Made by a program: the position numbers and the translations under genes | Assembly: GCA_949297665.1 (NCBI GenBank) | Contig: CASFTO010000023.1 | Location: forward strand, 1-55,721 | DNA length: 55,721 nucleotides | Direction: 5' to 3' | DNA from: an uncultured Alphaproteobacteria bacterium | Lineage (GTDB): Bacteria; Pseudomonadota; Alphaproteobacteria; RF32; CAG-239 | Shown here: positions 1 to 55,721 of the stretch, in pieces | Position numbering within the stretch: the stretch's first letter is position 1 | Layout: each line of letters begins with the position of its first letter | Notes under the pieces: generated by a model | Databases searched by the model: none | Told to the model about the DNA's origin: nothing | The model's input: the letters and a program-made list of their open reading frames with translations, nothing else

Positions 1-349
1 AAATATTCTGAGGTGTTGGTGAAGACGAAATTTTCTTTAAAAGAGAAGTATCAACGCTACGTCTGTCACTAAAGCCCGTTTGAACGATAAAATTAATTTT
101 TTTGATATCAGGATTCTGTTGCTCCCAAATTTTATTTATTCTATCAGAATAGTGAGTAACAACCCAATTCTTCATAAAAGCGGTCGGTGCGCATATATTC
201 ATAATTCCATCTTTGAAATCACCGACTGTAAGCGGCTTCAACCAACTATCAAAAGCAGTTTCCCCGAACTCCATTTTCAATTGATTGCAAATCTGTCCCC
301 ATTGCAAATCAACAGGACGACCATCACTTACAAATGCTTCTTCTGCCAT
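1..349 (-). CDS. dnaA: Chromosomal replication initiator DnaA, N-terminal part (runs off the window edge)
   Basis: Hand translation from ATG 349 (GGGAG 6 nt upstream): MAEEAFVSDGRPVDLQWGQICNQLKMEFGETAFDSWLKPLTVGDFKDGIMNICAPTAFMKNWVVTHYSDRINKIWEQQ..., a typical DnaA domain I. Open to position 1 and downstream of rpsT as in other alphaproteobacteria. Absent from the ORF track because it has no stop in the window. Confidence 0.93.
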   Translation of the reverse strand, partial: MAEEAFVSDGRPVDLQWGQICNQLKMEFGETAFDSWLKPLTVGDFKDGIMNICAPTAFMKNWVVTHYSDRINKIWEQQNPDIKKINFIVQTGFSDRRSVDTSLLKKISSSPTPQNI

Positions 350-413
350 ATCCATCTCCCACAGTTAGATATTTAACACATAAATACATAGTTGTTTGTT
401 TTCTTATTGACCC

Positions 414-466
414 CGATATAAAATCGAAACATATAACCGCTCGATATAAAATCGAAACATATAACC
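414..466. repeat. Two exact 25-bp direct repeats (CGATATAAAATCGAAACATATAACC), period 28, each with a CGAT-N5-ATCG inverted core
   Basis: Copies read at 414-438 and 442-466, 65-117 bp upstream of the dnaA start. Confidence 0.9.
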
Positions 467-711
467 AACATTTCCTTTTAGTTTTATCACAGCTACATGA
501 ACCCCACCAAAATTCACCTAGTTTACTGTTTATATCTTTTAACGCTGTATTAAACCAAATTTACGATTATCCTGCCGATAGATAAAGTTATGCTCGATTA
601 AATCTAACAAGCAAAATTTTACTCCAGCAGATAAGCTCAATCAAATTAATTTCAATCAAGCCCGAAACGTTTATATTTTCAGACCGTTTACGAACTGCAA
701 AATGCCGCATC

Positions 712-934
712 GGTAAACACAACTACAAAACGTCGCACCAGAAAACACATCCGCAACGCTGCTCTGGTAACCACATCCGCAAATGCTGCTCTAGCAAACA
801 CATCCGCAACGCTACTCTGGTAAACACAACTACAAAACGTCGCACCAGAAAACACATCCGCAATGCTGCTCTGGTAACCACATCCGCAATGCTGCTCTGG
901 TAACCACATCCGCAACGCTACTCTGGTAAACACA
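712..934. repeat. Higher-order tandem repeat (A-B-B-B)x2 of 26-28 bp units
   Basis: A = CACAACTACAAAACGTCGCACCAGAAAA (718-745, 825-852). B ~ CACATCCGCAA(C/T)GCT(G/A)CTCTGGTAA(C/A) at 746, 772, 799, 853, 879 and 905. No unique spacers. Confidence 0.93.
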
Positions 935-1406
935 GCAAACAGAAAAAACAGCTTTATTCTAAAAAAGAAATCCCTCGTTACATAATAGTCACAAAAATAA
1001 GGTCACATTAAAAAAAGTTTAAAACTCAAAAGTTTAAAACCATATAAAGCAAATTCACTAGTAATTCACTTTAGCAATATAACATTGCGTCACTTATCAT
1101 TTCATAGAACCAAAAGACAACTAAATATGTTTACTAACAAAACGACATTTAAATATCCTCAGTCTAATAAAATAATATAAAGTGCTATCATCAGAGAAAA
1201 TAGAATTTTGTTTATTACAAAGTCTGTTGGTTATACCATTCACACTTCAATTATAAAGTACAACTCTGTCAGCCTCTCATCTCATAACATGAAGAAACCT
1301 TATTAGATAAAAAAGTAAAAGACAACAAAATATTTTAAGAATTTTTAAATAAAACTGCTTGACAAAGATTCTTTGAGAGATTCGATTTAAATGCATGAAA
1401 AACAAC

Positions 1407-1448
1407 AAAAAAACGCAAACATCACCTTAATACAAGAGATGTCTGCGT
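1407..1448 (-). terminator. Intrinsic terminator downstream of rpsT
   Basis: Minus strand ACGCAGACATC...GATGTTTGCGT 11-bp stem followed by a T run. Confidence 0.7.
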
Positions 1449-1470
1449 ATTAATAAAAAGCAAGAAAGAA

Positions 1471-1731
1471 TTACAGAGATTTGACTTTTTGAGATAAGCG
1501 AGAAATTGTTCTTGAAGCCTTATTCTTATGGAATACACCTTTTTGAGCAGCTCTCATCATTTCGCTTTCTGCAACTTTCAAAGCGGCAGTGGCAGATTCT
1601 TTATCACCAGCCAAAACAGCTGCGATTACTTTTTTTACAAAAGTTCTGACTCTGCTTCTGCGAGCACCATTAATGATACTTCTTTTGTTGTTTCTGTTAA
1701 TTCTTGTTTTTGCCGATTTATGATTGGCCAT
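1471..1731 (-). CDS. rpsT: 30S ribosomal protein S20
   Basis: MANHKSAKTRINRNNKRSIINGARRSRVRTFVKK...HKNKASRTISRL, 86 aa, basic. Confidence 0.98.
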   Translation of the reverse strand: MANHKSAKTRINRNNKRSIINGARRSRVRTFVKKVIAAVLAGDKESATAALKVAESEMMRAAQKGVFHKNKASRTISRLSQKVKSL

Positions 1732-1783
1732 ATTATTTATCCTGTCAAAAATTTAAGTTAAACACAAATAAAATTCTGACACA

Positions 1784-1811
1784 CTTATACTCTATAATCA
1801 GCGATAGTCAA
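1784..1811 (-). promoter_or_regulatory. Putative sigma70 promoter for rpsT
   Basis: Minus strand TTGACT-N16-TATAAG, about 50 bp upstream of the start. Confidence 0.5.
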
Positions 1812-1836
1812 CAAATTTTTTTAAAAAACGTCAAAA

Positions 1837-2211
1837 TTAGTTTCTATTTTTCAAGCTGATACTGATTTTCAGCGGGTTTGAAGAGATTTTATTGATTTCA
1901 AGGATATCTGTTTCTCTATAAAAACGCAGGAAAGAAGCGGAAGATTCCTGAAGTATCCACCCTAATTGCGGCAGAGTCTTGATATAAAAATTTTTGATAT
2001 CCTGAAAGTTTTTCTTTCTAACCGCAACGAGTTGAGCTTCCAGATAACGAGTCTCTTCATTACCAAAAGCAACATCATCACTTTCAATTTGCTTCAAGCC
2101 TTCCATTAACGGAATATCTTCAAAACCGGCAACAAAGTCCATGGCAAAAGCATGAAAAGACAAAAGAATACTAAATAAAGAAATAGAGAGATAAATAAAT
2201 ATTTTTTTCAT
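1837..2211 (-). CDS. Exported hypothetical protein (FxDIP ... FYxxxLPxxGW motif)
   Basis: Signal peptide MKKIFIYLSISLFSILLSFHAFA, then MDFVAGFEDIPLMEGL. Follows mutM on the same strand. Confidence 0.8.
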   Translation of the reverse strand: MKKIFIYLSISLFSILLSFHAFAMDFVAGFEDIPLMEGLKQIESDDVAFGNEETRYLEAQLVAVRKKNFQDIKNFYIKTLPQLGWILQESSASFLRFYRETDILEINKISSNPLKISISLKNRN

Positions 2212-2220
2212 AAGGATTCC

Positions 2221-3060
2221 TCATTTCTGTAAATAATCACAATAAAAGGTTGAACGTCCGGCTTGTACAATTTTTTTAATTCCGCCGGAAAAAGAACAGT
2301 CGCAAATGCAATCGGGGCACCGAAGTCCTTCTTTTCCATAAACAGCATGCTGCATTTGGAAATAGCCCATACTTCCATCAGGTTGACGATAATCTCTAAG
2401 AGTCGAACCACCGGCGCGAATGGCTTTTTTTAATATATCTCTTATAGCTACTACCAATGTTGAGCATTCTTCAAAAGAAACGGCACAACAGAGTCTGAGT
2501 GGGGAAATACGCGCCAAATATAAAGCCTCTGAAGCGTAAATGTTTCCGATTCCACAAATAATAGATTGGTCTAACAGCGCCACTTTAATCGGAATATGTT
2601 TATACTTGATTCTAGAAAAAAGGTATTCCCCGTCTAATTGAGAATCAAAAGGATCAATTCCGATATGAGCAAAAAGGGAAGAATGTTCAATATCTTGTGA
2701 CGGTATATAAGTTATTAAGCCAAAACGCCGTGCATCATTAAAGACTAAAGTGCAACTATCCGTACAAATCATAACATGATCATGTTTTTCCAATGATACT
2801 TTTTTATGAGAAATAATACGAACGCGCCCACTCATGCCGAAATGCCAAACAATACTTATCCCATTAGTTAGATTAAGAATAACATATTTGGCGCGTCGAT
2901 AGATTCGAGAAATGGTTTGTCCGGTTAATAATTGCTCAAAATCATCCGGAATTGGAATACGAAACTTCCTATTAAAAACAGAAACAGACCGTATCACGGA
3001 ATGGTCAACCGCTCTAATCAATGCTTCTTTTATAGTTTCAACTTCTGGCAGTTCTGGCAT
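2221..3060 (-). CDS. mutM: Formamidopyrimidine-DNA glycosylase/AP lyase
   Basis: Start reassigned to MPELPEVE (catalytic Pro/Glu) at 3060. RRAKY, HFGMSG and GIGNIYASEAL (H2TH) motifs, plus a C-terminal Zn-finger region. Confidence 0.97.
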   Translation of the reverse strand: MPELPEVETIKEALIRAVDHSVIRSVSVFNRKFRIPIPDDFEQLLTGQTISRIYRRAKYVILNLTNGISIVWHFGMSGRVRIISHKKVSLEKHDHVMICTDSCTLVFNDARRFGLITYIPSQDIEHSSLFAHIGIDPFDSQLDGEYLFSRIKYKHIPIKVALLDQSIICGIGNIYASEALYLARISPLRLCCAVSFEECSTLVVAIRDILKKAIRAGGSTLRDYRQPDGSMGYFQMQHAVYGKEGLRCPDCICDCSFSGGIKKIVQAGRSTFYCDYLQK

Positions 3061-3213
3061 TTTAATTCCTTTAAAACAACTATAACTAAGCATAGAGATA
3101 AAAAAAGAGGAATCTAATACAAACTTTTGTTTATACACCAACTTTTTTGTGTTTGACTGCAAGCAAAGTTTGTAGTAATATCACAAGAATCATAACTAAA
3201 AGAGGAATGAAAC

Positions 3214-3771
3214 GTGATAAAAGGGGCAACCACCAGAAGAAGAACCAAAAAATATTTTGCACCGCAAAATGAAGGGGTGAAGCATAAATGTGATCACCCT
3301 GGGTGCAATAAAGAAGGAGAATTTAAGGCCCCGAAAGACAGAACTTTAAAAGATTATTATTGGTTTTGCTTGGAGCATGTGCAAGAATACAATGCAAAGT
3401 GGAATTACTATATGGATGACAATGGTTTCTCTGAACAAGAGGCGTTTAGACGTAAAACGAGATTTAGCGGTTTCCACTCAAAAATAAAATACAAATTCGG
3501 ATGTGATTTGGATGAAGAGCTTGAGTTTCTGCATGGATTCTCGGGCTATGACAAAGTAACGGATAATATCTATTTCAGCCGAGAGGATAGAAAAGAAATG
3601 GAGCATCTGGAGATATCTTCGGAAGACTTCAATATTGATAATTTGAAAAAGCAATATAAGAAATTAGCCAAGACCTGTCATCCGGATTTAAATCCTAACG
3701 ACAAAGAAGCGGAAGAAAAATTCAAACGCCTGACAGAGGCATATAAAAGATTATTGGAAAAACTTTCATAA
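3214..3771 (+). CDS. J-domain co-chaperone (C-terminal J domain, N-terminal Cys/His motif)
   Basis: CDHPGC...APK...[12 protein letters not shown]-terminus. C-terminal [18 protein letters not shown] with the HPD motif. Confidence 0.88.
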
Positions 3772-3777
3772 AATGAA

Positions 3778-6700
3778 TTAAAGAGAAAGTTCATACAATT
3801 TAGTTACATATTTTTTGATAATTTCTAACCGAACTTTATAAGAGGTTAAATCTCTTTCAATAAAAAGTTTTTGGTCGGGACGAATTTTAATGGCGCCCAA
3901 TTGTTTTGAGATGAAATCCATAAGTTTATCAACATTTTTAAAAGTATTATTATGAAAAGCGATTAAAATACCTCGAGCACCGGCTTCAACTCTATCGATT
4001 CCGCAGAGCATACAAATTTGTTTAATTTCAACAGTTTTAAGAAGATTTTCAACTTCTTCGGGAATAGGACCGAAACGGTCAATTAATTCCTCGCGCATAT
4101 CATTAATATCCTCGACTGTTTTAAGAGAGCCGATACGTTTATAGAGTCCCAAGCGTACCCCTAAATCAGCAACATATTTTTCAGGAACAATAATCGGAAC
4201 CCCTGTTAAAATTTGAACAGACCAATCGCTTGATGGAGCCACAGCAGATACATCTTCACCGGCTTGTTTGGCTTTAATCCGATTAATTTCCTCTTCCAAT
4301 AAATGGTGATAAAGAGCGATTCCGACATCTTTAATATGACCGGACTGTTCAACACCTAAAATATTTCCTGCGCCACGGATATCCAAATCATGATTCGCCA
4401 GAGAAAAACCGGCACCAAGCTGATTAAGAGCTTGTAAAATACTTAATCTCTTCTCGGCAATGGGAGTAAGAACTTTTTGATTTGGGATAGTAAAATAGCA
4501 ATATCCTCTTAATTTAGAGCGTCCGATTCTGCCTCGTAATTGATACAACTGCGCCAACCCAAACATATCGGCACGATAAATAATCATCGTATTAACTTTA
4601 GGAAGATCAATACCGGATTCGATAATTGTAGTAGAAAGCAAGATATCCGCCTTACCATCAGCAAAGTCACACATAACTTCTTCAAGATGCGTCGGGGACA
4701 TTTGCCCATGTGCAACGGCAATTTTAACATCAGGTACAAGTTCTTTCAATTTAGGCTCAATCTGGAGAATATCAGATACTCTTGGGCAAACAAAAAAGAT
4801 TTGTCCGCCGCGATATTTTTCACGATAGATAGCCTCTTTAATCATCACTCTGTCGAAAGGCATAACAAACGTACGCGCCGCTAATCTGTCAACCGGAGGA
4901 GTCGCTATAATGCTCAATTGTTTAACGCCGGTTAAAGATAATTGAAGCGTTCGAGGAATAGGCGTTGCACTAAGTGTCAAGATGTGCACATCGGATTTAA
5001 GTTGTTTAAGTCGCTCTTTATGAGCCACGCCAAAATGTTGCTCTTCATCAATAATCAGCAATCCGAGATTACAAAATTCAATATCTTTTGCCAATAATGC
5101 GTGCGTACCGATAACAATTTCAAGACTGCCGTCTTTAAGTTCTTGTTTAACCTCTCGAGCTTCTTTTGGGGTAACGAGTCTGGAAAGCATTTTAACTTTT
5201 ACGGGAAAGCCTTGAAAGCGCTCTTTAAAGTTCAAATAATGCTGTCTGGCTAAAAGGGTGGTCGGAACAATCAAAGCCACCTGAGCCCCGCTTGATGCAA
5301 CCGTAAATGCAGCACGCAATGCAACTTCTGTTTTACCAAAACCGACATCCCCACAAACGAGTCGATCCATTGGGTAACCGAGAGATAAATCTTTGAAAAC
5401 ATCATTAACGGCACTTAATTGGTCATCTGTTTCGGTATAGAGGAAACGGCTGCAAAATTCATCATACAAACCACGTTCTGGCACAAAGATTTCAGCTTTC
5501 TTCATTTTTCTCTGAGCAGCGATTTGAATCAATTTTTCTGCAATATCTTTAATTTTTTCTTTAACGCGAGATTTTTTAGCTTCCCAAGCCGAGCCGCCTA
5601 AAGTATCCAATGTAACATTGCTGTCTTCTGCACCATATCGGCTGATAACATCAATATTTTCAACCGGAACGTAGAGTTTATCATTGTTGGCGTAAATAAG
5701 TTTTAAGCAGTCGTGAGCCACGCCATCGGTAACAATATTTTCCAATCCGTCAAATCGCCCGATACCATGCTCAATATGAACCACATATTCGCCAACATTA
5801 AGAGACGAAATATCGGAGATAAGGTTCTCTGCCGAAACTTTTTTATGAGTGCGGATATTTTTTCTCTCGCCCCAAATATCTTGCTCGGTCGCAATGAAAA
5901 AATCTTTATTGATAAAACCATGCTGCAGTTCAAGAACAGTCAGAACAATTTTTCCCTTGGACGCGTTTTTTAAAGCATCTTTCCAATTTTCAGTAATAAC
6001 AAGATTCTTAAATTTATTCTCTTGGAGAAGATTATGCATACGATCCAAAGAACCTTGGGTATAGCAGCAGATAATCTTTTTCTTGGCTTTGTTAGCTTCG
6101 CAGTCTCTGTCCAAATCTTCATAAACAGTTAAATTGTTGATATTTTTAAGAGAAGCAAAAATCTTTTGAGGAACAGCTCCATAGTCAATGTTTTCATTAC
6201 CTTCAGGCATAGAACGCTTAGAAAGTTTAACATAATCCCGAGCATGAATCAATTCCAAAAATTTTTTCGTATCTACATAAAGAGTATCCGGTTCAATCGG
6301 GTGGTATCTGTCAACATCGGAAACTTCGCGAAATTTTAGCGCTTCCAATCGTGCATCATAATGATCGGCAATAGTTTCTTCTTTAGCTTTAAGAGCATTA
6401 TCACAGTCAATGCCTAAAATAATATCGGCGTTAGGAAGATAATCAAATATAGAAGGAAGCGCATCTTCATAGAAGAAAGGTAGCCAGTTTTCCATACCTA
6501 AATATTTTTTACCTTCAGAAATACTTTCATAAAGTTCATCTTTCAGACCATCAGCGCCAAAAGCCTCACGATATTTAGAACGGAAAGTTTTGATTGTATT
6601 TTTATCTAAAACAACTTCATTAGCACTATCAAAACTATAAAACTTCAAATCTTCGGTACTGCGTTGTGTTTCAACATCAAAAAGACGCAAACGCTCTACC

Positions 6701-7257
6701 TCATCATCAAATAAATCAATACGTAAAGGTTGATCCGCACCGCTAGGAAAAATATCAATAATATCACCGCGTACGGCATATTCGCCGGATTCCATAACTT
6801 GCTCAACGCGAGAATATCCGTTGATAGCCACATAGTGTAAAAACTCGTCAAAATTAAGTTTGCCACCGACCTGAATAGATTTTCTGGTATTAAGAAAGAT
6901 TTTTTTAGGTGGCAATTTTTGAATGGCCGCACCAATACTGGTTAAAACAACTTTACGCTTTTTTGTATCATCTAAAACAAGCTTAGCTAATGTTTCAATC
7001 CGTTTAGAAAGAATTGTCGGATTAGGCGATACACGATCATAAGGCACGGTATCCCACGCCGGAAAAGTTAATATATCAATTTCCGGAGCAATAAATTTAA
7101 GTGTATCAAAAGTCTGTTTAAGAGAAGCCCCATCGCTTAAAATACACAAGATATTTTTAGATGAAGTCTGCAATAAATCACGTATAGCAAAAGCTTCGGC
7201 ATCTTTTGCAACGCCGGACAAGTTTTTCTTATCAAAGTAATCAAAATCATTAGACAT
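3778..7257 (-). CDS. mfd: Transcription-repair coupling factor Mfd
   Basis: 1159 aa. UvrB-like module (GEYAVRGDIIDIFP), CarD/RID (VVHIEHGIGRF), Walker A GDVGFGKT, DEEQHFG, QLRGRIGRS and a TRCF C-terminus. Confidence 0.98.
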   Translation of the reverse strand: MSNDFDYFDKKNLSGVAKDAEAFAIRDLLQTSSKNILCILSDGASLKQTFDTLKFIAPEIDILTFPAWDTVPYDRVSPNPTILSKRIETLAKLVLDDTKKRKVVLTSIGAAIQKLPPKKIFLNTRKSIQVGGKLNFDEFLHYVAINGYSRVEQVMESGEYAVRGDIIDIFPSGADQPLRIDLFDDEVERLRLFDVETQRSTEDLKFYSFDSANEVVLDKNTIKTFRSKYREAFGADGLKDELYESISEGKKYLGMENWLPFFYEDALPSIFDYLPNADIILGIDCDNALKAKEETIADHYDARLEALKFREVSDVDRYHPIEPDTLYVDTKKFLELIHARDYVKLSKRSMPEGNENIDYGAVPQKIFASLKNINNLTVYEDLDRDCEANKAKKKIICCYTQGSLDRMHNLLQENKFKNLVITENWKDALKNASKGKIVLTVLELQHGFINKDFFIATEQDIWGERKNIRTHKKVSAENLISDISSLNVGEYVVHIEHGIGRFDGLENIVTDGVAHDCLKLIYANNDKLYVPVENIDVISRYGAEDSNVTLDTLGGSAWEAKKSRVKEKIKDIAEKLIQIAAQRKMKKAEIFVPERGLYDEFCSRFLYTETDDQLSAVNDVFKDLSLGYPMDRLVCGDVGFGKTEVALRAAFTVASSGAQVALIVPTTLLARQHYLNFKERFQGFPVKVKMLSRLVTPKEAREVKQELKDGSLEIVIGTHALLAKDIEFCNLGLLIIDEEQHFGVAHKERLKQLKSDVHILTLSATPIPRTLQLSLTGVKQLSIIATPPVDRLAARTFVMPFDRVMIKEAIYREKYRGGQIFFVCPRVSDILQIEPKLKELVPDVKIAVAHGQMSPTHLEEVMCDFADGKADILLSTTIIESGIDLPKVNTMIIYRADMFGLAQLYQLRGRIGRSKLRGYCYFTIPNQKVLTPIAEKRLSILQALNQLGAGFSLANHDLDIRGAGNILGVEQSGHIKDVGIALYHHLLEEEINRIKAKQAGEDVSAVAPSSDWSVQILTGVPIIVPEKYVADLGVRLGLYKRIGSLKTVEDINDMREELIDRFGPIPEEVENLLKTVEIKQICMLCGIDRVEAGARGILIAFHNNTFKNVDKLMDFISKQLGAIKIRPDQKLFIERDLTSYKVRLEIIKKYVTKLYELSL

Positions 7258-7327
7258 TTATCGACACTTCTGCTATTAAGTTATCTAATTAATAACCTAA
7301 ACGGGAAATTTGTAAAGAACATAAATC

Positions 7328-9409
7328 ATGCGTCCGAATATTTTATACCCTTTATTTGCCAGCATAGAAAGCTTAAAAGGGGTAGGTGCAAAATATAGTA
7401 AGCTAATAAATAAACTTTGCGGGGAAAAGATAATAGACATCTTATTTCACCTACCGATTAATATAGTTGATAGAACTTACAATGAGCCCCTGATAAATGC
7501 GAAAGACGGCAAAATTTGGACAGGTGTTGTTACTATAACGGAGCATATTCCGCCACAAACCAAAAAACACCCATATCGCATATATTGTACAGATGGTACG
7601 GCGGAATTAGTATTGGTGTTTTTCAAAGTCTATACGGATTCTATAGAGAAAAATTATCCTTTAGGAGGCAAAAGAGCCATTAGTGGCAAGTTAGAATATT
7701 TTAATGGAATGTGGCAAATGAGCCACCCAGATTATTCTGTATTAGCTGAAATGCTGCCCCAAATTATGCGTTTAGAGCCAGTGTACCCACTAACAGCCGG
7801 AGTAACCAATAAAATGGTATGTCGCTTAGTGGAAAATGGGTTAAAAAATGTTCCATCACTGCCGGAATGGTTATCATCGGATTCTTTAGGAGATTTAGAA
7901 TACATAGATTTTAAATCAGCCCTAAATCGCGTTCATCATCCTAAAAATCCGGCGGATTTATTACCATCGTCAACGGCTCGAAGAAGATTGGCTTATGACG
8001 AAATTTTATCAAACCAATTAGCTTTAGCGCTCATTCGGCAAAAAGTTAGAGAGAAAAATGGTCGCTCATTTATCGGAACGGGAGAATTGTACAAAAAAGC
8101 AATAGAAAACCTACCGTTTAAGCTTACCTCAGCGCAAGAAAAAGCATTGGAAGAAATAGCTAAAGACCAAAATTCTTCACATAAAATGTTACGTCTGCTA
8201 CAAGGAGATGTCGGCTCCGGAAAAACCGTTGTTGCATTTTTGAGTATGTTAAAAGTCATAGAAGAAGGAGCGCAAGCCGCACTAATGGCACCAACAGAAA
8301 TATTGGCTAAACAGCATTATGAAACCATAAGCTCTTTGAGTAAAAATCTAGGTATAACAATAGGTTTATTGACAGGTAAACTCAAGGCAAAAGAAAAAAA
8401 AGAAATCTACGAAAAGCTGCAAAGCGGGGAAATTAATATATTGATAGGAACACACGCTTTATTTACCGAAGGTGTAACTTTTAAAGATTTAGGATACGCC
8501 GTCATTGATGAACAGCACAGATTTGGTGTAAATCAAAGACTATCGCTTTCCTCAAAAGGAACAATGAGCGACGTTTTGGTAATGACGGCAACCCCGATTC
8601 CAAGAAGTCTTTTGCTGACAGCATATGGCGATATGGATTATACAAAAATAGGGGAATTGCCAGCAGGAAGAAAGCCCTGCGTTACAGCCGTGATTAACGT
8701 TCAGAAAATGCCGGACATCATTGCAGCCTTGCAACGTAAATTAGCCGAAGGAGGTAGAGCATATTGGGTTTGTCCGCTGGTGGAGGAGTCTGAAAAATCA
8801 GATTTGGCAGCAGCAACAGAACGAAGCGAAATGCTAAAGCAATATTTTGGAGATGTTGTCGGGTTAGTTCATGGAAAGATGAAAGAAGCTGAAAAAGATG
8901 CGGTGATGGAGCAATTTAAAAAAGGCGAAAAGAAACTTCTCGTTGCAACCACTGTTATAGAAGTTGGAGTTAATGTTCCTGAAGCAACCGTAATGATAAT
9001 AGAACATGCGGAAAGATTCGGACTTTCTCAATTACATCAATTAAGAGGAAGAATAAAAAGAGGATATGAAGCAGGAACATGTGTATTGCTATATTCATAC
9101 CCGATAAGTAGTGTTGCCAGAGAGCGGTTAAATATTATGAAGCAAACCGAAGATGGATTTTATATTGCAGAAAAGGACTTGGAGCTAAGAGGCGGTGGAG
9201 AGATATTAGGAACAAGACAATCTGGATTCACACAATTCAAGCTAGCCGATATGAGTGTGCATCAAGATTTATTGATAAAAGCGCGAGATGACGTCCATAA
9301 TATTTTAAAACAAGACCAGAGTTTAACAACTCCTCGCGGACAAGCTTTAAGAATATTGCTATACTTATTTGAACAAAACGAAGCCGTAAAGACTTACCTC
9401 GCCGGATAG
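7328..9409 (+). CDS. recG: ATP-dependent DNA helicase RecG
   Basis: LQGDVGSGKT, DEQHRFG, TATPIPR, QLRGR and DLELRGGGEILG motifs. Divergent from mfd. Confidence 0.97.
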   Translation: MRPNILYPLFASIESLKGVGAKYSKLINKLCGEKIIDILFHLPINIVDRTYNEPLINAKDGKIWTGVVTITEHIPPQTKKHPYRIYCTDGTAELVLVFFKVYTDSIEKNYPLGGKRAISGKLEYFNGMWQMSHPDYSVLAEMLPQIMRLEPVYPLTAGVTNKMVCRLVENGLKNVPSLPEWLSSDSLGDLEYIDFKSALNRVHHPKNPADLLPSSTARRRLAYDEILSNQLALALIRQKVREKNGRSFIGTGELYKKAIENLPFKLTSAQEKALEEIAKDQNSSHKMLRLLQGDVGSGKTVVAFLSMLKVIEEGAQAALMAPTEILAKQHYETISSLSKNLGITIGLLTGKLKAKEKKEIYEKLQSGEINILIGTHALFTEGVTFKDLGYAVIDEQHRFGVNQRLSLSSKGTMSDVLVMTATPIPRSLLLTAYGDMDYTKIGELPAGRKPCVTAVINVQKMPDIIAALQRKLAEGGRAYWVCPLVEESEKSDLAAATERSEMLKQYFGDVVGLVHGKMKEAEKDAVMEQFKKGEKKLLVATTVIEVGVNVPEATVMIIEHAERFGLSQLHQLRGRIKRGYEAGTCVLLYSYPISSVARERLNIMKQTEDGFYIAEKDLELRGGGEILGTRQSGFTQFKLADMSVHQDLLIKARDDVHNILKQDQSLTTPRGQALRILLYLFEQNEAVKTYLAG

Positions 9410-9545
9410 ATTAAAATTAAAACAAGTATAAAGTAACCCATTGTACACATACAAACACCATCAAAGAAGGATTTCCATCTCTCTTTAACAATAAATTCAA
9501 CATTCGCATATAAAATACTATTAAAATCAACAAAAGAGAGAAAAG

Positions 9546-10328
9546 ATGAAAAAAATCAGTATCGCCTGCATAATTGCCACAATCATAACCACCAGTTGCT
9601 CCTTATTTAATCTGAACAAGGAAGAAAAATTTGTAAATCCGGTCTTTTATGAAAAAATGATTTCGGCATCGCATTCAAATTATGAAGTGCAATTAACCCC
9701 AACAAGTATCTATATGGTCTCCAGTAAAGACTTTAAGTATAATTATACATGCAAACTCATTAACAACCAAATGGATACAGTTAGTTTGGAATGTTTTAAA
9801 TATAACTACAAAAATGAAAAAGAAGAGACACAAGTTTTCACATATACTCTAAAACCTTGCAACGAAGAAAACATGTGTCTGGATAAGGGAGGCTGGCTCG
9901 TTTATCAAAAAATCAGACCTTACCAATATTTTGATGAAACAATTACCTATATAATCCCTTCTAAGTCTAAAGATGCCCCCAAAGATAAATTTGTAAATCC
10001 ATTGTTTTATAAAAAATTATCTCCAAGATCCAAAAACACAAGACCAACCTTTTTAACACCGACTTCTGTTACCACGATAGATTTATATGGAAAAGAGGAC
10101 GTTGGAAGATGTAAAATGCTGGAAAACACACCTATGTTTGTGACATTAGATTGTACTTTTTATATTGAAGAAACTAAAGAAACATATAGTCAAATTGTTC
10201 GCTATGTATTAAGAGGTTGCGATGAGCAAAAAGAATATTGCTTTGGCGGTAAATGGTTTGTACTGGAAAATGCCTCCGGAGATAGTATTGGAACACTCGT
10301 CATAGATAAAAAAGATATGGGGCAGTAA
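9546..10328 (+). CDS. Lipoprotein with two tandem ~120 aa Cys-rich domains; candidate lysozyme-inhibitor/immunity protein
   Basis: Lipobox ITTSC. Two collinear repeats KFVNPxFYxK...LTPTS...CK...LxC...YxLxxC...C...W. The lipoprotein call is supported; the function is inference. Confidence 0.75.
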   Translation: MKKISIACIIATIITTSCSLFNLNKEEKFVNPVFYEKMISASHSNYEVQLTPTSIYMVSSKDFKYNYTCKLINNQMDTVSLECFKYNYKNEKEETQVFTYTLKPCNEENMCLDKGGWLVYQKIRPYQYFDETITYIIPSKSKDAPKDKFVNPLFYKKLSPRSKNTRPTFLTPTSVTTIDLYGKEDVGRCKMLENTPMFVTLDCTFYIEETKETYSQIVRYVLRGCDEQKEYCFGGKWFVLENASGDSIGTLVIDKKDMGQ

Positions 10329-10343
10329 AAACCGCCCCTTTTT
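10319..10343 (+). terminator. Terminator-like hairpin between the convergent lipoprotein and muramidase genes
   Basis: GGGGCAGT-AAAA-ACCGCCCC followed by TTTTT. Confidence 0.6.
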
Positions 10344-10346
10344 ATT

Positions 10347-11258
10347 TTAATACCAATGTTTAATATTTTGGATTTGCTGTTTAGCCCAATCATTTCGGTC
10401 TTTTCCAACATCTTTTCGGTTAACATTATAAATTATTCCGTCTTTACCATACAAGTTCTTTTCCGCAATAGCTTTTCTAAGCTTAGGCCATTCATCTGCA
10501 GATACATTACCTGTATTGAATTTAATATCGAGCAAAACATTTTGTAATTCCTGAGGAAAAGAATCAAATTCCGGAAATTCCCTATGAAGATATGCAAGAT
10601 CATCTCTCAGATGATAATGAAGTAATTTATTTATTTCTTCATCTAAAATTCTCAGAGGAGATTTATCTGCATAAAAAGAAGCTTTCATATTATTTTTTTT
10701 GAGCAAATTTCCATCTTTATCAACATTTTTCTTCCCTTCTGAAGTTATGGCATGAAAATAATTAAATGCTGCTTTTTTTTCTTCTTCTGTTGCCGCTCGC
10801 CCATCAACTTGCCAATTTATTTTTTGGAATTGCTCCCATCTATCAATATTTGCACCAACACCTGTAGTTTTATTCCACGTCGTATCAATATAGATGTAAT
10901 CAAGAGGTCTTTCCATATTACGCAATACAGGGATCATTCTGTCAATTAAAGCATTGCCGGTTTTAACATTGGCTGATAAATTCGCATCAATGGCATGGTT
11001 AACTTTATCATTTTTGGCGTATTGTGTGCCTTGGGATGATAAAAGCGAATTTCCGGTTTCTTGTGTTAAGACTTTCTGAGCCAGCCCATTTTGATTAGCC
11101 ATCATATAAGCCATTGAATCTCGAATATCTGCATTTTTTTCAATTCCCTCTAATGAGCCATATTTTCGCAACAATCTTTTCAATTGCAATTCATTATCTG
11201 CATCCGCCAATCGCTGATGCTCAAGAATATCATCATCAAAATTATAAGAAAAGGTCAT
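10347..11258 (-). CDS. T4-lysozyme-like (GH24-type) muramidase with an N-terminal extension
   Basis: E-RPLDYIYI-D-TTWNK-T-TGVG matches the E-x8-D-x5-T triad spacing of T4 lysozyme. The later FDSFPQELQNVLLDIKFNTG...WPKLRKAI segment is typical of this fold. Start taken at MTFSY (AAGGA upstream); the frame is open to 11402. Confidence 0.8.
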   Translation of the reverse strand: MTFSYNFDDDILEHQRLADADNELQLKRLLRKYGSLEGIEKNADIRDSMAYMMANQNGLAQKVLTQETGNSLLSSQGTQYAKNDKVNHAIDANLSANVKTGNALIDRMIPVLRNMERPLDYIYIDTTWNKTTGVGANIDRWEQFQKINWQVDGRAATEEEKKAAFNYFHAITSEGKKNVDKDGNLLKKNNMKASFYADKSPLRILDEEINKLLHYHLRDDLAYLHREFPEFDSFPQELQNVLLDIKFNTGNVSADEWPKLRKAIAEKNLYGKDGIIYNVNRKDVGKDRNDWAKQQIQNIKHWY

Positions 11259-11288
11259 GTTTTTTCCTTTCATAACAAAAATTAAAAC

Positions 11289-11321
11289 AAAAAAGAGCCA
11301 CGAAAAAAAACGTCGTAGCCC
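11289..11321 (-). terminator. Terminator-like hairpin 2 in the muramidase leader
   Basis: Minus strand GGGCTACGA...TCGTGGCTC 9-bp stem (two G-U pairs) plus T6. Confidence 0.5.
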
Positions 11322-11360
11322 TTGGTTAAAAATAGGATTATCCATTTGTAAATTGCCCAC

Positions 11361-11384
11361 AAAAAAAGCCCTCAAACCGAGAGC
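11361..11384 (-). terminator. Terminator-like hairpin 1 in the muramidase leader
   Basis: Minus strand GCTCTC-GGTTT-GAGGGC plus T7. Confidence 0.5.
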
Positions 11385-11426
11385 CAAATTTGGAATATAC
11401 AAACACTTTAACCTATTATGACAACA

Positions 11427-11454
11427 TTTATACCTCCCCCGACAAGTATGTCAA
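11427..11454 (-). promoter_or_regulatory. Near-consensus sigma70 promoter facing the muramidase gene
   Basis: Minus strand TTGACA-N16-TATAAA. Confidence 0.65.
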
Positions 11455-11611
11455 TACATCTGAAAATAAAACAAAAAATATTTTTGCAAAGTAAAAATAA
11501 GTATACGCGGTTTCAATAAGGAATAAAAACAATTTTATTAAAAGAAATTTTTTAACTCTATCTTAAATATCTATCATATAGCCTAATTGCGGAATGTCAG
11601 ACAAGCATTCT

Positions 11612-11635
11612 GAGGTTTGAAAGCCTCTTATACAG
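11612..11635 (+). promoter_or_regulatory. Putative antisense-target hairpin (a1/b1-like elements)
   Basis: Hairpin GAGGTTTGAAAGCCTC exposes TTGAAA. TTGAAAGC (11617-11624) and TATACAG (11629-11635) are exact complements of two segments of the downstream structured RNA. Confidence 0.55.
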
Positions 11636-11680
11636 CGTCTATATGTAAAGACGAAAGATTTGCATGCCCTTCAGTCTAAA

Positions 11681-11754
11681 GACTGGAAGGCGGTAAAATA
11701 AACCTATGCGGTGAATATACCGCACTATCTGTATATAGCTTTCAACTTCCAGTC
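11681..11754 (+). ncRNA. C4/CI-like structured small RNA (phage-immunity-type antisense RNA architecture), 74 nt
   Basis: Closing stem GACTGGAAG/CTTCCAGTC (9 bp). Inner hairpins TGCGGT-GAATAT-ACCGCA and CTAT-CTGTAT-ATAG. Loop CTGTATA and bulge GCTTTCAA are complementary to the upstream elements in the correct antiparallel order. Confidence 0.55.
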
Positions 11755-11778
11755 GCTTCGTCAAGCGACTTTTTCTTT
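11751..11778 (+). terminator. Leader terminator (attenuator) ~30 nt upstream of the OMP start
   Basis: AGTCGCTT-CGTC-AAGCGACT 8-bp stem followed by TTTTCTTT. Confidence 0.75.
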
Positions 11779-11806
11779 AACTATTTAGAAAAGAAGGAAG
11801 TTTGAT

Positions 11807-12643
11807 ATGAAAAAATATTTAATGTTAGCAGGTATATTCACCGTCTTAGCCGGAGATGCGCAATCAGCTGGTTGGTATTATGAAGATGATGGATATAACC
11901 AATATGAAGCAAGACAACAATACAATAATCAAGATTATTATTCTAAACAACCACGCTATCAACAACTACCATCATCTGCGAGCAGAAGGTACCAAGAACG
12001 CCAATACACACGTTCACAAAATATGAATACCTACCAGACCACAGAAACAAATAAAATCCGCCCCTATATTGGATTAGATGTGATGACCACAACTATGGAT
12101 TTTGGAACAGGAAGCCAAGATTGGAAAATGAAAAATGGACCAGCAGAATATTATGAAGATAAAAATATTTCAGCAAATTTTGTAGCAGGATTAAAATTTA
12201 ACCCAAATTTTGGTTTAGAAGCTTTTTATCAACAATCAAGTGAAGAAGAGCAAAATGAGAGATGGAGTGAACCAATCCCATCAGAGGTGAATATGGATTT
12301 TGATGCAACAAATTATTTGAGTTTCAAGGCATATGGTATAGATACTCAGTGGTATGCACCTATTACACAAGAATTTGAGATATTGGCTTCACTAGGTTTG
12401 GCACAGTATGATTTTGAAGCAAGAGATAAATTAACGGCAAAGGTAGCGTCCGTAGGATTTACACACACCTCGAAAAATAATAAAGATTTTGATTCACTCG
12501 GCATTCGTTTAGGAATTGGTGGACAATACAATATTACAGACCATATAGCTTTAAGAGCAATGGCTCGCTATGTTCACATGACAGATGATGAATATATTAA
12601 AAGTATGACTGAATTATCCTTAGGTCTTCGTTATATGTTTTAA
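11807..12643 (+). CDS. Outer-membrane beta-barrel protein (OmpA-like/porin family, probably 8-stranded) with a Tyr/Gln-rich N-terminal segment
   Basis: Sec signal peptide, alternating beta-strand patterns (RPYIGLDV, FGLEAFY, LGIGGQYNITDHIALRAMARY) and the C-terminal Phe signature LGLRYMF. Confidence 0.85.
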   Translation: MKKYLMLAGIFTVLAGDAQSAGWYYEDDGYNQYEARQQYNNQDYYSKQPRYQQLPSSASRRYQERQYTRSQNMNTYQTTETNKIRPYIGLDVMTTTMDFGTGSQDWKMKNGPAEYYEDKNISANFVAGLKFNPNFGLEAFYQQSSEEEQNERWSEPIPSEVNMDFDATNYLSFKAYGIDTQWYAPITQEFEILASLGLAQYDFEARDKLTAKVASVGFTHTSKNNKDFDSLGIRLGIGGQYNITDHIALRAMARYVHMTDDEYIKSMTELSLGLRYMF

Positions 12644-12657
12644 TCATTCACACAAGA

Positions 12658-12692
12658 ATAAAGGCACCGAGTAAAGAGCTTGGTGCCTTTAT
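12658..12692. terminator. Terminator hairpin after the OMP gene
   Basis: ATAAAGGCACCGAG...CTTGGTGCCTTTAT, 14-bp stem with one G-U pair. Confidence 0.75.
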
Positions 12693-12868
12693 TTGATATA
12701 ACTTCTGCCAAAAATTATTTTTCCAGAGGATTATAGATAATTCCGGCAAAAGCACCATTGTTAACCATAAAGATATTTTGCTTCTAAAGCTATAAGATAT
12801 AAGCCAAAACATTAGCAAATATTTTACCATTTCCGCCTACAATCTCTCCAAACAGAGGGAGAAAGATA

Positions 12869-13906
12869 ATGTCTTGCTATTTAATCACCGGAGGCGCCGG
12901 ATTTTTCGGAACAATACTAAAGCAATATTTGCTGGATAAAGGAAGCGAGTGCGTCAGTATTGACTTGGAACCAGATGCCTTTACGCATAAAAATTTCACG
13001 GCATATCAAGGTGATATTAACGATAAAGAACTAATGGAAAAAATTTTCTCTACGCATAAAATTGAGGCAATATTCCACTGTGCGGCATTATTGGCACATG
13101 TTAAAAAAGATTTGAAAAGATTATGGCATGCGAACGTAGATGGAACGCAAAATGTCTATGATTTTGCGCTTGAGTATGGTGTAAAAAAGATAGTATTCAT
13201 CTCAAGTAATTGTTTGTGGGCAAAGAATTTTGATACGGAAGTAACCGAAGAAGAGACGCCAAATCCGGTAGAGATATACGGAAAATCAAAATTGGAGGGT
13301 GAAAAAATCTTATTATCGCAACCCGATAAAATAAACAGCATTATCTTTCGGAGTCCCACCATTATGGACGAAGGACGTTTAGGACTGCTGGGAATTCTGT
13401 TTGAGTTTATAGATGAAGGGCGCAAATTACCGATGGTTGGTGATGGAACAAATCGCTACCAATTTATTTATGCGAAAGATTTGGCAAGAGCTTGTGAATT
13501 AGCATTAGGTGCGGATTATTCGGAAGTATTTAATATCGGCGCCGATAATGTTAAAAGTTTCAATGAAGTTTATGAGTATGTTATAAAGAAATCAGGCTCA
13601 AAATCTCGATTGTTCCATTTTCCGAAATTACCGATGATTTGGGCGATGAAAATTTGTTTCTGGCTTGGAATATCGCCATTGGGACCATATCAATATAAGA
13701 TGATTGCCTCAAACTTTATTTTTGATACAAAAAAAGTAAAACAAAAATTAGGATTCGAACCAACGTTGACTAATGAAGAGATGTTGTTGCGCGCCTATGA
13801 GTTTTATCACAAGAATAAAGATGAAATATTACATCGCAAAAACGTATCGGCACATAATTCCGTAGCAAAAATGGGCGTGATAAAAATCTTAAAATGGCTG
13901 ATGTGA
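12869..13906 (+). CDS. NAD-dependent epimerase/dehydratase (extended SDR)
   Basis: Rossmann motif ITGGAGFFG, NVDGT and catalytic YGKSK (YxxxK). Confidence 0.9.
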   Translation: MSCYLITGGAGFFGTILKQYLLDKGSECVSIDLEPDAFTHKNFTAYQGDINDKELMEKIFSTHKIEAIFHCAALLAHVKKDLKRLWHANVDGTQNVYDFALEYGVKKIVFISSNCLWAKNFDTEVTEEETPNPVEIYGKSKLEGEKILLSQPDKINSIIFRSPTIMDEGRLGLLGILFEFIDEGRKLPMVGDGTNRYQFIYAKDLARACELALGADYSEVFNIGADNVKSFNEVYEYVIKKSGSKSRLFHFPKLPMIWAMKICFWLGISPLGPYQYKMIASNFIFDTKKVKQKLGFEPTLTNEEMLLRAYEFYHKNKDEILHRKNVSAHNSVAKMGVIKILKWLM

Positions 13907-13940
13907 ATACGAATTAAAAAATCGTTTAAAGAACAAATGA

Positions 13941-14975
13941 CTATTTCTTAAATTTAAGAAAGTAATAAGCCGTATAAGCAAAAGCGTAGTTTACGGCAAG
14001 CCATCCTATCCAACAAACAATATGCCAAATTGCAGATTGAGCTTCAACAGCATGTTCAATAAAATATCCACGATACAGAAAACCGTTAAATCCAAATAAA
14101 TAGGGACTAATTTTGCCTGTAAATATCCAAAATTGATTTTGAGAGGGAATCAATTTATAAGCACTTAAAAAAGCAATAGCACTAAAAAAGAAGCTAAAAA
14201 CGAAAACATAGAAATAAATCTGCGCCAAAACAAGTACAACAAGTGATATACATAAAGCCATAACATTAAATTTGCGTGTATTGAGAAAAGTCAATTGTTT
14301 TTCATATAAAGCCAAGAAGATACCTAAAGAAAATTCTGGAATATGCCCGACAGCATTAGCGTATAAACTAACGGTTGGTCCATTAAAAGTAACCCAATAA
14401 AAAGCAATAATGACATAAACGAACCAAATAAAAAAGACATTAGAAATATCTTTGGCAATCAGTTTATATAAAAAGAAAAAACAGAAATAAAGTTGAATAA
14501 TGAGAGAAAAGAACCACCACGGACCGCATACGATAAACAAGGTTTCAGGAGAGAGAGTTGAAGTCAAAGACAAAACTTTTCCCAGAGCTTTGAAGTTAAT
14601 ATCAGGAACAATAATACAATAGACTAATGCACTGATAAGAAACAATTTATAAATTTTAAAAATATGTATAGCAACAAAGGGAATAGTCTTTTTCTCCGTA
14701 TTTATAAAAGACTTTGTAATTCCGTAACCGCTAAGAAGGACGAAAATATAAACGCCATAAAATCCTAAAAATGAGAAAAGGCAATTAACAATTTCCGTCC
14801 AACTAAAATCTTGTATAAAATGAGAAAAATTTTCTGGATTTAACGTCATTTCATTTTGATAAGTCACTGGCGGAAAAAGATGAAAGAAATTATGCGAAAT
14901 GATACAGAAAATAGCGATTCCTTTTAAGACAAGGGATTGAATTTTGGTTAAATAAACATTGTTATCATTACTCAT
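13941..14975 (-). CDS. Acyltransferase 3 (OafA-like) polytopic membrane O-acyltransferase
   Basis: LKGIAIFCIISHN, GVYIFVLLSGYG and PWWFFSLIIQLY motifs, about 10 hydrophobic segments. Start overlaps the recX stop. Confidence 0.85.
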   Translation of the reverse strand: MSNDNNVYLTKIQSLVLKGIAIFCIISHNFFHLFPPVTYQNEMTLNPENFSHFIQDFSWTEIVNCLFSFLGFYGVYIFVLLSGYGITKSFINTEKKTIPFVAIHIFKIYKLFLISALVYCIIVPDINFKALGKVLSLTSTLSPETLFIVCGPWWFFSLIIQLYFCFFFLYKLIAKDISNVFFIWFVYVIIAFYWVTFNGPTVSLYANAVGHIPEFSLGIFLALYEKQLTFLNTRKFNVMALCISLVVLVLAQIYFYVFVFSFFFSAIAFLSAYKLIPSQNQFWIFTGKISPYLFGFNGFLYRGYFIEHAVEAQSAIWHIVCWIGWLAVNYAFAYTAYYFLKFKK

Positions 14976-15510
14976 CAAAAGCATCCTTATTTAAAATTTC
15001 TGAAGCAACATCGTAGCTAAAGCCTGCACGAACAAGAGCTGCCAAATCTTTTTGCCGCATTTCTTTGCGTATATAATCATCAGAACGAAAACAAGCTATT
15101 TTCTTTTTCCGAGCAAAATTGAGAGCGGTATCATATTCGGAATATTCAGTATTATCAAAAGCTCGATTAACGATTTGTTCTTCGATTCCCCTAGCTTTGA
15201 GTTTTTGCTCTATATAACGACGAGATTTACCGGCACGAAGATAACTGTTAATCTTGAATTCTGTAAATCGTTCATCGCTGACAAAATTATGAGAAATACA
15301 TTCCTCGATAATTTCATCAACCCACTGATAGGCTTGTTCAGGAGAATAGTCTTTATTTACAAAAGCATATTTATCAATCCGTTTTCGCAAAACGCTACGC
15401 AGATTTTCAACAGAAGTCTCAAATCGCTCCAAATAATAGAGTGCAATATTGCGCAGGCGAACTTTGGTAGGTATTTTAGGTTGCGATTTTTTCGTTTTTT
15501 CTGTAAACAC
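14968..15510 (-). CDS. recX: Regulatory protein RecX
   Basis: LRNIALYYLERFETS, SDERF...GKSRRYIEQKLKARGI and AALVRAGFSYD repeats typical of alphaproteobacterial RecX. Confidence 0.9.
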   Translation of the reverse strand: MFTEKTKKSQPKIPTKVRLRNIALYYLERFETSVENLRSVLRKRIDKYAFVNKDYSPEQAYQWVDEIIEECISHNFVSDERFTEFKINSYLRAGKSRRYIEQKLKARGIEEQIVNRAFDNTEYSEYDTALNFARKKKIACFRSDDYIRKEMRQKDLAALVRAGFSYDVASEILNKDAFDE

Positions 15511-15580
15511 TTGAAAATTACCTTTTTATATACTAACTTCAAAAATAAATATATTTCTTTATATAATAGGAGATAAAAAA

Positions 15581-16504
15581 TTGTCTAACAAAAGTTTTGA
15601 TGAGTGCGCATCTTTCTTAATTGATAATGGAGTATTTGTTGGTCGTATATGCCGTTTGGAAAATGTATTAAAAACAATAATAGAAAAACACGGGTATATA
15701 AAAAATGTATCAGCAGCTTTGAGTGAAACAACAGCGTTGGCAGTGCTTTTAGCAAATGCATTAAAATTTGAAGGTTTATTTACTTTACAATTACAAGGAA
15801 ACGGACCTGTTTCAACCATTGTTGTCGACGTAACTTCAGAGGGAAAACTTCGCGCCTGTGCAAATTATGATAAAGAAAGATTAGAAAAAGCCTTTGCACT
15901 GCGTAAAAATGAAGGAGAAATAGAAGCGACACCACATTTATTGGGAGAAGGCACATTAGCCTTTACCATAGATGATGGTAAAAATAATTATCATCAAGGC
16001 GTTGTAGATTTGCAAGGAAAGACATTGGAAGAATGTGCTTTAAGATATTTCAAGCAATCCGAGCAAATAGAAACCATGCTAAAACTGTATATAGATATTC
16101 CGGAAACAGATGAGGGGGCATGGAAAGCCGGGGGTATCTTATTGCAAAAGATACCCGAGTTAGGTGGTAAAAATGTGGATATTGCAGAAATACCGGAACT
16201 ACGCAATGAAGCTGAAATATTAATGAATTCGTTGACACAAGAGGAACTTTTTGATGAAACACTTAGTTTGCAAGAAATTCTACATCGTTTATACCATAAT
16301 AACAATTTACTGCTGACAAAAGACAATCATTACGAGTTTAAATGTCGTTGTAGCAGAGAAAAATTATTAAAAACGTTGCGAGGTTTCTCAGAAAATGAGT
16401 TGGCAACAATGCTTGATGACAATTCTAAAATAACCGCTAAATGCGGTTTTTGCTCAGAGATTTATGAATTTACGATTTCTGAAATAATGGAAAAACTTAA
16501 TTAA
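15581..16504 (+). CDS. hslO: Redox-regulated chaperone Hsp33
   Basis: TLQLQGNGPV, YFKQSEQIET, AGGILLQ and the Zn-binding CRCS...CGFC motif. Confidence 0.95.
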   Translation: MSNKSFDECASFLIDNGVFVGRICRLENVLKTIIEKHGYIKNVSAALSETTALAVLLANALKFEGLFTLQLQGNGPVSTIVVDVTSEGKLRACANYDKERLEKAFALRKNEGEIEATPHLLGEGTLAFTIDDGKNNYHQGVVDLQGKTLEECALRYFKQSEQIETMLKLYIDIPETDEGAWKAGGILLQKIPELGGKNVDIAEIPELRNEAEILMNSLTQEELFDETLSLQEILHRLYHNNNLLLTKDNHYEFKCRCSREKLLKTLRGFSENELATMLDDNSKITAKCGFCSEIYEFTISEIMEKLN

Positions 16505-16574
16505 CATTAAATAAGTATTAAACTTTATACATTAGAATATCCATATAACAGAAGGCGTGGACTAAGATAAGAGA

Positions 16575-17204
16575 ATGGAAAAATCTATGAATAAGTTAAA
16601 AAATATACTATTGGTATTTAGCAGTTTATTTTTATTTGCATGTTCAACAACAAGCGATATAGATGCTGTTCCGCTGAGATATAGCGAACCAAGATTTCAG
16701 ACAGAAGCTCCGATTGAGCTGGATGTAGAAAAAGTAGAAGTTATATCTGAATTTATTCCATCTTTTACACGTCCGAATGTAGAACATTTGTTTCCGGTAT
16801 CAATAGAAAAGTCTGCCAAATTATGGGCCGAAGATAGATTGAAGGCCGATGGTTTCTCATCAAATCGTGTTGCTGAATTTATCATTAAAGATGCGTCAGT
16901 AACAGAAGAAATAGAAAAATCGGAAGAATTGTTGCAAAAGGATAGATTAAAATATAGGGCTAATTTGTCAGTAGTATTGAAAATAACCGATAAGTCCAAT
17001 ATGGCAGCAGCAGAAACAACAATCAATGCATGGCGCGAATTAAGAATTCCTGTAGATACAAAAATAGCGGATAAGGAAAAATATTGGAACGATATGGTTT
17101 ATAAATTATTTAACGAATTCAATCAGCGCATGGAAAAAAATATCAACGAATATCTAAATATGTACGTCAAAAACAATTATTCAATTAAAGAATACCAAGA
17201 TTAA
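16575..17204 (+). CDS. Conserved-type hypothetical lipoprotein
   Basis: Lipobox LFAC; PIELDV...VEHLFPV motif. Confidence 0.75.
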   Translation: MEKSMNKLKNILLVFSSLFLFACSTTSDIDAVPLRYSEPRFQTEAPIELDVEKVEVISEFIPSFTRPNVEHLFPVSIEKSAKLWAEDRLKADGFSSNRVAEFIIKDASVTEEIEKSEELLQKDRLKYRANLSVVLKITDKSNMAAAETTINAWRELRIPVDTKIADKEKYWNDMVYKLFNEFNQRMEKNINEYLNMYVKNNYSIKEYQD

Positions 17205-17232
17205 AAAATCCCCCGCAAAAGGGGGATTTTTT
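17203..17232. terminator. Bidirectional intrinsic terminator
   Basis: AAAAAATCCCCC-GCAAAA-GGGGGATTTTTT between convergent genes. Confidence 0.88.
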
Positions 17233-17237
17233 AGATG

Positions 17238-17642
17238 TTAATTAAGGATTCGCTGCTGATTATCGTTTGCGATTAAACTTAAAACCGGAATTTCAATATT
17301 CATAATTTTATGAGAACTGTCAGAAATTTTACAACTGCCGCAAAGAACAGCGCTGGATTTAGATGTTGCATAATCTTCAAATTCAAACACCTCACCAGGT
17401 TCTAATTCAGGAAGTTGTCCTCCAAAACCTTCTGTTTTAAGGGAAACGGAACGCCCTCTGGTATCGGTAATAGAAATATCTCTACCCAACAAACTGATTT
17501 TGCTATGCGAATTATTTTCAATTCGAAGATAAAAACCCCAACAAAATTCATCACCAGCAACTTTTTCTTGTAAAAGCTCATTATAAGCGGAAATGACAAT
17601 TCCACCTTGTTGGGCCGTTTCAAAATCTTGAGTCGCATACAT
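17238..17642 (-). CDS. apaG: ApaG-domain protein (divergent)
   Basis: WGFYLRIENNS...LLGRDISITDTRG...EGFGGQLPELEPGEVFEF resembles ApaG (W-AY-I-I-N...HWxITD...GVVGEQPxLxPGE). Start moved to MYATQ (GAGGG upstream). Confidence 0.7.
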   Translation of the reverse strand: MYATQDFETAQQGGIVISAYNELLQEKVAGDEFCWGFYLRIENNSHSKISLLGRDISITDTRGRSVSLKTEGFGGQLPELEPGEVFEFEDYATSKSSAVLCGSCKISDSSHKIMNIEIPVLSLIANDNQQRILN

Positions 17643-17734
17643 AAAAAAATCCCTCAAAGTTATCTTATGCATATACAGATAGACGACTTTGCGGGAACTG
17701 TAAAAATGAATCTATATTTTTTCAACAGAGATTG

Positions 17735-18100
17735 TTAGATTCTTCCGTAACTGTCCTCAAAACGAACAATATCATTTTCATCCAAAGCTGAGCCGGTTTG
17801 AATTTCAATAAAAATAAGCGGCTGAGAAGAAGATGTGTTTTTAATACGATGCTGTGTTTTTTCCGGAATATAAATAGAATCATTTTGATGTCTGTATAGT
17901 GTATCATCTCCTAAAACAATCATGGCATTTCCTTCAACAATAATCCAATGTTCAGCTCTAAAATTATGCAATTGCAAAGAAAGAATGGCCTCGGGATTAA
18001 CTACAATTTTTTTGACGCAAAAATGATCTCCTGCGTCAAGAACTTCCCAAGTTCCCCAAGGTCTTGTATCATGGTCACCTTTTCTGTAATTAGTCGTCAT
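17735..18100 (-). CDS. Stand-alone cupin, mannose-6-phosphate isomerase type II C-terminal domain
   Basis: RPWG...VKKIVVNP..ILSLQLHNFRAEHWIIVEG...IEIQTGSALDENDIVRFEDSYGR. Confidence 0.9.
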   Translation of the reverse strand: MTTNYRKGDHDTRPWGTWEVLDAGDHFCVKKIVVNPEAILSLQLHNFRAEHWIIVEGNAMIVLGDDTLYRHQNDSIYIPEKTQHRIKNTSSSQPLIFIEIQTGSALDENDIVRFEDSYGRI

Positions 18101-18195
18101 AATATTTTATCCTTTTCATAAAAAATAATCTGGAATAAAAGAATAATAAGATGTATAAAGAAAAATACAAGCAAGAAATTACGAGAGAGGGCAAG

Positions 18196-20400
18196 ATGTC
18201 GGAAACTAAAAATTTTGCATTAGAAGTGATAAAAAGAATTCATCACGAATTGAGCATGGAAAATAGTGCCGACAAAATAAATCAAGTCATAAAGATAATT
18301 TCGGAAGAAGGCAAAGCTCTATCGGCAGATATATATGTAAAAGCGGACGGTGTAACCCTTGAGCACATAACCGGCTATCCGTCAGATGAAGAAAAGCGAG
18401 CGGAAAGAATAGGAGAGGGTGTTGTTGGTAAAGCAGGTGCGGATAATCGAACCTCTTTTGTTAAAACCAAAGAGACATTTCAAATAGCAACGCCATTGAG
18501 AAGATGGAATAAGCCGGTTGGAGTTTTATTGATATCATATCCGTTGCCACACGATTACGATGAAAAAGAAGCGGAAACATTGGAAACGATCTGTATGTTT
18601 TTAAGTGAGTTTCTGTCTTCGGAGGAATTATCTCAATATATCAGAAAATATATAAAAAGCCGAGGGATAGTAGCAAAGGATAGACTAAAAGGAACGATAA
18701 TCAATTCAGGATATGGATTGGGAAATGTTGTGGTACACAGGCGGAGAAAAGCTGTAACCAAGGTATTTGCGAAAGATAAAGACAAAGAATTACAAAATTT
18801 AGAGTCGGCTCGTCAAAAAATGAACGAAGATATAACAGCCAAAATAAATCAAGAAGGTATGCAAAAGGGGGAACATTTGGAAATTTTGGATGCATACCGT
18901 ATGATAGCAAATGACAAGGGATGGTATAATCGCATTATAAATCAGATAAATTTAGGTTTAACGGCAGAAGCGGCGGTTGAGCAAGCGTATACCGAAATGT
19001 GGAACAGATTATCGGGAGCTGCGGATGACTATTTAAAAGAAAGACTACATGATTTACGCGATATAGCCGACAGATTGCGCTTGTATTTAAGCGGAGAGGA
19101 TTGTAATTCTGGAATTAACAACAATTACACGGATATCATCATCGTAGCAACCTCAATGGGTCCGGCAGATCTAATGGATTATGACTATAAAAAAATCAGA
19201 GGATTGATTATAGAAGAATGTACACCGACAATGCATGTGGCTATTGTAGCTAAAGCATTAAATGTCCCGGTAATTTCTGGTATAGAAGGGTTGTTTAAGG
19301 ATATCAAAGATGGGGCGCTAATAGCCGTTGATGGTTCGGAAGGGGCTGTTTATGTAAATCCGTCAAAGACGATTATAGAAAAAATCAGTGCTAAAATGGA
19401 GGAGAAAAGGCAAGAATATAAACAAATACAAAAACTGCGTAATTACAAAAGTCGAACAAAAGATGGCGAAAGGGTGAATTTGTATTTAAATATCGGTATG
19501 GAGTTTGACTTTGATTATATAAAAAGTACAAATTGCGATGGGGTAGGATTATATCGTACAGAGATATTGTTTATGTCATCCAATAAAATGCCGGATATAG
19601 AACAACAAGTGGAAAGCTATAAAAAACTATATCAAGCGGCGGATGGAAAAAAGATTATTTTTAGAAGTCTGGATGTGGGGTCCGATAAATTATTGCCTTA
19701 TTGGAACAGCATAACGGAAGACAATCCGGCGATTGGCTGGCGTTCAATACGAATAACGCTGGATAGGCGAGCTATACTGCGTAAACAAATGCGAGCATTC
19801 ATAAGGGCTGCATCTGGTAAAGAATTAAATGTTATGTTTCCGATGATATCTAACTTGGATGAATTTTTAGAAGCCAAAGAAACATTTATGTTTGCATACG
19901 AAAGAGAAAAAAGGGAAGGTTACGAATTACCGACAAAAGTAAATCTTGGAATGATGATAGAAGTTCCGTCTGTGGTATTTCAATTAAGAGAAATACTAAA
20001 ATATTGTGATTTCATTTCGGTCGGAACGAATGATTTGTATCAATTTTTCTTTGCCAGCGACAGAGGAAATCCGAGGTTAAATGGACGATACGATGTACTA
20101 TCCGCTCCATTTTTAAATTTGATGAAAAAAATAATAAAAGAAGCGAATAATGCGGGCGTACCATGCTCGGTCTGTGGGGAAATGGCAAGTTCTCCGATAG
20201 ATGCAATGGCTTTAATCGGGTTAGGATTTAGAAATTTATCGGTATCGAGCGCATCATATGGTAAAGTGAAAGCGATGATACGCTCTTTATCAGCCCAAGG
20301 AATAGGAGACTATTTGAATAATATTCTATCATCATCTCGCAAGACGCTGCGCCCGCAATTAAAATCCTATGCAGCAGATCACACTATTGAAATATATTAA
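18196..20400 (+). CDS. ptsP: Nitrogen-type PTS enzyme I (GAF + PEP-utilising domains)
   Basis: N-terminal GAF (IGEGVVG), phospho-His TMHVAIVAKAL, GVGLYRTE, EDNPAIGWRSIR, GMMIEVPS, SVGTNDL and CGEMA. Confidence 0.95.
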   Translation: MSETKNFALEVIKRIHHELSMENSADKINQVIKIISEEGKALSADIYVKADGVTLEHITGYPSDEEKRAERIGEGVVGKAGADNRTSFVKTKETFQIATPLRRWNKPVGVLLISYPLPHDYDEKEAETLETICMFLSEFLSSEELSQYIRKYIKSRGIVAKDRLKGTIINSGYGLGNVVVHRRRKAVTKVFAKDKDKELQNLESARQKMNEDITAKINQEGMQKGEHLEILDAYRMIANDKGWYNRIINQINLGLTAEAAVEQAYTEMWNRLSGAADDYLKERLHDLRDIADRLRLYLSGEDCNSGINNNYTDIIIVATSMGPADLMDYDYKKIRGLIIEECTPTMHVAIVAKALNVPVISGIEGLFKDIKDGALIAVDGSEGAVYVNPSKTIIEKISAKMEEKRQEYKQIQKLRNYKSRTKDGERVNLYLNIGMEFDFDYIKSTNCDGVGLYRTEILFMSSNKMPDIEQQVESYKKLYQAADGKKIIFRSLDVGSDKLLPYWNSITEDNPAIGWRSIRITLDRRAILRKQMRAFIRAASGKELNVMFPMISNLDEFLEAKETFMFAYEREKREGYELPTKVNLGMMIEVPSVVFQLREILKYCDFISVGTNDLYQFFFASDRGNPRLNGRYDVLSAPFLNLMKKIIKEANNAGVPCSVCGEMASSPIDAMALIGLGFRNLSVSSASYGKVKAMIRSLSAQGIGDYLNNILSSSRKTLRPQLKSYAADHTIEIY

Positions 20401-20449
20401 AAAGTATGTTTTAATACGCACAACGGAACAATTAAAGGAAGAGAATGCA

Positions 20450-21298
20450 ATGGAAAATACTGAAGAATTAGATATAGACATAGATGATATCGGTACAATA
20501 TTGAAAAGTAGCCGATTAAAAAGTAAAAAGAGCATGGAAGAAATATCCAGTGAACTTTGTATCAGAAAAATATATCTGACAGCATTAGAAGAGGGGGATT
20601 ATGAAACTCTTCCGCCGATTCCCTATGGCGTAGGATATGTAAGAACATATGCCCGCTATTTAGGTTTAAATCCGGAGCGCGCCGTTAAGCTATACAAGAA
20701 TGCATCTCAAACGGAAGAACAAGAAAATAAACAAGAAGAAATAGAAAAAGCAGAAATAAATAAAATTAGCGGGAAACATATTGTTATCGGCATAATAGCA
20801 TTAATGGCGATTTATGCGGCGTGGTCATTTTATGCAAATATGGGAACGGCTCCGGCGACGTTGCCGCAAGAAGATAAAAATATTAATATAGAGGAACAGG
20901 TACTTGAAGAAAAAGAAAATATGAAAGAACAAACTCCTGAAGGTATAGAAAAGTCGGAAACTATTTCTCAAACAACAGAAATAACAGCAACAGAAATATC
21001 TGAAACAGTAGAACAAACACCGATTCCCGAAGAGCAGCTAGTTGCTGAAGAAAAAGTTGAGAATAATAAAGTTGTTGTAGAGTTTACCGGAGAAAGCTGG
21101 GTTGAACTAAAAGACAAGAAAAAAGTATATTTCCAAGGGGTTTACCATGAAGGTGATAAAAAAGAGATTGACTATATAGGCAATTTGTTTTTATCAGTAG
21201 GTAGACCTGAAAATGTAAAGGTTTACATAAAAGGAACAGAAAAAAATATTTTAGCAAAAAAAAGAAAAATGAATATACCATTGGATTCTTTGGATTAG
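20450..21298 (+). CDS. rodZ: RodZ-like protein (HTH + TM + DUF4115-type C-terminus)
   Basis: LCIRKIYLTALEEGDYETLP...YGVGYVRTYARYLGL, a single TM, and the C-terminal ESWVELKD...GRPENV. Start moved to MENTEE. Confidence 0.85.
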   Translation: MENTEELDIDIDDIGTILKSSRLKSKKSMEEISSELCIRKIYLTALEEGDYETLPPIPYGVGYVRTYARYLGLNPERAVKLYKNASQTEEQENKQEEIEKAEINKISGKHIVIGIIALMAIYAAWSFYANMGTAPATLPQEDKNINIEEQVLEEKENMKEQTPEGIEKSETISQTTEITATEISETVEQTPIPEEQLVAEEKVENNKVVVEFTGESWVELKDKKKVYFQGVYHEGDKKEIDYIGNLFLSVGRPENVKVYIKGTEKNILAKKRKMNIPLDSLD

Positions 21299-21336
21299 TA
21301 AAGACATAATGAATAACACAAAATAAGGAAAAATTA

Positions 21337-22410
21337 ATGAATTTTCAAGAAAAGTTAGCCGGTGTTATAAATCGTTATGAAGAGGTACAAGCACTGGTAT
21401 CATCTCCAAATATTAGTGCGGAAGAACTGGTAAAATTAAATAAAGAAATATCCGTATTAGAACCCGTAGTAAATGCAATTCAAAACTATCAGACGCAAGA
21501 AAAAAGTTTTAGTGAAGCAAAGGAATTGATGGAAGACGCTAGTCTTGATAAAGAAATGCGTGACTTGGCGGAAATGGAGTATTACGAACTAAAAGACAAA
21601 CTTCCTGAATTGGAAAAGGCAATAAAAATACTTTTATTGCCTAAAGAAGAAGATGACGAAAAAAACGCCATTTTGGAAGTCAGAGCTGGAACCGGAGGTG
21701 ATGAAGCGGCTCTATTTGCGGCGGTATTGTTTGAAATGTACCAACGTTATGCGCAAAAGCAAGGTTGGAAATTTGAGATTTTAGATGCGAATGAAAATGG
21801 ATTAGGCGGATATAAAGAAGCCTCAGCAAAAATTACGGGCAAAGATGTATTTGCAAAATTAAAATTTGAATCCGGAGCCCATAGGGTTCAACGCGTTCCG
21901 GTAACAGAATCCCAAGGACGCGTTCACACATCGGCGGCCACGGTTGCTGTGTTGCCCGAGATTGAGGAAGTTGACATGTATATCAATCCGGCAGATTTAA
22001 AGATAGATGTATATCGAGCATCAGGAGCAGGAGGACAACACGTTAATAGAACAGAATCAGCCGTAAGAATTACGCATATACCGACAGGAATAGTTGTCCA
22101 ATGCCAAGATGATCGCTCACAATTCAAGAATAAAGAAAAAGCAATGAATCACTTGCGTGCAAAATTATATGATACGCAAAAAGCTAATATTGATGCAACA
22201 TATTCGGAAAAACGTAAGTTGCAAGTGGGCAGTGGTGACAGAAGTGAGCGAATTCGAACTTATAACTATCCTCAAGGACGAGTAACAGACCATCGCATTA
22301 ATTTGACTTTGTATAAATTAGATGATGTGGTATCCGGTGAAGCTCTTGATGAAATAATTGACGCTCTAATTACGGAAGATCAAGCGCAAAGATTAGCGGA
22401 AATTGATTAA
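21337..22410 (+). CDS. prfA: Peptide chain release factor 1
   Basis: [11 protein letters not shown], the PVT specificity motif (RVPVTES), GGQ and [16 protein letters not shown]. Confidence 0.98.
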
Positions 22411-22501
22411 ACCTTGTAACAAATTGTAACATATTTTTAAAAGCATTTTAAAATAAATGATGTTATATAAACCTAAAAAGGAACTTTAAAAGAGGTTTAA
22501 T

Positions 22502-23524
22502 ATGTCAAAATTAATTAAAGTAGCAGTAATTGGCGCAGGTATGATGGGGAGAAACCATCTAAAAACATATAAGACTTTGCCTGGCGTGGAGTTGGTTGGT
22601 GTGTATGATATATTTCCTGAAAGTGCCAAGAAAGCTGCTGAAATGTTTGGTATTAAAGCATTTTCATCATTGCAAGAAGTAGCAAAGAACGTTGAAGCCG
22701 TAAGTGTTGTAACCACATCTGTTGCACACTGTGAAGTTGGGGAATTCTTCTTAAACCAAGGCATACACTGCATGATGGAAAAACCATTGGCTACCACGGA
22801 AGAAGAGTGCCAAAGATTAATCAATGCAGCTCAAAAGAATAATGTAACACTACTTGTAGGACATATTGAACGCTTTAATCCGGCGGTAGAACAAATGGGT
22901 AAGATTTTATCCGATACAAGTAAAATTCGTTCTTTAACGGCACAAAGAATGTCGGCAGCAAGTGGTCGAATTACGGATGTAGACGTTGCGATGGATTTGA
23001 TGATACATGACGTTGAAGTAATCCAATCTTTGGTAAAATCTCCGGTAGTAAATGTTCAGGCCAGTGCAGTAAGAACTCCGGGAAATGAAAGCGGAAAAGA
23101 TTATATTACCGCATTGCTTGAATTTGAAAATGGGGCAACGGCAAATATTACGGCAAGCCGCATTACGCAAGCTCGCGTTCGTACATTGACTGTAACGACA
23201 GATACAAACTACATTGATATGGACTTTATTAACCAAAGCATTAACGTTCACTCACAAGGACGTATGCCGTATGTAAATCAAGAGAATATTCCGGAATGGA
23301 TGAACTACGGACTAAAAGGAAGTGTTGAACAACTGTTTATTCCGACCAATCATCCGTTACAAGCCGAATTATCACATTTTATAAGTTGTGTGAAAGGTGA
23401 AGCAACACCACGCATTAGCGGTGAAGATGCCTTGAATGCGCTTCGAGTCATTTGGAAAATTCAAGATGTACTAGGATTATCCAGAACGATAACGTCATCG
23501 GATACAATGCTCAAAGTAGCTTAA
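22502..23524 (+). CDS. Gfo/Idh/MocA family oxidoreductase (GnnA/WlbA-like sugar-nucleotide dehydrogenase possible)
   Basis: VAVIGAGMMG, EKP, VGHIERFNPA and DLMIHD motifs. Confidence 0.88.
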   Translation: MSKLIKVAVIGAGMMGRNHLKTYKTLPGVELVGVYDIFPESAKKAAEMFGIKAFSSLQEVAKNVEAVSVVTTSVAHCEVGEFFLNQGIHCMMEKPLATTEEECQRLINAAQKNNVTLLVGHIERFNPAVEQMGKILSDTSKIRSLTAQRMSAASGRITDVDVAMDLMIHDVEVIQSLVKSPVVNVQASAVRTPGNESGKDYITALLEFENGATANITASRITQARVRTLTVTTDTNYIDMDFINQSINVHSQGRMPYVNQENIPEWMNYGLKGSVEQLFIPTNHPLQAELSHFISCVKGEATPRISGEDALNALRVIWKIQDVLGLSRTITSSDTMLKVA

Positions 23525-23531
23525 GTAAGAA

Positions 23532-24272
23532 ATGCGCTATAAAATAACAATAGAATACGATGGCACTAACCTCCTCGGCTGGCAAAAACAAGACGAGGGG
23601 GTTAGTGTTCAGTATTATCTGGAAAAAGCATTGCATGGATTCTCTCATCAAGAAATTGATGTATTTGGAGCGGGAAGAACCGATGCAGGAGTACATGCAC
23701 TAGGGCAAGTGGCACATTTTGATTTAGAAACAAAAATGGATTTATTTCATATCCGAGAGGCTTTTAATGCATGGTTGAGAGAGCTTAAAGCTCCTGTTTC
23801 TGTGTTAGAAGTAGAAAATGTTTCTCCAGATTTTCATGCACGTTTTTCGGCTAAAGGGAGAGGATATATATATCGCATATTAAACCGTAGAGCACCGACG
23901 GTTTTGTTGGCAAATAGAGTGTGGAATGTTGGCTTTCCTCTAGATGTTGATAGAATGAAAGCAGGGGCTCAATATTTGCTTGGACATCATGATTTTAGCT
24001 CGTTCAGAGGAGCTGGGTGTCAGGCGTTATCTCCACTTAAAACATTAGATAAATTAGAAATAATTACTCAAGGTGATGAAATTGATTTTATAGTGGAAGC
24101 TCGTTCATTTTTATATCATCAAGTGCGTAATATGGTAGGAACCTTAAAATCAGTAGGTGATGGAAAACTTACGCCTGAAGACGTGAAGATAATACTAGAA
24201 AAGAAAAATCGCGCATGCGCCGGAGCAACAGCGCCTGCATGCGGATTATATTTGAGTAAAATAATGTATTAA
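23532..24272 (+). CDS. truA: tRNA pseudouridine(38-40) synthase
   Basis: IEYDGT, GAGRTDAGVHA, FHARFSA, SFLYHQVRNMVG and APACGLYL. Confidence 0.97.
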   Translation: MRYKITIEYDGTNLLGWQKQDEGVSVQYYLEKALHGFSHQEIDVFGAGRTDAGVHALGQVAHFDLETKMDLFHIREAFNAWLRELKAPVSVLEVENVSPDFHARFSAKGRGYIYRILNRRAPTVLLANRVWNVGFPLDVDRMKAGAQYLLGHHDFSSFRGAGCQALSPLKTLDKLEIITQGDEIDFIVEARSFLYHQVRNMVGTLKSVGDGKLTPEDVKIILEKKNRACAGATAPACGLYLSKIMY

Positions 24273-24680
24273 TCATGCTACAAAATCTTGATGTAAAGCA
24301 TTCTTGATATGCTTTATATGGAGGGGAAATCTAACAAAGAATACATCAAATCTCTGCGAAAAAGAAGAAAATTGCGGATTCTTACGGATAAAATACTGGG
24401 CACCGTTTAGTATACGCTTCTGTTGACGAGGAGATAGAGCAAATAAAAAATCAGAATTGCTTTTACGTTTTTTTACTTCACAAAAAATAAGAGTTTTATT
24501 CTTTAATGCTATAAAATCTAATTCTCCGTAAGGTGTGTTTTTTCCTCTGCCGCAACGATAATCTTTCGCAATAATCCGGTAGCCAAGCAGTCGCATATAG
24601 CAACGGCACATAAATTCGGCTAATTTTCCAGCATTATTTGAGGTTATTTTTAAGGAGCAAAGCTTTATCATAAACATCAT
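24273..24680 (-). CDS. yraN: YraN/UPF0102 family putative endonuclease
   Basis: GKLAE...LGYRII...GELDFIA...FCEVK...RFDV. The start is uncertain because it overlaps the rsmI end. Confidence 0.85.
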   Translation of the reverse strand: MMFMIKLCSLKITSNNAGKLAEFMCRCYMRLLGYRIIAKDYRCGRGKNTPYGELDFIALKNKTLIFCEVKKRKSNSDFLFALSPRQQKRILNGAQYFIRKNPQFSSFSQRFDVFFVRFPLHIKHIKNALHQDFVA

Positions 24681-25479
24681 TTTTCTTGAGATTGTATTTC
24701 TGCGAAATATTTTTAACCGATTCTTTGAGTGAAAAATGTTTCATTTCTTCAATCAAAAGCGCGTCGATATCTAATGAACTTTTTTCAGATTCCATCTCAG
24801 ATGGGGGGGCTATAACCAAAACGATTTCTCCTTTAATCGGCATAGCGGAAATTTTTTCAATAACGTCTTCAACTGTTCCTTGAATACACTCTTCATAAAG
24901 TTTGCTTATTTCACGAACAACAGCAATTTCACGTAAAGGCATAATTTGTGCCAGAGCTATAAGCGTTTTTTCTATGCGTTGAGCTGTTTCATACAAAACT
25001 AAAGTAGAATTGATACCTTTTAATTCATTAAATAAATCAAGACGCGCTTTATCCTTGTTTGGAATAAATCCTGCAAACATAAAGCGATTCGTTGGAAGGC
25101 CGGAAAGCTGTAAGGCACATACAACAGCACAAGGTCCGGGCAGGGTTGTGACTTTTATATCCAGTTTTCGGCATTCTCTGACAAGCTTATACCCTGGATC
25201 AGAAATAAGAGGAGAACCGGCATCGCTGATAAGGGCTACACTATTTCCCTCTAAAATAAGATTGATGATGTATTGAAACTTATCCTGCTCAGAATGATCT
25301 TCATAGGTGATAAATGTTTTATTAGAGGGGATATTAAGCAAAGAAAAGAGTTTTTTGCTAACGCGAGTATCCTCAGCGGCAATAATGGTAGCTTCGCTAA
25401 GAATATCAATAGCTCTCTGCGAAATATCTTTCAAATTACCAATAGGGGTTGCAACAATATATAAACCTGCATCTAACAT
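24634..25479 (-). CDS. rsmI: 16S rRNA C1402 2'-O-methyltransferase
   Basis: LYIVATPIGNL, AAEDTR, SDAGSPLISDPG, PGPCA and REISKLYEE. Start moved to MLDAG. Confidence 0.96.
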   Translation of the reverse strand: MLDAGLYIVATPIGNLKDISQRAIDILSEATIIAAEDTRVSKKLFSLLNIPSNKTFITYEDHSEQDKFQYIINLILEGNSVALISDAGSPLISDPGYKLVRECRKLDIKVTTLPGPCAVVCALQLSGLPTNRFMFAGFIPNKDKARLDLFNELKGINSTLVLYETAQRIEKTLIALAQIMPLREIAVVREISKLYEECIQGTVEDVIEKISAMPIKGEIVLVIAPPSEMESEKSSLDIDALLIEEMKHFSLKESVKNISQKYNLKKNDVYDKALLLKNNLK

Positions 25480-25557
25480 GTTATAGCTCTTTACAAAAAA
25501 GGATTTTTGATTTAAATAGAACAGCATAATTGTTTAATATTTTGGGAATAAAAGCAA

Positions 25558-26814
25558 GTGTTAAAGAAGATCGCTATATTTTTTCTTTGTTTTGGAATTT
25601 TTGGTTGTAACAGCCATCTGACCAACAATCGGATAGAACTGTCAGACCAACGCTATGATATTATAGATTATGATGCAATAAATCAGCCAATGCCAATGGA
25701 AGGGCAACTTAACGTAGGTGTACTTTTACCGCTAACGGGTAAAGCATCGAATATCGGGTTAGGAATGCAAAATGCGATGTTTATGGCTTTGGATGATTTA
25801 CAGAGTAATCGTTTGACATTGAAATTTTATGATACAAAGAGCAGCAAAATAGGGGCGGAAATAGCTGCTGAAAAAGCTATAGATGAAGGGGCACAACTAA
25901 TTTTAGGTCCACTAATGAGTGAAGAAGTAGAAGGAGCATCGTCAGAAGCATTATCGGCTAATATTCCGATGGTATCGTTTACAACATCTCCGCAAGTATT
26001 GCAAAAAGGTGTTTACAGCATCGGGTTATTAAATGGAGAACAAGTAGATAGAGCTGTTTCATACGCAACATCGAATGGGCGCCGTAAAATGGCATTGTTG
26101 GTTCCTGATACGAATAGTGGATTAAATATTGTTAAAGCCGCAATAATGTCAGCCATAGCGAAGGACATGATATTAGATAAAGTCGGATTTTATAGCGCGG
26201 AAAATGTAGATTTTTCGCAACTGATAAAAGAGATGTCAACACAAGCAGATTTTGATACGGTTATGATTGCCGATAGCGGAAACAGATTGAAGTCCTTAGC
26301 ATCAATGTTTGCATATAACGACATCATGTATCCTGATGTATTATTTATGGGAACGTCAGCTTGGGATAACACGAATTTGAGCAAAGAAACAATTTTATAT
26401 CATGGCGTATATCCGATGGTTTCCAAAAGTTACGGAACATATTTTGCAGACAAATATAAAGAAACTTTTGGTGAACAACCGAAAAGCATATATTCCTTTG
26501 CCTATGATAGTGTTTTGTTAGCATCAGTAGTGGCTGGAAAAAGCGATGAAAACATAGAAAGCACATTAATACAAAACAGTGGTTTTATCGGTGTAAACGG
26601 ATTCTTTAAGATTCTACCGACAGGGCAAAGCTATCATAGTTTGGAAATGGTAGAAGTAACCAAAGAAGGCCCGAAAGTTGTGTCTAAGGCAGATAATAAA
26701 GAGTCTGATTATATTGATAGCGAAATAGACATCCGCTATGTTCCATACGAAAAATTACCGAAATTTTATGGAAAGAGCAGTTCAGAAGTCTTAAAGTGGC
26801 TATACAATAATTAA
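25558..26814 (+). CDS. LpoA/LppC-like penicillin-binding protein activator lipoprotein
   Basis: Lipobox IFGC; VGVLLPLTG...ILGPL periplasmic-binding-protein fold. Clustered with rsmI and yraN. Confidence 0.82.
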   Translation: MLKKIAIFFLCFGIFGCNSHLTNNRIELSDQRYDIIDYDAINQPMPMEGQLNVGVLLPLTGKASNIGLGMQNAMFMALDDLQSNRLTLKFYDTKSSKIGAEIAAEKAIDEGAQLILGPLMSEEVEGASSEALSANIPMVSFTTSPQVLQKGVYSIGLLNGEQVDRAVSYATSNGRRKMALLVPDTNSGLNIVKAAIMSAIAKDMILDKVGFYSAENVDFSQLIKEMSTQADFDTVMIADSGNRLKSLASMFAYNDIMYPDVLFMGTSAWDNTNLSKETILYHGVYPMVSKSYGTYFADKYKETFGEQPKSIYSFAYDSVLLASVVAGKSDENIESTLIQNSGFIGVNGFFKILPTGQSYHSLEMVEVTKEGPKVVSKADNKESDYIDSEIDIRYVPYEKLPKFYGKSSSEVLKWLYNN

Positions 26815-26880
26815 TGTTAATAGTTGCTTTTTGACTTGCAAAATAGCAGGATATAATCCATAAAGAATAAGTGATAAATG

Positions 26881-26964
26881 AAGGGTGCGGGGTTGTTTTG
26901 CTGCCAACTCGGTCAGGTTCGGAAGGAAGCAGCCGTAACAGTTAAAACAAGGTCTGTTACCCTT
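26881..26964 (+). ncRNA. ffs: Signal recognition particle 4.5S RNA
   Basis: GCCAACTCGGTCAGGTTCGGAAGGAAGCAGCC domain-IV motif closed by AAGGGT/ACCCTT. Sits directly upstream of dnaX, with TATAAT at 26852. Ends are approximate. Confidence 0.93.
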
Positions 26965-26983
26965 CTCCTCAAAAGATAAAAAA

Positions 26984-28687
26984 ATGGCAGAAGAAAATAC
27001 AAATGAAAATCAATATGTCGTGCTAGCACGCAAATATCGACCTCAAAATTTTGAAGATTTACTGGGGCAAGATGCACTTGTGCAGACATTAACAAATGCC
27101 ATTCAAAATAACCGATTACACCATGCATATATATTAACGGGGATTCGCGGAGTTGGAAAGACAACGACGGCTCGTTTAATAGCCAGAGCGTTAAACTGCG
27201 TCGGAGCAGACGGAAAGGGCGGACCGACAATACATCCGTGCGGTGTATGTGATAATTGTAAAGCGATAGCAGCCGGACGTCATATGGACGTGATGGAACT
27301 CGATGCTGCTTCACATACCGGCGTTGATGATATAAGAGAGCTTTTGGATAGTGCCCGCTATGCACCGACAAATGCTCGTTATAAAGTATATATCATCGAC
27401 GAAGTCCATATGTTATCCAAAGGTGCTTTTAATGCGTTGTTAAAGACATTGGAGGAGCCCCCAGCGCATGTAAAATTTATTTTTGCAACAACAGAAATCA
27501 GAAAAGTACCGGTAACGATTCTGTCCCGATGCCAAAGATTCGATTTACAGCGTCTGTCTGTGGAAACATTGACAAAGTTATTTACCAAAATATTAGCCCA
27601 AGAGAATATTCCGGCCGAGAGCGAATGCTTGGATATTATAGCGAAAGCGGCAGATGGCTCTGCAAGAGATGGTTTGTCATTGTTAGACCAAGCTATTGTA
27701 TTAAGTAACGGAAATATCAATACGGCCACAGTTAAAAAGATGTTAGGGCTTGCAGACAGAAGTCAGACTTTAGCTTTGTTTGAGAAACTGGTAAAAGGGG
27801 ATATGGAAGCGGTATTACAAGATATTTCAGAGCAATATACCAATGGCGCCACCCCGATTATAATATTACAAGATTTGATAAATATCACGCATGATTTAGC
27901 AAAGATAAAGATTGTTCCGGCACTATTAAATTCCACAAGTTTAAGTGAAATAGAGAAAACGACGTTTACTGATTTAAGCGGAAAATGTTCGTTGGGGATA
28001 CTATCAAAAATATGGCAAATGTTGATAAAAGGAATTAGTGAGATTAACATGGCTCCATCAGCGGTGGAAGCCTTGGAGATGATTTTACTACGCATAGCAT
28101 ATTCAGCATCTTTACCGACACCTTACGAGATTTTAAATGAGGTAAAAAAAAACTCTAGTCTAAACGAATATAATACAAATAAATTTCCTTCAGTCGGAAA
28201 CGAAAAAAAAAATCTGACAAAGCCACAACCATCGCTTGATGAAAATATGACAATTTTCAACACAGTAGAGGACTTCTTGCGTTATTTAGAAGGAGCGAAA
28301 AAAGCTCTGATAGAATATTCCATAAAAAATGATGTATGTATTAGAGAGTTTTCTGATGGGCATATTGCAATGAACATAGCGCCGACAATTCATCAAGATT
28401 TCATAATGAATTTACATAAATTGTTAAGTGACGCAACGGGTAAACAATGGGAAATAGAAATTGTAAAAGGTGAATTGGGAGAAACAATCGCAGAAAAAGA
28501 AAAATCAGCGGTGGAAGCAAAGAAAAAAAATGTTGCAGAATATCCACTAGTAAAGAAAATATTAGAAGAGTTTAAAGGTTCTAAAATAGAAACAGTTGTC
28601 CGTAAAAACTTAGACAACCTAGCCGAAGAAGAACCGGAAATTTCAGAAGAAAATAACAGTTCAACGTATTTTGAAGAAGAGGAATAG
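26984..28687 (+). CDS. dnaX: DNA polymerase III subunit gamma/tau
   Basis: LARKYRPQNF, Walker A GIRGVGKTT, Zn motif CGVCDNC, DEVHMLS, KTLEEPP and SRC. Confidence 0.98.
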   Translation: MAEENTNENQYVVLARKYRPQNFEDLLGQDALVQTLTNAIQNNRLHHAYILTGIRGVGKTTTARLIARALNCVGADGKGGPTIHPCGVCDNCKAIAAGRHMDVMELDAASHTGVDDIRELLDSARYAPTNARYKVYIIDEVHMLSKGAFNALLKTLEEPPAHVKFIFATTEIRKVPVTILSRCQRFDLQRLSVETLTKLFTKILAQENIPAESECLDIIAKAADGSARDGLSLLDQAIVLSNGNINTATVKKMLGLADRSQTLALFEKLVKGDMEAVLQDISEQYTNGATPIIILQDLINITHDLAKIKIVPALLNSTSLSEIEKTTFTDLSGKCSLGILSKIWQMLIKGISEINMAPSAVEALEMILLRIAYSASLPTPYEILNEVKKNSSLNEYNTNKFPSVGNEKKNLTKPQPSLDENMTIFNTVEDFLRYLEGAKKALIEYSIKNDVCIREFSDGHIAMNIAPTIHQDFIMNLHKLLSDATGKQWEIEIVKGELGETIAEKEKSAVEAKKKNVAEYPLVKKILEEFKGSKIETVVRKNLDNLAEEEPEISEENNSSTYFEEEE

Positions 28688-28691
28688 ACTG

Positions 28692-29009
28692 ATGTTAAAT
28701 ATACAAGGACTAATGAAACAAGCGCAAATGATGCAAAGAAAAATGCAAGAAGCACAAGAAAAATTAGCCGACACGGAAATTACCGGAACATCTGGTAACG
28801 GAATGGTTAATGTTGTTTTAAACGGAAAATCGGAAATGAAAAAGATTTCGATAGATAAAAATTTAGCTTCAGATGATATGGAAATGTTGGAAGATTTGAT
28901 AATGGTTGCATATAACAATGCACACACCCAAGTAGAAGCATTGGCAGAAGAGGGAATGAAAGAAGCAACCGGTGGTGTAAATTTAGGTGGTTTAAAACTT
29001 CCGTTTTAG
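28692..29009 (+). CDS. ybaB: YbaB/EbfC nucleoid-associated protein
   Basis: MKQAQMMQRKMQEAQ, GTSGNGMV and LEDLIMVAYN. Lies between dnaX and recR. Confidence 0.93.
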   Translation: MLNIQGLMKQAQMMQRKMQEAQEKLADTEITGTSGNGMVNVVLNGKSEMKKISIDKNLASDDMEMLEDLIMVAYNNAHTQVEALAEEGMKEATGGVNLGGLKLPF

Positions 29010-29017
29010 GAACGTAG

Positions 29018-29611
29018 ATGTCTGGACAATATATAGAAGACCTTATCAAAATAGTAGCGCGATTTCCATCATTAGGTACTCGTTCGGCGCGGAGAATAGT
29101 GTTACACTTACTTAAGAAGAAAGAAACGCAGATACCGCAGCTAATAAAAGCCTTACAAGATGTTTATGATAACATAAAGGTATGCGAAATATGTGGCAAT
29201 TATGATACGCAATCTCCATGCTCAATATGCAGTTCAACAACCAGAGAAAATAATTTACTGTGCGTTGTTCAGGATATAAGTGATTTATGGGCATTAGAAA
29301 GAGGAGGTTTATATAAAGGCAAATACCATATTTTAGGAGGAGTATTATCAGCCATAGAAGGAGTGACACCCGAAGATTTAAATATAGAAAAACTGATACA
29401 AAGGATAGATACGGAAGAAATAACCGAAATAATTTTAGCATTACCGGCAACAGTGGATGGTCAGATAACCATGCATTATATCTCATCTATGCTAAAAGAC
29501 AAAGGTATTAAAATATCAACCCTAGCTCAAGGTATTCCTGTCGGGGGCGAATTAGATTATATGGACGACGGAACAATAAAACTGGCGTTGGATTTGCGCA
29601 AACAGATATAA
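29018..29611 (+). CDS. recR: Recombination protein RecR
   Basis: CEICGN...PCSIC Zn finger, YHILGG, TOPRIM ATVDGQ and GGELDYMD. Confidence 0.97.
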   Translation: MSGQYIEDLIKIVARFPSLGTRSARRIVLHLLKKKETQIPQLIKALQDVYDNIKVCEICGNYDTQSPCSICSSTTRENNLLCVVQDISDLWALERGGLYKGKYHILGGVLSAIEGVTPEDLNIEKLIQRIDTEEITEIILALPATVDGQITMHYISSMLKDKGIKISTLAQGIPVGGELDYMDDGTIKLALDLRKQI

Positions 29612-29627
29612 CAGAAGAGAGGATGTT

Positions 29628-30350
29628 TTAAAGCTCATCCTCTTTTTCATCATCGGTATCCGACAAGGTATTTTTATCAATAGAGTACCCGTTGGCTCTG
29701 ACAGTTCTAATGTAATCGGGACCATACTGATTAAGAGATTTACGCAATCTTCTGATGTGAACATCAACAGTTCTCGATTCCACAAAAATATTTTCCCCCC
29801 AAACAGATTTTAATAAAACTTCACGAGAGAAGACTTTTCCTGGTTCTTTAATAAGCATTTTTAATAAGCGAAATTCAGTAGGACTAAGGTGAAGTTGATG
29901 CCCATTACGAAAGACTTTTCGCTCAGATAAATCCATAGAAATATCATCAAAAACGATTACTTTTTCTTTTTCTTCAAATAAAGGAGCTCTGCGCATGTTA
30001 GTTTTAACCCGAGCCATCAATTCCGGAACGGAAAAGGGTTTGGTAACATAATCATCGGCACCGGCACCCAAACCTCGAATTTTATCTTCTTCTTGTCCTT
30101 TAGCAGTCAGCATAATGATAGGAATATTTTTAATATCAGGTTTAGAACGTATCATTTTGCAAATTTCGATGCCGGAAACTTCAGGGAGCATCCAATCTAA
30201 TAAGATAACAGAGGGCATGAGTCGCTCAACTTCACTGACGGCATTTAGCCCATTTGCAACCGTAGCGACATCAAAACCTTCCTTTTCCAGATTATAGCTT
30301 AAAAGCATAGCCAAAGGCTCTTCATCTTCAATAATCATAACTAAACTCAT
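29628..30350 (-). CDS. phoB: Phosphate regulon response regulator (OmpR/PhoB family)
   Basis: EDEEPL..LLSYNLEKEGF, LDWMLP, ADDYVTKPFS, LSPTEFRLL and SRTVDVHIRRLRK. ATGA overlap with rpe. Confidence 0.85.
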   Translation of the reverse strand: MSLVMIIEDEEPLAMLLSYNLEKEGFDVATVANGLNAVSEVERLMPSVILLDWMLPEVSGIEICKMIRSKPDIKNIPIIMLTAKGQEEDKIRGLGAGADDYVTKPFSVPELMARVKTNMRRAPLFEEKEKVIVFDDISMDLSERKVFRNGHQLHLSPTEFRLLKMLIKEPGKVFSREVLLKSVWGENIFVESRTVDVHIRRLRKSLNQYGPDYIRTVRANGYSIDKNTLSDTDDEKEDEL

Positions 30351-30994
30351 AGATGTATTCCTTTCAAAGTAGCTATATTTTCAGATAACATACCATTCTG
30401 AAAAACAGCAGTTCCGGCAACTAAAATATCAGCCCCGGCATTAACGCATAAAGAAGCATTTTGAAAATTAATTCCCCCATCGACTTCCAGCAGGACGTTA
30501 CGATTTGCGATAATATCTTTAGTCAGTTTAATTCTTTCGAGTGTATCGGGATAAAATTTCTGTCCGCCAAATCCAGGTTGCACTCCCATCACCAAAATTA
30601 AATCAACATCATTAATAAGAGGAATGATTTGTTTAATATCGGATGAAGGTCTCAAAGTGACACCGACTTTCAGTTTATAATTTCTAATTAGCTGAATTGT
30701 TTGAATTGGGCTCTCAGTAGCTTCAAGATGAAAAGTAATTAAGTCTGCGCCGGATTCGGCATACCAAGAAATACACTCATCAGGATTAGTAACCATAAGG
30801 TGGACATCAAAAGGAAGCGAAGTATATTTTTTTAATTCTTTTAAGATTTTAGGCCCAAAGGTAAGATTCGGAACAAAATGACCATCCATAACATCAAAAT
30901 GGATAAAATCTGCACCTGCAAGTTCTAAATCAGAAATTGTTTTTCCCAAATAAGCGCTATCGGCAGCAAGTAAACTTGGAGCAATTTTTACCAT
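30347..30994 (-). CDS. rpe: Ribulose-phosphate 3-epimerase
   Basis: IAPSLLAAD, HFDVMDGHFVPNLTFG, DVHLMV, PGFGGQKF and VDGG. Confidence 0.97.
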   Translation of the reverse strand: MVKIAPSLLAADSAYLGKTISDLELAGADFIHFDVMDGHFVPNLTFGPKILKELKKYTSLPFDVHLMVTNPDECISWYAESGADLITFHLEATESPIQTIQLIRNYKLKVGVTLRPSSDIKQIIPLINDVDLILVMGVQPGFGGQKFYPDTLERIKLTKDIIANRNVLLEVDGGINFQNASLCVNAGADILVAGTAVFQNGMLSENIATLKGIHL

Positions 30995-31133
30995 ATAAAA
31001 CTCCTTATAAAAATCTGAAAGTAGGATATATCACAAAACTTAAATTGAGGTAAATATATTAAAAGAGGCATTGATAAAACAAGAACAAAGATTATGTAAA
31101 GGAAGTCAATAAATTTAGTAAAAGGAGAAAAAC

Positions 31134-31619
31134 ATGGGAGAACTAGCGCAAAAAATATGTAAGTTAGAAAAAGAAGAAATCATCAACATGCTCAATACAG
31201 CCTATGCGGAAGAATGGCTGGCTTATTATCAATATTGGCTTGGCTCCAAGGTGGCGAAAGGGATAGAAAGAGCGGAAATATCCAAGGAGTTGAAAGAACA
31301 TGGTAATGAAGAATTGAAGCACGCCGAATGGTTGGCAGATAGAATTATACAGTTAGGCGGAAGTCCATTATTAGATCCAAATGAGTGGAAAGAAAAAGCG
31401 CAATGTAAGTATGAAGCTCCTAAAGACGGCAATACGGAAATACTTGTATCACAGAATTTAGTAGGAGAACGTTGTGCAATTGCCAGATATCAGCAAATCT
31501 GTGAAAAGTGTAAAGACCAAGATATTGAAACATTTCGGATATCAGAGAAGATACTAAAAGAAGAACTGGAGCATGAGCAAGAAATGGAAGATTTCCTAAC
31601 AGATTTTAAGTATTATTAG
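31134..31619 (+). CDS. Ferritin-like DPSL (Dps-like, thioferritin-type) protein
   Basis: AEEWLAYYQYW, EELKHA..LADRIIQLGG, the Cys pair in QCKYEAP and GERCAI, and EELEHE. Confidence 0.85.
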   Translation: MGELAQKICKLEKEEIINMLNTAYAEEWLAYYQYWLGSKVAKGIERAEISKELKEHGNEELKHAEWLADRIIQLGGSPLLDPNEWKEKAQCKYEAPKDGNTEILVSQNLVGERCAIARYQQICEKCKDQDIETFRISEKILKEELEHEQEMEDFLTDFKYY

Positions 31620-31642
31620 TTTCTAAAAGCTATAACCTATTA

Positions 31643-31682
31643 TTAACCTCTTAATGCTAAAAAAGATACATTAAGAGGTTAA
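31643..31682. repeat. Perfect 14-bp inverted repeat with a 12-nt spacer between the ferritin-like gene and xerC
   Basis: TTAACCTCTTAATG (31643-31656) and CATTAAGAGGTTAA (31669-31682). Confidence 0.85.
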
Positions 31683-31699
31683 GATAGGGAGGTAGTTAT

Positions 31700-32602
31700 A
31701 TGTTAGACAGAGAGCTGAAAAAACAGATGCAACGATGGATTGAATGGTTAAGAACCCAAAGAAACTACTCTCCGCACACCATACAAAGTTATGTAAGTGA
31801 TTTGGAAATATTTATAGAATATTTAGCCAAAGAAAGAGTTTCCTTAAGTGATTTAAAAAAGATAGACATACGAGGATTTAGGAATTTTTTCAGTTTACGC
31901 GCCAAAAGAGGAATAAGCCGCACCTCAATAGCCCGAGAAGAGTCTGCCGTAAAAAATTTTTTCAAATGGTTGGATAATAACGGAATAATAAGGAATAATG
32001 CAATTTTTCAAATATCAACACCGAAATTACCAAAAGTTTTACCGCGTTCATTAGACGTGAACACTATGTTTGATGTTATAGACGAGGCAATACAAGATTG
32101 TAGTGAACCATGGATAGGAATAAGAGATAGAGCAATTTTAACTTTATTATACGGATGTGGATTGCGCATATCTGAAGCATTAGGACTAAATGTTGAGGAT
32201 ATAAACCACACAGAATTTGTGAAAATAAAGGGGAAAGGAAACAAGGATAGATATGTTCCCATATTACCGATTATTATAGAGAGAATAGAAGCCTACAAAA
32301 AGAGTTGTCCATACAATTTAAAAAATGGCGATGCGTTATTTTTAGGAGCAAAGGGAGAAAGAGTAAGTCCCAGAATTATTCAAAGAAAGTTACAAAAAAT
32401 AAGGGTAAAACTAAATTTACCGGATAACATAACACCACACGCATTACGACATTCTTTTGCAACACATTTATTGGCACAAGGTTCAGATTTAAGGTCTATA
32501 CAAGAGTTATTAGGGCATGCATCATTAAGTTCGACGCAACGATATACAGACGTTAATTTGGAAAAGATACAAAAAGAATATAAGAAGGCCTTTCCAAACT
32601 AA
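31700..32602 (+). CDS. xerC: Tyrosine recombinase XerC
   Basis: RDRAILTLLYGCGLRISEAL, GKGNKDR, HALRHSFATHLL and LLGHASLSSTQRYT. No mobile-element neighbours. Confidence 0.9.
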   Translation: MLDRELKKQMQRWIEWLRTQRNYSPHTIQSYVSDLEIFIEYLAKERVSLSDLKKIDIRGFRNFFSLRAKRGISRTSIAREESAVKNFFKWLDNNGIIRNNAIFQISTPKLPKVLPRSLDVNTMFDVIDEAIQDCSEPWIGIRDRAILTLLYGCGLRISEALGLNVEDINHTEFVKIKGKGNKDRYVPILPIIIERIEAYKKSCPYNLKNGDALFLGAKGERVSPRIIQRKLQKIRVKLNLPDNITPHALRHSFATHLLAQGSDLRSIQELLGHASLSSTQRYTDVNLEKIQKEYKKAFPN

Positions 32603-32614
32603 AAAAGATAATAA

Positions 32615-32637
32615 AAAAGCGCCATTAAGGCGCTTTT
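32615..32637. terminator. Bidirectional terminator between xerC and rpmG
   Basis: AAAAGCGCC-ATTAA-GGCGCTTTT. Confidence 0.8.
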
Positions 32638-32654
32638 CATAAAACGAAAAAAAA

Positions 32655-32822
32655 TTACTTCAACTTTTTCTCAACAAACTCTTCATGCTTTTTAGATTTC
32701 TTATCATACTTTTTCATAACCAATTTCTCAGGATGAGTTCTTGGATTCTTTTCAGCAAGATAAAAAGTACCTGTACCGGCACTACTCTCTAATTTTACTT
32801 TAACTTTTACTGCTTTTGCCAT
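32655..32822 (-). CDS. rpmG: 50S ribosomal protein L33 (Cys-free type)
   Basis: MAKAVKVKVKLESSAGTGTFY..EKNPRT..EKLVMKKYD...H..FVEKK. Start moved to 32822. Confidence 0.95.
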   Translation of the reverse strand: MAKAVKVKVKLESSAGTGTFYLAEKNPRTHPEKLVMKKYDKKSKKHEEFVEKKLK

Positions 32823-32905
32823 TATTTTACTCTTATAAATTAAGGTTAAACACAAAAAACTTTACAAGCAATATACAATTATAATCGCTAATGTCAATAA
32901 GAATT

Positions 32906-33940
32906 TTAACTGAAATATCTTTTTATTAATTTTGTAGCAATTCTAATATCTTTAAGACTGTCACGCGTATCAGGTAAAAGACAACTATTATCAATTCCGG
33001 TACAAATTTGCGGCATTAAACCGACATTTTGTAAAGATTTTCCCGAAGGTGTATAAAAATAACCGCTTGTCAAAAATAAGATTTGGTCATCAATTTGATA
33101 AATATCCTGAATACTGTTTTTTCCATAAGTTTTCGTTCCGATAACAATTGCTCGACTTTGTTCGCTGAGAGCTGCTGCAATTAATTCTGCAGCGGAGGCC
33201 GTAAAGGAGTCTGTTAAAACAGCAATAGGTTTTCCGAGAAGAATATCTCCAGGAGTAGCATTATAATATTTTTGTTTTTTTTTGCTATTAGAGCTATAGG
33301 CAATAATTGTTCCATCCAAAAACAAATCGGCTGTTTTCAGAGCTTCATTAAAATTACCGCCTTTGCATCCTCTTAAATCTAAAATAATTCCGTTAAGATT
33401 TGCATAACCGGAAATAATCTTTTGAATATCACCGGAAATTCCGGAAAAGAACAAAGAAGGTTTCAAATAAACAATATTATTTTCCTCATCAAATTTAGAA
33501 ACAATATGAGCAGAAGGAATATTGCCGATTCTTGAAAAAGTATCCAAACGACTAACCATAGCTTCCAAAATATGCGTTTCTAAAGATTGCGAATGAGTTA
33601 TTAGATTGGGAGAGGAATGAAGACTGGTCTCTAGAACCTTATGTGTCAAATCTTTCCATAAAGCAGCGTTATTTTTTTCTTTCGGAAGCATATATGTAGC
33701 AACGAGATTATTTTGGTGATATAAAAAGGCTTTAGAGTCGCTGTGATAGAGCTTAAAAGAATTATCAAATTGGGATAAGGTTTTTAATCCATTTAAAGCA
33801 ATATCCTCAAAATCAAGATTTGCGGCATATTTGTTTTGTAGCTTATTAAAAAGCTCCGCGATTTTAGTAAATTCATAAGCGTAAGCCTGAGAAATAGAGA
33901 GATAAAAACCCAAAAGAACACACCAAAATTTTCTAAGCAT
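32906..33940 (-). CDS. S41 family (CtpA-like) exported peptidase lacking a PDZ domain
   Basis: Signal peptide, ILDLRGCKGG, catalytic TASAAE and GTKTYGK. Confidence 0.85.
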   Translation of the reverse strand: MLRKFWCVLLGFYLSISQAYAYEFTKIAELFNKLQNKYAANLDFEDIALNGLKTLSQFDNSFKLYHSDSKAFLYHQNNLVATYMLPKEKNNAALWKDLTHKVLETSLHSSPNLITHSQSLETHILEAMVSRLDTFSRIGNIPSAHIVSKFDEENNIVYLKPSLFFSGISGDIQKIISGYANLNGIILDLRGCKGGNFNEALKTADLFLDGTIIAYSSNSKKKQKYYNATPGDILLGKPIAVLTDSFTASAAELIAAALSEQSRAIVIGTKTYGKNSIQDIYQIDDQILFLTSGYFYTPSGKSLQNVGLMPQICTGIDNSCLLPDTRDSLKDIRIATKLIKRYFS

Positions 33941-33942
33941 AG

Positions 33943-34737
33943 CTAAAACTCAAAATTTGCAATCAATGCTGTATGGTCAGAAGGTTTGTTCATACTTCTC
34001 AAGGACTTATCAACAAAACATTCCTTCAAACGCTCGGCAAAGAAAGCCGTTACAAAAACATAATCTATTCTTAATCCCAAATTAGTTACAAAAGAGTTAG
34101 CGGAATAATCCCAAAACGTATAACCTTCCGAAATAGGGTGCAAAAGTCTGAAAGCATCATGAAATCCCAAAAAAGAAAGTGCTTTAAGTTTGTTTCTCAC
34201 ATCAATACGATAAAGCGGACTACCTAAAAAACGCTCTTCATCAAAAACATCTAAAGTATTCATCATAACATTAAAATCGCCGGCAAAAATAATAGGAAAA
34301 CCGGAATTAATTAAGTCAGAAGCATGCTGATGCAATTTATCAAACCAAGTTAATTTATTGGCAAGTTTAATCTGTTCAAGATCTTTACTGGGAGCACATC
34401 CGTTTGGAGCATATATAGAAGCGGCATAAAAAGGAGAAATGGGATGTTGCACGAAAATTTCGATATATCTTGCCGAAGTATCTTCCTGAAAATTAGGTAA
34501 ATTTTTTGCAGAGATGATAAAATCAAATTTAGCTAAGATAGCAACACCATTATAACCTTTCTGACCTAAAACAGCAACATGATAGCCCAAACTTTCACAT
34601 TCAAAATAAAGAAAATTTTCGGTTTCGCATTTTATCTCTTGCAAAAAAACAATATCGGGATTTTCATCTTTCAGCCATCGGCAAAGATTGGAGCATCTGG
34701 CTTTAATGGAATTAATATTATAAGTAGCGATTTTCAT
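33943..34737 (-). CDS. xth: Exodeoxyribonuclease III
   Basis: IATYNINS, LQEIK, GYNGVAIL, GDFN, YTFWDY, LRID and SDH. Confidence 0.96.
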   Translation of the reverse strand: MKIATYNINSIKARCSNLCRWLKDENPDIVFLQEIKCETENFLYFECESLGYHVAVLGQKGYNGVAILAKFDFIISAKNLPNFQEDTSARYIEIFVQHPISPFYAASIYAPNGCAPSKDLEQIKLANKLTWFDKLHQHASDLINSGFPIIFAGDFNVMMNTLDVFDEERFLGSPLYRIDVRNKLKALSFLGFHDAFRLLHPISEGYTFWDYSANSFVTNLGLRIDYVFVTAFFAERLKECFVDKSLRSMNKPSDHTALIANFEF

Positions 34738-34853
34738 TTTTTGCCTCTAAACAATTTTTTTCATTATGAAACTTTAACCGATACAATATTAAATGATTGT
34801 AAACATATTTAGGATATAATCAGCTCAAGTATGATAAAATAGAGGAAAAACAT

Positions 34854-35786
34854 ATGCTATCAGGTTTTACAAATCAAAACACCGAAACAAATGACTTCCA
34901 TCAAAGAGTGGCAGACCAAAACATTCAAAGTATAGAAGATAGGCAAGAAGAGCTAAGGCATGCAAAGAATGGTTTTATTGGGATGTTAGCGGGAATAGTT
35001 GTTGGCGGCATCGTAGGGTGGTTATTTTTAGGGCCTGCAGACAATATAAATAAAGAAAAAGCAATTCCGGTTATTAGACGTCCGCTAACAGCTGCCAAAG
35101 TACTACCCAATGACCCGGGAGGGATGGAGATTAATAATCAAGACAGAGAAATATATCATATAGTAGACAATACACCAAAAGAGCAAGAAGAAGTAAAAAT
35201 TCGCCCGGCACCGGATATGCCAAAAATAGATTTGGATAAAACAATTTCTTCATCGGAAGAAATGCAAAATTTAGTAGAAAGTATTAATAACGATAATAGT
35301 CTGAACAATCAAGATTTAGAATTGGATAATAGCCGCAATAATGAAGTAAAAGTAGTATCAACAGAACTATCAGGCATTAAAACTAATAGTAAGGATAAAG
35401 TGATAATCCCCGAGAAGATAGATGATATAAAAGTAAAGTTACAAAAAACGATAAATTCACAGGTGCAAAAATTGCAAGATAATGAAAATATGAAAAAAGA
35501 GCTTGTAACGGAACCGGTGAAGAGTAATAATTTTGCGAAAGGAACATGGTATACACAAATTATAGCATCATCGAGTCGTAAAGCTGTTCAGTCATTATGG
35601 AATAATTTGTCAACACGGCATGATTTTATAAGAAAATATCCTTATGAGATAGAAGAAATTAAGACCGCTCAAGGCAATGTTTTATATAGATTAAAAGTGG
35701 GATCATTTAAGAGTCGTGAAGAGGCAGTGGAATTAAGTGATTTGCTCAAGAAAAAACAAATTAGCAGCATAATAAAGCAGAACTAA
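34854..35786 (+). CDS. Membrane-anchored SPOR-domain protein (FtsN-like)
   Basis: One TM, IPVIR...KVLPNDPGGMEI, and a C-terminal SPOR domain (WYTQIIA...LYRLKVG.F.SREEA). Confidence 0.88.
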   Translation: MLSGFTNQNTETNDFHQRVADQNIQSIEDRQEELRHAKNGFIGMLAGIVVGGIVGWLFLGPADNINKEKAIPVIRRPLTAAKVLPNDPGGMEINNQDREIYHIVDNTPKEQEEVKIRPAPDMPKIDLDKTISSSEEMQNLVESINNDNSLNNQDLELDNSRNNEVKVVSTELSGIKTNSKDKVIIPEKIDDIKVKLQKTINSQVQKLQDNENMKKELVTEPVKSNNFAKGTWYTQIIASSSRKAVQSLWNNLSTRHDFIRKYPYEIEEIKTAQGNVLYRLKVGSFKSREEAVELSDLLKKKQISSIIKQN

Positions 35787-35790
35787 GACA

Positions 35791-36858
35791 ATGACAAAAC
35801 CGATATTGGCAGCCATATTATCTTGCAAAGGATATACGTTAACAGATGAAGAAAAAGAGCTGTTTTCAAAATATAATCCATTAGGAATAAGTTTATTTTC
35901 GAGAAATATTCAATCATTCGAGCAGGTAAAAAATCTAGCCAATGAGATAAAAGAAGTCATTAATCGTGATAATGTTTTAGTAGCGATTGATGAAGAGGGG
36001 GGGCGCGTTTGCCGTTTAGAAAATATAAGGAAAGGAAAATATGCCTCTGCTGAGGCTTTAGGCAAAGTGGATGCTTTATATAGTCGTTATCATGCGTATT
36101 TAATAGCTTCTAATTTAAGAAATTTAGGAATAAATATAAATTATGCTCCGGTGATAGACAAGAAGACGATTCCTCAAAATAAAGTATTAGAGAGCCGCTG
36201 TTTCAGTGAAGATGCAGACAATATTGTTGAACGTGGAACAAATATGTCCACAGCGTACATGGAAATGGGAATATGTCCTTGTATAAAGCACATACCCGGA
36301 CATTTTTCATCACTGGAAGATCCTCATTTAGGATTACCTGAAAGTACATTATCGCGGCAAGAATTAGAAAAAGACATAAAATACATGAGGAAATTTAATC
36401 AATTTCCGCTAGCAATGACGTCACATATTTTATTAAAAAATATAGATAATAAAAATCCAGTCACTCAATCGCCGCAAGATATTTCTGCTATTATACGAGG
36501 CTATTTAAATTTTGATGGATTCTTGTTAAGTGACGCGATAGATATGCATGCTTTAAGCGGGAGTGTTTGGGAAAAGACACAGAAGAGTCTGGATGCCGGT
36601 ATAGATGCTGTATGCTGCTGTTCGGGGAGAATTGAGGATATAGAAGAAGTATGTAAAACAAATCGATTCTTGACTGAAAAATCATTAATAAGATTTGCCA
36701 AAATAGAAAAAGTTATTCATAATAAACCAAAGAAGATTGATTTAAGCGAGATTGAAGCGCGTTATAAAAATGTGCTAAAAGAAAGTTTTAAAGAAAAGTA
36801 TTCGTATGATGCAACCGAAGTATTACATCAAATGCTCAAGAAAGGAGAACGTAAATGA
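35791..36858 (+). CDS. nagZ: Beta-N-acetylhexosaminidase (GH3)
   Basis: LFSRNI, IDEEGGRV, KHIPGH, D(P)H, MTSHI and SDAIDM. Follows the SPOR gene. Confidence 0.9.
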   Translation: MTKPILAAILSCKGYTLTDEEKELFSKYNPLGISLFSRNIQSFEQVKNLANEIKEVINRDNVLVAIDEEGGRVCRLENIRKGKYASAEALGKVDALYSRYHAYLIASNLRNLGININYAPVIDKKTIPQNKVLESRCFSEDADNIVERGTNMSTAYMEMGICPCIKHIPGHFSSLEDPHLGLPESTLSRQELEKDIKYMRKFNQFPLAMTSHILLKNIDNKNPVTQSPQDISAIIRGYLNFDGFLLSDAIDMHALSGSVWEKTQKSLDAGIDAVCCCSGRIEDIEEVCKTNRFLTEKSLIRFAKIEKVIHNKPKKIDLSEIEARYKNVLKESFKEKYSYDATEVLHQMLKKGERK

Positions 36859-37076
36859 TATGGGTTTTGGTTATAATTGTAGTAATTATAATATATAATG
36901 CAGAAAAGATGCCGCAAATAATGGAGAAAGTAAAAGCTGAAGTTCCGCATATTGTAGAGGCGGGTAAAAAAGCTTCAAAAGAAATTAAAGAAAAAGCTCA
37001 AACCGCACACCAAGAAAAAAAGCAAGCAAAGAAGAAACTGTCTGAAGATAAAAAAGATACCTCAGCAGAAAAATAG
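36855..37076 (+). CDS. TatA/TatB-like small membrane protein (divergent hinge)
   Basis: N-terminal TM, amphipathic helix (KMPQIMEKVK) and a charged tail. ATGA-coupled to nagZ at the position where tat genes usually lie. Confidence 0.55.
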   Translation: MIWVLVIIVVIIIYNAEKMPQIMEKVKAEVPHIVEAGKKASKEIKEKAQTAHQEKKQAKKKLSEDKKDTSAEK

Positions 37077-37177
37077 CCTTGAATGTAACAATAATTCACC
37101 AAAGCAACTTGTAAGATGATAATCTCACAAGTTGCGGTATCAAGACTTCATGCATTGCACAAAAGCATATAAAACAC

Positions 37178-37208
37178 AAAAAAAACTCGTTTAGCAACGA
37201 GTTTTTTT
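37178..37208. terminator. Bidirectional terminator ending the long minus-strand cluster
   Basis: A8-CTCGTT-TAGC-AACGAG-T7. Confidence 0.88.
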
Positions 37209-37225
37209 ATTCATCAATTATTAAA

Positions 37226-38098
37226 CTATTTAAGAGCCGGAATATTTAGTTGAGCAAAATCTCCGGGTTTAATTTTAACAGTAGCATAACGCAAATTTTC
37301 AGTTTCAATCATATACTCTTCGCGACCTGTAAAATACGCAGCCAATTTATAAAAATCGCGTCCATTGAGTTCTTGCTTTTCCCAATTCATCAAATAAAAA
37401 ACACACGCTTGACTTTTATCGGTCAAACCACAGCGTGGACGTCCGGCTGGAATATCAGGATTAGCTACAATACCTTCAAGTCCCCGATTCTCAATTGTCT
37501 GGGAAGAAAAGAAAGCCTTTCCGATAAATAAACCAACAAAAAGACAAAAAACTGCAGCAATATATAAAATATTTTTTTTGACATAAGATGTGTCGTCTTG
37601 CAAAATTTCATCAGCTATTTCATCGTCTTCATCGTAATCTAAATCGTTATCCAAATCATCTAAAGAAAAAGACAGATCGGAATGAAGCTCGTTTGAAGTA
37701 AGATATTGAGCATCTTTGGCTCTAACAAGACTAGAACTTTGAGGAGAATTAAACTCATCGGACGCAGATTGTTCAGAATTATCGAAGGCATCCGAAGAAT
37801 TAGAAGAAGCCCTCTCTGAGATAGAATCTCCTTCTGAGACGTGACTAAGTTCTCGCTGTCTGTCAAAAGACTGACTAGAAGCGACATTAGAATTTTGAGA
37901 TACAGATGGCATAACTTTGTCAGGCGGCATCGGAATATCAATTGCAGCTCTGATTTTTGGTCTTTTTATTTTTCTGAGTTTCGGACGATTCTGCAAGGGA
38001 TCGTTTTGTTGCGGATATAAACTTTGCGAAAAATTCTCAGAAGAAATATCACCTTCAGGAGTCGGTGTAACTAAATCATCTAAATTTTCATTACTCAT
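37226..38098 (-). CDS. Single-pass membrane hypothetical protein (disordered Ser/Asp-rich N-terminus, small Cys-pair C-terminal domain)
   Basis: Low-complexity N-terminus, TM ILYIAAVFCLFVGLFIG, then GLEGIVANPDIPAGRPRCG...ACVFYLMN. Confidence 0.75.
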   Translation of the reverse strand: MSNENLDDLVTPTPEGDISSENFSQSLYPQQNDPLQNRPKLRKIKRPKIRAAIDIPMPPDKVMPSVSQNSNVASSQSFDRQRELSHVSEGDSISERASSNSSDAFDNSEQSASDEFNSPQSSSLVRAKDAQYLTSNELHSDLSFSLDDLDNDLDYDEDDEIADEILQDDTSYVKKNILYIAAVFCLFVGLFIGKAFFSSQTIENRGLEGIVANPDIPAGRPRCGLTDKSQACVFYLMNWEKQELNGRDFYKLAAYFTGREEYMIETENLRYATVKIKPGDFAQLNIPALK

Positions 38099-38109
38099 GT
38101 ACAAACTCT

Positions 38110-39387
38110 CTAAATTCTATTTTTTATTTTTTCATCTGTTTTCAACATTCTAACCAATCTTGGGACAATAAACACAATAGTCTCCGTTCCCTGATAAGCC
38201 GAACCAAATATTTCACTGGGCAAACCAATAATCAAGAAGTTCTCACCTAATTTATTTCTAACTTTAAATTTAGTAATTTCCCCTTCAGTTGTATCCAGAG
38301 TAACCTCTGAGTAAATACGATTATTTTTCTCCAAAGACGCCCGTGCCAAAACAGACAGAGGATACTCCATATTATCTAATTTACCGCAACGCCCCACATC
38401 AAAACGAGAGAACCATCGCGTCGGAACAACAAAGCGTCCCTCAGAAATATTTTCAACAGTAGCGTATTTTGCAACAAATTTTTGTAACTGCTCAAGAGAT
38501 AAATCATTAGTTACTGTCAACATTCTGCCAATAATACCGGTCTGAGCAGTTGCAATAGTTCCGAATTTAAAATCTTTCAATAAATCGTTCCAAACAACTC
38601 CACATGGTTCTTTAGGAATAACTCTAAATACACTAACATCATACATAATCATAGCCGGATTATTTTCAAAATCTGCTATTAATTCGTTTATTTTATTCAT
38701 TGTTTCCAAATTTGTTTCAAAGGAAACCGTATAATCACGCCAATTTGTAACGACATCAGTAATACCGGCCCCTCTCAAAATATCCAAGAAACCAAGTAAA
38801 AGGGTTCTAGAGCTTGGTGCATACAAAGTAAAACTGGCACGTCGACTTAAGATAAGAGAATTTGTTTTGGCATCATATCTGTAAAACAAATCCGCCGAGC
38901 GAGAAATCATCTCTACAACTTCTTTAAAACTGCCATTTAAATTTTTACCGTAAAGATTTGGATAAGGAGCGTCTTTAGCAACAAGAACAATATTAGCTTC
39001 TTGTGTAAGTTTAAGAAGAGCTTGTTCAGCAGGAATATTGTCAAAAGTAAAATTTCTGACCTCAAAATCCGGCAGTTCATCATTAACATCATTACGTTCG
39101 ATTCTGAAAGAAACATTGTTATGAGGTAAAATTTGTACCATTTCTTGCGTTTTCCAATTAACATTACAACGCAAAGGTGTTTCCAAATCTAAATCATTTG
39201 CTCTAAAAGTTGTTCTAAGCATATAAGGATTTTCTTGAGGTAAAATAATAAAGTTATCCGTAGCGCTACCGTTGACAGCCGTATTGGTAATAACCGTTTC
39301 TTCATCACTTTGGTAAGCATTACAAGCGACAAAGGATAATAAAGAAAACAAAATTAAAAGACTTCTCTTTCCTAGACCCAACTTCAC
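38110..39387 (-). CDS. Secretin-like outer-membrane lipoprotein (PilN/BfpB-type architecture, compact)
   Basis: Lipobox FVAC. N0-like segment (FDNIPAEQALLKL...NGSFKEVVEMISRSADLFYRYD), N3-like segment (VVTNWRDYTVSFETN...INELIADF) and a secretin-start motif (MYDVSVFRV...GVVWND). The GTG start at 39387 has AAGGTGAG upstream. Confidence 0.55.
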   Translation of the reverse strand: MKLGLGKRSLLILFSLLSFVACNAYQSDEETVITNTAVNGSATDNFIILPQENPYMLRTTFRANDLDLETPLRCNVNWKTQEMVQILPHNNVSFRIERNDVNDELPDFEVRNFTFDNIPAEQALLKLTQEANIVLVAKDAPYPNLYGKNLNGSFKEVVEMISRSADLFYRYDAKTNSLILSRRASFTLYAPSSRTLLLGFLDILRGAGITDVVTNWRDYTVSFETNLETMNKINELIADFENNPAMIMYDVSVFRVIPKEPCGVVWNDLLKDFKFGTIATAQTGIIGRMLTVTNDLSLEQLQKFVAKYATVENISEGRFVVPTRWFSRFDVGRCGKLDNMEYPLSVLARASLEKNNRIYSEVTLDTTEGEITKFKVRNKLGENFLIIGLPSEIFGSAYQGTETIVFIVPRLVRMLKTDEKIKNRI

Positions 39388-39388
39388 G

Positions 39389-39895
39389 TTACTCACCTTT
39401 ACTTTCAATATTTTCTTCATTTTCAATAAGTTTTTCTTGTTCTGCCATCAATTTGGCAACAACATCATCAATACTCTGGCCTGCGCCTTTAGTTGGATCA
39501 TCTGCTTGATTGGTAAAACCACCGAAAGCATCTTTTGCCGCACTTAAATCCTCATCTTTTTTTGCAGCCATATCGACAGATGCGTTTCTCTCCAATTCTT
39601 GCTTATATAAATCCAGATTTTTTTTCAACGCAGCCACACCGCCTTTAATTTTCTTCTCAACAAAAGGATGGAGTTCACTATGTTCAAGAATATAATCGCC
39701 AGTTTCACACAATTCAGTCAAAACATCAATAATATATGGATAGAAAGGATAATCCTCAACAGCGATATTTCCCTGTCTGATGCATCTTGCGGCGATTCTA
39801 GAAACGGTACGGTCATAATAATCTCTGATAAGTACATAGTTATCTATATACCAAAGAGATTCTTTTGTGACAGTCAACTCGTCATTATCAGCCAT
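39389..39895 (-). CDS. Hypothetical cytoplasmic protein
   Basis: Strong RBS (AAAGGGGG), 168 aa, stop abuts the secretin-like gene start. Confidence 0.75.
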   Translation of the reverse strand: MADNDELTVTKESLWYIDNYVLIRDYYDRTVSRIAARCIRQGNIAVEDYPFYPYIIDVLTELCETGDYILEHSELHPFVEKKIKGGVAALKKNLDLYKQELERNASVDMAAKKDEDLSAAKDAFGGFTNQADDPTKGAGQSIDDVVAKLMAEQEKLIENEENIESKGE

Positions 39896-39954
39896 AATAC
39901 CCCCTTTTTCTATAACCATAAAATAAAGAAAATATGAAACAATGTAAATCTTTT

Positions 39955-42900
39955 TTATTTTTTATTATCATCAAGTTTAGAATCTGCACCATCTACATTG
40001 GAATTATTTTCATCATCATCTTCTTCATCCACATACTCCCATTCCCAATCTTGATCATCATTTTCGGAAATCGGATTACCATTTTCATCAACGTATTCCC
40101 ACTCCCAATCGTCATCACCGGAATTAGAAACAGCATTCTGCTGAGAAGCCACGGCAGATGAATCGTTGGAAACTGCCGTATATGATAAATCAGAAGCTGT
40201 GGATTTTGAAACACTTGACAAAATGTCATCATAATTATCCTTACCTACATTTTCATCATCGCTATAATCATCAAGTTCAATCGGTTGATCTATAGAAGCA
40301 ATATCAATATTATCGGAAGTTAGCGCTTGGCGAATTTTATCAAGTTCTGCGCTATAACGACTTTGTATAGTCTGATTAGACTGTTGACCGATACTTTCGC
40401 CCATAAAATCATCAAGAGCGGATTTGCTATTTGAGCCGGTAATATCGTCTCTTTGAGGTTCAGATAAGACAGTCTGATTAGATTGTTGACCAATACTTTC
40501 GCCCATAAAATCGTCAAGAGCGGATTCGCTATTTGAGCCGGTAATATCGTCTCTTTGAGGTTCAGATAAGACAGTCTGATTAGATTGTTGACCAATACTT
40601 TCGCCCATAAAATCATCAAGAGCGGCTTCTCTATTTACGTCAGTAATATCGTCTTTTTGAGGTTCAGATAAGACAGTCTGATTAGATTGTTGACCGATAC
40701 TTTCGCTCATAAAATCGTCAAGAGCGGATTCGTTATTTAAGCTGGCAATATCGTCTTTTTGAGGTTCCGACAACATAGTCTGATTAGGCTGTCGACTAAT
40801 ATCTTCACTCATAAGCGTGTCTAGATTAGAAATATTTTGCTCACGTTTCTGTGCTAAATTGTTTTGAGATACTTGTTCCTCTATATCAACATCACCAAAC
40901 TCCCCTATATTAATAGAAGAAGATTCAGCATAAATGTCATTGTTACCGACTGGATGCATAATAGCTTGTTGATCGGCATTTTCTTCGATCTTCTCCCTCG
41001 AAGGCGTAATATTAGTTTTGTCTTGTGTTAAATCAATTTGATCCGTTTCGGATGCTGATAAATCTGTACTAAAAGAGTTATTCGAGGATAAAAAATCCGT
41101 TTCATCAGTTTTTTTACTATTTTGATTTAGAGTTACACGTGGTAATGGAAAATCCAAATCATCATCAAACTCATCGGAAATATCATCTTTATCTAAAACA
41201 TTATCTGACGAAGCACTAATATCTTCAAATCCCATGGAATGAGAAACCTCTGAAGAAGTATCACTACTCCCGGAAAAAACGGCTTCAGGTAAAGCAAAGT
41301 CTAAGTCATCATCAAAAACATTTTCACTATCAATATTACTGATATGCCCAATATTTGAAAAAACTTGTGTTTTTTCGGTAAAAGGAGGCTCTTTTTCAAT
41401 CTCAGGCAATACAAAGTCTAAATCGTCACGAACTTGGCGTGATGAAGCATCGGAAACCACAGATTGAGTATTATCCTCATAAAGGGAATCATTAACAACA
41501 TTTTCCTTTGGGGATGAATAACTATTTTTATCAAGATGCGTCTCAGTATGAGGATTAACAGAAATATCGTCAGAATCAAGCGGTGGAATATCAAGACGAA
41601 CATTGTCAAAATTATCTTCATGCTTAAACGCTTTATTACGAATGACGCCATCAAAAGAAGGAATTCCTCCTTTGCTATGTGAAGAATTATCATCGGAGTG
41701 GACAACGTCTTTCGTATTAAAATTATGCTCAACATCAATAATTGTATCTTTTATGGGAGCCTGACTATCCACCATATGAGTCTGATGCTCCTCTACAAAA
41801 AATCCGTCTCTATTTCTTTTTTTCTTTTTTTTCTTCCTTTTGACCTCGGAAGGATTATCTTGAAAACCGGAGTAATCACCGTTATCATCAGAAAGCAATT
41901 CATCTTCCACCGAATGACGAACGATATTCTCCGATGTATTTAAAGACGAAACCTGAGTAGTAGAAACGGAAGGATTTATTGAATTATCCTCATGAGAAAT
42001 TTTTGGCTCCGATACTTTTCCAAAGACATTAGTATTAGAATGACTTTTATCAGAGAAATGGACATCACGAGCATTACCGACGGTCTGAACAGAAGTTTGA
42101 GTATCTGCAGAAGAGGACCTGGTCTCAATAATAAGTTTTCTATCCTGAAGGCTCTGAGCACAAAGTCTGAACAATTCCTGCATTTTTTGCAAAGAGATAT
42201 CCAAATCGCCGGAGATTTCCTCTCTGAAACGTTGTAAACGGTTCTCTATATTCAAATACTCAGATATCTCGGCATTTTTTTTATTACTGGCCGTATACAG
42301 ACCTTCCAACAATTTAGTAATAGATGCTTGAGAAGCAATAATTCTATTATTCAAATCTGCAATATCGGTATCATCTCTATCCCGCGTAGCTAAAATTCCT
42401 TCCAAGATACGAGAGATAGACACTTGAGAAGCAATAACGGAGTCTGTAATGCTGCGAGTTTCTTTTAAGACATCAAGCAAAGATGCGCGAGAAGTACGAA
42501 TTTCTTCAGCAATAATATCAAAAGCATTGCCAAAATCAGCGGTAATTGCAGATGGCGCAGCGACTGAAGACACGGGAGATTGCGGTAATTGTTTAAAAGC
42601 ATTAGCCAAAGCCTGTGCTAAGGCATCTGCAAATGATGCGTCAATAGTAATATTGCCGGAAACTGCTTGTACAACACCTCCGGAAACAACACTAGGTGTA
42701 TCAGTTTTCCCGGCACCTTCGTCAAAATCTTCCCGATTAGCTTTAACAAAAGCGATTCCCCGTTCTGTTTTAACGTTTTCGATGTGTTCGACAAGTAAGC
42801 GGCCACCGGGCATTCTTTTAAAGAAATCAGTAATATTCTGCGGTAAGGCTAAAAGTTCATTATCAAATTCATCTCTTTTAGCCTTATTAAAAATATGAAC

Positions 42901-42996
42901 CTGTCTAAAGATATTCAGATAACGTTGAGCGACAAGAATAGGAGCTTCTTCGCCACTTTTATCGCTACCGAATTCTACATCATTTAAGTTTTCCAC
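39955..42996 (-). CDS. Large acidic, largely disordered protein with 34-aa tandem repeats
   Basis: 1013 aa open frame. Folded-looking N-terminus and coiled-coil, an Asp/Ser-rich middle, repeats, and a WEWEYVD x2 tail. Confidence 0.8.
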   Translation of the reverse strand: MENLNDVEFGSDKSGEEAPILVAQRYLNIFRQVHIFNKAKRDEFDNELLALPQNITDFFKRMPGGRLLVEHIENVKTERGIAFVKANREDFDEGAGKTDTPSVVSGGVVQAVSGNITIDASFADALAQALANAFKQLPQSPVSSVAAPSAITADFGNAFDIIAEEIRTSRASLLDVLKETRSITDSVIASQVSISRILEGILATRDRDDTDIADLNNRIIASQASITKLLEGLYTASNKKNAEISEYLNIENRLQRFREEISGDLDISLQKMQELFRLCAQSLQDRKLIIETRSSSADTQTSVQTVGNARDVHFSDKSHSNTNVFGKVSEPKISHEDNSINPSVSTTQVSSLNTSENIVRHSVEDELLSDDNGDYSGFQDNPSEVKRKKKKKKRNRDGFFVEEHQTHMVDSQAPIKDTIIDVEHNFNTKDVVHSDDNSSHSKGGIPSFDGVIRNKAFKHEDNFDNVRLDIPPLDSDDISVNPHTETHLDKNSYSSPKENVVNDSLYEDNTQSVVSDASSRQVRDDLDFVLPEIEKEPPFTEKTQVFSNIGHISNIDSENVFDDDLDFALPEAVFSGSSDTSSEVSHSMGFEDISASSDNVLDKDDISDEFDDDLDFPLPRVTLNQNSKKTDETDFLSSNNSFSTDLSASETDQIDLTQDKTNITPSREKIEENADQQAIMHPVGNNDIYAESSSINIGEFGDVDIEEQVSQNNLAQKREQNISNLDTLMSEDISRQPNQTMLSEPQKDDIASLNNESALDDFMSESIGQQSNQTVLSEPQKDDITDVNREAALDDFMGESIGQQSNQTVLSEPQRDDITGSNSESALDDFMGESIGQQSNQTVLSEPQRDDITGSNSKSALDDFMGESIGQQSNQTIQSRYSAELDKIRQALTSDNIDIASIDQPIELDDYSDDENVGKDNYDDILSSVSKSTASDLSYTAVSNDSSAVASQQNAVSNSGDDDWEWEYVDENGNPISENDDQDWEWEYVDEEDDDENNSNVDGADSKLDDNKK
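40369..40830 (-). repeat. Intragenic 102-bp (34-aa) tandem repeat, ~4.5 copies
   Basis: TCTGATTAG recurs at 40371, 40473, 40575, 40677 and 40779. Unit ~ALDDFMGESIGQQSNQTVLSEPQRDDITGSNSES. Confidence 0.93.
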
Positions 42997-43060
42997 AATC
43001 CCAACCTTTATGCAAAATGATTAATAAAAGAATTTCTATATAACGACAACAGAAGAATTT

Positions 43061-44035
43061 TTACAAAGCAATATCTACGACCTTATGTATTTTTTTAAAG
43101 TCATCATTATTAAAATAGATTCTCTCTTCAGGGTTCCACATTAAACCATAAAGTTGCCCAGTTTCATCTTCTCTCATACTAACGACAAAAGCCTCCTGTT
43201 CTGTTTTATAATAGAGTGCGATATCACCCACACTGGCAACTTCACTTGGAGCGACAAACATAACGGCACGATTAGAAAGAATAGAGCCTAATCTTCTGGT
43301 ACACAAGCTAACGCCATAAACATCTCTTTTATCCGATAGATTCGCCGGTTTAATAGCTTCCTTAGCCGCCAAAGATTTATCAACAACGATAGAACCATTG
43401 ACACCTGAAGAACCGAATACAGGAACTTTTAATGTTTCCAAATCAATATAAGCATTACTATGATCATTAGCCGGGCGAACAATATTTTGCACTTTATACT
43501 TCGTATCATTATGAGCCATAATTTCTTCCAAAGCACCGGCGGCATCAAGTCTTTTAATTTCCTCTTTCAATGCTTCAACTTCCAATCCTAAAGCCTTTGC
43601 AATACTTTTATATTCTTTATCAGAAACCTCACGTTGCCCCATTTCAATACGGTGATAAACGGACAAGGTCATATCAGCATTTTCGGCAACTTCAATCAAA
43701 GTCAAAGACTTTTCATTTCTAATATATCTGAGAGCGGCGCCCAAAACTTTCAAACCACTGCTTTTATTAATTTCCTGTCGACGTTCCTGTTCTTTTTTCC
43801 AAGCCATAACGACTTCGTGCTGAGAATTTTGTTCGTTAACATAAAGATCCTGCAATGAGCAATCCAGCACTTCTGCAACCAAGATAAGTTGTTCTTGATT
43901 AAGCCTTCTGTAACCTTTCTCGATTTTAGAGATAGCAGAGAGGCTAATACCCAATCTATCAGCCAAATCCTGCATAGAAACGCCACGCATTTTACGATTA
44001 ATTCTAATTTGGTTAGGGAATACAATTTCTTCCAT
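43061..44035 (-). CDS. XRE-family regulator with two HTH domains and a C-terminal S24/cI-like domain
   Basis: HTH1 SMQDLADRLGISLSAISKIEKG, HTH2 TLIEVAENADMTLSVYHRIEMG, C-terminal KVPVFG...GDIALY. GAGGTG RBS precedes MEEIV. Confidence 0.85.
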   Translation of the reverse strand: MEEIVFPNQIRINRKMRGVSMQDLADRLGISLSAISKIEKGYRRLNQEQLILVAEVLDCSLQDLYVNEQNSQHEVVMAWKKEQERRQEINKSSGLKVLGAALRYIRNEKSLTLIEVAENADMTLSVYHRIEMGQREVSDKEYKSIAKALGLEVEALKEEIKRLDAAGALEEIMAHNDTKYKVQNIVRPANDHSNAYIDLETLKVPVFGSSGVNGSIVVDKSLAAKEAIKPANLSDKRDVYGVSLCTRRLGSILSNRAVMFVAPSEVASVGDIALYYKTEQEAFVVSMREDETGQLYGLMWNPEERIYFNNDDFKKIHKVVDIAL

Positions 44036-44292
44036 AGCAATACACCTCACATGAAAATAATTTTACTTAATAATAATCTTGCCAAAAAAATATGCAAGTC
44101 AAAAAAGATAAAATTCCTCAAATATGTATAACTTTTGTCAAGGGAGAGGAATTTATCCATATCAAAAAAGAGTAAAAAGAAGTAAGTAGTTAAATTTAAA
44201 TAAAATAAGGCAGGAAGAACCGAAAAGACAAAACCTCCACCATCTAATAAAAAATATTGCCGATTTTGTGTAAATTAAAAGACTAAAATAAA

Positions 44293-47200
44293 TTAAAGAA
44301 CTCTGCCAATCGGTGTACCGGAATGATCATAAGCAATTCCACCGGTAACGTTACCTATATTAGTACCGCTGTTTCCAAAGATAGCTCCGGATGCATCAGC
44401 TCTTCCGATAATATTACCATTATCATCGGCAACATAAAGAGTATCCATAGTCCAATCAATATTAGAATTCAATTTATTAGTTCTTTTGATTCTTCCGCGC
44501 CGAAGAATATTATCACGCACATAGTCTTTAGTATTTTGTCCGTTAATATTTTGAACTCCGGCCAAGTCATCCAGTCCAAAGAATAAATCTCCTTTATAAC
44601 CATCTCTTCCGGCAAACGCAGGATCCATATCTTGAGCAACTGCTCCGTTTCTCTCAAGGATTTGATTCCCGTCAATTTTATCGGCAAAGTGATCATGTCC
44701 CTTTTGCGCGTAATCCGAGAATTTATAAACAGTTTGTTCCCCGATGGTACTGGCTTGTCCTTTACGCAAATTACCTTGAGTTTTATAGCCTGTAGTCGTA
44801 ATATTGACAAGACCGTTATCAAAAACGCTTTCGTACATGGCATTATATTTAGCCTCAGTAACGGTTGATGATGAACCGTGCGATACTGTTTTATTACCGT
44901 CAACATCTTTACGAATCTTTTCGTTAATATCAATAGAAGTCTTTTTCATTAAAGGCACGCCATCGGCATTTTTGAGAACATTTCCGTTTTTATCCTGATA
45001 TTCAACAATTGTTGAATTTTTATAAAATTTAGTAACCTTAACGGTATTAGGCCCCATGGCTTCAACTTGGGTATAATATGTATCTCCGGTAGATGCATCA
45101 ATATGGCTGGCATAAACTTTATTTCCGACTCTCGCTGTTGCTCCGCCGGTAGAGTTATTGACGGCCGAGGGAGAAGTGTTCAAAGCCTGTTGAATATCTA
45201 TCATTTTCTGTATATGTTTCATATATTTTCGAGTGGTGTCTTTTTCTATTTCAACTCCGTTTCGGTTATATATTTTTGTAATTTTCGGACCGAAGAACAA
45301 GTATTTACGACTTTCGCGTTCATAAAATCTCTGTCCTGAACCGTCAAGTTTTGTTGAGTAAGTAAAAAGACCACCGGGAAATCTAAAAACATGTCCGACC
45401 CCGGGAACATTTGCCCCAAGTGTCTGAATAATAGCACTGGTAGCTGCGATATTTATAGCTCTTCCTGCGCGTTTTCTAACTCGTCCTAATTTTTCAATAC
45501 GATTTTTATCCCGTTCACGATAGAATTGCACGGCAACCTGTCCGGTAGTCGGATCAATTTTCATACCAAAGCTGGTTGTTTTTCCGGTATTGTCTTTTTG
45601 TTCGATATGTAAATTATAAGGATCATTTGGATCAAATTGCACATGACGATCGTAATAATAAGCCCCGATATCCTTGCCGGTTTTTTTCTTAATAACTTCG
45701 ACAGCGAGTTGAGCCATCAGTGCTTTACGATATTCTGGATCTTGTCCCAAAGGTGAATTCAAAAGCGTCTGCACGGCACCGACATTAATTTTTCCGGTAG
45801 CATCATCAATTAAGTGATTTTTTATGAAGCCGTGTTTAAATTTGACCTCGCTTTTCACTTCACGACCTGATACATTTGCATATTCTTTTTTAATAGTAGA
45901 ATATTTATCAGAAATCATAACATGTCGACGCCCTGTAATTGATCTAAATTCTCTGCGTAAAACATGAGAACCGTCAGCATTGCGTTGTGTCTGAAATTTA
46001 ATACCTGCAAAGCTAAGAGTTTTGACACCTGCACCATTATCCGTTCCAAACGCTCTGACACCGGCCATAACCCCTTGTCTGATACCTGCTCGAACACGGC
46101 GGTCTACGACTCTCCCGGCAGATTTTGCAGCATTACCTGCAGCACCAACCCCCCAATCTGCTGCTTTTCTCGTTTTTTCATCAATAGTATTTCTGAGGGC
46201 AGAACCGATTTTTCCGGCAGCATTCAATCCGGAGCCTTCAGAAAAGCGACCGGCAATATCAGAGATAGCCGGCATATAAGCCCAACCGATAACAAGGATG
46301 AAAATAAGTCTCATCATATTCTGCCCATAGAAAGCCAATCCTTGATTAGGTTCAGTAAAGAATTTTTCGGGATCTGCAGCAGACGGATCAAATTTAGCTT
46401 CCAAAAATTCACTAATATACCCGAGGATACACATAACCAAAATAGCCATAAACATAAATACAAACAGAGAATTTAATAGCCAAGAAAACACCTTAGACAG
46501 ATAACTTCTTGTTCCGCTAAACGCATATCCACAAACAGCAAAGGGTAGTATAGCCATAGCCACACCAAATTGCAAAACGGCATCACCCATAATCCAAGGA
46601 TAAGTAACCATAAAGAAAATACCGGCAATATATAAGACAATTCCATCTATAATCAGTATAGGATGAGGAATAAGGTGAAAAATACGTTTTGGTCCATATC
46701 CCAAGCAGAGAGCCCAATCACCAAATTCAAATAGAGTATTAATTTTACGTTCGATATCCTCAACAGCGCAAACAATAGATGTTCCGATAGCCATAGGCAG
46801 ACCGCCATTTCCTCCGCTACTGGCAGCACCGGAATATCCGATAATACCACCGGCATTAGCGCATGTCGTGTTTCCGCTTTTAACAAAAGCAAATCCTGTT
46901 TCAAAAATAGGAGAAAGCGTCATATTAAGGATATTGTAATAATCACGAGAAATAATGATATAAATAGCCACACAAACAAACGTTTTTTTAAAAATATCGT
47001 TTAACAAGGCACTAGGATCTTTAGAGCCCATAGAGGCAATATTGCGCAAAATAATTAAAGCCAAAGACACACTCAAAAATACCATAACCAATTTACCCAA
47101 GTCAGAAGAAAAGACCTGATAGGATTTTGCGGCGAGCAGACTACTGGCATTAAATATGATTTTAAACAAAGGACAAAAGAGACAATTAGTAGAGTTCATA

Positions 47201-47388
47201 TTAGGCGGCGTACAATTATCCTCAGTATTTATACCTAAGATTTGAGCAGCAGTCCAACCGGCACCTTGAAGTGCGGTGTCTCTAAGATCAGCCCACCAAC
47301 CGGCCTGAGCAGGAATAGTACCCAAGCAAAGAACTAAAAAGATAAAGAGAGGCAATCTCCGATATATATATTTTAATATTTTACTCAT
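44293..47388 (-). CDS. VirB6/TrbL-like polytopic membrane protein, unit 5, with a ~650 aa hydrophilic C-terminal extension
   Basis: Signal peptide, NCLFCPLF motif and a TM core sharing G.WA.C and D...Q/R...A..ILPF...Y..K.F.W.LN with its neighbours. The VirB6 assignment is by pattern only. Confidence 0.6.
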   Translation of the reverse strand: MSKILKYIYRRLPLFIFLVLCLGTIPAQAGWWADLRDTALQGAGWTAAQILGINTEDNCTPPNMNSTNCLFCPLFKIIFNASSLLAAKSYQVFSSDLGKLVMVFLSVSLALIILRNIASMGSKDPSALLNDIFKKTFVCVAIYIIISRDYYNILNMTLSPIFETGFAFVKSGNTTCANAGGIIGYSGAASSGGNGGLPMAIGTSIVCAVEDIERKINTLFEFGDWALCLGYGPKRIFHLIPHPILIIDGIVLYIAGIFFMVTYPWIMGDAVLQFGVAMAILPFAVCGYAFSGTRSYLSKVFSWLLNSLFVFMFMAILVMCILGYISEFLEAKFDPSAADPEKFFTEPNQGLAFYGQNMMRLIFILVIGWAYMPAISDIAGRFSEGSGLNAAGKIGSALRNTIDEKTRKAADWGVGAAGNAAKSAGRVVDRRVRAGIRQGVMAGVRAFGTDNGAGVKTLSFAGIKFQTQRNADGSHVLRREFRSITGRRHVMISDKYSTIKKEYANVSGREVKSEVKFKHGFIKNHLIDDATGKINVGAVQTLLNSPLGQDPEYRKALMAQLAVEVIKKKTGKDIGAYYYDRHVQFDPNDPYNLHIEQKDNTGKTTSFGMKIDPTTGQVAVQFYRERDKNRIEKLGRVRKRAGRAINIAATSAIIQTLGANVPGVGHVFRFPGGLFTYSTKLDGSGQRFYERESRKYLFFGPKITKIYNRNGVEIEKDTTRKYMKHIQKMIDIQQALNTSPSAVNNSTGGATARVGNKVYASHIDASTGDTYYTQVEAMGPNTVKVTKFYKNSTIVEYQDKNGNVLKNADGVPLMKKTSIDINEKIRKDVDGNKTVSHGSSSTVTEAKYNAMYESVFDNGLVNITTTGYKTQGNLRKGQASTIGEQTVYKFSDYAQKGHDHFADKIDGNQILERNGAVAQDMDPAFAGRDGYKGDLFFGLDDLAGVQNINGQNTKDYVRDNILRRGRIKRTNKLNSNIDWTMDTLYVADDNGNIIGRADASGAIFGNSGTNIGNVTGGIAYDHSGTPIGRVL

Positions 47389-47400
47389 CACAACCACTCC

Positions 47401-48351
47401 TTATTTTCTTGTTTTGGCAACTTGTTTTCCATATCGAGCCAAAACATCGCCTAAAAAACCACCTTTTTTCTCGCCCATACGTTCCATTTTTTTGCCAATT
47501 TGGTGTTTGGTAGCATCTTTTCCAAATTTCGCGACTTTACCGAGAGTTTTCTGATTAACCAGAGCAATAACTTGTGTTAATTTCGCATCCATAGGGCTTC
47601 CGAGCAAAGCTCCGTCAAAAAAGTGATTACAAAATTCTTTAGCCATAAGCGGAATAATATGCATAGCCACAAGATAAGAAACCAGAACTTTAAGGAAAGT
47701 TAATGTGAATACCCCCAAATTATCACGAATAATATCTGATTTGTCCTCATCAAAAACTTGTTGGATTGTCCCCGCCTCACCAAAAGCATTTTCAATAATA
47801 GTAACGACAATTTCCGTTCCGATTAAAATTCCCAAAGGCAAAAAGATAAATAAACCTGTATAATAAGTAATATTTTCCACAACAATTTTTAATTTACCTT
47901 TAGTCCAAGCAAAAGGCCACAAAGCCAAGACAAGCGGTAAAAGCACAATAGCAAAAGAAAGATTAAACGCCACATCAAACATATAGAAAGATGCAATAAT
48001 GGAAATAAAGAAACCTAAGACATACAAGATACATCCGCTGACAAAAATATCCAAAGCGACAAACTGAAAAGAATAATTAAAACCTTCCACGCCGATTTTA
48101 ACGGTAGCTGCTTCACCATGTAAAGAATTGCAGATGAGTAAATTTCCGATTTTCATCATTTCTTTAGAAGCGTTATTAATTATTTTGGTCATATTGGTGA
48201 CACCATCAACCATTTTTTCCATGGCCGTAATATTTTGACCATCCAAAGACAAATCCGGCGGTCCCATATTACCAAGCTGAGCAGATGCATCAGGAACAAC
48301 GGTACAGAGGAGAAATAAAGCAAGAATCAGATAAAGAAAACGTCTAAACAT
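47401..48351 (-). CDS. VirB6/TrbL-like unit 4, C-terminal half with its own signal peptide
   Basis: MFRRFLYLILALFLLCTVVPDASA, then KIGNLLICNS...FYMFDVAFNLSFAIVLLPL...WT, matching the C-halves of units 1, 2, 3 and 5. Confidence 0.6.
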   Translation of the reverse strand: MFRRFLYLILALFLLCTVVPDASAQLGNMGPPDLSLDGQNITAMEKMVDGVTNMTKIINNASKEMMKIGNLLICNSLHGEAATVKIGVEGFNYSFQFVALDIFVSGCILYVLGFFISIIASFYMFDVAFNLSFAIVLLPLVLALWPFAWTKGKLKIVVENITYYTGLFIFLPLGILIGTEIVVTIIENAFGEAGTIQQVFDEDKSDIIRDNLGVFTLTFLKVLVSYLVAMHIIPLMAKEFCNHFFDGALLGSPMDAKLTQVIALVNQKTLGKVAKFGKDATKHQIGKKMERMGEKKGGFLGDVLARYGKQVAKTRK

Positions 48352-48352
48352 A

Positions 48353-48895
48353 TTACCACCCTCCCAATCCTGTTGCATTAGCAAAAGCGCCGCCTATATC
48401 AAAACCGATACTCAAAAGAGGATTAACAATATAATGAACAATAGCATCGATTCCCGAATTAATTAAAGCATACATCAAAGCCACTTTGAAACAAAATAGA
48501 AGTAGTCCGTCAATAACTTTAGCAGGATCTTGCGTTGTAAAAGAGCCGAGTGTTTTTAAGAAATAAACAGCAATCCAGATACAAGCGCCGCCTCCTAAGA
48601 TTATTTTCGAAAGAGAAAGAGTTGCATCAAAAAGAGTGCCGGCGACATCAGACATAGACATCATTAGCGTAAAAACAACATCACACGACCAACAACCTGC
48701 ATCGGCGTATTTTTTATCGATGACGGAGGATTTGCAGTAACAAAGATATTTTTCGGAATCTGATTTTTTACTACAATCTTCTGTTGCCGAAACAGCAAAA
48801 TCAGCATATAACAAAACAGCAAGACAACAAGTCGTCATAACAAGTAATTTATGGCGCTGCACAAAACAAATAAATTTATTAATCAAGTTAATCAT
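48353..48895 (-). CDS. VirB6/TrbL-like unit 4, N-terminal half
   Basis: GCWSCDVV and IWIAVYFLKTLGSFTTQD...FKVA...IVNPLLSIGFDIG, matching the N-halves of units 1, 2 and 5. Confidence 0.6.
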   Translation of the reverse strand: MINLINKFICFVQRHKLLVMTTCCLAVLLYADFAVSATEDCSKKSDSEKYLCYCKSSVIDKKYADAGCWSCDVVFTLMMSMSDVAGTLFDATLSLSKIILGGGACIWIAVYFLKTLGSFTTQDPAKVIDGLLLFCFKVALMYALINSGIDAIVHYIVNPLLSIGFDIGGAFANATGLGGW

Positions 48896-50201
48896 CGTTA
48901 TACCCCGCCATTGAATCAATTTTAGAATTAATTTTGCTTCTAACCGTCCTAATACTATCTAATAGTTCTCTGGAACCTTGATATTTTTCCATAGTAGTCG
49001 TAATAGCCTTTGTCGCACCGGCAGTAACAGCGCCCAAAGCCGCAGCACCGGCACGTTTTGCTGTATTAATAGCAAATTGGGAAACTTGTTTTTGAAAATC
49101 CAAACCACGTCCTCCGCCGATAAATTTATCAGCCATAGTGCAAGCCAAACCAGGGATATTAATAATAAGAACTGCGATTAACCATAGAGAAAGCAAAATA
49201 GGACCCTGACCGGCTAAACTTGTTTCGGTAAAGAAGTTTTGGGTCGCAAATGTTTTTAGGATATATTCCAAAGAAGTGACGGATATAGAAATTAAAATTC
49301 CCAAGAAAAGAATAATACCGGAAGAATTCAGGAACATTTCAAATCCAAATTTACTCCATTTACGTGTATAATTAAAAGGGACACCTAAAATAAGTAGAGG
49401 GAAAAGAAAAGCCGCAAAATTAAGCCTAAATAAAGAATCAACAAGGAAAAAGACAAAAGCGAATTTTGCAAAAGTATAAAGAACCATCATAGAAAGTCCG
49501 ACAAATATGGCCCCCAAATCTAAAGAAGAAACAAGAACAACCCCAACTCTAATACCGCCGTTTAATCTATCGCTAATCATACATGTCATACAATAGGTCA
49601 TAGGTTTAATAGAATTAGTGAGATCTGTTGCGACAAGATTAGAAGTAGTACAATGATTATAATTACCAGTGAAAACGATCGTTCCCATTTCACTTCCCAA
49701 ATCAATAGAAGTACTCGGATTAATCTGTCCCAATACATTAGCACCTAACTCTATAATAGTATTATAAAGCGGGACAACAAAGGTACTCAGCGTCCAAGTA
49801 ATTAAATCAACACTGGAAGCAGCCCAGCCGCAAAAAGCGCAGATGAATAATTTTTGAATAATTTCGGTCCAAATCTCGCCTAAATTTTCCTCCTTAAAAG
49901 AAGGTAGGATTTTGAGTAATCTGAAAGCCATCCAGATTGCGAAACCAAGCATAACCACAACCCAGCCGTCGACGGCAACTTTTTGAGCAGCCTCTTTAAA
50001 CATATCATTTACCGGAGTGAGTACGATTTCAATAATTTTAGTTTGCCAGCATTCAGCCTGCCCCGTATAATTTCCCTCCATACCGGAGGCTTTATCTTGA
50101 CTTTCATCACAAGCGCATAAGAAAAGAGGAAGCATAAAGCTAAACATTATGCGAAAAGCCTTTGAGGTAAAACATATATATATCCAGTTCCACATCATCA
50201 C
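48888..50201 (-). CDS. VirB6/TrbL-like polytopic membrane protein, unit 3 (lipobox)
   Basis: LCAC lipobox, AECWQT and FFLVDSLFRLNFAAFLFPL...YTRKWSKFGFEMFLN. Confidence 0.6.
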   Translation of the reverse strand: MMMWNWIYICFTSKAFRIMFSFMLPLFLCACDESQDKASGMEGNYTGQAECWQTKIIEIVLTPVNDMFKEAAQKVAVDGWVVVMLGFAIWMAFRLLKILPSFKEENLGEIWTEIIQKLFICAFCGWAASSVDLITWTLSTFVVPLYNTIIELGANVLGQINPSTSIDLGSEMGTIVFTGNYNHCTTSNLVATDLTNSIKPMTYCMTCMISDRLNGGIRVGVVLVSSLDLGAIFVGLSMMVLYTFAKFAFVFFLVDSLFRLNFAAFLFPLLILGVPFNYTRKWSKFGFEMFLNSSGIILFLGILISISVTSLEYILKTFATQNFFTETSLAGQGPILLSLWLIAVLIINIPGLACTMADKFIGGGRGLDFQKQVSQFAINTAKRAGAAALGAVTAGATKAITTTMEKYQGSRELLDSIRTVRSKINSKIDSMAGYNDD

Positions 50202-50208
50202 TCACATC

Positions 50209-51630
50209 CTAACGCCAAAGTTTATCTCTCCAAAATCTCTTATGCCAAAAAGCACGATAACCTTCTCTGCCGCTACCAGTTAAGATACCCCGTGTAATTT
50301 GAGCTTTATTTCCGGTCCATTTATAGAGTTTATCAAGTCTTGTAACTCTAGCCCCGACATGACCGGCATATTTAACACCGGCACCAGTCCAACCTCCAAC
50401 CGCTTTCCCGGCTTTTTTAGCTCCTTTAACAAGCGGTTGTGAAACAGCAGCGCCGACTTGACTTCCAACACTTGTCAAATTATCGGTACCGGATATTTTA
50501 TGTACCAAGTTATTGATTTGTGAAGCCATTTGAACAATAACACAGAAGCAAACAATTGTAAGCAACAAATCACCATGATTCCATAAATCTTCAGCCATTT
50601 CTTTAATTTGATTTTCATCCATACGCATATTCAAGTCAGTCATAAAAGCACTAAGAGCCCCGCCGCCGCCTTCCAATGCAGCTTGTTCACTACTTCCTTC
50701 AACACCAATACCTAAGTTAACTAATTGAATAGTCAGTCCCAACATAATTCCGAGCATAACAAAACTAAAGAAAGCATTTAAGAATATTTCCCAAATCTTT
50801 TTAGTATAAGGCGACGTGATTGCAGAAATAGCTGCAGCAACACCAAAAGGTAAGAGAACTGCGCCAAAAGCTAAACGAATAAGGATATCGACAATATAAA
50901 AAGAAATACCGACAACCAGAATCCATCCGAATACGAATAGGAGAAAACCATAAAACAGCATTAGCCATTCCCATTTGAAAATATTATCAGGAAGAGTAGC
51001 ATTGCAAATCATAGCTTCGCCAATGGCGACGGTTTTATAAACTTCATCGTTAAATTGTCGAACGGAAATATTTATCATTTCAAATAAAGCATCATATCCG
51101 GTACCGGAAGCAGTAGCCATAGTAGCATCAGTAACCGACAATTTAGAACCGATATTAAGTCCGGCTTGCAAAAGAGGAGAAATAATGCTATTGACAAACC
51201 ACTTATCAGTTAAAAGGAGAGTTATAACCGCCGTTTTAAACATAAGCAAAAGGACGCCGCGTTTATCACCGGTTAAGAAATCAGCAGCATTTTGTTTAGT
51301 GAAAGAGCCAACATTTTTAAGAACATAAATAGCAATATATATAGCCGCCGCAAGACCCACAACAGGAATTAAATCGGCAGCAAATAAGTCCCAAGATTTA
51401 TTGGCAGCTTTGGCAGAAGATTTGGTAATAACAGAAAACATACGGCAAAGTAAACAATTACCATCTCCTCCTGCTCCATCACTTTTTCCTTCATTTAAAT
51501 AATATTGAACAGTAGGGCAAACATCTTCATCATTACATCCGGTAAGAAACAATACTAAGACCAAAGGAGTAATATACTTAAGTCCTTTTAAGAGCTGTTC
51601 TAGAAGATTATGTCTATTAAAAATACTCAT
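50209..51630 (-). CDS. VirB6/TrbL-like polytopic membrane protein, unit 2 (lipobox)
   Basis: FLTGC lipobox, CPT...NCLLCRMF and FYIVDILIRLAFGAVLLPF...YTKKIWEIFLN. Confidence 0.6.
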   Translation of the reverse strand: MSIFNRHNLLEQLLKGLKYITPLVLVLFLTGCNDEDVCPTVQYYLNEGKSDGAGGDGNCLLCRMFSVITKSSAKAANKSWDLFAADLIPVVGLAAAIYIAIYVLKNVGSFTKQNAADFLTGDKRGVLLLMFKTAVITLLLTDKWFVNSIISPLLQAGLNIGSKLSVTDATMATASGTGYDALFEMINISVRQFNDEVYKTVAIGEAMICNATLPDNIFKWEWLMLFYGFLLFVFGWILVVGISFYIVDILIRLAFGAVLLPFGVAAAISAITSPYTKKIWEIFLNAFFSFVMLGIMLGLTIQLVNLGIGVEGSSEQAALEGGGGALSAFMTDLNMRMDENQIKEMAEDLWNHGDLLLTIVCFCVIVQMASQINNLVHKISGTDNLTSVGSQVGAAVSQPLVKGAKKAGKAVGGWTGAGVKYAGHVGARVTRLDKLYKWTGNKAQITRGILTGSGREGYRAFWHKRFWRDKLWR

Positions 51631-51644
51631 AGTTCAAGCCCTCA

Positions 51645-52949
51645 TTATAATCCCACCCATCTTTTGACGCGTGATTTAATATTCCGTCCATTTGTACGCA
51701 ACCAAGTACCGGCTTTACCTTCGGAAATTCGTCTTCCCGTTTCGAGTCGAGCGGTATTAGCAAATCCAAGAGCCCCTTTAGTAACTTTACTTGCGGGCCA
51801 TTTAACGACTTGCGCTGTAATAGCACCAGCCTTCTGCCCGAGTTTACCCACGGAAGATGAAGAAGAAACCGTATCCGTAATGCTTTCGATTTCCATAAAT
51901 AATTTAAACGAAACCATGCAACAAATAGTAGTCAGGAGGAAAGAACTGATTTCTATTTTTTCAGCAATATCTTTAGCATCAGAGTCGGTAATCGGGGTAG
52001 ATTTAGAAAGCAAAGCCCTTAAATCACCACTACCACTCATAGCTTCCATAATCATATCTTTGATAAACTCAAGAATCATGCCAAGCATAACAAAATTAAA
52101 GAAGACATTAACAAACAAGTTCCAAGTTTTTCTGGTATAAGTAGACGTCAATTTAGATACGCCGCAAGCAATAGCCATTGGGAGGAGCATACAACCGACA
52201 GCCAGTCTGAAGATAACATCTAACAAATAAAATCCTGAGCCGATTAAAAGGAACCAACCGAAAACATACAAAACAGCACCAAAAGGAATAAGATGAAAAT
52301 GCCAATCAAGAATTCCGTCCGGCAGAAAAGCAACACACAAAAGCAATCGTCCAAAAGCCACAATTTCATAAAGGCTATCATTAAATTCTCTGACATTATC
52401 AATAACCATATCAAACAAAGCAGATACATCACTGGCACTACCAAAGCCGCTCAGGGTTCCACCAGTAACATCTCGTCCGATAGCCATACCGGTTGCAATA
52501 ACGGGACATATAATATTATTATAAACAAAACTCTGATTTCCGAGAAGCCAGGTTACGGCGGCAACTTTAACACACAGAGGAATAATACCTGTTTTATCAT
52601 TAGAAAGATAAGCAGCAGGATCTTGTTGAGAGAAGTTACCAATATTTTTAAGAGTATAAACAGCAATATAGATAGAAGCGGCCACAGCAACAACACCTTG
52701 TAAAGGAACAGCAAAAGTATTCCAAGAAAAGTTTGCTATATCGGCGCAAGCCTCAGTAACAATTTTATATATACCGCACAAAAGGCAATGATCATCTGCC
52801 CCCGTAGCGCCATTACTGGTTCCCTCTTGAATATAATCATTAAGCGTCGGACACATACGTTCGCTTTTTGCAAATCCATAAGAGAAGGAAAGCAAGTAAA
52901 AAAAGAGTGTTGAAAAGAAAAGTCTAAGAGATGTCGGTATTTTGATCAT
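51645..52949 (-). CDS. VirB6/TrbL-like polytopic membrane protein, unit 1
   Basis: Signal peptide from MIKIP (GAGGTG RBS), CPT...HCLLCGIY and FYLLDVIFRLAVGCMLLPM...YTRKTWNLFVN. Confidence 0.6.
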   Translation of the reverse strand: MIKIPTSLRLFFSTLFFYLLSFSYGFAKSERMCPTLNDYIQEGTSNGATGADDHCLLCGIYKIVTEACADIANFSWNTFAVPLQGVVAVAASIYIAVYTLKNIGNFSQQDPAAYLSNDKTGIIPLCVKVAAVTWLLGNQSFVYNNIICPVIATGMAIGRDVTGGTLSGFGSASDVSALFDMVIDNVREFNDSLYEIVAFGRLLLCVAFLPDGILDWHFHLIPFGAVLYVFGWFLLIGSGFYLLDVIFRLAVGCMLLPMAIACGVSKLTSTYTRKTWNLFVNVFFNFVMLGMILEFIKDMIMEAMSGSGDLRALLSKSTPITDSDAKDIAEKIEISSFLLTTICCMVSFKLFMEIESITDTVSSSSSVGKLGQKAGAITAQVVKWPASKVTKGALGFANTARLETGRRISEGKAGTWLRTNGRNIKSRVKRWVGL

Positions 52950-53151
52950 GGTCGTCACCTCGTCTCTTAATTTTAATAAAAGGTTTTGAAAAAGGAGTCC
53001 CGATAAGTGCCACGGCAGCCAAAAGAGCAATAATCACACTGCCGAGAGCAATATAAAAAACATAATTTTGCGCAAGAAAATCCATCATACCACTGCTAAC
53101 AATGATATACAACCCAATAAATATCACAATTGTACTAATCACCGATTTCAT
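52924..53151 (-). CDS. Small two-TM membrane protein
   Basis: 75 aa, two hydrophobic stretches and a basic tail. Overlaps the start of unit 1 by 26 nt. Confidence 0.6.
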   Translation of the reverse strand: MKSVISTIVIFIGLYIIVSSGMMDFLAQNYVFYIALGSVIIALLAAVALIGTPFSKPFIKIKRRGDDHDQNTDIS

Positions 53152-53223
53152 GCGAACCTCGGAAAATTCCTTAACCTAGATTTATTATATCATAAAAAAA
53201 GCAAAAAAAATATTACAATATCG

Positions 53224-54063
53224 TTAAATTTTTCCATTATTAATAAATTTGACGGTAAAATTCAAAATTTTTTCGTTATTAAGCGTTTTGAAAGTATCAC
53301 CTTGAACAATGACAGTATTTTTTTTCTTATAATTGAATGCCGGTAGAGGAAATCCGATTAACTTTAAGAGTCTGAGGATAGCCATATATGTTTTAGAATT
53401 AGAAAATATTTTAAGAGTATTAAACTGACTAGGCAAATCTGGAATATTCTTAATATTATTTTCAGTCATATCTTCAATCATTGGACCACACAACAGTCTG
53501 GATAAGCGAAACTTAGCCAATAAGTCGCATAACAGACTTCCGGAAACAACCGGATTAATCGCCACAATATTTCGGATTCTCATTTTAGTCTGAAACGTTT
53601 GCAATTCCGGCGGAAGATTAAATAATTGCTGCAAGACAAGATTTCCAGCACCTTTTGTAACAAAAGAAACATTAGTAACATCCTCCATATGATTAAGGAA
53701 GAACAAAAGCTGATAAGCAGAGGCTAATGAATTTCGAAAAAGGGAAGGGTAATTAATGGCGGCAACAGTAGAGTTGGTAAGAACCAATTTTCGCCACAAA
53801 GGTTTAAAAATATTTTTGCCATCCATATACCCATGTAGCAAAACGACAAGATTACCTTTTTGTTTTGTGATTTCATAACTTTCAATATAACGGATAAAGG
53901 CCTTCTGACATTCTTCAAAAGAACCACTGGCACGACGTATATCCCAAGAGTCCAGTAGTCTATATCGTTTAGTACCGCAATGTCTTTGGATTCGCCATTT
54001 TTGATAAAAAAAGACATCTTCCCAAAAAAGCGAGCCGCCGAAAGTAAAAAAGTTAAAAGCCAT
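53224..54063 (-). CDS. Alpha/beta-hydrolase-fold protein with a degenerate nucleophile elbow
   Basis: WRIQ...RLLD N-domain, VVLLHG and INYPS. FVTKGAGN stands where FVxHSxGG is expected. Confidence 0.7.
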   Translation of the reverse strand: MAFNFFTFGGSLFWEDVFFYQKWRIQRHCGTKRYRLLDSWDIRRASGSFEECQKAFIRYIESYEITKQKGNLVVLLHGYMDGKNIFKPLWRKLVLTNSTVAAINYPSLFRNSLASAYQLLFFLNHMEDVTNVSFVTKGAGNLVLQQLFNLPPELQTFQTKMRIRNIVAINPVVSGSLLCDLLAKFRLSRLLCGPMIEDMTENNIKNIPDLPSQFNTLKIFSNSKTYMAILRLLKLIGFPLPAFNYKKKNTVIVQGDTFKTLNNEKILNFTVKFINNGKI

Positions 54064-54072
54064 CGGAGTCCT

Positions 54073-54504
54073 CTATATAGTTAAGGCTTTAACACTAGCC
54101 TGATTCGGAATAGCCGTTACAGTAACAAAAGCGGAGTCGTCCCCTTCCATCTGAATAAGAATTTGAACGGCGCGACCATTTTTCACATAAGTCATCTGAC
54201 TAATTCCCGCTCTTACGACGGCAATTTCGACCCATCCTTTTTTAGGCATTTCGGCAACATAGAAGTCAAAAACACGTCCCGCATTAAAATTAACTGTAAA
54301 ACAGATGCTACCAATCCAATTTTCACCGCTTCCCATTGTTTTGGAGTCTTCCAAAACTAAAAAAGCATCATCGGGAAAAGGAATATCAGGAAAGTTTTGA
54401 AAAACCATAGGGATTTCACGTCCGTCGGAACCCAACATTGGGGTAGGATCTTTGGCGCAACCACATAATAAAGCTAAAACAAGCAATAAATAAATTCTTT
54501 TCAT
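54073..54504 (-). CDS. Hypothetical lipoprotein (FxDIP ... FYxxxMPxxGW motif)
   Basis: AAGGAG RBS and LLCGC lipobox. Motif shared with the 1837-2211 protein. Confidence 0.8.
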   Translation of the reverse strand: MKRIYLLLVLALLCGCAKDPTPMLGSDGREIPMVFQNFPDIPFPDDAFLVLEDSKTMGSGENWIGSICFTVNFNAGRVFDFYVAEMPKKGWVEIAVVRAGISQMTYVKNGRAVQILIQMEGDDSAFVTVTAIPNQASVKALTI

Positions 54505-54743
54505 TTTATAATATCTCCTTTCTTTCAGCATAAATCAGATAAAGTTAACAAAAAGAAAACAAGAAGCTAATTCATAAAAGAAAAAGCACCGCATACCACA
54601 CCTATTATATATAAGGTAAGATACAGAGATTAAAAAATATTAGGAGTATGAATAAAGAGAAGGGGTGTGTGTAATAAAAACAAGGGTTTAGGAGGTGTGA
54701 TAAAATTTTTTTAAAAAAAAGTGAAAATTTTTAAAAAAAGTTA

Positions 54744-54772
54744 TTGACATTTGCAAAAGAGTGCCATATAAA
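54744..54772 (+). promoter_or_regulatory. rRNA operon promoter
   Basis: TTGACA-N17-TATAAA with A/T tracts upstream (UP-element-like) and CCCAC downstream. Confidence 0.85.
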
Positions 54773-54968
54773 CCCACTCACCGGCAGGGAAGAGCAAGCA
54801 AGAAAGCTTGAGAGATTCTTGCGGGTTGAGTTCAAAGGAGCTCGGTTATAAGAAATAGTGAAAAAGAGAAGAGGATATGTAGGCAGTATATATGAGAATA
54901 TGATGTCTATATATCGAAGGAACCTATAAATACTTTGAGAATAGACAGGATGAGAACTAACTCATAAA

Positions 54969-55721
54969 TAACATGAGAGTTTGATCCTGGCTCAGAACGA
55001 ACGCTGGCGGCAGGCTTAACACATGCAAGTTGAACGGGATTTGCTTATAGCTTGCTAGAAGCAATGAGAGTAGCGCACTGGTGAGTAACACGTGGGAACA
55101 TACCTTGAAGTGGGGGACAACAGTTGGAAACGACTGCTAATACCGCATAATCCCTGAGGGGGAAAGATTTATCGCTTTAAGATTGGCCCGCGGAAGATTA
55201 GGTAGTTGGTGGGGTAAAGGCCTACCAAGCCGACGATCTATAGCTGGTCTGAGAGGACGAACAGCCACATTGGAACTGAGACACGGTCCAGACTCCTACG
55301 GGAGGCAGCAGTGAGGAATATTGGGCAATGGAGGAAACTCTGACCCAGCCATGCCGCGTGAGTGAAGAAGGTTTTCGAATTGTAAAGCTCTTTCGGATGG
55401 GACGATGATGACGGTACCATCTAAAGAAGCCCCGGCAAACTTCGTGCCAGCAGCCGCGGTAATACGAAGGGGGCGAGCGTTGTTCGGAATTACTGGGCGT
55501 AAAGGGTGTGTAGGCGGATAAGTAAGATAGTGGTGAAATACCTGAGCTCAACTTAGGAATTGCCATTATAACTATAGATCTAGAGTGATAGAGAGGATAT
55601 TGGAATACCCAGTGTAGAGGTGAAATTCGTAGATATTGGGTAGAACACCAGTGGCGAAGGCGAGTATCTGGCTATCAACTGACGCTGAGGCACGAAAGCA
55701 TGGGGATCAAACAGGATTAGA
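54969..55721 (+). rRNA. rrs: 16S rRNA, 5' part (truncated by the window end)
   Basis: AGAGTTTGATCCTGGCTCAG at 54976, GAACGAACGCTGGCGGC (alphaproteobacterial type), ACTCCTACGGGAGGCAGCAG, GTGCCAGCAGCCGCGGTAA and CAAACAGGATTAGA. Confidence 0.99.

Follow-up and report, generated by a model that had tools for sequence, protein, structure and literature searches.

A putative two-gene muramidase toxin and periplasmic immunity cassette with a pesticin/Pim-like layout in uncultured gut Alphaproteobacteria

The 55,721-nt stretch of DNA analysed here, hereafter the window, contains a pair of convergent genes that probably constitute (with a probability of about 0.7) a two-gene, phage-derived, polymorphic cassette composed of a muramidase toxin and a periplasmic immunity protein, arranged as in the pesticin/Pim system. 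The effector gene, at 10347..11258 on the minus strand, encodes a protein of 303 aa in which an N-terminal module, putatively for delivery, precedes a T4-lysozyme/pesticin-type muramidase domain. The candidate immunity gene, at 9546..10328 on the plus strand, encodes a lipoprotein of 260 aa with a signal peptide and a lipobox (Cys18), and is located tail to tail with the effector gene at a distance of 18 nt. The cassette is spread across uncultured gut Alphaproteobacteria and their phages.

The muramidase domain spans residues ~100-303 (10350..10961, minus strand), a region over which the AlphaFold2 model of the effector reaches a pLDDT >90. The top 50 Foldseek matches in the PDB are all T4 lysozyme (T4L), T4L fusions, gp5, or pesticin, the last including structures 4epf and 4arl, with a probability of 1.0, E values from 3e-3 to 2e-2, and a TM score of ~0.6 normalised to T4L. 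The domain is colinear with T4L save for an insertion of ~60 residues at about residues 145-205. A direct search of the effector against PDB sequences gave no meaningful match. Over the catalytic motif, the closest PDB sequences are those of gp5 and T4L. This motif, ERPLDYIYIDTTWNKTTGVG (E116-x8-D125-x5-T131; 10854..10913, minus strand), contains three residues that are invariant across 19 diverse homologues in the alignment and that match E11/D20/T26 of T4L, as well as their gp5 counterparts, in position. The bare spacing of the triad appears in 5.9% of shuffles of the effector protein, while the extended GH24-type motif E-x6-Y-x-D-x5-T-x-G-x-G, in which the catalytic Glu-x8-Asp-x5-Thr is embedded, arises by chance in approximately 1 in 100,000 (~1e-5). 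Profile searches place the protein at the margin of known families: the effector has no match to PF00959 at the Pfam gathering score, with sub-threshold matches in 6 of the 19 homologues (best E 2.4e-4), and it scores 16 bits against the Pesticin family PF16754, below the cut-off of 25.8, with weak matches in 18 of the 19 (best E 1.2e-5). An hhalign comparison with pesticin gives a probability of 43%, with an alignment that covers pesticin residues 194-328 only. By its modelled fold and its conserved triad, the C-terminal portion of ~200 residues can be assigned to the T4-lysozyme/pesticin-type muramidases and would be expected to cut the glycan strands of peptidoglycan. The sequence-only reading had described a T4-lysozyme-type muramidase with an intact triad and had proposed a Foldseek check of the fold; the invariant residues, the confident model, and a set of top matches consisting entirely of T4 lysozyme or pesticin bear this out.

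The open reading frame at 10347..11258 is a genuine gene, with its ATG at 11258 and a good ribosome-binding site, AAGGA, ahead of it at 11269..11265. A signal peptide was not found in the 303-aa effector, in keeping with the earlier remark that there was no obvious export signal. The flanking genes are housekeeping ones (fpg, mfd, recG, OMP, epimerase, and hsp33) and the GC content is flat; holin, spanin, phage structural, and T6SS genes are absent from the neighbourhood, as had been noted before, and the gene does not form part of a holin-endolysin(-spanin) lysis cassette of the kind that accompanies phage endolysins. Neither the toxin nor the lipoprotein has matches in NCBIfam, PHROGs, or PADLOC.

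The earlier description of the effector gene as an orphan has to be abandoned, as the convergent lipoprotein gene is a conserved partner. In a set of 68 loci from species-representative genomes, with one entry per locus, 64 have enough downstream sequence, and in 60 of these 64 the gene next to the lysozyme gene is a convergent homologue of the lipoprotein gene, with gaps from -24 to +50 nt. The four exceptions comprise a gene fragment, an unrelated GH24 endolysin, an ORF-calling artefact in which the partner is in fact present, and one locus (L056) where a different convergent signal-peptide gene replaces the lipoprotein partner. The lysozyme and the lipoprotein are the only gene families that recur across the loci. 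The body of the lipoprotein consists of two tandem all-beta repeats, each beginning with KFVNP (residues 28 and 148). Homology to Pim or to another known inhibitor was considered and rejected: hhalign against Pim gives a probability of 0.1%, the lipoprotein profile has no matches among PDB sequences, and Foldseek yields no credible match, nor any PDB analogue of the two beta-rich repeats. The lipoprotein most likely neutralises the muramidase.

Both genes are preceded by conserved 5' sequences. The effector gene has a 5' expression module of 227 nt (11259..11485, minus strand) that travels with the N-terminal module and includes a predicted promoter (TTGACA at 11454..11449 and TATAAA at 11432..11427, with a 16-nt spacer), followed by a leader of ~165 nt. 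Downstream of this promoter, the leader bears a terminator-like hairpin with a T7 run (11361..11385, minus strand) and a second terminator-like element, a hairpin with a T-run, at 11288..11322 on the same strand; the non-homologous leaders of class-B loci also bear an analogous hairpin. Since a near-consensus promoter precedes two terminator-like hairpins and the immunity gene has its own promoter, expression of the toxin is probably conditional. The leader has no known RNA family in Rfam, sub-threshold matches being restricted to other parts of the region, and it shows no similarity to phage loci. On the other side, the immunity gene has a 5' arm of ~75 nt (9480..9556, plus strand), comprising a promoter-like region, a ribosome-binding site, and the first codons, MKKI, that is ~86-88% identical to the 5' ends of unrelated immunity candidates of 165 aa and 156 aa. 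Between the convergent stop codons lies a GC-rich hairpin, GGGGCAGTAAAAACCGCCCC (10319..10338), which is probably a bidirectional terminator. A longer ORF with a TTG start, extending to 11402 through the leader, was rejected as non-coding because copies of the leader vary by a frame-breaking 1-nt indel. This ORF includes a hydrophobic stretch, RRFFSWLFFVLIFVM, that at first suggested a signal anchor or a Tat signal; other copies read RC for RR, the stretch coincides with a hairpin and its T-run, and the good ribosome-binding site precedes the ATG at 11258.

The N-terminal module corresponds to codons 1-92 (10983..11258, minus strand) and is formed by an acidic N-terminal peptide, MTFSYNFDDDILE, followed by 'KYG', a domain that is small and helical (LLRKYGSLEGIEKNADIRDSMAYMMAN), and by a linker that is disordered. 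The module ends with a junction motif, QYAKNDKVNHAIDA (residues 79-92; 10983..11024, minus strand), and the recombination breakpoint falls exactly at the end of this motif. All the other N-terminal classes, MuF fusions included, have a related motif ahead of their hydrolase domain. The 227-nt leader together with the 92 codons, at 93-95% nucleotide identity, is also joined to GH108+PG_binding_3 and to VgrG3-like_C (PF21277, carried by one allele of the cassette), and Tlde1-like and tail-lysozyme-like domains are found behind more distant KYG modules. Five types of peptidoglycan hydrolase are exchanged in this way as the C-terminal domain behind a conserved N-terminal module, and the GH108 and VgrG3-like_C variants each have their own distinct convergent signal-peptide gene. 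In a strain whose flank is 98.4% identical (L001), window positions 10983..10343 are replaced by a GH108 domain and a 165-aa gene, while the 260-aa lipoprotein gene remains intact despite the replacement of the lysozyme domain; the right-hand breakpoint, 10342/10343, adjoins the intergenic hairpin. Orphan immunity copies are found in L001, L037, L047, L054, and L073, the last four carrying extra immunity genes in arrays. A shared N-terminus with alternative toxin domains, adjacent immunity genes, and orphan copies are the marks of polymorphic toxins. The earlier proposal of an antibacterial effector gains comparative support from the near-universal periplasmic partner gene and from the swapping of C-terminal domains, and the retention of orphan partner genes after toxin replacement points in the same direction. 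Within the window there is no second copy of the KYG module, nor one of the other immunity families or of the accessory protein of ~155 aa.

Relatives of the KYG module are scarce, with only 7 representatives among 1.8 billion proteins, none of which is a virion protein, and neither 2.9 million viral contigs nor environmental metagenomes yielded a copy of the module. No homologue of known function was detected for the N-terminal module among the 1.8 billion proteins, and the N-terminus shows no similarity to pesticin or to any family. The earlier suggestion that the N-terminal residues are unrelated to the catalytic domain holds for ~100 residues here; that they may form a trafficking domain fits the N-terminal modularity. 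When the class C N-terminus was used as the query, all the proteins retrieved were short or fragmentary; they added Tlde1-like and other partner domains but offered no hint as to the route of delivery.

Relatives of the lysozyme and lipoprotein pair are located inside real phages. One of them (L084) has, directly after the terminase gene, a fusion of MuF to the lysozyme with the lipoprotein gene convergent to it, together with a separate holin and GH24 endolysin, while another (L083) has the pair within a virion gene cluster and a separate GH108 endolysin. The lysozyme domain has direct relatives in MuF (PF04233) fusions, of which some lie in real phages, and further N-terminal classes are virion-protein N-termini (class E, phrog_6121) or MuF. 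These observations give substance to the earlier idea of a domesticated phage lysin. Where the N-terminus belongs to classes A-C, the surroundings of the locus are housekeeping genes, phage genes are absent from the nearest 4-10 kb, and no secretion-system, holin, or phage gene is linked.

In the proposed mechanism, the minus-strand gene would yield a cytoplasmic pre-toxin lacking a signal peptide, with residues 1-92 as the delivery module and residues ~100-303 cutting the glycan strands of peptidoglycan once in a periplasm. The plus-strand gene would yield a periplasmic lipoprotein that binds and blocks the muramidase, shielding the producer and its kin. The conserved 5' expression modules of both genes point inward, and the variable core between the two homology arms, that is, the toxin domain and the body of the immunity gene, would be exchanged as a unit.

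The closest known arrangement is that of pesticin and Pim from the Yersinia pestis plasmid pPCP1. In both cases a non-catalytic N-terminal module is followed by a C-terminal muramidase with the T4 lysozyme fold, signal peptide and lysis gene are lacking, and a periplasmic immunity protein is encoded tail to tail, the two genes being 34 nt apart on pPCP1 and 18 nt apart here; the convergent gene, whose product has a signal peptide and a lipobox, reproduces the layout of pim/pst on NC_003132. Pim, a periplasmic protein, targets the activity domain of pesticin, and this domain is exchangeable, as a pesticin-T4L chimera is active (PMC3390615). Likewise, cmi and cbi are transcribed in the direction opposite to cma and cba, and the colicins concerned have no lysis gene (PMC6723558). 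However, similarity in sequence to pesticin is confined to the activity domain (hhalign), the lipoprotein is unrelated to Pim, and the locus is a chromosomal, multi-allelic cassette, whereas pesticin is plasmid-borne. Because layout and logic match those of pesticin/Pim and colicin M/Cmi, a bacteriocin-like route, in which the protein is released and taken up by competitors through the N-terminal module, is tentatively preferred among the routes of delivery, at less than even odds. The acidic peptide MTFSYNFDDDILE could serve as a TonB box, although no TonB or Tol box is identifiable from the sequence of the N-terminal module, and this module offers little length for both receptor binding and translocation, which counts against the route. 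Moreover, the convergent layout is also present in the phage-borne copies, so that it may be inherited from phages and constitutes weaker evidence for a colicin-like route.

A possible though doubtful alternative is that the effector is cargo of a particle: the N-terminal module would anchor the enzyme in the capsid or the ejection machinery of a phage or GTA-like particle encoded elsewhere in the genome, adsorption or ejection would bring the muramidase into the target periplasm, readthrough of the leader terminators would require a phage late antiterminator, and the lipoprotein would guard kin or lysogens. The pairs inside real phages that have separate endolysins, the virion-protein and MuF N-termini, the single junction motif that links every N-terminal class to a hydrolase domain, and a strong promoter followed by leader terminators, reminiscent of phage late-gene control, all favor this view. 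The MuF polymorphic toxins of temperate phages, for which this mode of trafficking has been proposed (PMC3482391 and PMC5576092), similarly have a conserved N-terminal trafficking module, a variable C-terminal toxin, and an adjacent immunity gene, in addition to the MuF fusions of direct relatives of the lysozyme domain. The effector differs from these toxins in that it has no MuF domain and lies outside a prophage, with no phage genes nearby, and in that its immunity gene is convergent; a lysozyme-type toxin was not found among the MuF toxins of Jamet et al. 2017 (PMC5576092) and Zhang et al. 2012 (PMC3482391). The absence of the KYG module from the 2.9 million viral contigs, the lack of a virion protein among its 7 relatives, the housekeeping contexts of class A-C loci, and a leader without similarity to phage loci speak against the cargo view. 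As a more speculative proposal of similarly low probability, these loci could be chromosomal 'cargo cassettes' in which KYG, like the non-phage classes B and C, serves as an adaptor for loading the toxin into phage or GTA-like particles, or else KYG could define an undescribed export or import pathway of gut Alphaproteobacteria. In such cargo cassettes, expression would be tied to the production of particles encoded elsewhere by antitermination at the leader hairpins, and the tail-to-tail layout with inward 5' modules would be an architecture dedicated to the joint swapping of toxin domain and immunity.

Injection into the periplasm of neighbours by a contact-dependent system, with the N-terminal module recognised by a T4SS (rvh-like, in the window) or a T6SS and the lipoprotein acting as cognate immunity, is unlikely. 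Peptidoglycan effectors of T4SS and T6SS typically have lipoproteins as their immunity proteins. At 33 kb from the pair, the window contains a VirB6-rich T4SS-like cluster, with five tandem VirB6/TrbL-like paralogues at 44.3-53 kb, and L011 has VirB10 and VirB11 at ~4 kb from the pair. As with VgrG3/TsiV3 and Tlde1, the hydrolase domains would act in the periplasm and face periplasmic immunity proteins; the repertoire of pesticin-like, VgrG3-like_C, and Tlde1-like domains overlaps that of known T6SS periplasmic effectors, among which Vibrio fluvialis TssI2/TsiI2 is outlined as a pesticin-domain effector/immunity pair (PMC9620997). Yet vgrG, hcp, paar, adaptor, and T4SS genes do not recur beside the pair in the flanks of about 80 loci, PAAR, MIX, and FIX domains are absent, and, as the lysozyme fold runs to the end of the protein, no C-terminal extension is left to serve as an XVIPCD. 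In T6SS, T4SS, CDI, and Rhs systems, effector and immunity genes are almost always co-directional, whereas the pair is convergent in about 60 loci.

An anti-phage module, in which the selected function would be that of the lipoprotein as a Spackle-like periplasmic protein blocking the lysozyme that incoming phages use for ejection (superinfection exclusion) and the lysozyme gene would be a co-inherited phage remnant without a role of its own, appears improbable. T4 Spackle is described as a periplasmic inhibitor of the lysozyme domain of gp5, and the likeness lies in a virion-delivered T4L-type lysozyme neutralised by a dedicated periplasmic inhibitor (as outlined in PMC7677548). The phage-borne lipoprotein gene is on the opposite strand in the virion cluster, as expected for a gene expressed in lysogens, and orphan lipoprotein genes and arrays are retained. 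In contrast, about 60 non-phage loci have an intact lysozyme gene whose catalytic triad is invariant, and these genes have their own conserved promoter and leader, precise domain swaps, and matching partners, unlike a decaying remnant; there is no PADLOC match. As differences from the T4 pair, the lipoprotein has no likeness in sequence or fold to PDB entries, including the Spackle-lysozyme complex 6xc0, and the target gene is chromosomal and polymorphic. Lastly, a housekeeping autolysin or prophage endolysin buffered by an inhibitor is very improbable, since, despite sharing the muramidase fold and the E/D/T spacing of GH24 endolysins such as T4 lysozyme (PF00959), the protein falls below Pfam thresholds, has no PHROG match, and carries the ~60-residue insertion and a 100-residue N-terminal module, signal peptide, holin, and spanin are absent, phages with a relative have separate holin-endolysin cassettes, and alleles differ between strains that are 98% identical in the flank.

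The locus brings to light three protein modules that are so far uncharacterised: a divergent clade of pesticin/T4L-like muramidases, a two-repeat beta-rich lipoprotein, and several N-terminal delivery modules. Together they would make up an antagonism system that is widespread among uncultured Alphaproteobacteria of the gut and rumen (chicken, human, and ruminant hosts), a group whose competitive biology is, to our knowledge, essentially unknown. The family joins phage virion lysozymes and their inhibitors with chromosomal bacteriocin-like toxins in one set of relatives, and the path from phage lysozyme to bacteriocin-like toxin is the one proposed for the evolution of pesticin. The joint swapping of toxin and immunity could be explained, in a way that can be tested, by the convergent layout of the cassette with a conserved arm on either side. 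Moreover, the lipoprotein, probably inhibitory, would represent a new kind of inhibitor specific to a lysozyme, and the N-terminal modules could be considered as candidate vehicles for carrying lysins across Gram-negative outer membranes. The sequencing runs that contain the sequence are all DNA metagenomes.

The 303-aa ORF at 10347..11258 on the reverse strand, with the gene facing it, shows the features by which polymorphic toxin systems are defined. With a probability of about 0.7, its product is a muramidase toxin acting in the periplasm and neutralized by a periplasmic immunity lipoprotein, the pair having a phage ancestry and being exchanged as a cassette among close strains; such an exchange is a signature of interbacterial, largely within-species antagonism. 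An AAGGA ribosome-binding site (11269..11265) lies upstream of the ATG. A TTG start at 11402, taken from a mechanical ORF list, was rejected, the stretch being non-coding and its leader copies at other loci carrying a 1-nt indel in a T-run. The pair is surrounded by fpg, a DnaJ-domain gene, mfd, recG, OMP beta-barrel, epimerase, acyltransferase, hsp33, ptsI, rodZ, prfA and dnaX genes, all of the housekeeping kind, and GC is flat at 33-37%.

The E-x8-D-x5-T triad reported by the sequence-only reading, ERPLDYIYIDTTWNKTTGVG, is present as E116, D125 and T131. The bare triad occurs in 5.9% of shuffles of the target protein and, thus, proves little by itself, while about one shuffle in 100,000 yields the extended motif E-x6-Y-x-D-x5-T-x-G-x-G. 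In an alignment of 19 diverse members, the three residues are invariant, as are G133, G135, F231..P235, the L243-D244..N248-G250 block and R281-D283-V284..R288-N289. The best PDB sequence matches of this 19-member profile are T4 gp5 lysozyme and T4L fusions, and the catalytic residues of the target line up with those of T4L. The AlphaFold2 model has pLDDT >90 at residues 100-303 and is poor at 1-98, where helices (7-54) are followed by disorder (55-98). Foldseek bore out the expected lysozyme fold: T4 lysozyme, T4L fusions, gp5 and pesticin account for all of its top 50 PDB hits (prob 1.0, E 3e-3 to 2e-2, TM ~0.6 normalised to T4L). Pesticin (PF16754) is the sole Pfam match of the target, sub-threshold at E 0.012; scanned singly, 18 of the 19 members match Pesticin weakly and six match Phage_lysozyme weakly. 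No PHROG family matches the target, none of the 96 protein clusters retrieved by homologue search with it bears a functional name, and one distant 172-aa homologue is labelled GH24 lysozyme at source. The weak Pfam matches, the lack of a PHROG match and the fold hits thus identify the predicted catalytic domain as a divergent T4L/pesticin superfamily branch and not a recent phage endolysin.

The sequence-only reading had considered the gene an orphan; however, a 260-aa lipoprotein gene (9546..10328) lies 18 nt downstream on the opposite strand, its product combining two internal repeats with a signal peptide and a lipobox cysteine. On five contigs that were looked up, a lipoprotein homologue is likewise placed tail-to-tail, amid wholly different flanking genes. 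A scan of one genome per GTDB species yielded 68 loci, all from uncultured gut/rumen Alphaproteobacteria MAGs of humans and ruminants; the window's own sequence was found in chicken and bird gut metagenomes. Lysozyme and lipoprotein HMMs were run over every ORF of these loci. At least 350 nt of sequence follows 64 of the lysozyme ORFs, and 60 of these have a convergent lipoprotein homologue directly 3' (gaps -24 to +50 nt). The exceptions are an ORF-calling artefact, a lysozyme fragment, an unrelated GH24 endolysin and locus L056, which holds the one intact lysozyme gene (4634..5395, reverse strand) that lacks the usual partner; another convergent signal-peptide protein, of 253 aa, comes after it and may represent an alternative immunity family. 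When the flanking genes were clustered all against all, lysozyme and lipoprotein were the only recurrent families, and several loci contain two to four additional tandem lipoprotein genes. The lipoprotein family has no match in Pfam, the PDB or PADLOC. The lipoprotein model is confident (pLDDT 84) and consists of two tandem all-beta domains, with no structural analogue found in the PDB.

By analogy, the locus would work most like pesticin/Pim, and the gene layout of the pair is the same as that of pst/pim on pPCP1. Nevertheless, the target does not reach the Pfam cut-off, its N-terminus shows no relation to that of the pesticin family and its lipoprotein is unrelated to Pim; therefore, it does not belong to that family by sequence.

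The first ~92 residues of the target (the KYG module, N-terminal class A) recur at 83-94% identity at the start of proteins whose C-terminal part is different, either GH108+PG_binding_3 or VgrG3-like_C. When 1.8 billion proteins were searched exhaustively by HMMER with residues 1-108, only seven representatives were returned; they share the core LL-KYGS-EGI-KNAD--DS--YM-AN. Distant copies of the module are joined to Tlde1-like and tail-lysozyme-like domains, and every identifiable partner domain is predicted to target peptidoglycan. The shared DNA block, 93-95% identical, runs from 227 nt upstream of the ATG through codon 92, and its end coincides with that of the motif QYAKNDKVNHAIDA. In all other N-terminal classes, the lysozyme domain comes after a related motif, [YF]-x-x-A-x-N ... 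D-A. In strain L001 (98.4% identity over window 10342..7000), the lysozyme domain (10983..10343) has given way to a GH108 domain together with a convergent signal-peptide gene (165 aa), and the 260-aa lipoprotein gene is still intact; the VgrG3-like_C variant comes with a convergent signal-peptide gene of its own (156 aa). A ~75-nt 5' arm (9480..9556), containing a promoter-like region, RBS and first codons, is common to the three unrelated immunity candidates. Shared 5' arms at both ends thus place the variable core, made up of the toxin domain and the immunity gene body, between two conserved inward-facing 5' modules. The N-terminal module, the lipoprotein family and the double-armed convergent cassette have no match in Pfam, NCBIfam, PHROGs or PADLOC, match no solved structure and were not found in the literature searched.

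Class C is the commonest N-terminal class (SPLGY..IDSYGVDHSGF..NYPQY-TNFWG..NNYGFG) and is also joined to non-lysozyme C-termini (P0159, P0202, P0223); one such C-terminus has a match to PF00277 (serum amyloid A-like), and another consists of a short basic tail. Locus L002 carries at 5..948 a second KYG module with a frameshift or stop before a second GH108 domain (174-aa ORF), followed by a co-directional 237-aa signal-peptide gene; this copy is a cassette in decay or else a split gene. Moreover, a ~155-aa cytoplasmic protein (motif KKYAPFREYF...NNREFK), absent from the window, adjoins the cassette on either side in 10 loci (L052 3201..3599, L056 3168..3626, L065, L072, L076, L064, L071, L077, L079 and L061, where it is fused to an XRE-type HTH) and may serve to regulate or mobilise the cassette.

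Expression signals, read from sequence alone, comprise a near-consensus promoter in the conserved upstream block of the target (TTGACA 11454..11449, 16-nt spacer, TATAAA 11432..11427), two terminator-like hairpins with T-runs (11385..11361 and 11322..11288) between this promoter and the target RBS, and a GC-rich hairpin (10319..10338) between the two stop codons, conserved in other loci. No upstream same-strand gene could own the two leader terminators, and the non-homologous class B leaders have a strong terminator-like hairpin just 5' of the start codon. We infer that the toxin gene would be expressed by conditional read-through and the immunity gene independently. Additional partial copies of the promoter region (leader positions 21-66) occur at L004 7757..7803 and L014 5812..5833; the former lies 5' of a 234-aa signal-peptide gene and, thus, the element is reused elsewhere.

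The N-terminus of the target is acidic and without a signal peptide, in agreement with the lack of an obvious export signal noted earlier. A colicin-like delivery route is slightly favoured because the tail-to-tail layout is that of pst/pim (pPCP1) and cma/cmi (PMC6723558), neither a lysis gene nor linked machinery is present, the N-terminal region is short and in part disordered, and every partner domain acts in the periplasm. However, the layout is also convergent in phage-borne copies and may simply be inherited.

The phage ancestry that the favoured reading gives the pair is read from its relatives. IMG/VR has hardly any members of the lysozyme-domain family, with two loci in 2.9 million contigs, but both are real phages. 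In L084, the gene directly behind the terminase encodes a MuF-lysozyme fusion and has a convergent lipoprotein gene next to it; this phage carries a holin and a GH24 endolysin of its own at another place. In L083, which has a separate GH108 endolysin, the pair lies among virion genes and adjoins a protein (5479..7560) with a MuF-type N-terminal segment (GESEWYYVDPRG) and a Tlde1-like domain. Homologues of L083/L084 genes, mostly structural or packaging, were detected by BLAST in seven genome loci (L044, L049, L053, L062, L066, L075 and L079), and N-terminal class E is that of a phage virion protein; classes A, B and C occur in non-phage contexts, and the target fails tests for a MuF toxin, T6SS effector or endolysin. 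As for delivery, cargo of a phage or GTA particle is unlikely but a serious rival. A T4SS or T6SS effector, for which a VirB6-rich cluster in the same window could speak, is less probable still. A purely anti-phage role of the lipoprotein is very improbable. A housekeeping autolysin is scarcely credible.

The Tlde1-like domain of L083 is of the L,D-transpeptidase-fold type (GPIPEG...HGG...GSAGCID) and is followed by three paralogous ~115-125-aa membrane proteins, which could be its immunity proteins. Tlde1 fusions also occur with a class C N-terminus (L079), and a Tlde1-like fusion with a low-complexity one (L016).

Elsewhere in the window, five tandem paralogous polytopic membrane proteins (44293..53030, reverse strand; 461, 473, 437, 188+327 and 1034 aa) have an N-terminal signal and a Cys motif in common; one has a weak TrbL/VirB6 Pfam match, the only family matched, and the last has a ~600-aa C-terminal extension. 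The array is similar to those formed by VirB6 paralogues in the rvh-type T4SS of Rickettsiales. A very acidic, low-complexity 1013-aa protein (39955..42996, reverse strand) with ~30-aa tandem repeats (ESIGQQSNQTVLSEPQ-DDIT...ALDDFMG) matches no family and adjoins a double-HTH XRE-type regulator (43061..44050, reverse strand). In the divergent intergenic region 5' of the OMP gene, a sub-threshold Rfam match to sRNA-Xcc1 (11681..11762, forward strand; 35.5 bits against a gathering score of 53, E 7e-4) overlaps a terminator-like hairpin (11751..11770).

Follow-up and report, generated by a model that had tools for sequence, protein, structure and literature searches.

Known C4-type antisense RNAs are either phage immunity repressors or chromosomal small RNAs (sRNAs) of unknown role. 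A preliminary description of one stretch of DNA from an uncultured alphaproteobacterium (55,721 nucleotides, hereafter the window) placed a phage module of the C4/CI type in the leader of a host outer-membrane protein (OMP) gene. The locus raises the question of whether this leader is built as a C4-type RNA and, if so, how such an RNA might control a gene for a surface protein. Every sequence and coordinate in that description proved correct when read against the window, and the leader was analysed through its surroundings, its further copies, its covariation, its predicted folds and its likeness to known RNAs.

Results

Genomic setting of the leader

The window is chromosomal, with a G+C content of about 36% and a housekeeping gene content, and the neighbours of the leader are mfd, recG, two open reading frames (ORFs) without a Pfam match, the OMP gene, an epimerase gene, an acyltransferase gene, recX and hsp33 (features are listed in Table 1). 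No phage genes were found near the leader, nor was an immunity context of the icd/ant/kilA type. The gene that follows does encode an OMP, as the preliminary description had it, but the module in front of it belongs to a chromosomal family and not to a phage. A search of the whole window with Rfam at gathering cut-offs returned the small SRP RNA and the 16S rRNA only. Orthologues of the OMP gene were aligned from five metagenome-assembled genomes (MAGs) of uncultured Alphaproteobacteria (L001–L005), and in this alignment the stretch from about 11552 to the ATG is near-invariant, though the proteins share only 64–94% identity.

Several other features lie 5' of the gene. In four of the five related MAGs (L002–L005) the contig ends 480–550 nt 5' of the OMP start codon, and these ends coincide with the start of a divergent gene at 10347–11258 on the minus strand; neither this gene nor that at 9546–10328 on the plus strand has a Pfam match. 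The region at 11253–11327 may differ from strain to strain, or be repeated. The minus strand carries a terminator-like hairpin (11367–11385, GGCTCTCGGTTTGAGGGCT followed by T7) in the interval that separates the upstream gene from the leader promoter. At 11441–11452 stands a palindrome, GACA-N4-TGTC, which has conserved arms and a variable spacer among L001–L005, and a promoter-like site on the minus strand (11600–11573) overlaps the -10 element of the leader. A structured minus-strand RNA running from 11566 to 11360 (~200 nt) was considered and rejected, its fold being no better than that of shuffled sequences (z = +0.6).

Table 1. Features of the leader, its gene and other RNA genes in the window
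Feature	Position	Strand	Evidence or remarks
Probable -10 hexamer TATCAT	11572–11577	+	Assigned by alignment with TATAAT of L002 and L004
P0 hairpin, 5' (target) domain	11592–11610	+	6/6 pairs changed on both sides; 91.7% of cells paired
Target hairpin, GAGG (11612–11615)/CCTC (11624–11627)	11612–11627	+	4/4 stem pairs covary; 99.3% paired
TTGAAAGC in target-hairpin loop	11617–11624	+	Pairs with 11738–11745; 7/7 pairs with double changes
Single-stranded target TATACAG	11629–11635	+	Complementary to hairpin 2 loop
P2 hairpin, 11636–11640/11649–11653	within 11636–11666	+	5/5 pairs covary
P2 loop pairing	11642–11648 with 11660–11666	+	5/7 pairs with double changes; 81.7% paired
Decoy ('anti-arm') CCTTCAGTC	11668–11676	+	Pairs with closing-stem 5' arm
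Competing hairpin CCTTCAGTC-TAAA-GACTGGAAGG	11668–11690	+	
C4-like three-way-junction RNA	11681–11754	+	Folds alone as cloverleaf; model R1, 92.3 bits
Closing stem GACTGGAAG/CTTCCAGTC	11681–11689/11746–11754	+	
Core hairpin 1	11690–11723	+	
Core hairpin 2	11725–11738	+	Loop CTGTATA at 11729–11735
Junction J3/1 GCTTTCAA	11738–11745	+	Single-stranded, from hairpin 2 to closing stem
Intrinsic terminator AGTCGCTT-CGTC-AAGCGACT, then TTTTT	11751–11770 (to 11779 with U tract)	+	8-bp stem
Ribosome-binding site AAGGAAGTT	11794–11802	+	GGAAGTT complementary to AACTTCC (11744–11750; junction and 3' arm)
OMP beta-barrel gene	11807–12643	+	278 aa, signal peptide; Pfam OMP_b-brl 4e-15, also Opacity and OmpA_membrane
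Bacterial small SRP RNA	26879–26969		Rfam, 54.6 bits
16S rRNA gene, first 753 nt	54969–55721		Rfam; truncated by window end

Organization of the leader

Transcription of the leader would probably start near 11584, judging from the hexamer TATCAT, which was absent from the output of a consensus promoter scan; other family members carry TTGCAT/TTGACA-N17-TATAAT about 10 nt 5' of the first hairpin. The leader as a whole (11590–11810) was predicted to fold at -72.1 kcal/mol (z = -6.7 against shuffles). The 74-nt piece, folded alone, gave the described cloverleaf at -24.3 kcal/mol (z = -4.1), so that the proposed fold held for the isolated piece, but it is not the predicted minimum-energy fold of the intact leader. 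TTGAAAGC lies in a hairpin loop, as had been proposed, namely that of GAGG/CCTC; GCTTTCAA, formerly taken for a bulge, is instead the single-stranded junction J3/1 between hairpin 2 and the closing stem. The arrangement of the two target sites is not a matter of chance: the ordered motif TTGAAAG-N(2-12)-TATACAG occurs once per strand and only here in the window, with 0.01 occurrences expected. Downstream of the targets, the segment at 11636–11666 probably forms an H-type pseudoknot or a local two-state element of alternative helices. The first four nucleotides of the terminator (AGTC) are the last four of the closing stem. A leader peptide was considered and rejected, as the sole short ORF (ATG at 11595, 8 codons) lacks conservation and falls within the P0 stem, which covaries.

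A multicopy RNA family in front of surface-protein genes

Further copies were sought with the 20-mer GACTGGAAGGCGGTAAAATA from the 5' end of the cloverleaf, which was found in 79 stretches of a genome collection. The carriers are almost all MAGs labelled, with the approximate taxonomy of such genomes, as gut or rumen Alphaproteobacteria, and often hold two to four copies per genome. Since the family was gathered by exact 20-mer, the lack of variation in the 5' arm and at the start of hairpin 1 is in part a product of the search. One match, in Serratia symbiotica (L018), was rejected as a chance occurrence inside coding sequence, about one being expected in 596 Gb. Neither exact nor relaxed patterns matched the family in viral contigs, and blastn against phage and plasmid records returned no family member. 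A covariance model built on the family core (R1) found a single copy in the window, where no second copy or further target-like site was present, and brought in six divergent copies from the fetched loci, of which some stand in tandem. These divergent copies have compensated closing stems (GGCAGGAAG/CTTCCTGCC and TGCTGGA/TCCAGCA) and matching target pairs of their own. At Rfam cut-offs, 18 family loci yielded tRNAs only, and searches in E-value mode returned nothing relevant in seven loci searched jointly or in the divergent copy at L038:2627–2706. The leader is thus a member of a multicopy RNA family, not previously described and not contained in Rfam, from uncultured gut Alphaproteobacteria. 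No paper tying a C4 antisense RNA to Alphaproteobacteria or to OMP leaders was found in the literature.

The genes downstream of 76 copies fall into consistent classes: 37 copies precede OMP beta-barrel genes, 14 precede type IV pilin genes and about 11 precede genes for lipoproteins or secreted proteins, with 14 unclear. The start codon usually lies 42–63 nt after the closing stem, a spacing too short to leave room for a separate promoter. Given the 14 copies in front of pilin-like genes, the same leader serves pili and OMPs. The pilin-type genes (e.g. at L013, L014, L016, L019 and L030) carry the prepilin motif GRSMVEMLGVLAIIGVL and match Pfam Bundlin/PilS.

Some copies depart from the simple arrangement of one leader and one gene. 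Complete modules stand in tandem at L015:2352–2811 and L037:285–730, where the family ribosome-binding site and ATGAAATG come after the first module and lead directly into the next promoter (TTGACA-N17-TAGGAT); on sequence, the duplicated unit seems to span promoter to start codon, in the manner of a portable cassette. The copies at L045:5532–5761 and L047:3330–3559 have a degenerate terminator and no convincing gene downstream, and share their target sites with the OMP-linked copies L009 and L078 (two genomes). These two may be orphan regulators.

Covariation of the helices and variability of the recognition sites

In an alignment of 75 leaders the proposed helices were paired in 93.3% of cases, compared with about 40% in slid controls; changes on both sides were seen at 35 pairs. 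Compensatory changes, on whose presence the preliminary description had made its proposal depend, were found in every helix: P0, the target hairpin, P2, the P2-loop pairing, both core hairpins, the terminator stem and the junction pairing all covary. G-U pairs are frequent, and from them the plus strand can be identified as that of the RNA. Because of insertions and deletions, the loop pairing was scored copy by copy; most copies carry the exact complement of their own loop, usually 6–9 nt, at the same relative position. Matches to a copy's own site were longer than those to foreign sites, both for the loop (6.84 versus 4.94 nt) and for the junction (7.42 versus 4.67 nt), and the family thus bears out both of the short long-range pairings that had been read from one sequence. 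The divergent leader of L004 illustrates the point: TATACAG is replaced by CTAACAA, compensated by a change of CTGTATA to TTGTTAG, and TTGAAAGC by TTGAAACC, compensated by a change of GCTTTCAA to GGTTTCAA; hairpin 2 and the terminator hold other compensated changes. The internal loop of hairpin 1 is highly conserved.

The recognition sequences themselves are hypervariable. The family contains 53 different loop segments and 22 different junction segments. Paralogs of the same genome hardly ever have a loop site in common, and often have the same junction site. The pairs L055/L061 and L021/L054 are 99.4% identical outside the recognition patches and have four to seven complementary differences within each patch. 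Near-identical leaders that differ at complementary positions are as expected for a trans-acting specificity determinant, and the pattern fits a determinant that would act between molecules, unlike a merely structural helix. Comparable intermolecular specificity underlies the heteroimmunity of P1 and P7. At L044:308–537 the target TAGCATG does not match the copy's own loop, CTGTTGA; this leader looks like a chimera of two leader types, those of L054/L081 and L021/L039.

A chain of mutually exclusive helices

The closing stem is contested on both of its sides. A competitor for the 5' arm, proposed for the window from its own sequence, has a counterpart in all 61 distinct copies, in each of which at least 7 of the 10 nucleotides of the arm pair with the 28 nt upstream; the mean energy of this decoy is -10.0 kcal/mol, compared with -4.6 kcal/mol for shuffled upstream sequence. 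The overlap of closing stem and terminator is likewise a family trait, as 65 of 68 terminators take 3–4 nt of AGUC from the closing stem. With these nucleotides the terminator hairpin has an energy of -9.4 kcal/mol, and without them -3.7 kcal/mol, a loss of about 60%. The terminator loses its base when the closing stem forms, and the cloverleaf is therefore an antiterminator.

The 3' arm has a further partner. GGAAG precedes 73% of the family genes, as against 2% among 407 control ORFs of the family loci, and is complementary to (A)CUUCC in the 3' arm; this GGAAG(T):(A)CTTCC pairing is constant, and no covariation between ribosome-binding site and junction was found beyond it. Whenever the 5' arm is taken up by the decoy, the 3' arm is predicted to pair with GGAAG. 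The leader contains, in order, three helices or sets of helices of which each excludes the next: decoy with 5' arm, 5' arm with 3' arm, and 3' arm with terminator or ribosome-binding site.

Fold predictions, which are nearest-neighbour estimates that leave aside pseudoknots and kinetics, favour the first and the last of these pairings together. The cloverleaf was the predicted minimum-energy fold in none of 75 intact leaders, and all 75 were predicted to adopt a locked fold in which the two domains are paired, the decoy holds the 5' arm and the terminator is complete. By these estimates the locked fold beats the cloverleaf by a mean of 12.8 kcal/mol, and for RNAs that stop at the closing stem its lead is still 11.2 kcal/mol. 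Blocking both target sites, as an RNA acting in trans would, cut this lead to 4.5 kcal/mol, and 27 of 73 leaders came to 0–3 kcal/mol; over all such estimates the non-cloverleaf fold led by 4.5–7.8 kcal/mol. When the decoy was kept and the targets were blocked, the 3' arm was predicted to pair with GGAAG in all seven GGAAG leaders tested, compared with three of the seven when the targets were free.

Comparison with known RNAs

In the annotated record of phage P1 the order of parts is promoter P1c4, a1, b1, c4 (77 nt), a2, b2 and icd. The second of two hairpins presents a1 (TTGACAG) in its loop for pairing with J3/1 of c4; b1 is a single strand after a1 that pairs with the P3 loop, and c4 starts 66 nt after b1. 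A terminator-like hairpin follows b1, at the match to the isrK model. The leader has the same series of promoter, hairpin, target hairpin, single-stranded target and hairpin as the P1/P7 C4 systems (RF01695 and RF03163, clan CL00128), followed in P1 and the leader alike by a spacer of 45–66 nt and then by an RNA of 74–77 nt with helices P1, P2 and P3 and a 7-nt J3/1; in both, short recognition sequences set the specificity. Since the order of parts is the same in the window and in P1, the site labelled b1 in the preliminary description corresponds to a1 of P1, and its a1 to b1 of P1. The leader carries the three-way junction of P1, P2 and P3 with a single-stranded J3/1 of about 7 nt and the complementarity of P3 loop and J3/1 to upstream sites, one of them in a hairpin loop, by which RF01695 is recognized. 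It also has the two adjacent covarying hairpins of RF03163, with one target in the loop of the second and the other just 3', and the G+C-rich hairpin, U tract and mutually exclusive upstream helix of an intrinsic terminator or attenuator.

Differences from P1 are as clear. The closing stem is 9 bp long, compared with 17 in P1, and the P2 helix of the leader core is long, with internal loops; the context is neither that of a phage nor that of icd/ant. What the leader adds is the decoy, a terminator, found in almost all copies examined, and a ribosome-binding site whose sequence complements the 3' arm. The a2/b2 sites found at the downstream ribosome-binding site of P1 are lacking, which agrees with the preliminary failure to see a downstream copy of the targets: within 200 nt after the terminator, own and foreign matches were of equal length (5.74 versus 5.68 nt and 5.05 versus 5.10 nt). 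Nor was the duplex with the ribosome-binding site class-specific (-9.10 versus -8.73 kcal/mol).

The C4/CI-type reading is borne out by this likeness to P1 in architecture, but not by the models of the Rfam C4 clan. On 11300–11900 and at E <= 10, no match was found to C4 (RF01695, cut-off 45 bits; 68.8 bits for P1 c4), to c4-a1b1 (RF03163, cut-off 46.7 bits; 51 bits for P1) or to isrK (RF01394, cut-off 50 bits; 35 bits for P1), and R1 in turn misses P1 c4. Among Rfam families, sRNA-Xcc1 (RF02221) alone gave a notable score, 35.5 bits, which is below its cut-off of 53 (E = 1.7e-4 over 601 nt). All 87 model positions were covered, in the window copy only. Like the leader core, sRNA-Xcc1 has a closing stem of 9 bp, a long P2 interrupted by an internal loop, a P3 and a junction of 6–7 nt; unlike the leader, it has been described as a trans-acting integron-cassette RNA (Xanthomonas; also Xylella and phage APSE).

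The CI RNA of phage P4 (seqB) is processed from a leader, pairs with its own upstream site (seqA/seqC, t1) and controls termination. The switch proposed below for the leader resembles it in pairing with a site upstream in its own leader, and differs from it in that P4 uses one recognition sequence with two targets, serves prophage immunity and represses. Classical attenuators (1:2, 2:3, 3:4) share the chain of mutually exclusive helices; the leader differs from them in having no conserved leader peptide and, as proposed, an RNA–RNA interaction as its input. In Xylella, sRNA-Xcc1 matches adjoin C4 and isrK matches (PMC12189769), and in phage APSE a match precedes an ORF6N gene, settings that are in keeping with a fold of the C4 type for sRNA-Xcc1. 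According to Weinberg et al., an overlap with a terminator is sometimes seen in the 3' half of helix P1 of C4, which might act in cis; they also recorded a proposal that a1/b1 compete for C4 (PMC2864571 supplement). Many chromosomal C4-like sRNAs occur in Acinetobacter baumannii, and are thought to have bacterial targets (PMC5320573). Those of Group 1 are, like the leader family, chromosomal and multicopy; they differ from it in belonging to Gammaproteobacteria, in matching the C4 model and in not having been described as leaders of surface genes (PMC5320573).

Discussion

The reading that we favour, at a probability of roughly 0.38, is that the leader is a self-targeting switch of the C4 type with positive feedback, controlling both read-through and translation. 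One promoter would give a leader of about 195 nt composed of a 5' target domain, a C4-like domain, a terminator and a special ribosome-binding site. In an untouched transcript the two domains would pair and the decoy would hold the 5' arm of the closing stem; the free 3' arm would complete the terminator and, in RNAs read through, would mask GGAAG, so that the default state would be OFF. The C4-like cloverleaf would form only once the 5' domain had been cut off or otherwise occupied. In P1, RNase P cuts C4 from its precursor. A freed RNA of about 75–95 nt would expose its loop and junction and could pair in trans with both target sites on new transcripts, and would do so at its own locus only, because the loop sequence is locus-specific. 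Occupied target sites would shift the nascent C4 domain toward the cloverleaf, which would take the base of the terminator and free the ribosome-binding site, turning the surface-protein gene ON. Such positive feedback would possibly be bistable. The fold predictions count against this last step in two respects: blocked targets combined with an intact decoy are predicted to hide the ribosome-binding site more rather than less, and a non-cloverleaf fold is still predicted to be favoured when the targets are blocked. The known relatives of the leader, P1 C4 and P4 CI (with seqA and t1), moreover repress.

The repression by these relatives and the predicted masking of the ribosome-binding site (the rise from three to seven of seven leaders) speak for a module of opposite sign, in which a processed C4-like RNA binds the upstream sites of nascent leaders and represses the gene, as negative autoregulation, whether by stabilizing P2 or a terminator, by making the 3' arm available as a mask for that site or by triggering cleavage. 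We regard this version as possible, if unlikely. It would make sense of the position of P2, directly 3' of the single-stranded target and followed by a U-rich stretch in most copies, where P1 has a terminator-like hairpin at its isrK match; but that U-rich stretch is interrupted (UUAAAUUUU) and is explained by the P2-loop pairing, and an untouched leader that is already predicted to be locked and terminating leaves little to repress. It is quite unlikely, in our view, that the module is instead an independent sRNA gene with a constitutive terminator, whose upstream sites mask a precursor until processing, whose mature RNA acts on mRNAs elsewhere and beside which the surface gene merely happens to lie. 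The strong terminator with its U tract, the orphan or tandem copies with no clear gene (L045, L047, L015 and L037) and the bacterial targets supposed for the sRNAs of A. baumannii (PMC5320573) would agree with such a gene. The consistent classes of genes downstream (OMPs for 37 of 76 copies, pilins for 14 and lipoproteins for about 11), the fixed spacing with no room for a promoter, the family ribosome-binding site complementary to the 3' arm and the absence of a second target from the 55-kb window all argue against it.

That the leader acts purely in cis, as a thermometer or as an attenuator responding to a protein or ligand, with long-range helices that are structural and nothing acting in trans, we hold to be highly doubtful. 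Its topology is that of a classical 1:2/2:3/3:4 attenuator, and the conserved internal loop of hairpin 1 could bind a factor, but the four to seven complementary differences between near-identical leaders would be left unexplained, as would the divergence of the loop site among paralogs in the same cell. Invertons are common in front of surface genes of gut bacteria, and the site pairs of the leader are, at the level of DNA, inverted repeats about 100 bp apart in front of just such genes. We give next to no credence to their being the repeats of an inverton or mobile element, as the inner segment has the same orientation in all of about 80 copies, the many G-U pairs would be A-C on the other strand, the repeats are only 7–8 bp long and six further helices outside them covary.

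To judge from its sequence, the leader appears to be of C4-type design and to be new in its placement in front of surface-protein genes. The C4 design would here be a portable cassette of promoter, leader, terminator and ribosome-binding site, and with the family absent from Rfam such leaders presently go unannotated. Their exactly covarying recognition sequences constitute a natural set of orthogonal RNA–RNA pairs, and raise the question of the selective force behind new specificities at orthologous loci. The products served are surface molecules, visible to phages, to the host immune system and to neighbouring cells. The self-targeting switch could be taken further: each copy might be an RNA-only, self-specific and heritable ON/OFF switch for one surface protein, kept ON by its own C4-like RNA through positive feedback, with rapidly evolving 7-nt loops insulating up to four or more such switches per cell. 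We think it unlikely that all of this holds; if it did, it would amount to phase variation without any change in DNA, in an uncultured lineage of the gut.

Follow-up and report, generated by a model that had tools for sequence, protein, structure and literature searches.

A conserved gene block in an uncultured gut alphaproteobacterium pairs VirB6/TrbL-like paralogues with a divergent secretin

A deeply conserved block of unnamed genes is present in an uncultured gut alphaproteobacterium, within a 55.7 kb window (the whole stretch of DNA analyzed). The block consists of at least two adjacent, co-oriented transcription units, as a 242-nt gap inside it carries a conserved sigma-70-type promoter. 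Operon 1 encodes five VirB6/TrbL-like paralogues, one of them stably split into two genes, and operon 2 encodes a real, but short and divergent, secretin. We tentatively read operon 1 as the VirB6 islet of a divergent type IV secretion system (T4SS) scattered around the genome in the manner of Rickettsia, and operon 2 as an acquired secretin module, with a probability of about 0.45. This reading is based on the regulator's own promoter, the stand-alone occurrence of the secretin module, and VirB10/VirB11-like neighbours in one related lineage. The pairing of VirB6 and secretin genes in one locus, proposed in an earlier note on this DNA, is real; we found no description of it in the literature.

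The ORF listing showed 14 co-directional minus-strand genes running unbroken from 54531 to 37226 (~17 kb), bordered by the 16S promoter region upstream and a hairpin terminator downstream (Table 1). The earlier note had recognized this run but counted 13 genes, missing the 75-aa two-helix gene. Its description of mostly overlapping or very short spacers holds (−32 to +72 nt) with the sole exception of the promoter-bearing gap at 44051-44292, which makes at least two operons of the run. As it had also stated, most products are membrane or exported proteins: a signal peptide, lipobox or transmembrane (TM) helix was found in 10 of 14. All 14 proteins lack a Walker A or NTPase motif. Several of the longest ORFs extend beyond the true start, and starts were reset from relatives (near 52949 for paralogue 1, 48351 for the C-terminal half of split paralogue 4, and 39387 for the secretin-like gene).

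Table 1. Features of the cluster and its borders, in order of transcription of the minus-strand genes
Feature	Position	Strand	Basis or remark
Divergent 16S rRNA gene, 5' part (context only)	54969..55721	+	Rfam, 713 bits
152-aa lipoprotein, lipobox LCGC, first in operon 1	54073..54531	-	ORF and lipobox
279-aa soluble basic protein	53224..54063	-	length 279-296 aa in relatives
75-aa protein, two hydrophobic (TM) helices	52924..53151	-	conserved, called in relatives
Paralogue 1, VirB6/TrbL-like, 434 aa	51645..52949	-	from ATG at 52949; ORF extends to 53030
Paralogue 2, VirB6/TrbL-like, 473 aa, lipobox LTGC, basic C-terminal tail	50209..51630	-	
Paralogue 3, VirB6/TrbL-like, 437 aa, lipobox LCAC	48888..50201	-	paralogy; kept in relatives
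Split paralogue 4, N-terminal half, 188 aa	48353..48919	-	aligns to paralogue 2 residues 42-161
Split paralogue 4, C-terminal half	47401..48351	-	aligns to paralogue 2 residues 159-316
Paralogue 5, 1034 aa, VirB6-like domain at about residues 70-440	44293..47397	-	
Intergenic region with operon 2 promoter, TTGACT-N18-GATTAT at 44073-44102	44051..44292	-	promoter scan
Regulator, two XRE-type HTH domains	43061..44050	-	Pfam HTH_3 twice, E 5.9e-26
X, 1013-aa acidic (pI 4.2), mostly disordered protein	39955..42996	-	
Y, 176-aa acidic soluble protein, highly conserved	39389..39919	-	34 invariant columns, alignment A4
Secretin-family outer-membrane lipoprotein, 425 aa	38110..39387	-	AF2, Foldseek, phmmer and profile
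Z, 292-aa bitopic protein, one TM helix	37226..38104	-	alignment A5
Hairpin terminator common to the cluster and convergent nagZ	37179..37208		13 pairs, A-run and T-run flanks

Paralogy within the array was borne out by all-vs-all BLASTP. Paralogue 1, with a signal peptide and 5-6 TM helices, shares 38% identity with paralogue 2 and scores just below the Pfam TrbL cut-off (24.6 versus 25.9 bits, E 2.4e-5). Nine of 21 family members gave a weak TrbL signal, of which the best has E 2e-5 and none is shown to reach the cut-off; paralogues in the relatives' loci L008 and L091 exceed that cut-off. The AF2 model of paralogue 2 (pLDDT 64.5), whose family has 70 homologues, gave R388 TrwI/VirB6 as all of its best eight Foldseek matches (best E 2.3e-4, TM 0.60); together with the TrbL signal, these matches uphold the VirB6-like fold suggested earlier. 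A LLP...T..Y.K.W motif including the conserved Trp was shared with A. tumefaciens VirB6 in a local alignment; the paralogue-family profile did not match this single sequence significantly (E 0.08-0.25). The split of paralogue 4 is retained in all of L001-L007. Its C-terminal half starts 1 nt past the stop of the N-terminal half and has its own signal peptide, and dN/dS values were 0.07-0.29 (N-terminal half) and 0.12-0.19 (C-terminal half). Paralogue 5 has a basic extension of ~600 aa terminating in beta-flower-type repeats (Bflower_2, weak), which match those of the VirB10-like protein in L083. In L006, L050, and L065, its orthologues have a Peptidase_M23 domain at the N-terminus. By analogy, such a domain fused to a big VirB6-like protein would fill the role of classical VirB1 in cutting peptidoglycan.

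Three genes precede the array. The lipoprotein is 82-89% identical in L001-L004 and found no match in family searches. The 279-aa protein was found in L001-L007 with 64 invariant columns (alignment A6). Its PDB matches to S33 hydrolases were sub-threshold (E 0.09), and the alignment reads TKGAG or TKGCG at the GxSxG position, so that it possibly has an alpha/beta-hydrolase-like fold lacking the nucleophile. A gene of 51-73 aa was called at the position of the 75-aa gene in L001-L008; the 75-aa protein matched neither VirB2, VirB3 nor any Pfam family.

The operon 2 promoter block, TTTTTTGACTTGCA...TATTAT, is conserved in at least 13 orthologous regions. No copy lies upstream of operon 1, and no operator common to both operons was found. 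Conservation within the locus is highest for the regulator, with 80-98% identity in the gut clade, 55% in L008, and dN/dS of 0.01-0.03; in sequence, its C-terminal domain resembles an inactive LexA/CI S24 domain. X consists of a ~80-aa N-domain conserved in every lineage, four tandem repeats of 34 aa (DNA 40369-40801), and WEWEYVDENGNP repeats at the C-terminus, and is the fastest-evolving gene (dN/dS 0.25-0.33). Y (dN/dS 0.02-0.04) had no match in PDB or Pfam, and its domain is present in L008, L091, L093, and L095. Z combines an acidic, disordered cytoplasmic part bearing a basic NRPKLRKIKRPK motif with a conserved periplasmic domain of ~90 aa and two Cys.

The earlier proposal that the 38110-39387 protein is secretin-like was confirmed. 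It has N0/N1-type domains and a short secretin domain (~170 aa), and its AF2 model (pLDDT 85) found only secretins among its best 45 Foldseek matches, including PilQ (5.4e-10) and BfpB (2.4e-9). Searches with phmmer reached Pfam-positive secretins, and the A2 family profile matched secretin P0277 across its N- and C-parts (118 bits), the matched group being MshL/PilN-type secretins. The Pfam Secretin model scored neither this protein nor any of 37 family members. The gene is under strong constraint (dN/dS 0.02-0.04).

Synteny, which the earlier note had suggested examining, showed the genes to be co-conserved. The secretin-like lipoprotein is matched in 165 species genomes, and the same gene order was seen in all sufficiently long loci of the 80 that were fetched from species-level genomes, as well as in more distant metagenome contigs. 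L008 (secretin 36% identity) and L091 (24%) retain the order VirB6 array, HTH, X, Y, secretin, Z; the former adjoins che genes and the latter tsaB and hisS, in otherwise unrelated surroundings. The cluster arrangement is thus conserved far beyond chance. Purifying selection was detected on all eight of the 14 genes that were tested (split paralogue 4 to Z; dN/dS 0.01-0.33). The same divergent 16S gene adjoins the cluster in L003; the contigs of most relatives end just upstream of the cluster.

No secretion ATPase was found in the window or in 94 of 96 relatives' loci (~20 kb inspected per genome), and VirB4, VirB8, VirB9, and VirD4 were not seen in the 1.64 Mb of window and loci. The earlier statement that no ATPase or VirB8-10 is visible in the window is correct, but not all type IV parts are missing from the clade. 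In L083 and L089, which are 99% identical and represent one lineage only, two genes directly beside Z encode a protein with a TrbI/VirB10 domain (E 3.7e-33) and an ATPase resembling VirB11, whose best PDB match is Brucella VirB11 (7.6e-19); the VirB10-like protein is a giant of 1508 aa. VirB10, where present, normally builds the pore in the outer membrane by itself, and its presence would not account for the need for a secretin. VirB4 is, to our knowledge, a hallmark of every T4SS.

The pairing stands, but calling it one undescribed machine overstates the case: a conserved promoter of its own makes the secretin half a separate operon, VirB10-/VirB11-like genes adjoin the cluster in L083/L089, and an HTH/X/Y/secretin module lacking a VirB6 gene within 10 kb occurs in three deeper lineages (L093/L094, L095, and L096), so the two halves are separable. 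These stand-alone modules and the absence of a shared operator also favour a somewhat unlikely alternative in which two unrelated systems are neighbours, namely the VirB6 islet of a scattered T4SS and a self-standing orphan secretin module of ancient origin (regulator, X, Y, secretin, and in some cases Z) that would, for example, export X or take up a macromolecule. Their adjacency would persist only because these reduced genomes rearrange little, and general synteny is indeed high, since the flanking nagZ, SPOR-domain gene, and 16S are likewise syntenic in relatives. However, adjacency and orientation survive to 24-36% secretin identity amid unrelated surroundings; Z occurs only with an adjacent VirB6 array (gut clade, L008, and L091) and was not found in L093, L095 or L096; and the VirB10/VirB11-like genes of L083/L089 lie directly at the end of the cluster that holds the secretin and not at the one with the VirB6 array.

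A self-contained trans-envelope apparatus without a VirB4/VirB11/VirD4-type ATPase, with VirB6-like proteins as inner-membrane and the secretin as outer-membrane channel, would have to be a passive or PMF-driven conduit. The lack of NTPase motifs and of secretion ATPases nearby fits this idea, as does a gene set constant across the clade. We consider it improbable, given the VirB10-/VirB11-like genes in L083/L089, the limited stretch inspected per genome, and the fact that every characterized VirB6 and every characterized secretin known to us works with a dedicated ATPase; the locus is probably not an ATPase-free machine. Even less probable is that the module belongs to a type IV filament (pilus or competence pilus) with PilB, PilC, and pilin encoded elsewhere and VirB6 irrelevant. 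Its nearest true secretins are MshL/PilN-type and in L090 share an operon with GspE/PilB-like and PilC-like genes, and its best structural matches are competence-pilus PilQ and the lipoprotein secretin BfpB; yet the module is never beside pil genes in seven independent lineages, the family escapes the Pfam model, and X, Y, and the regulator are constant partners without counterpart in pilus systems. Mobile elements and filamentous phages can carry VirB6 family proteins, XRE/CI-like regulators, and secretins, but the selection and synteny data effectively refute the idea that the block is what remains of a decaying prophage or integrated conjugative element. The split gene has kept its split state, the position beside rrn is fixed, and G+C content equals that of the flanks; integrase, relaxase, and replication genes are absent, and no relatives were found among 2.9 million viral contigs or in plasmids.

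At the level of arrangement, the array resembles the Rickettsiales rvh system (rvhB6a-e), which is also alphaproteobacterial and chromosomal. In Rickettsia, five highly divergent VirB6 genes stand in tandem and bear long extensions on their flanks; one of them is split in one strain, and the T4SS is scattered over five islets (PMC2653234). Four to five tandem divergent VirB6/TrbL paralogues with long extra regions, of which one copy can be split, are thus common to both, and the remaining rvh genes lie elsewhere (PMC2653234). Unlike rvh, the array is not preceded by virB3/virB4 but by three genes with no detectable VirB similarity, and is followed by a secretin operon, which rvh lacks. Among P-type systems (A. 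tumefaciens VirB/D4; R388 Trw, PDB 7o3v/8rt9), the closest structural fit to the paralogue model is the TrwI/VirB6 stalk subunit, the TrbL motif with conserved Pro and Trp is shared, and relatives have VirB10 (TrbI) and VirB11 homologues. P-type systems have one VirB6 gene instead of five; in contrast to them, no VirB1-5, 7-9 or D4 was found in the window and loci, the relatives' VirB10-like protein is packed with beta-flower repeats, and a secretin-family lipoprotein belongs to the conserved neighbourhood.

The secretin falls, by profile and fold, with the lipoprotein secretins of type IVb/MSH pili (BfpB, R64 PilN, MshL, and TcpC). All have an N-terminal lipobox, and hence are self-piloting, as well as periplasmic domains of the N0/N1 type and, at the C-terminus, a secretin domain whose last strand is of the ...ETIVFIVPRLV type. 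The cluster protein differs in its short secretin domain, which escapes the Pfam model, in lacking a PilB/PilC/pilin neighbourhood, and in having a double-HTH regulator and two acidic soluble proteins as constant partners. DotD of the Dot/Icm type IVB system shows that a secretin-type N0 domain can be part of a type IV secretion outer-membrane complex, and the N0 region of our model weakly matched chain 7mud_Ad (E 0.039). DotD, however, has only the N0 domain and no secretin barrel, and Dot/Icm lacks a VirB6 homologue.

Under the preferred reading of a scattered T4SS islet with an acquired secretin module, we infer assembly, operon coupling, substrate, and energy source as follows. Operon 1 (lipoprotein, 279-aa protein, two-TM protein, and five VirB6-like paralogues) would be an inner-membrane platform or stalk islet, its paralogues forming a hetero-oligomeric module, and other T4SS parts would be scattered around the genome as in the rvh 'archipelago'. 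VirB10-/VirB11-like proteins encoded elsewhere would span the periplasm and supply energy. Operon 2, probably controlled by its own CI-like double-HTH regulator, would supply the self-piloting lipoprotein secretin, bitopic Z, and the acidic cytoplasmic proteins X and Y. The secretin ring would provide or widen the outer-membrane portal, with the periplasmic domain of Z probably docking onto its N0/N1 ring. X, which combines a conserved N-domain with hypervariable acidic repeats and a WEWEYVDENGNP tail, could equally well be a substrate that is transported with the help of Y as chaperone, or a scaffold in the cytoplasm to which the VirB6 paralogues bind through their strongly basic tails. In a large clade of uncultured Alphaproteobacteria from gut and rumen, the locus encoding these parts is a fixed feature of the chromosome.

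The minus-strand genes of the cluster run without a break from 54531 down to 37226 in the ORF listing, in agreement with the co-directional run from the rrn region to a terminator hairpin described in the earlier note. They number 14 instead of 13, because the gene for a 75-aa protein had been overlooked. The spacing is as tight as claimed, with tiny or negative spacers, except for one gap of 242 nt that precedes the regulator gene. This gap contains the promoter TTGACT-N18-GATTAT, which is conserved across orthologous regions, and the gene block is at least two operons. Operon 1 encodes a 152-aa lipoprotein, a 279-aa protein, the 75-aa protein and five VirB6-like paralogues, and operon 2 encodes a regulator, the acidic proteins X and Y, the secretin-like lipoprotein and the bitopic protein Z. 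Most products are membrane or exported proteins, as had been stated: 10 of the 14 carry a signal peptide, a lipobox or transmembrane helices. Comparison of the regions upstream of the regulator gene and of the first gene revealed no common motif. A shared operator of the two operons was considered and none was found; the conserved block is a strong promoter resembling that of the SRP RNA. A promoter-like TTTTGACTTGCA block upstream of the bacterial small SRP RNA gene of the window is common to the regulator gene of the cluster.

Coordinates of the cluster and of the other features discussed (L numbers denote fetched loci of relatives; one dN/dS range covers the regulator, Y and the secretin, and one covers the VirB6-like paralogues)
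Feature	Position	Strand	Description	dN/dS
16S rRNA gene	54969-55721		start at 54969; divergent from cluster	
152-aa lipoprotein		minus	head of block	
279-aa protein	53224-54063	minus	head of block	
75-aa protein	52924-53151	minus	two hydrophobic helices; called at the equivalent place in every relative	
VirB6-like paralogue 1	51645-52949	minus		0.07-0.29
VirB6-like paralogue 2	50209-51630	minus		0.07-0.29
VirB6-like paralogue 3	48888-50201	minus		0.07-0.29
VirB6-like paralogue 4, N-half	48353-48919	minus	split gene	0.07-0.29
VirB6-like paralogue 4, C-half	47401-48351	minus	split gene	0.07-0.29
VirB6-like paralogue 5	44293-47397	minus		0.07-0.29
Regulator	43061-44050	minus	two XRE-type HTH domains (Pfam)	0.01-0.04
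X	39955-42996	minus	1013 aa; pI 4.2; mostly disordered; conserved N-domain of ~80 aa; four 34-aa tandem repeats	0.25-0.33
X, tandem repeat	40369-40801		102-nt unit, 4.2 copies, 90% matches; codes for the 34-aa acidic repeats	
X, C-terminus	39955-40230		(D)WEWEYVDENGNP motif	
Y	39389-39919	minus	176 aa; acidic, soluble, very conserved (alignment)	0.01-0.04
Secretin-like lipoprotein	38110-39387	minus		0.01-0.04
Z	37226-38104	minus	292 aa; bitopic; acidic disordered cytoplasmic part with basic NRPKLRKIKRPK motif	about 0.16
Hairpin	37179-37208		13 pairs; terminates cluster against convergent nagZ	
nagZ			neighbouring control	0.06-0.12
SRP RNA gene	26879-26969		bacterial small type	
16S-adjacent cluster	L003:1-1065		divergent beside 16S	
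Three-gene operon	L083:11946-20895; L089:3492-12405	minus	1146-, 1508- and 322-aa proteins; convergent with cluster	
Large VirB6-like protein with Peptidase_M23	L006:8137-11085; L050:843-4478; L065:3009-6656		N-terminal domain	
Secretin-like gene with Lol-like genes	L093:11299-13213; L095:9139-11158		array not adjacent	
Three 434-476-aa proteins	L096:1-3413	minus	near secretin module	

All-against-all BLASTP showed that paralogues 1, 2 and 3 and the first 440 residues of paralogue 5 belong to one family, of which two further genes encode the N-half and the C-half of the fifth member. These half-genes lie 1 nt apart, and the arrangement is kept in all gut-clade relatives, whose identity ranges between 65% and 35%. 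Since both halves are also under purifying selection and the C-half has gained a signal peptide of its own, the split does not represent decay. The paralogues have 5-7 hydrophobic helices, and all of them end in strongly basic tails (pI 9.8-11.7). Paralogue 5 carries a ~600-aa basic extension that ends in repeats of the beta-flower type, a fold first described in PMC10584680. In three relatives, the large VirB6-like protein has an N-terminal Peptidase_M23 (peptidoglycan endopeptidase) domain, which is absent from the window orthologue; such a fusion, with its cell-wall cutting, would fit a machine that crosses peptidoglycan.

The VirB6-like nature of the family, proposed in the earlier note, is supported with moderate strength. 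The Pfam TrbL domain (PF04610) scored 24.6 bits on paralogue 1, against a curated cut-off of 25.9, and was not matched in the other window paralogues; it was matched weakly in 9 of 21 family members and passed the cut-off in paralogues of the orthologous clusters of L008 (34.8 and 29.0 bits) and L091 (28.6 bits). A Foldseek search with an AlphaFold2 model of paralogue 2 of moderate confidence (pLDDT 64.5) gave eight best PDB matches that were all R388 TrwI/VirB6, with probabilities of 0.94-1.00 (1.00 for the first seven) and target-normalised TM-scores of 0.47-0.61, and nothing else credible. VirB6 has a Pro/Trp motif in its transmembrane-cytoplasmic region, and the Trp is essential in Agrobacterium tumefaciens VirB6. 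In the family alignment A1, P261 is invariant and W280 nearly so, and hhalign placed this block on LLAIGPLILTGYIFDRTRDIAAKWI in A. tumefaciens VirB6 with an E-value of 0.084, which is not significant alone; no alignment of the family profiles with this single sequence was significant. A homologue search with the mixed paralogue profile A7 returned 2 matches. When searched against PDB sequences, the profiles A1 (VirB6-like), A2 (secretin), A4 (Y), A5 (Z) and A6 (279-aa protein) gave chance-level matches alone.

Secretins form gated outer-membrane channels of 12-15 subunits. The Pfam Secretin domain (PF00263) was matched neither in the window lipoprotein nor in any of 37 family members. However, a phmmer search of 1.84 billion representative proteins found 149 relatives of the lipoprotein, and a Pfam scan of ten distant full-length relatives identified a Secretin domain in all ten, with STN or TcpQ in some. 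Profile A2 matched one of these secretins, P0277, with a score of 118 bits; the match extends across profile positions 82-324 and 350-412, which cover the N-domains and the C-terminal strands. Furthermore, the lipoprotein yielded a confident AlphaFold2 model (pLDDT 85, pTM 0.75), whose 45 best PDB matches in Foldseek were all secretins, led by the competence secretin PilQ (5.4e-10) and the lipoprotein secretin BfpB (2.4e-9) and followed by GspD, InvG, pIV and RcpA. The low global TM-scores (0.13-0.29) are expected, because a monomer model was compared with chains from assembled rings. The protein carries a lipobox and N0/N1-type domains, and its secretin domain is compact (~170 aa) and terminates in ...GENFLIIGLPSE...ETIVFIVPRLV. 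As the phmmer relatives, the profile match and the model agree despite the negative Pfam result, the lipoprotein is a real secretin homologue, shortened and divergent.

The C-terminal part of the regulator resembles, by inspection, an inactive LexA/CI S24 domain. The length of X in relatives lies between 478 and 1120 aa, and its dN against the closest relative was 0.21, compared with ~0.01 for neighbouring genes. The (D)WEWEYVDENGNP motif at its C-terminus occurs in 2-6 copies in most relatives examined, is degenerate in the most distant, L008, and absent from L083; it is weakly similar to a beta-flower repeat unit. A reading of WEWEYVDE as a kinesin-binding 'W-acidic' motif was rejected, since it misfits the published consensus; the repeat looks more like a beta-flower unit. 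The periplasmic domain of Z is conserved, measures ~90 aa and contains two Cys. At the head of the block, the 152-aa lipoprotein and the 279-aa protein had no informative matches in Pfam or NCBIfam. The 279-aa protein, also searched as a profile against the PDB with sub-threshold matches only, is length-invariant among relatives and carries an HG...TKG(A/C)G pattern, which suggests an alpha/beta-hydrolase-like fold with a lost nucleophile. NCBIfam returned nothing on ten cluster proteins. Pfam was also scanned at a lenient threshold with the 75-aa protein, the 152-aa lipoprotein, the extension of paralogue 5, the C-domain of Z and longer homologues of Y, and a weak match to Bflower_2 was the only credible result.

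A scan in which a single genome represented each GTDB species detected the secretin-like lipoprotein in 165 genomes. Homologues were found in uncultured Alphaproteobacteria only, and the 80 fetched loci derive from MAGs of the human gut, the rumen and other animal guts. Nearly all homologues looked up are named 'hypothetical protein', although one VirB6-like homologue is named 'type IV secretion system protein'; an exact look-up of one window protein on public contigs returned no record, and the literature on RF32, on VirB6 plus secretin and on orphan secretins yielded no description of this locus. A tblastn search with all 14 products showed the order array, regulator, X, Y, secretin, Z in every sufficiently long locus. 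The cluster also lies divergently beside the 16S gene in L003, whose paralogue 2 is 48% identical to that of the window, and the contigs of most relatives break just upstream of the cluster, probably because the 16S gene adjoins. The regulator, Y and the secretin have lower dN/dS values than nagZ and are therefore more tightly constrained than this control. The locus is functional and has been passed on by vertical descent. The earlier note had staked its reading on synteny in relatives, a VirB6-like fold and a secretin model, and each of these came out in its favour.

The array and the secretin module are separable halves. They are adjacent in the gut clade, in L008 (secretin 36% identical) and in L091 (24% identical), lineages whose surroundings are unrelated to one another; in L006, the array is followed by the regulator and X, and the fetched stretch ends before the positions of Y and the secretin. 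The regulator/X/Y/secretin module is also present in L093/L094, L095 and L096, where no gene resembling VirB6 lies within 10 kb of it. Z was detected solely where the array adjoins. In L093 and L095, the secretin-like gene is directly followed by LolC/E-like (MacB_PCD plus FtsX) and LolD-like ABC genes, with an overlap of 4 nt in L093; this adjacency may be a coincidence of compact genomes or a functional link. Near the module of L096 lie three consecutive genes whose products matched neither Pfam nor the VirB6-like profiles.

VirB4 is a hallmark of every type IV secretion system (T4SS). All ORFs in the window and in 96 loci (1.64 Mb, ~20 kb in each related genome) were searched by phmmer with the pTiC58 VirB and VirD4 proteins as queries. 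VirB1-10 and VirD4 matched nothing in this set, a search of limited sensitivity to very divergent homologues, and VirB4 was found nowhere. The window also lacks VirB10/TrbI and VirB11. The earlier statement that no VirB4, VirD4 or VirB8-10 is visible thus holds for the window, but VirB10- and VirB11-like genes adjoin the cluster in L083 and L089. There, pTiC58 VirB11 matched a 322-aa ATPase, whose gene lies directly downstream of Z in convergent orientation and whose best PDB match is Brucella VirB11 (2gza, 7.6e-19). The gene preceding that of the ATPase encodes a 1508-aa protein with at least seven beta-flower repeats followed by a C-terminal TrbI/VirB10 domain (115 bits); a 1146-aa beta-flower/RHS/DUF3659 repeat protein is the product of the gene in front of this one. 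The giant beta-flower insertion alone makes this VirB10 unusual. The repeat unit of these proteins also ends paralogue 5 of the window. Because the two ATPases are 99% identical, L083 and L089 count as one lineage, in which, judging from sequence similarity, the clade appears to possess classical type IV parts.

The closest precedent is the rvh system of Rickettsia. The rvh VirB6 array lies directly downstream of virB3-virB4; unlike it, the window array is preceded by the 152-aa lipoprotein, the 279-aa protein and the 75-aa protein, without similarity to VirB3 or VirB4. In rvh, five tandem, very divergent VirB6 genes have long flanking regions, one of them is split in one strain, and the other T4SS genes lie in scattered islets (PMC2653234). 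On this precedent, our preferred reading, with a probability of about 45%, is that operon 1 represents the VirB6 islet of a T4SS that is divergent and scattered, and operon 2 a lineage-specific addition. Operon 2 would supply a self-piloting secretin ring, with Z as its inner-membrane partner, together with the regulator; X and Y would form a cargo/chaperone pair or a scaffold pair. A bolder form of this proposal, less likely than not but with a real chance, is a hybrid whose outer-membrane portal would be a secretin recruited from a type IV pilus, while the apparatus itself would derive from a T4SS and be built on a hetero-oligomer of the five VirB6 paralogues; Z would serve as adaptor and the acidic WEWEYVDENGNP-repeat protein as dedicated cargo. 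This would be an uncatalogued architecture and the core envelope organelle of an entire order-level clade of uncultured gut Alphaproteobacteria. The assembly, coupling, cargo and energy source of the proposed machine are points that we infer.

The main rival, that two unrelated systems are kept side by side, is possible though doubtful; the two operons and the array-free modules can be set beside it on one side, and the constant gene order and the restriction of Z to array-bearing loci on the other. The same evidence bears on the single undescribed machine of the earlier note: the pairing of a conserved, uncharacterised VirB6 islet with an orphan secretin stands, but the block comprises two operons and separable halves, and relatives have VirB10- and VirB11-like genes. 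A self-contained machine without an ATPase is improbable; a motif scan found no Walker A motif in any of the 14 cluster proteins, and the L083/L089 lineage encodes its ATPase next to the cluster. Less probable still is a pilus secretin with its partners encoded elsewhere. The operon of P0277 also contains GspE/PilB-like and PilC-like genes, and in NCBIfam P0277 and four other scanned secretins were closest to MshL, two of these four, though not P0277, also matching PilN; in seven lineages, no T2SS, T3SS, type IV pilus or phage assembly platform or ATPase gene was found closer than 10 kb to the secretin-like gene. A mobile-element remnant is very improbable. The G+C content is ~35% across the entire window and the same in the cluster as in its flanks, and ordinary chromosomal genes lie elsewhere in the window (mfd, recG, ptsP, prfA, dnaX, the SRP RNA, nagZ and a SPOR-domain gene). 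A tblastn search of 72,556 plasmids with a TrbL-positive paralogue gave no match, and a phage origin was ruled out by a scan of viral contigs that contained no relatives of the secretin family. Together, the VirB6 islet and the secretin operon probably belong to a T4SS that is divergent and scattered.

To our knowledge, secretins (type II, type III and type IV pilus) and VirB6 (type IV secretion) are treated as mutually exclusive machine lineages. Here, both occur in a conserved neighbourhood under strong selection, which is shared by at least 165 species of gut and rumen Alphaproteobacteria, none of them ever cultured. If both halves cooperate, this would be a new way of building the outer-membrane exit of a T4SS-type machine, and it could bear on the unexplained multiplication of VirB6 in Rickettsiales. 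If they are independent, the regulator/X/Y/secretin module still stands as an orphan secretin system in need of explanation. In both cases, the locus is a useful marker and offers an entry point to the way in which these abundant host-associated bacteria interact with their surroundings.
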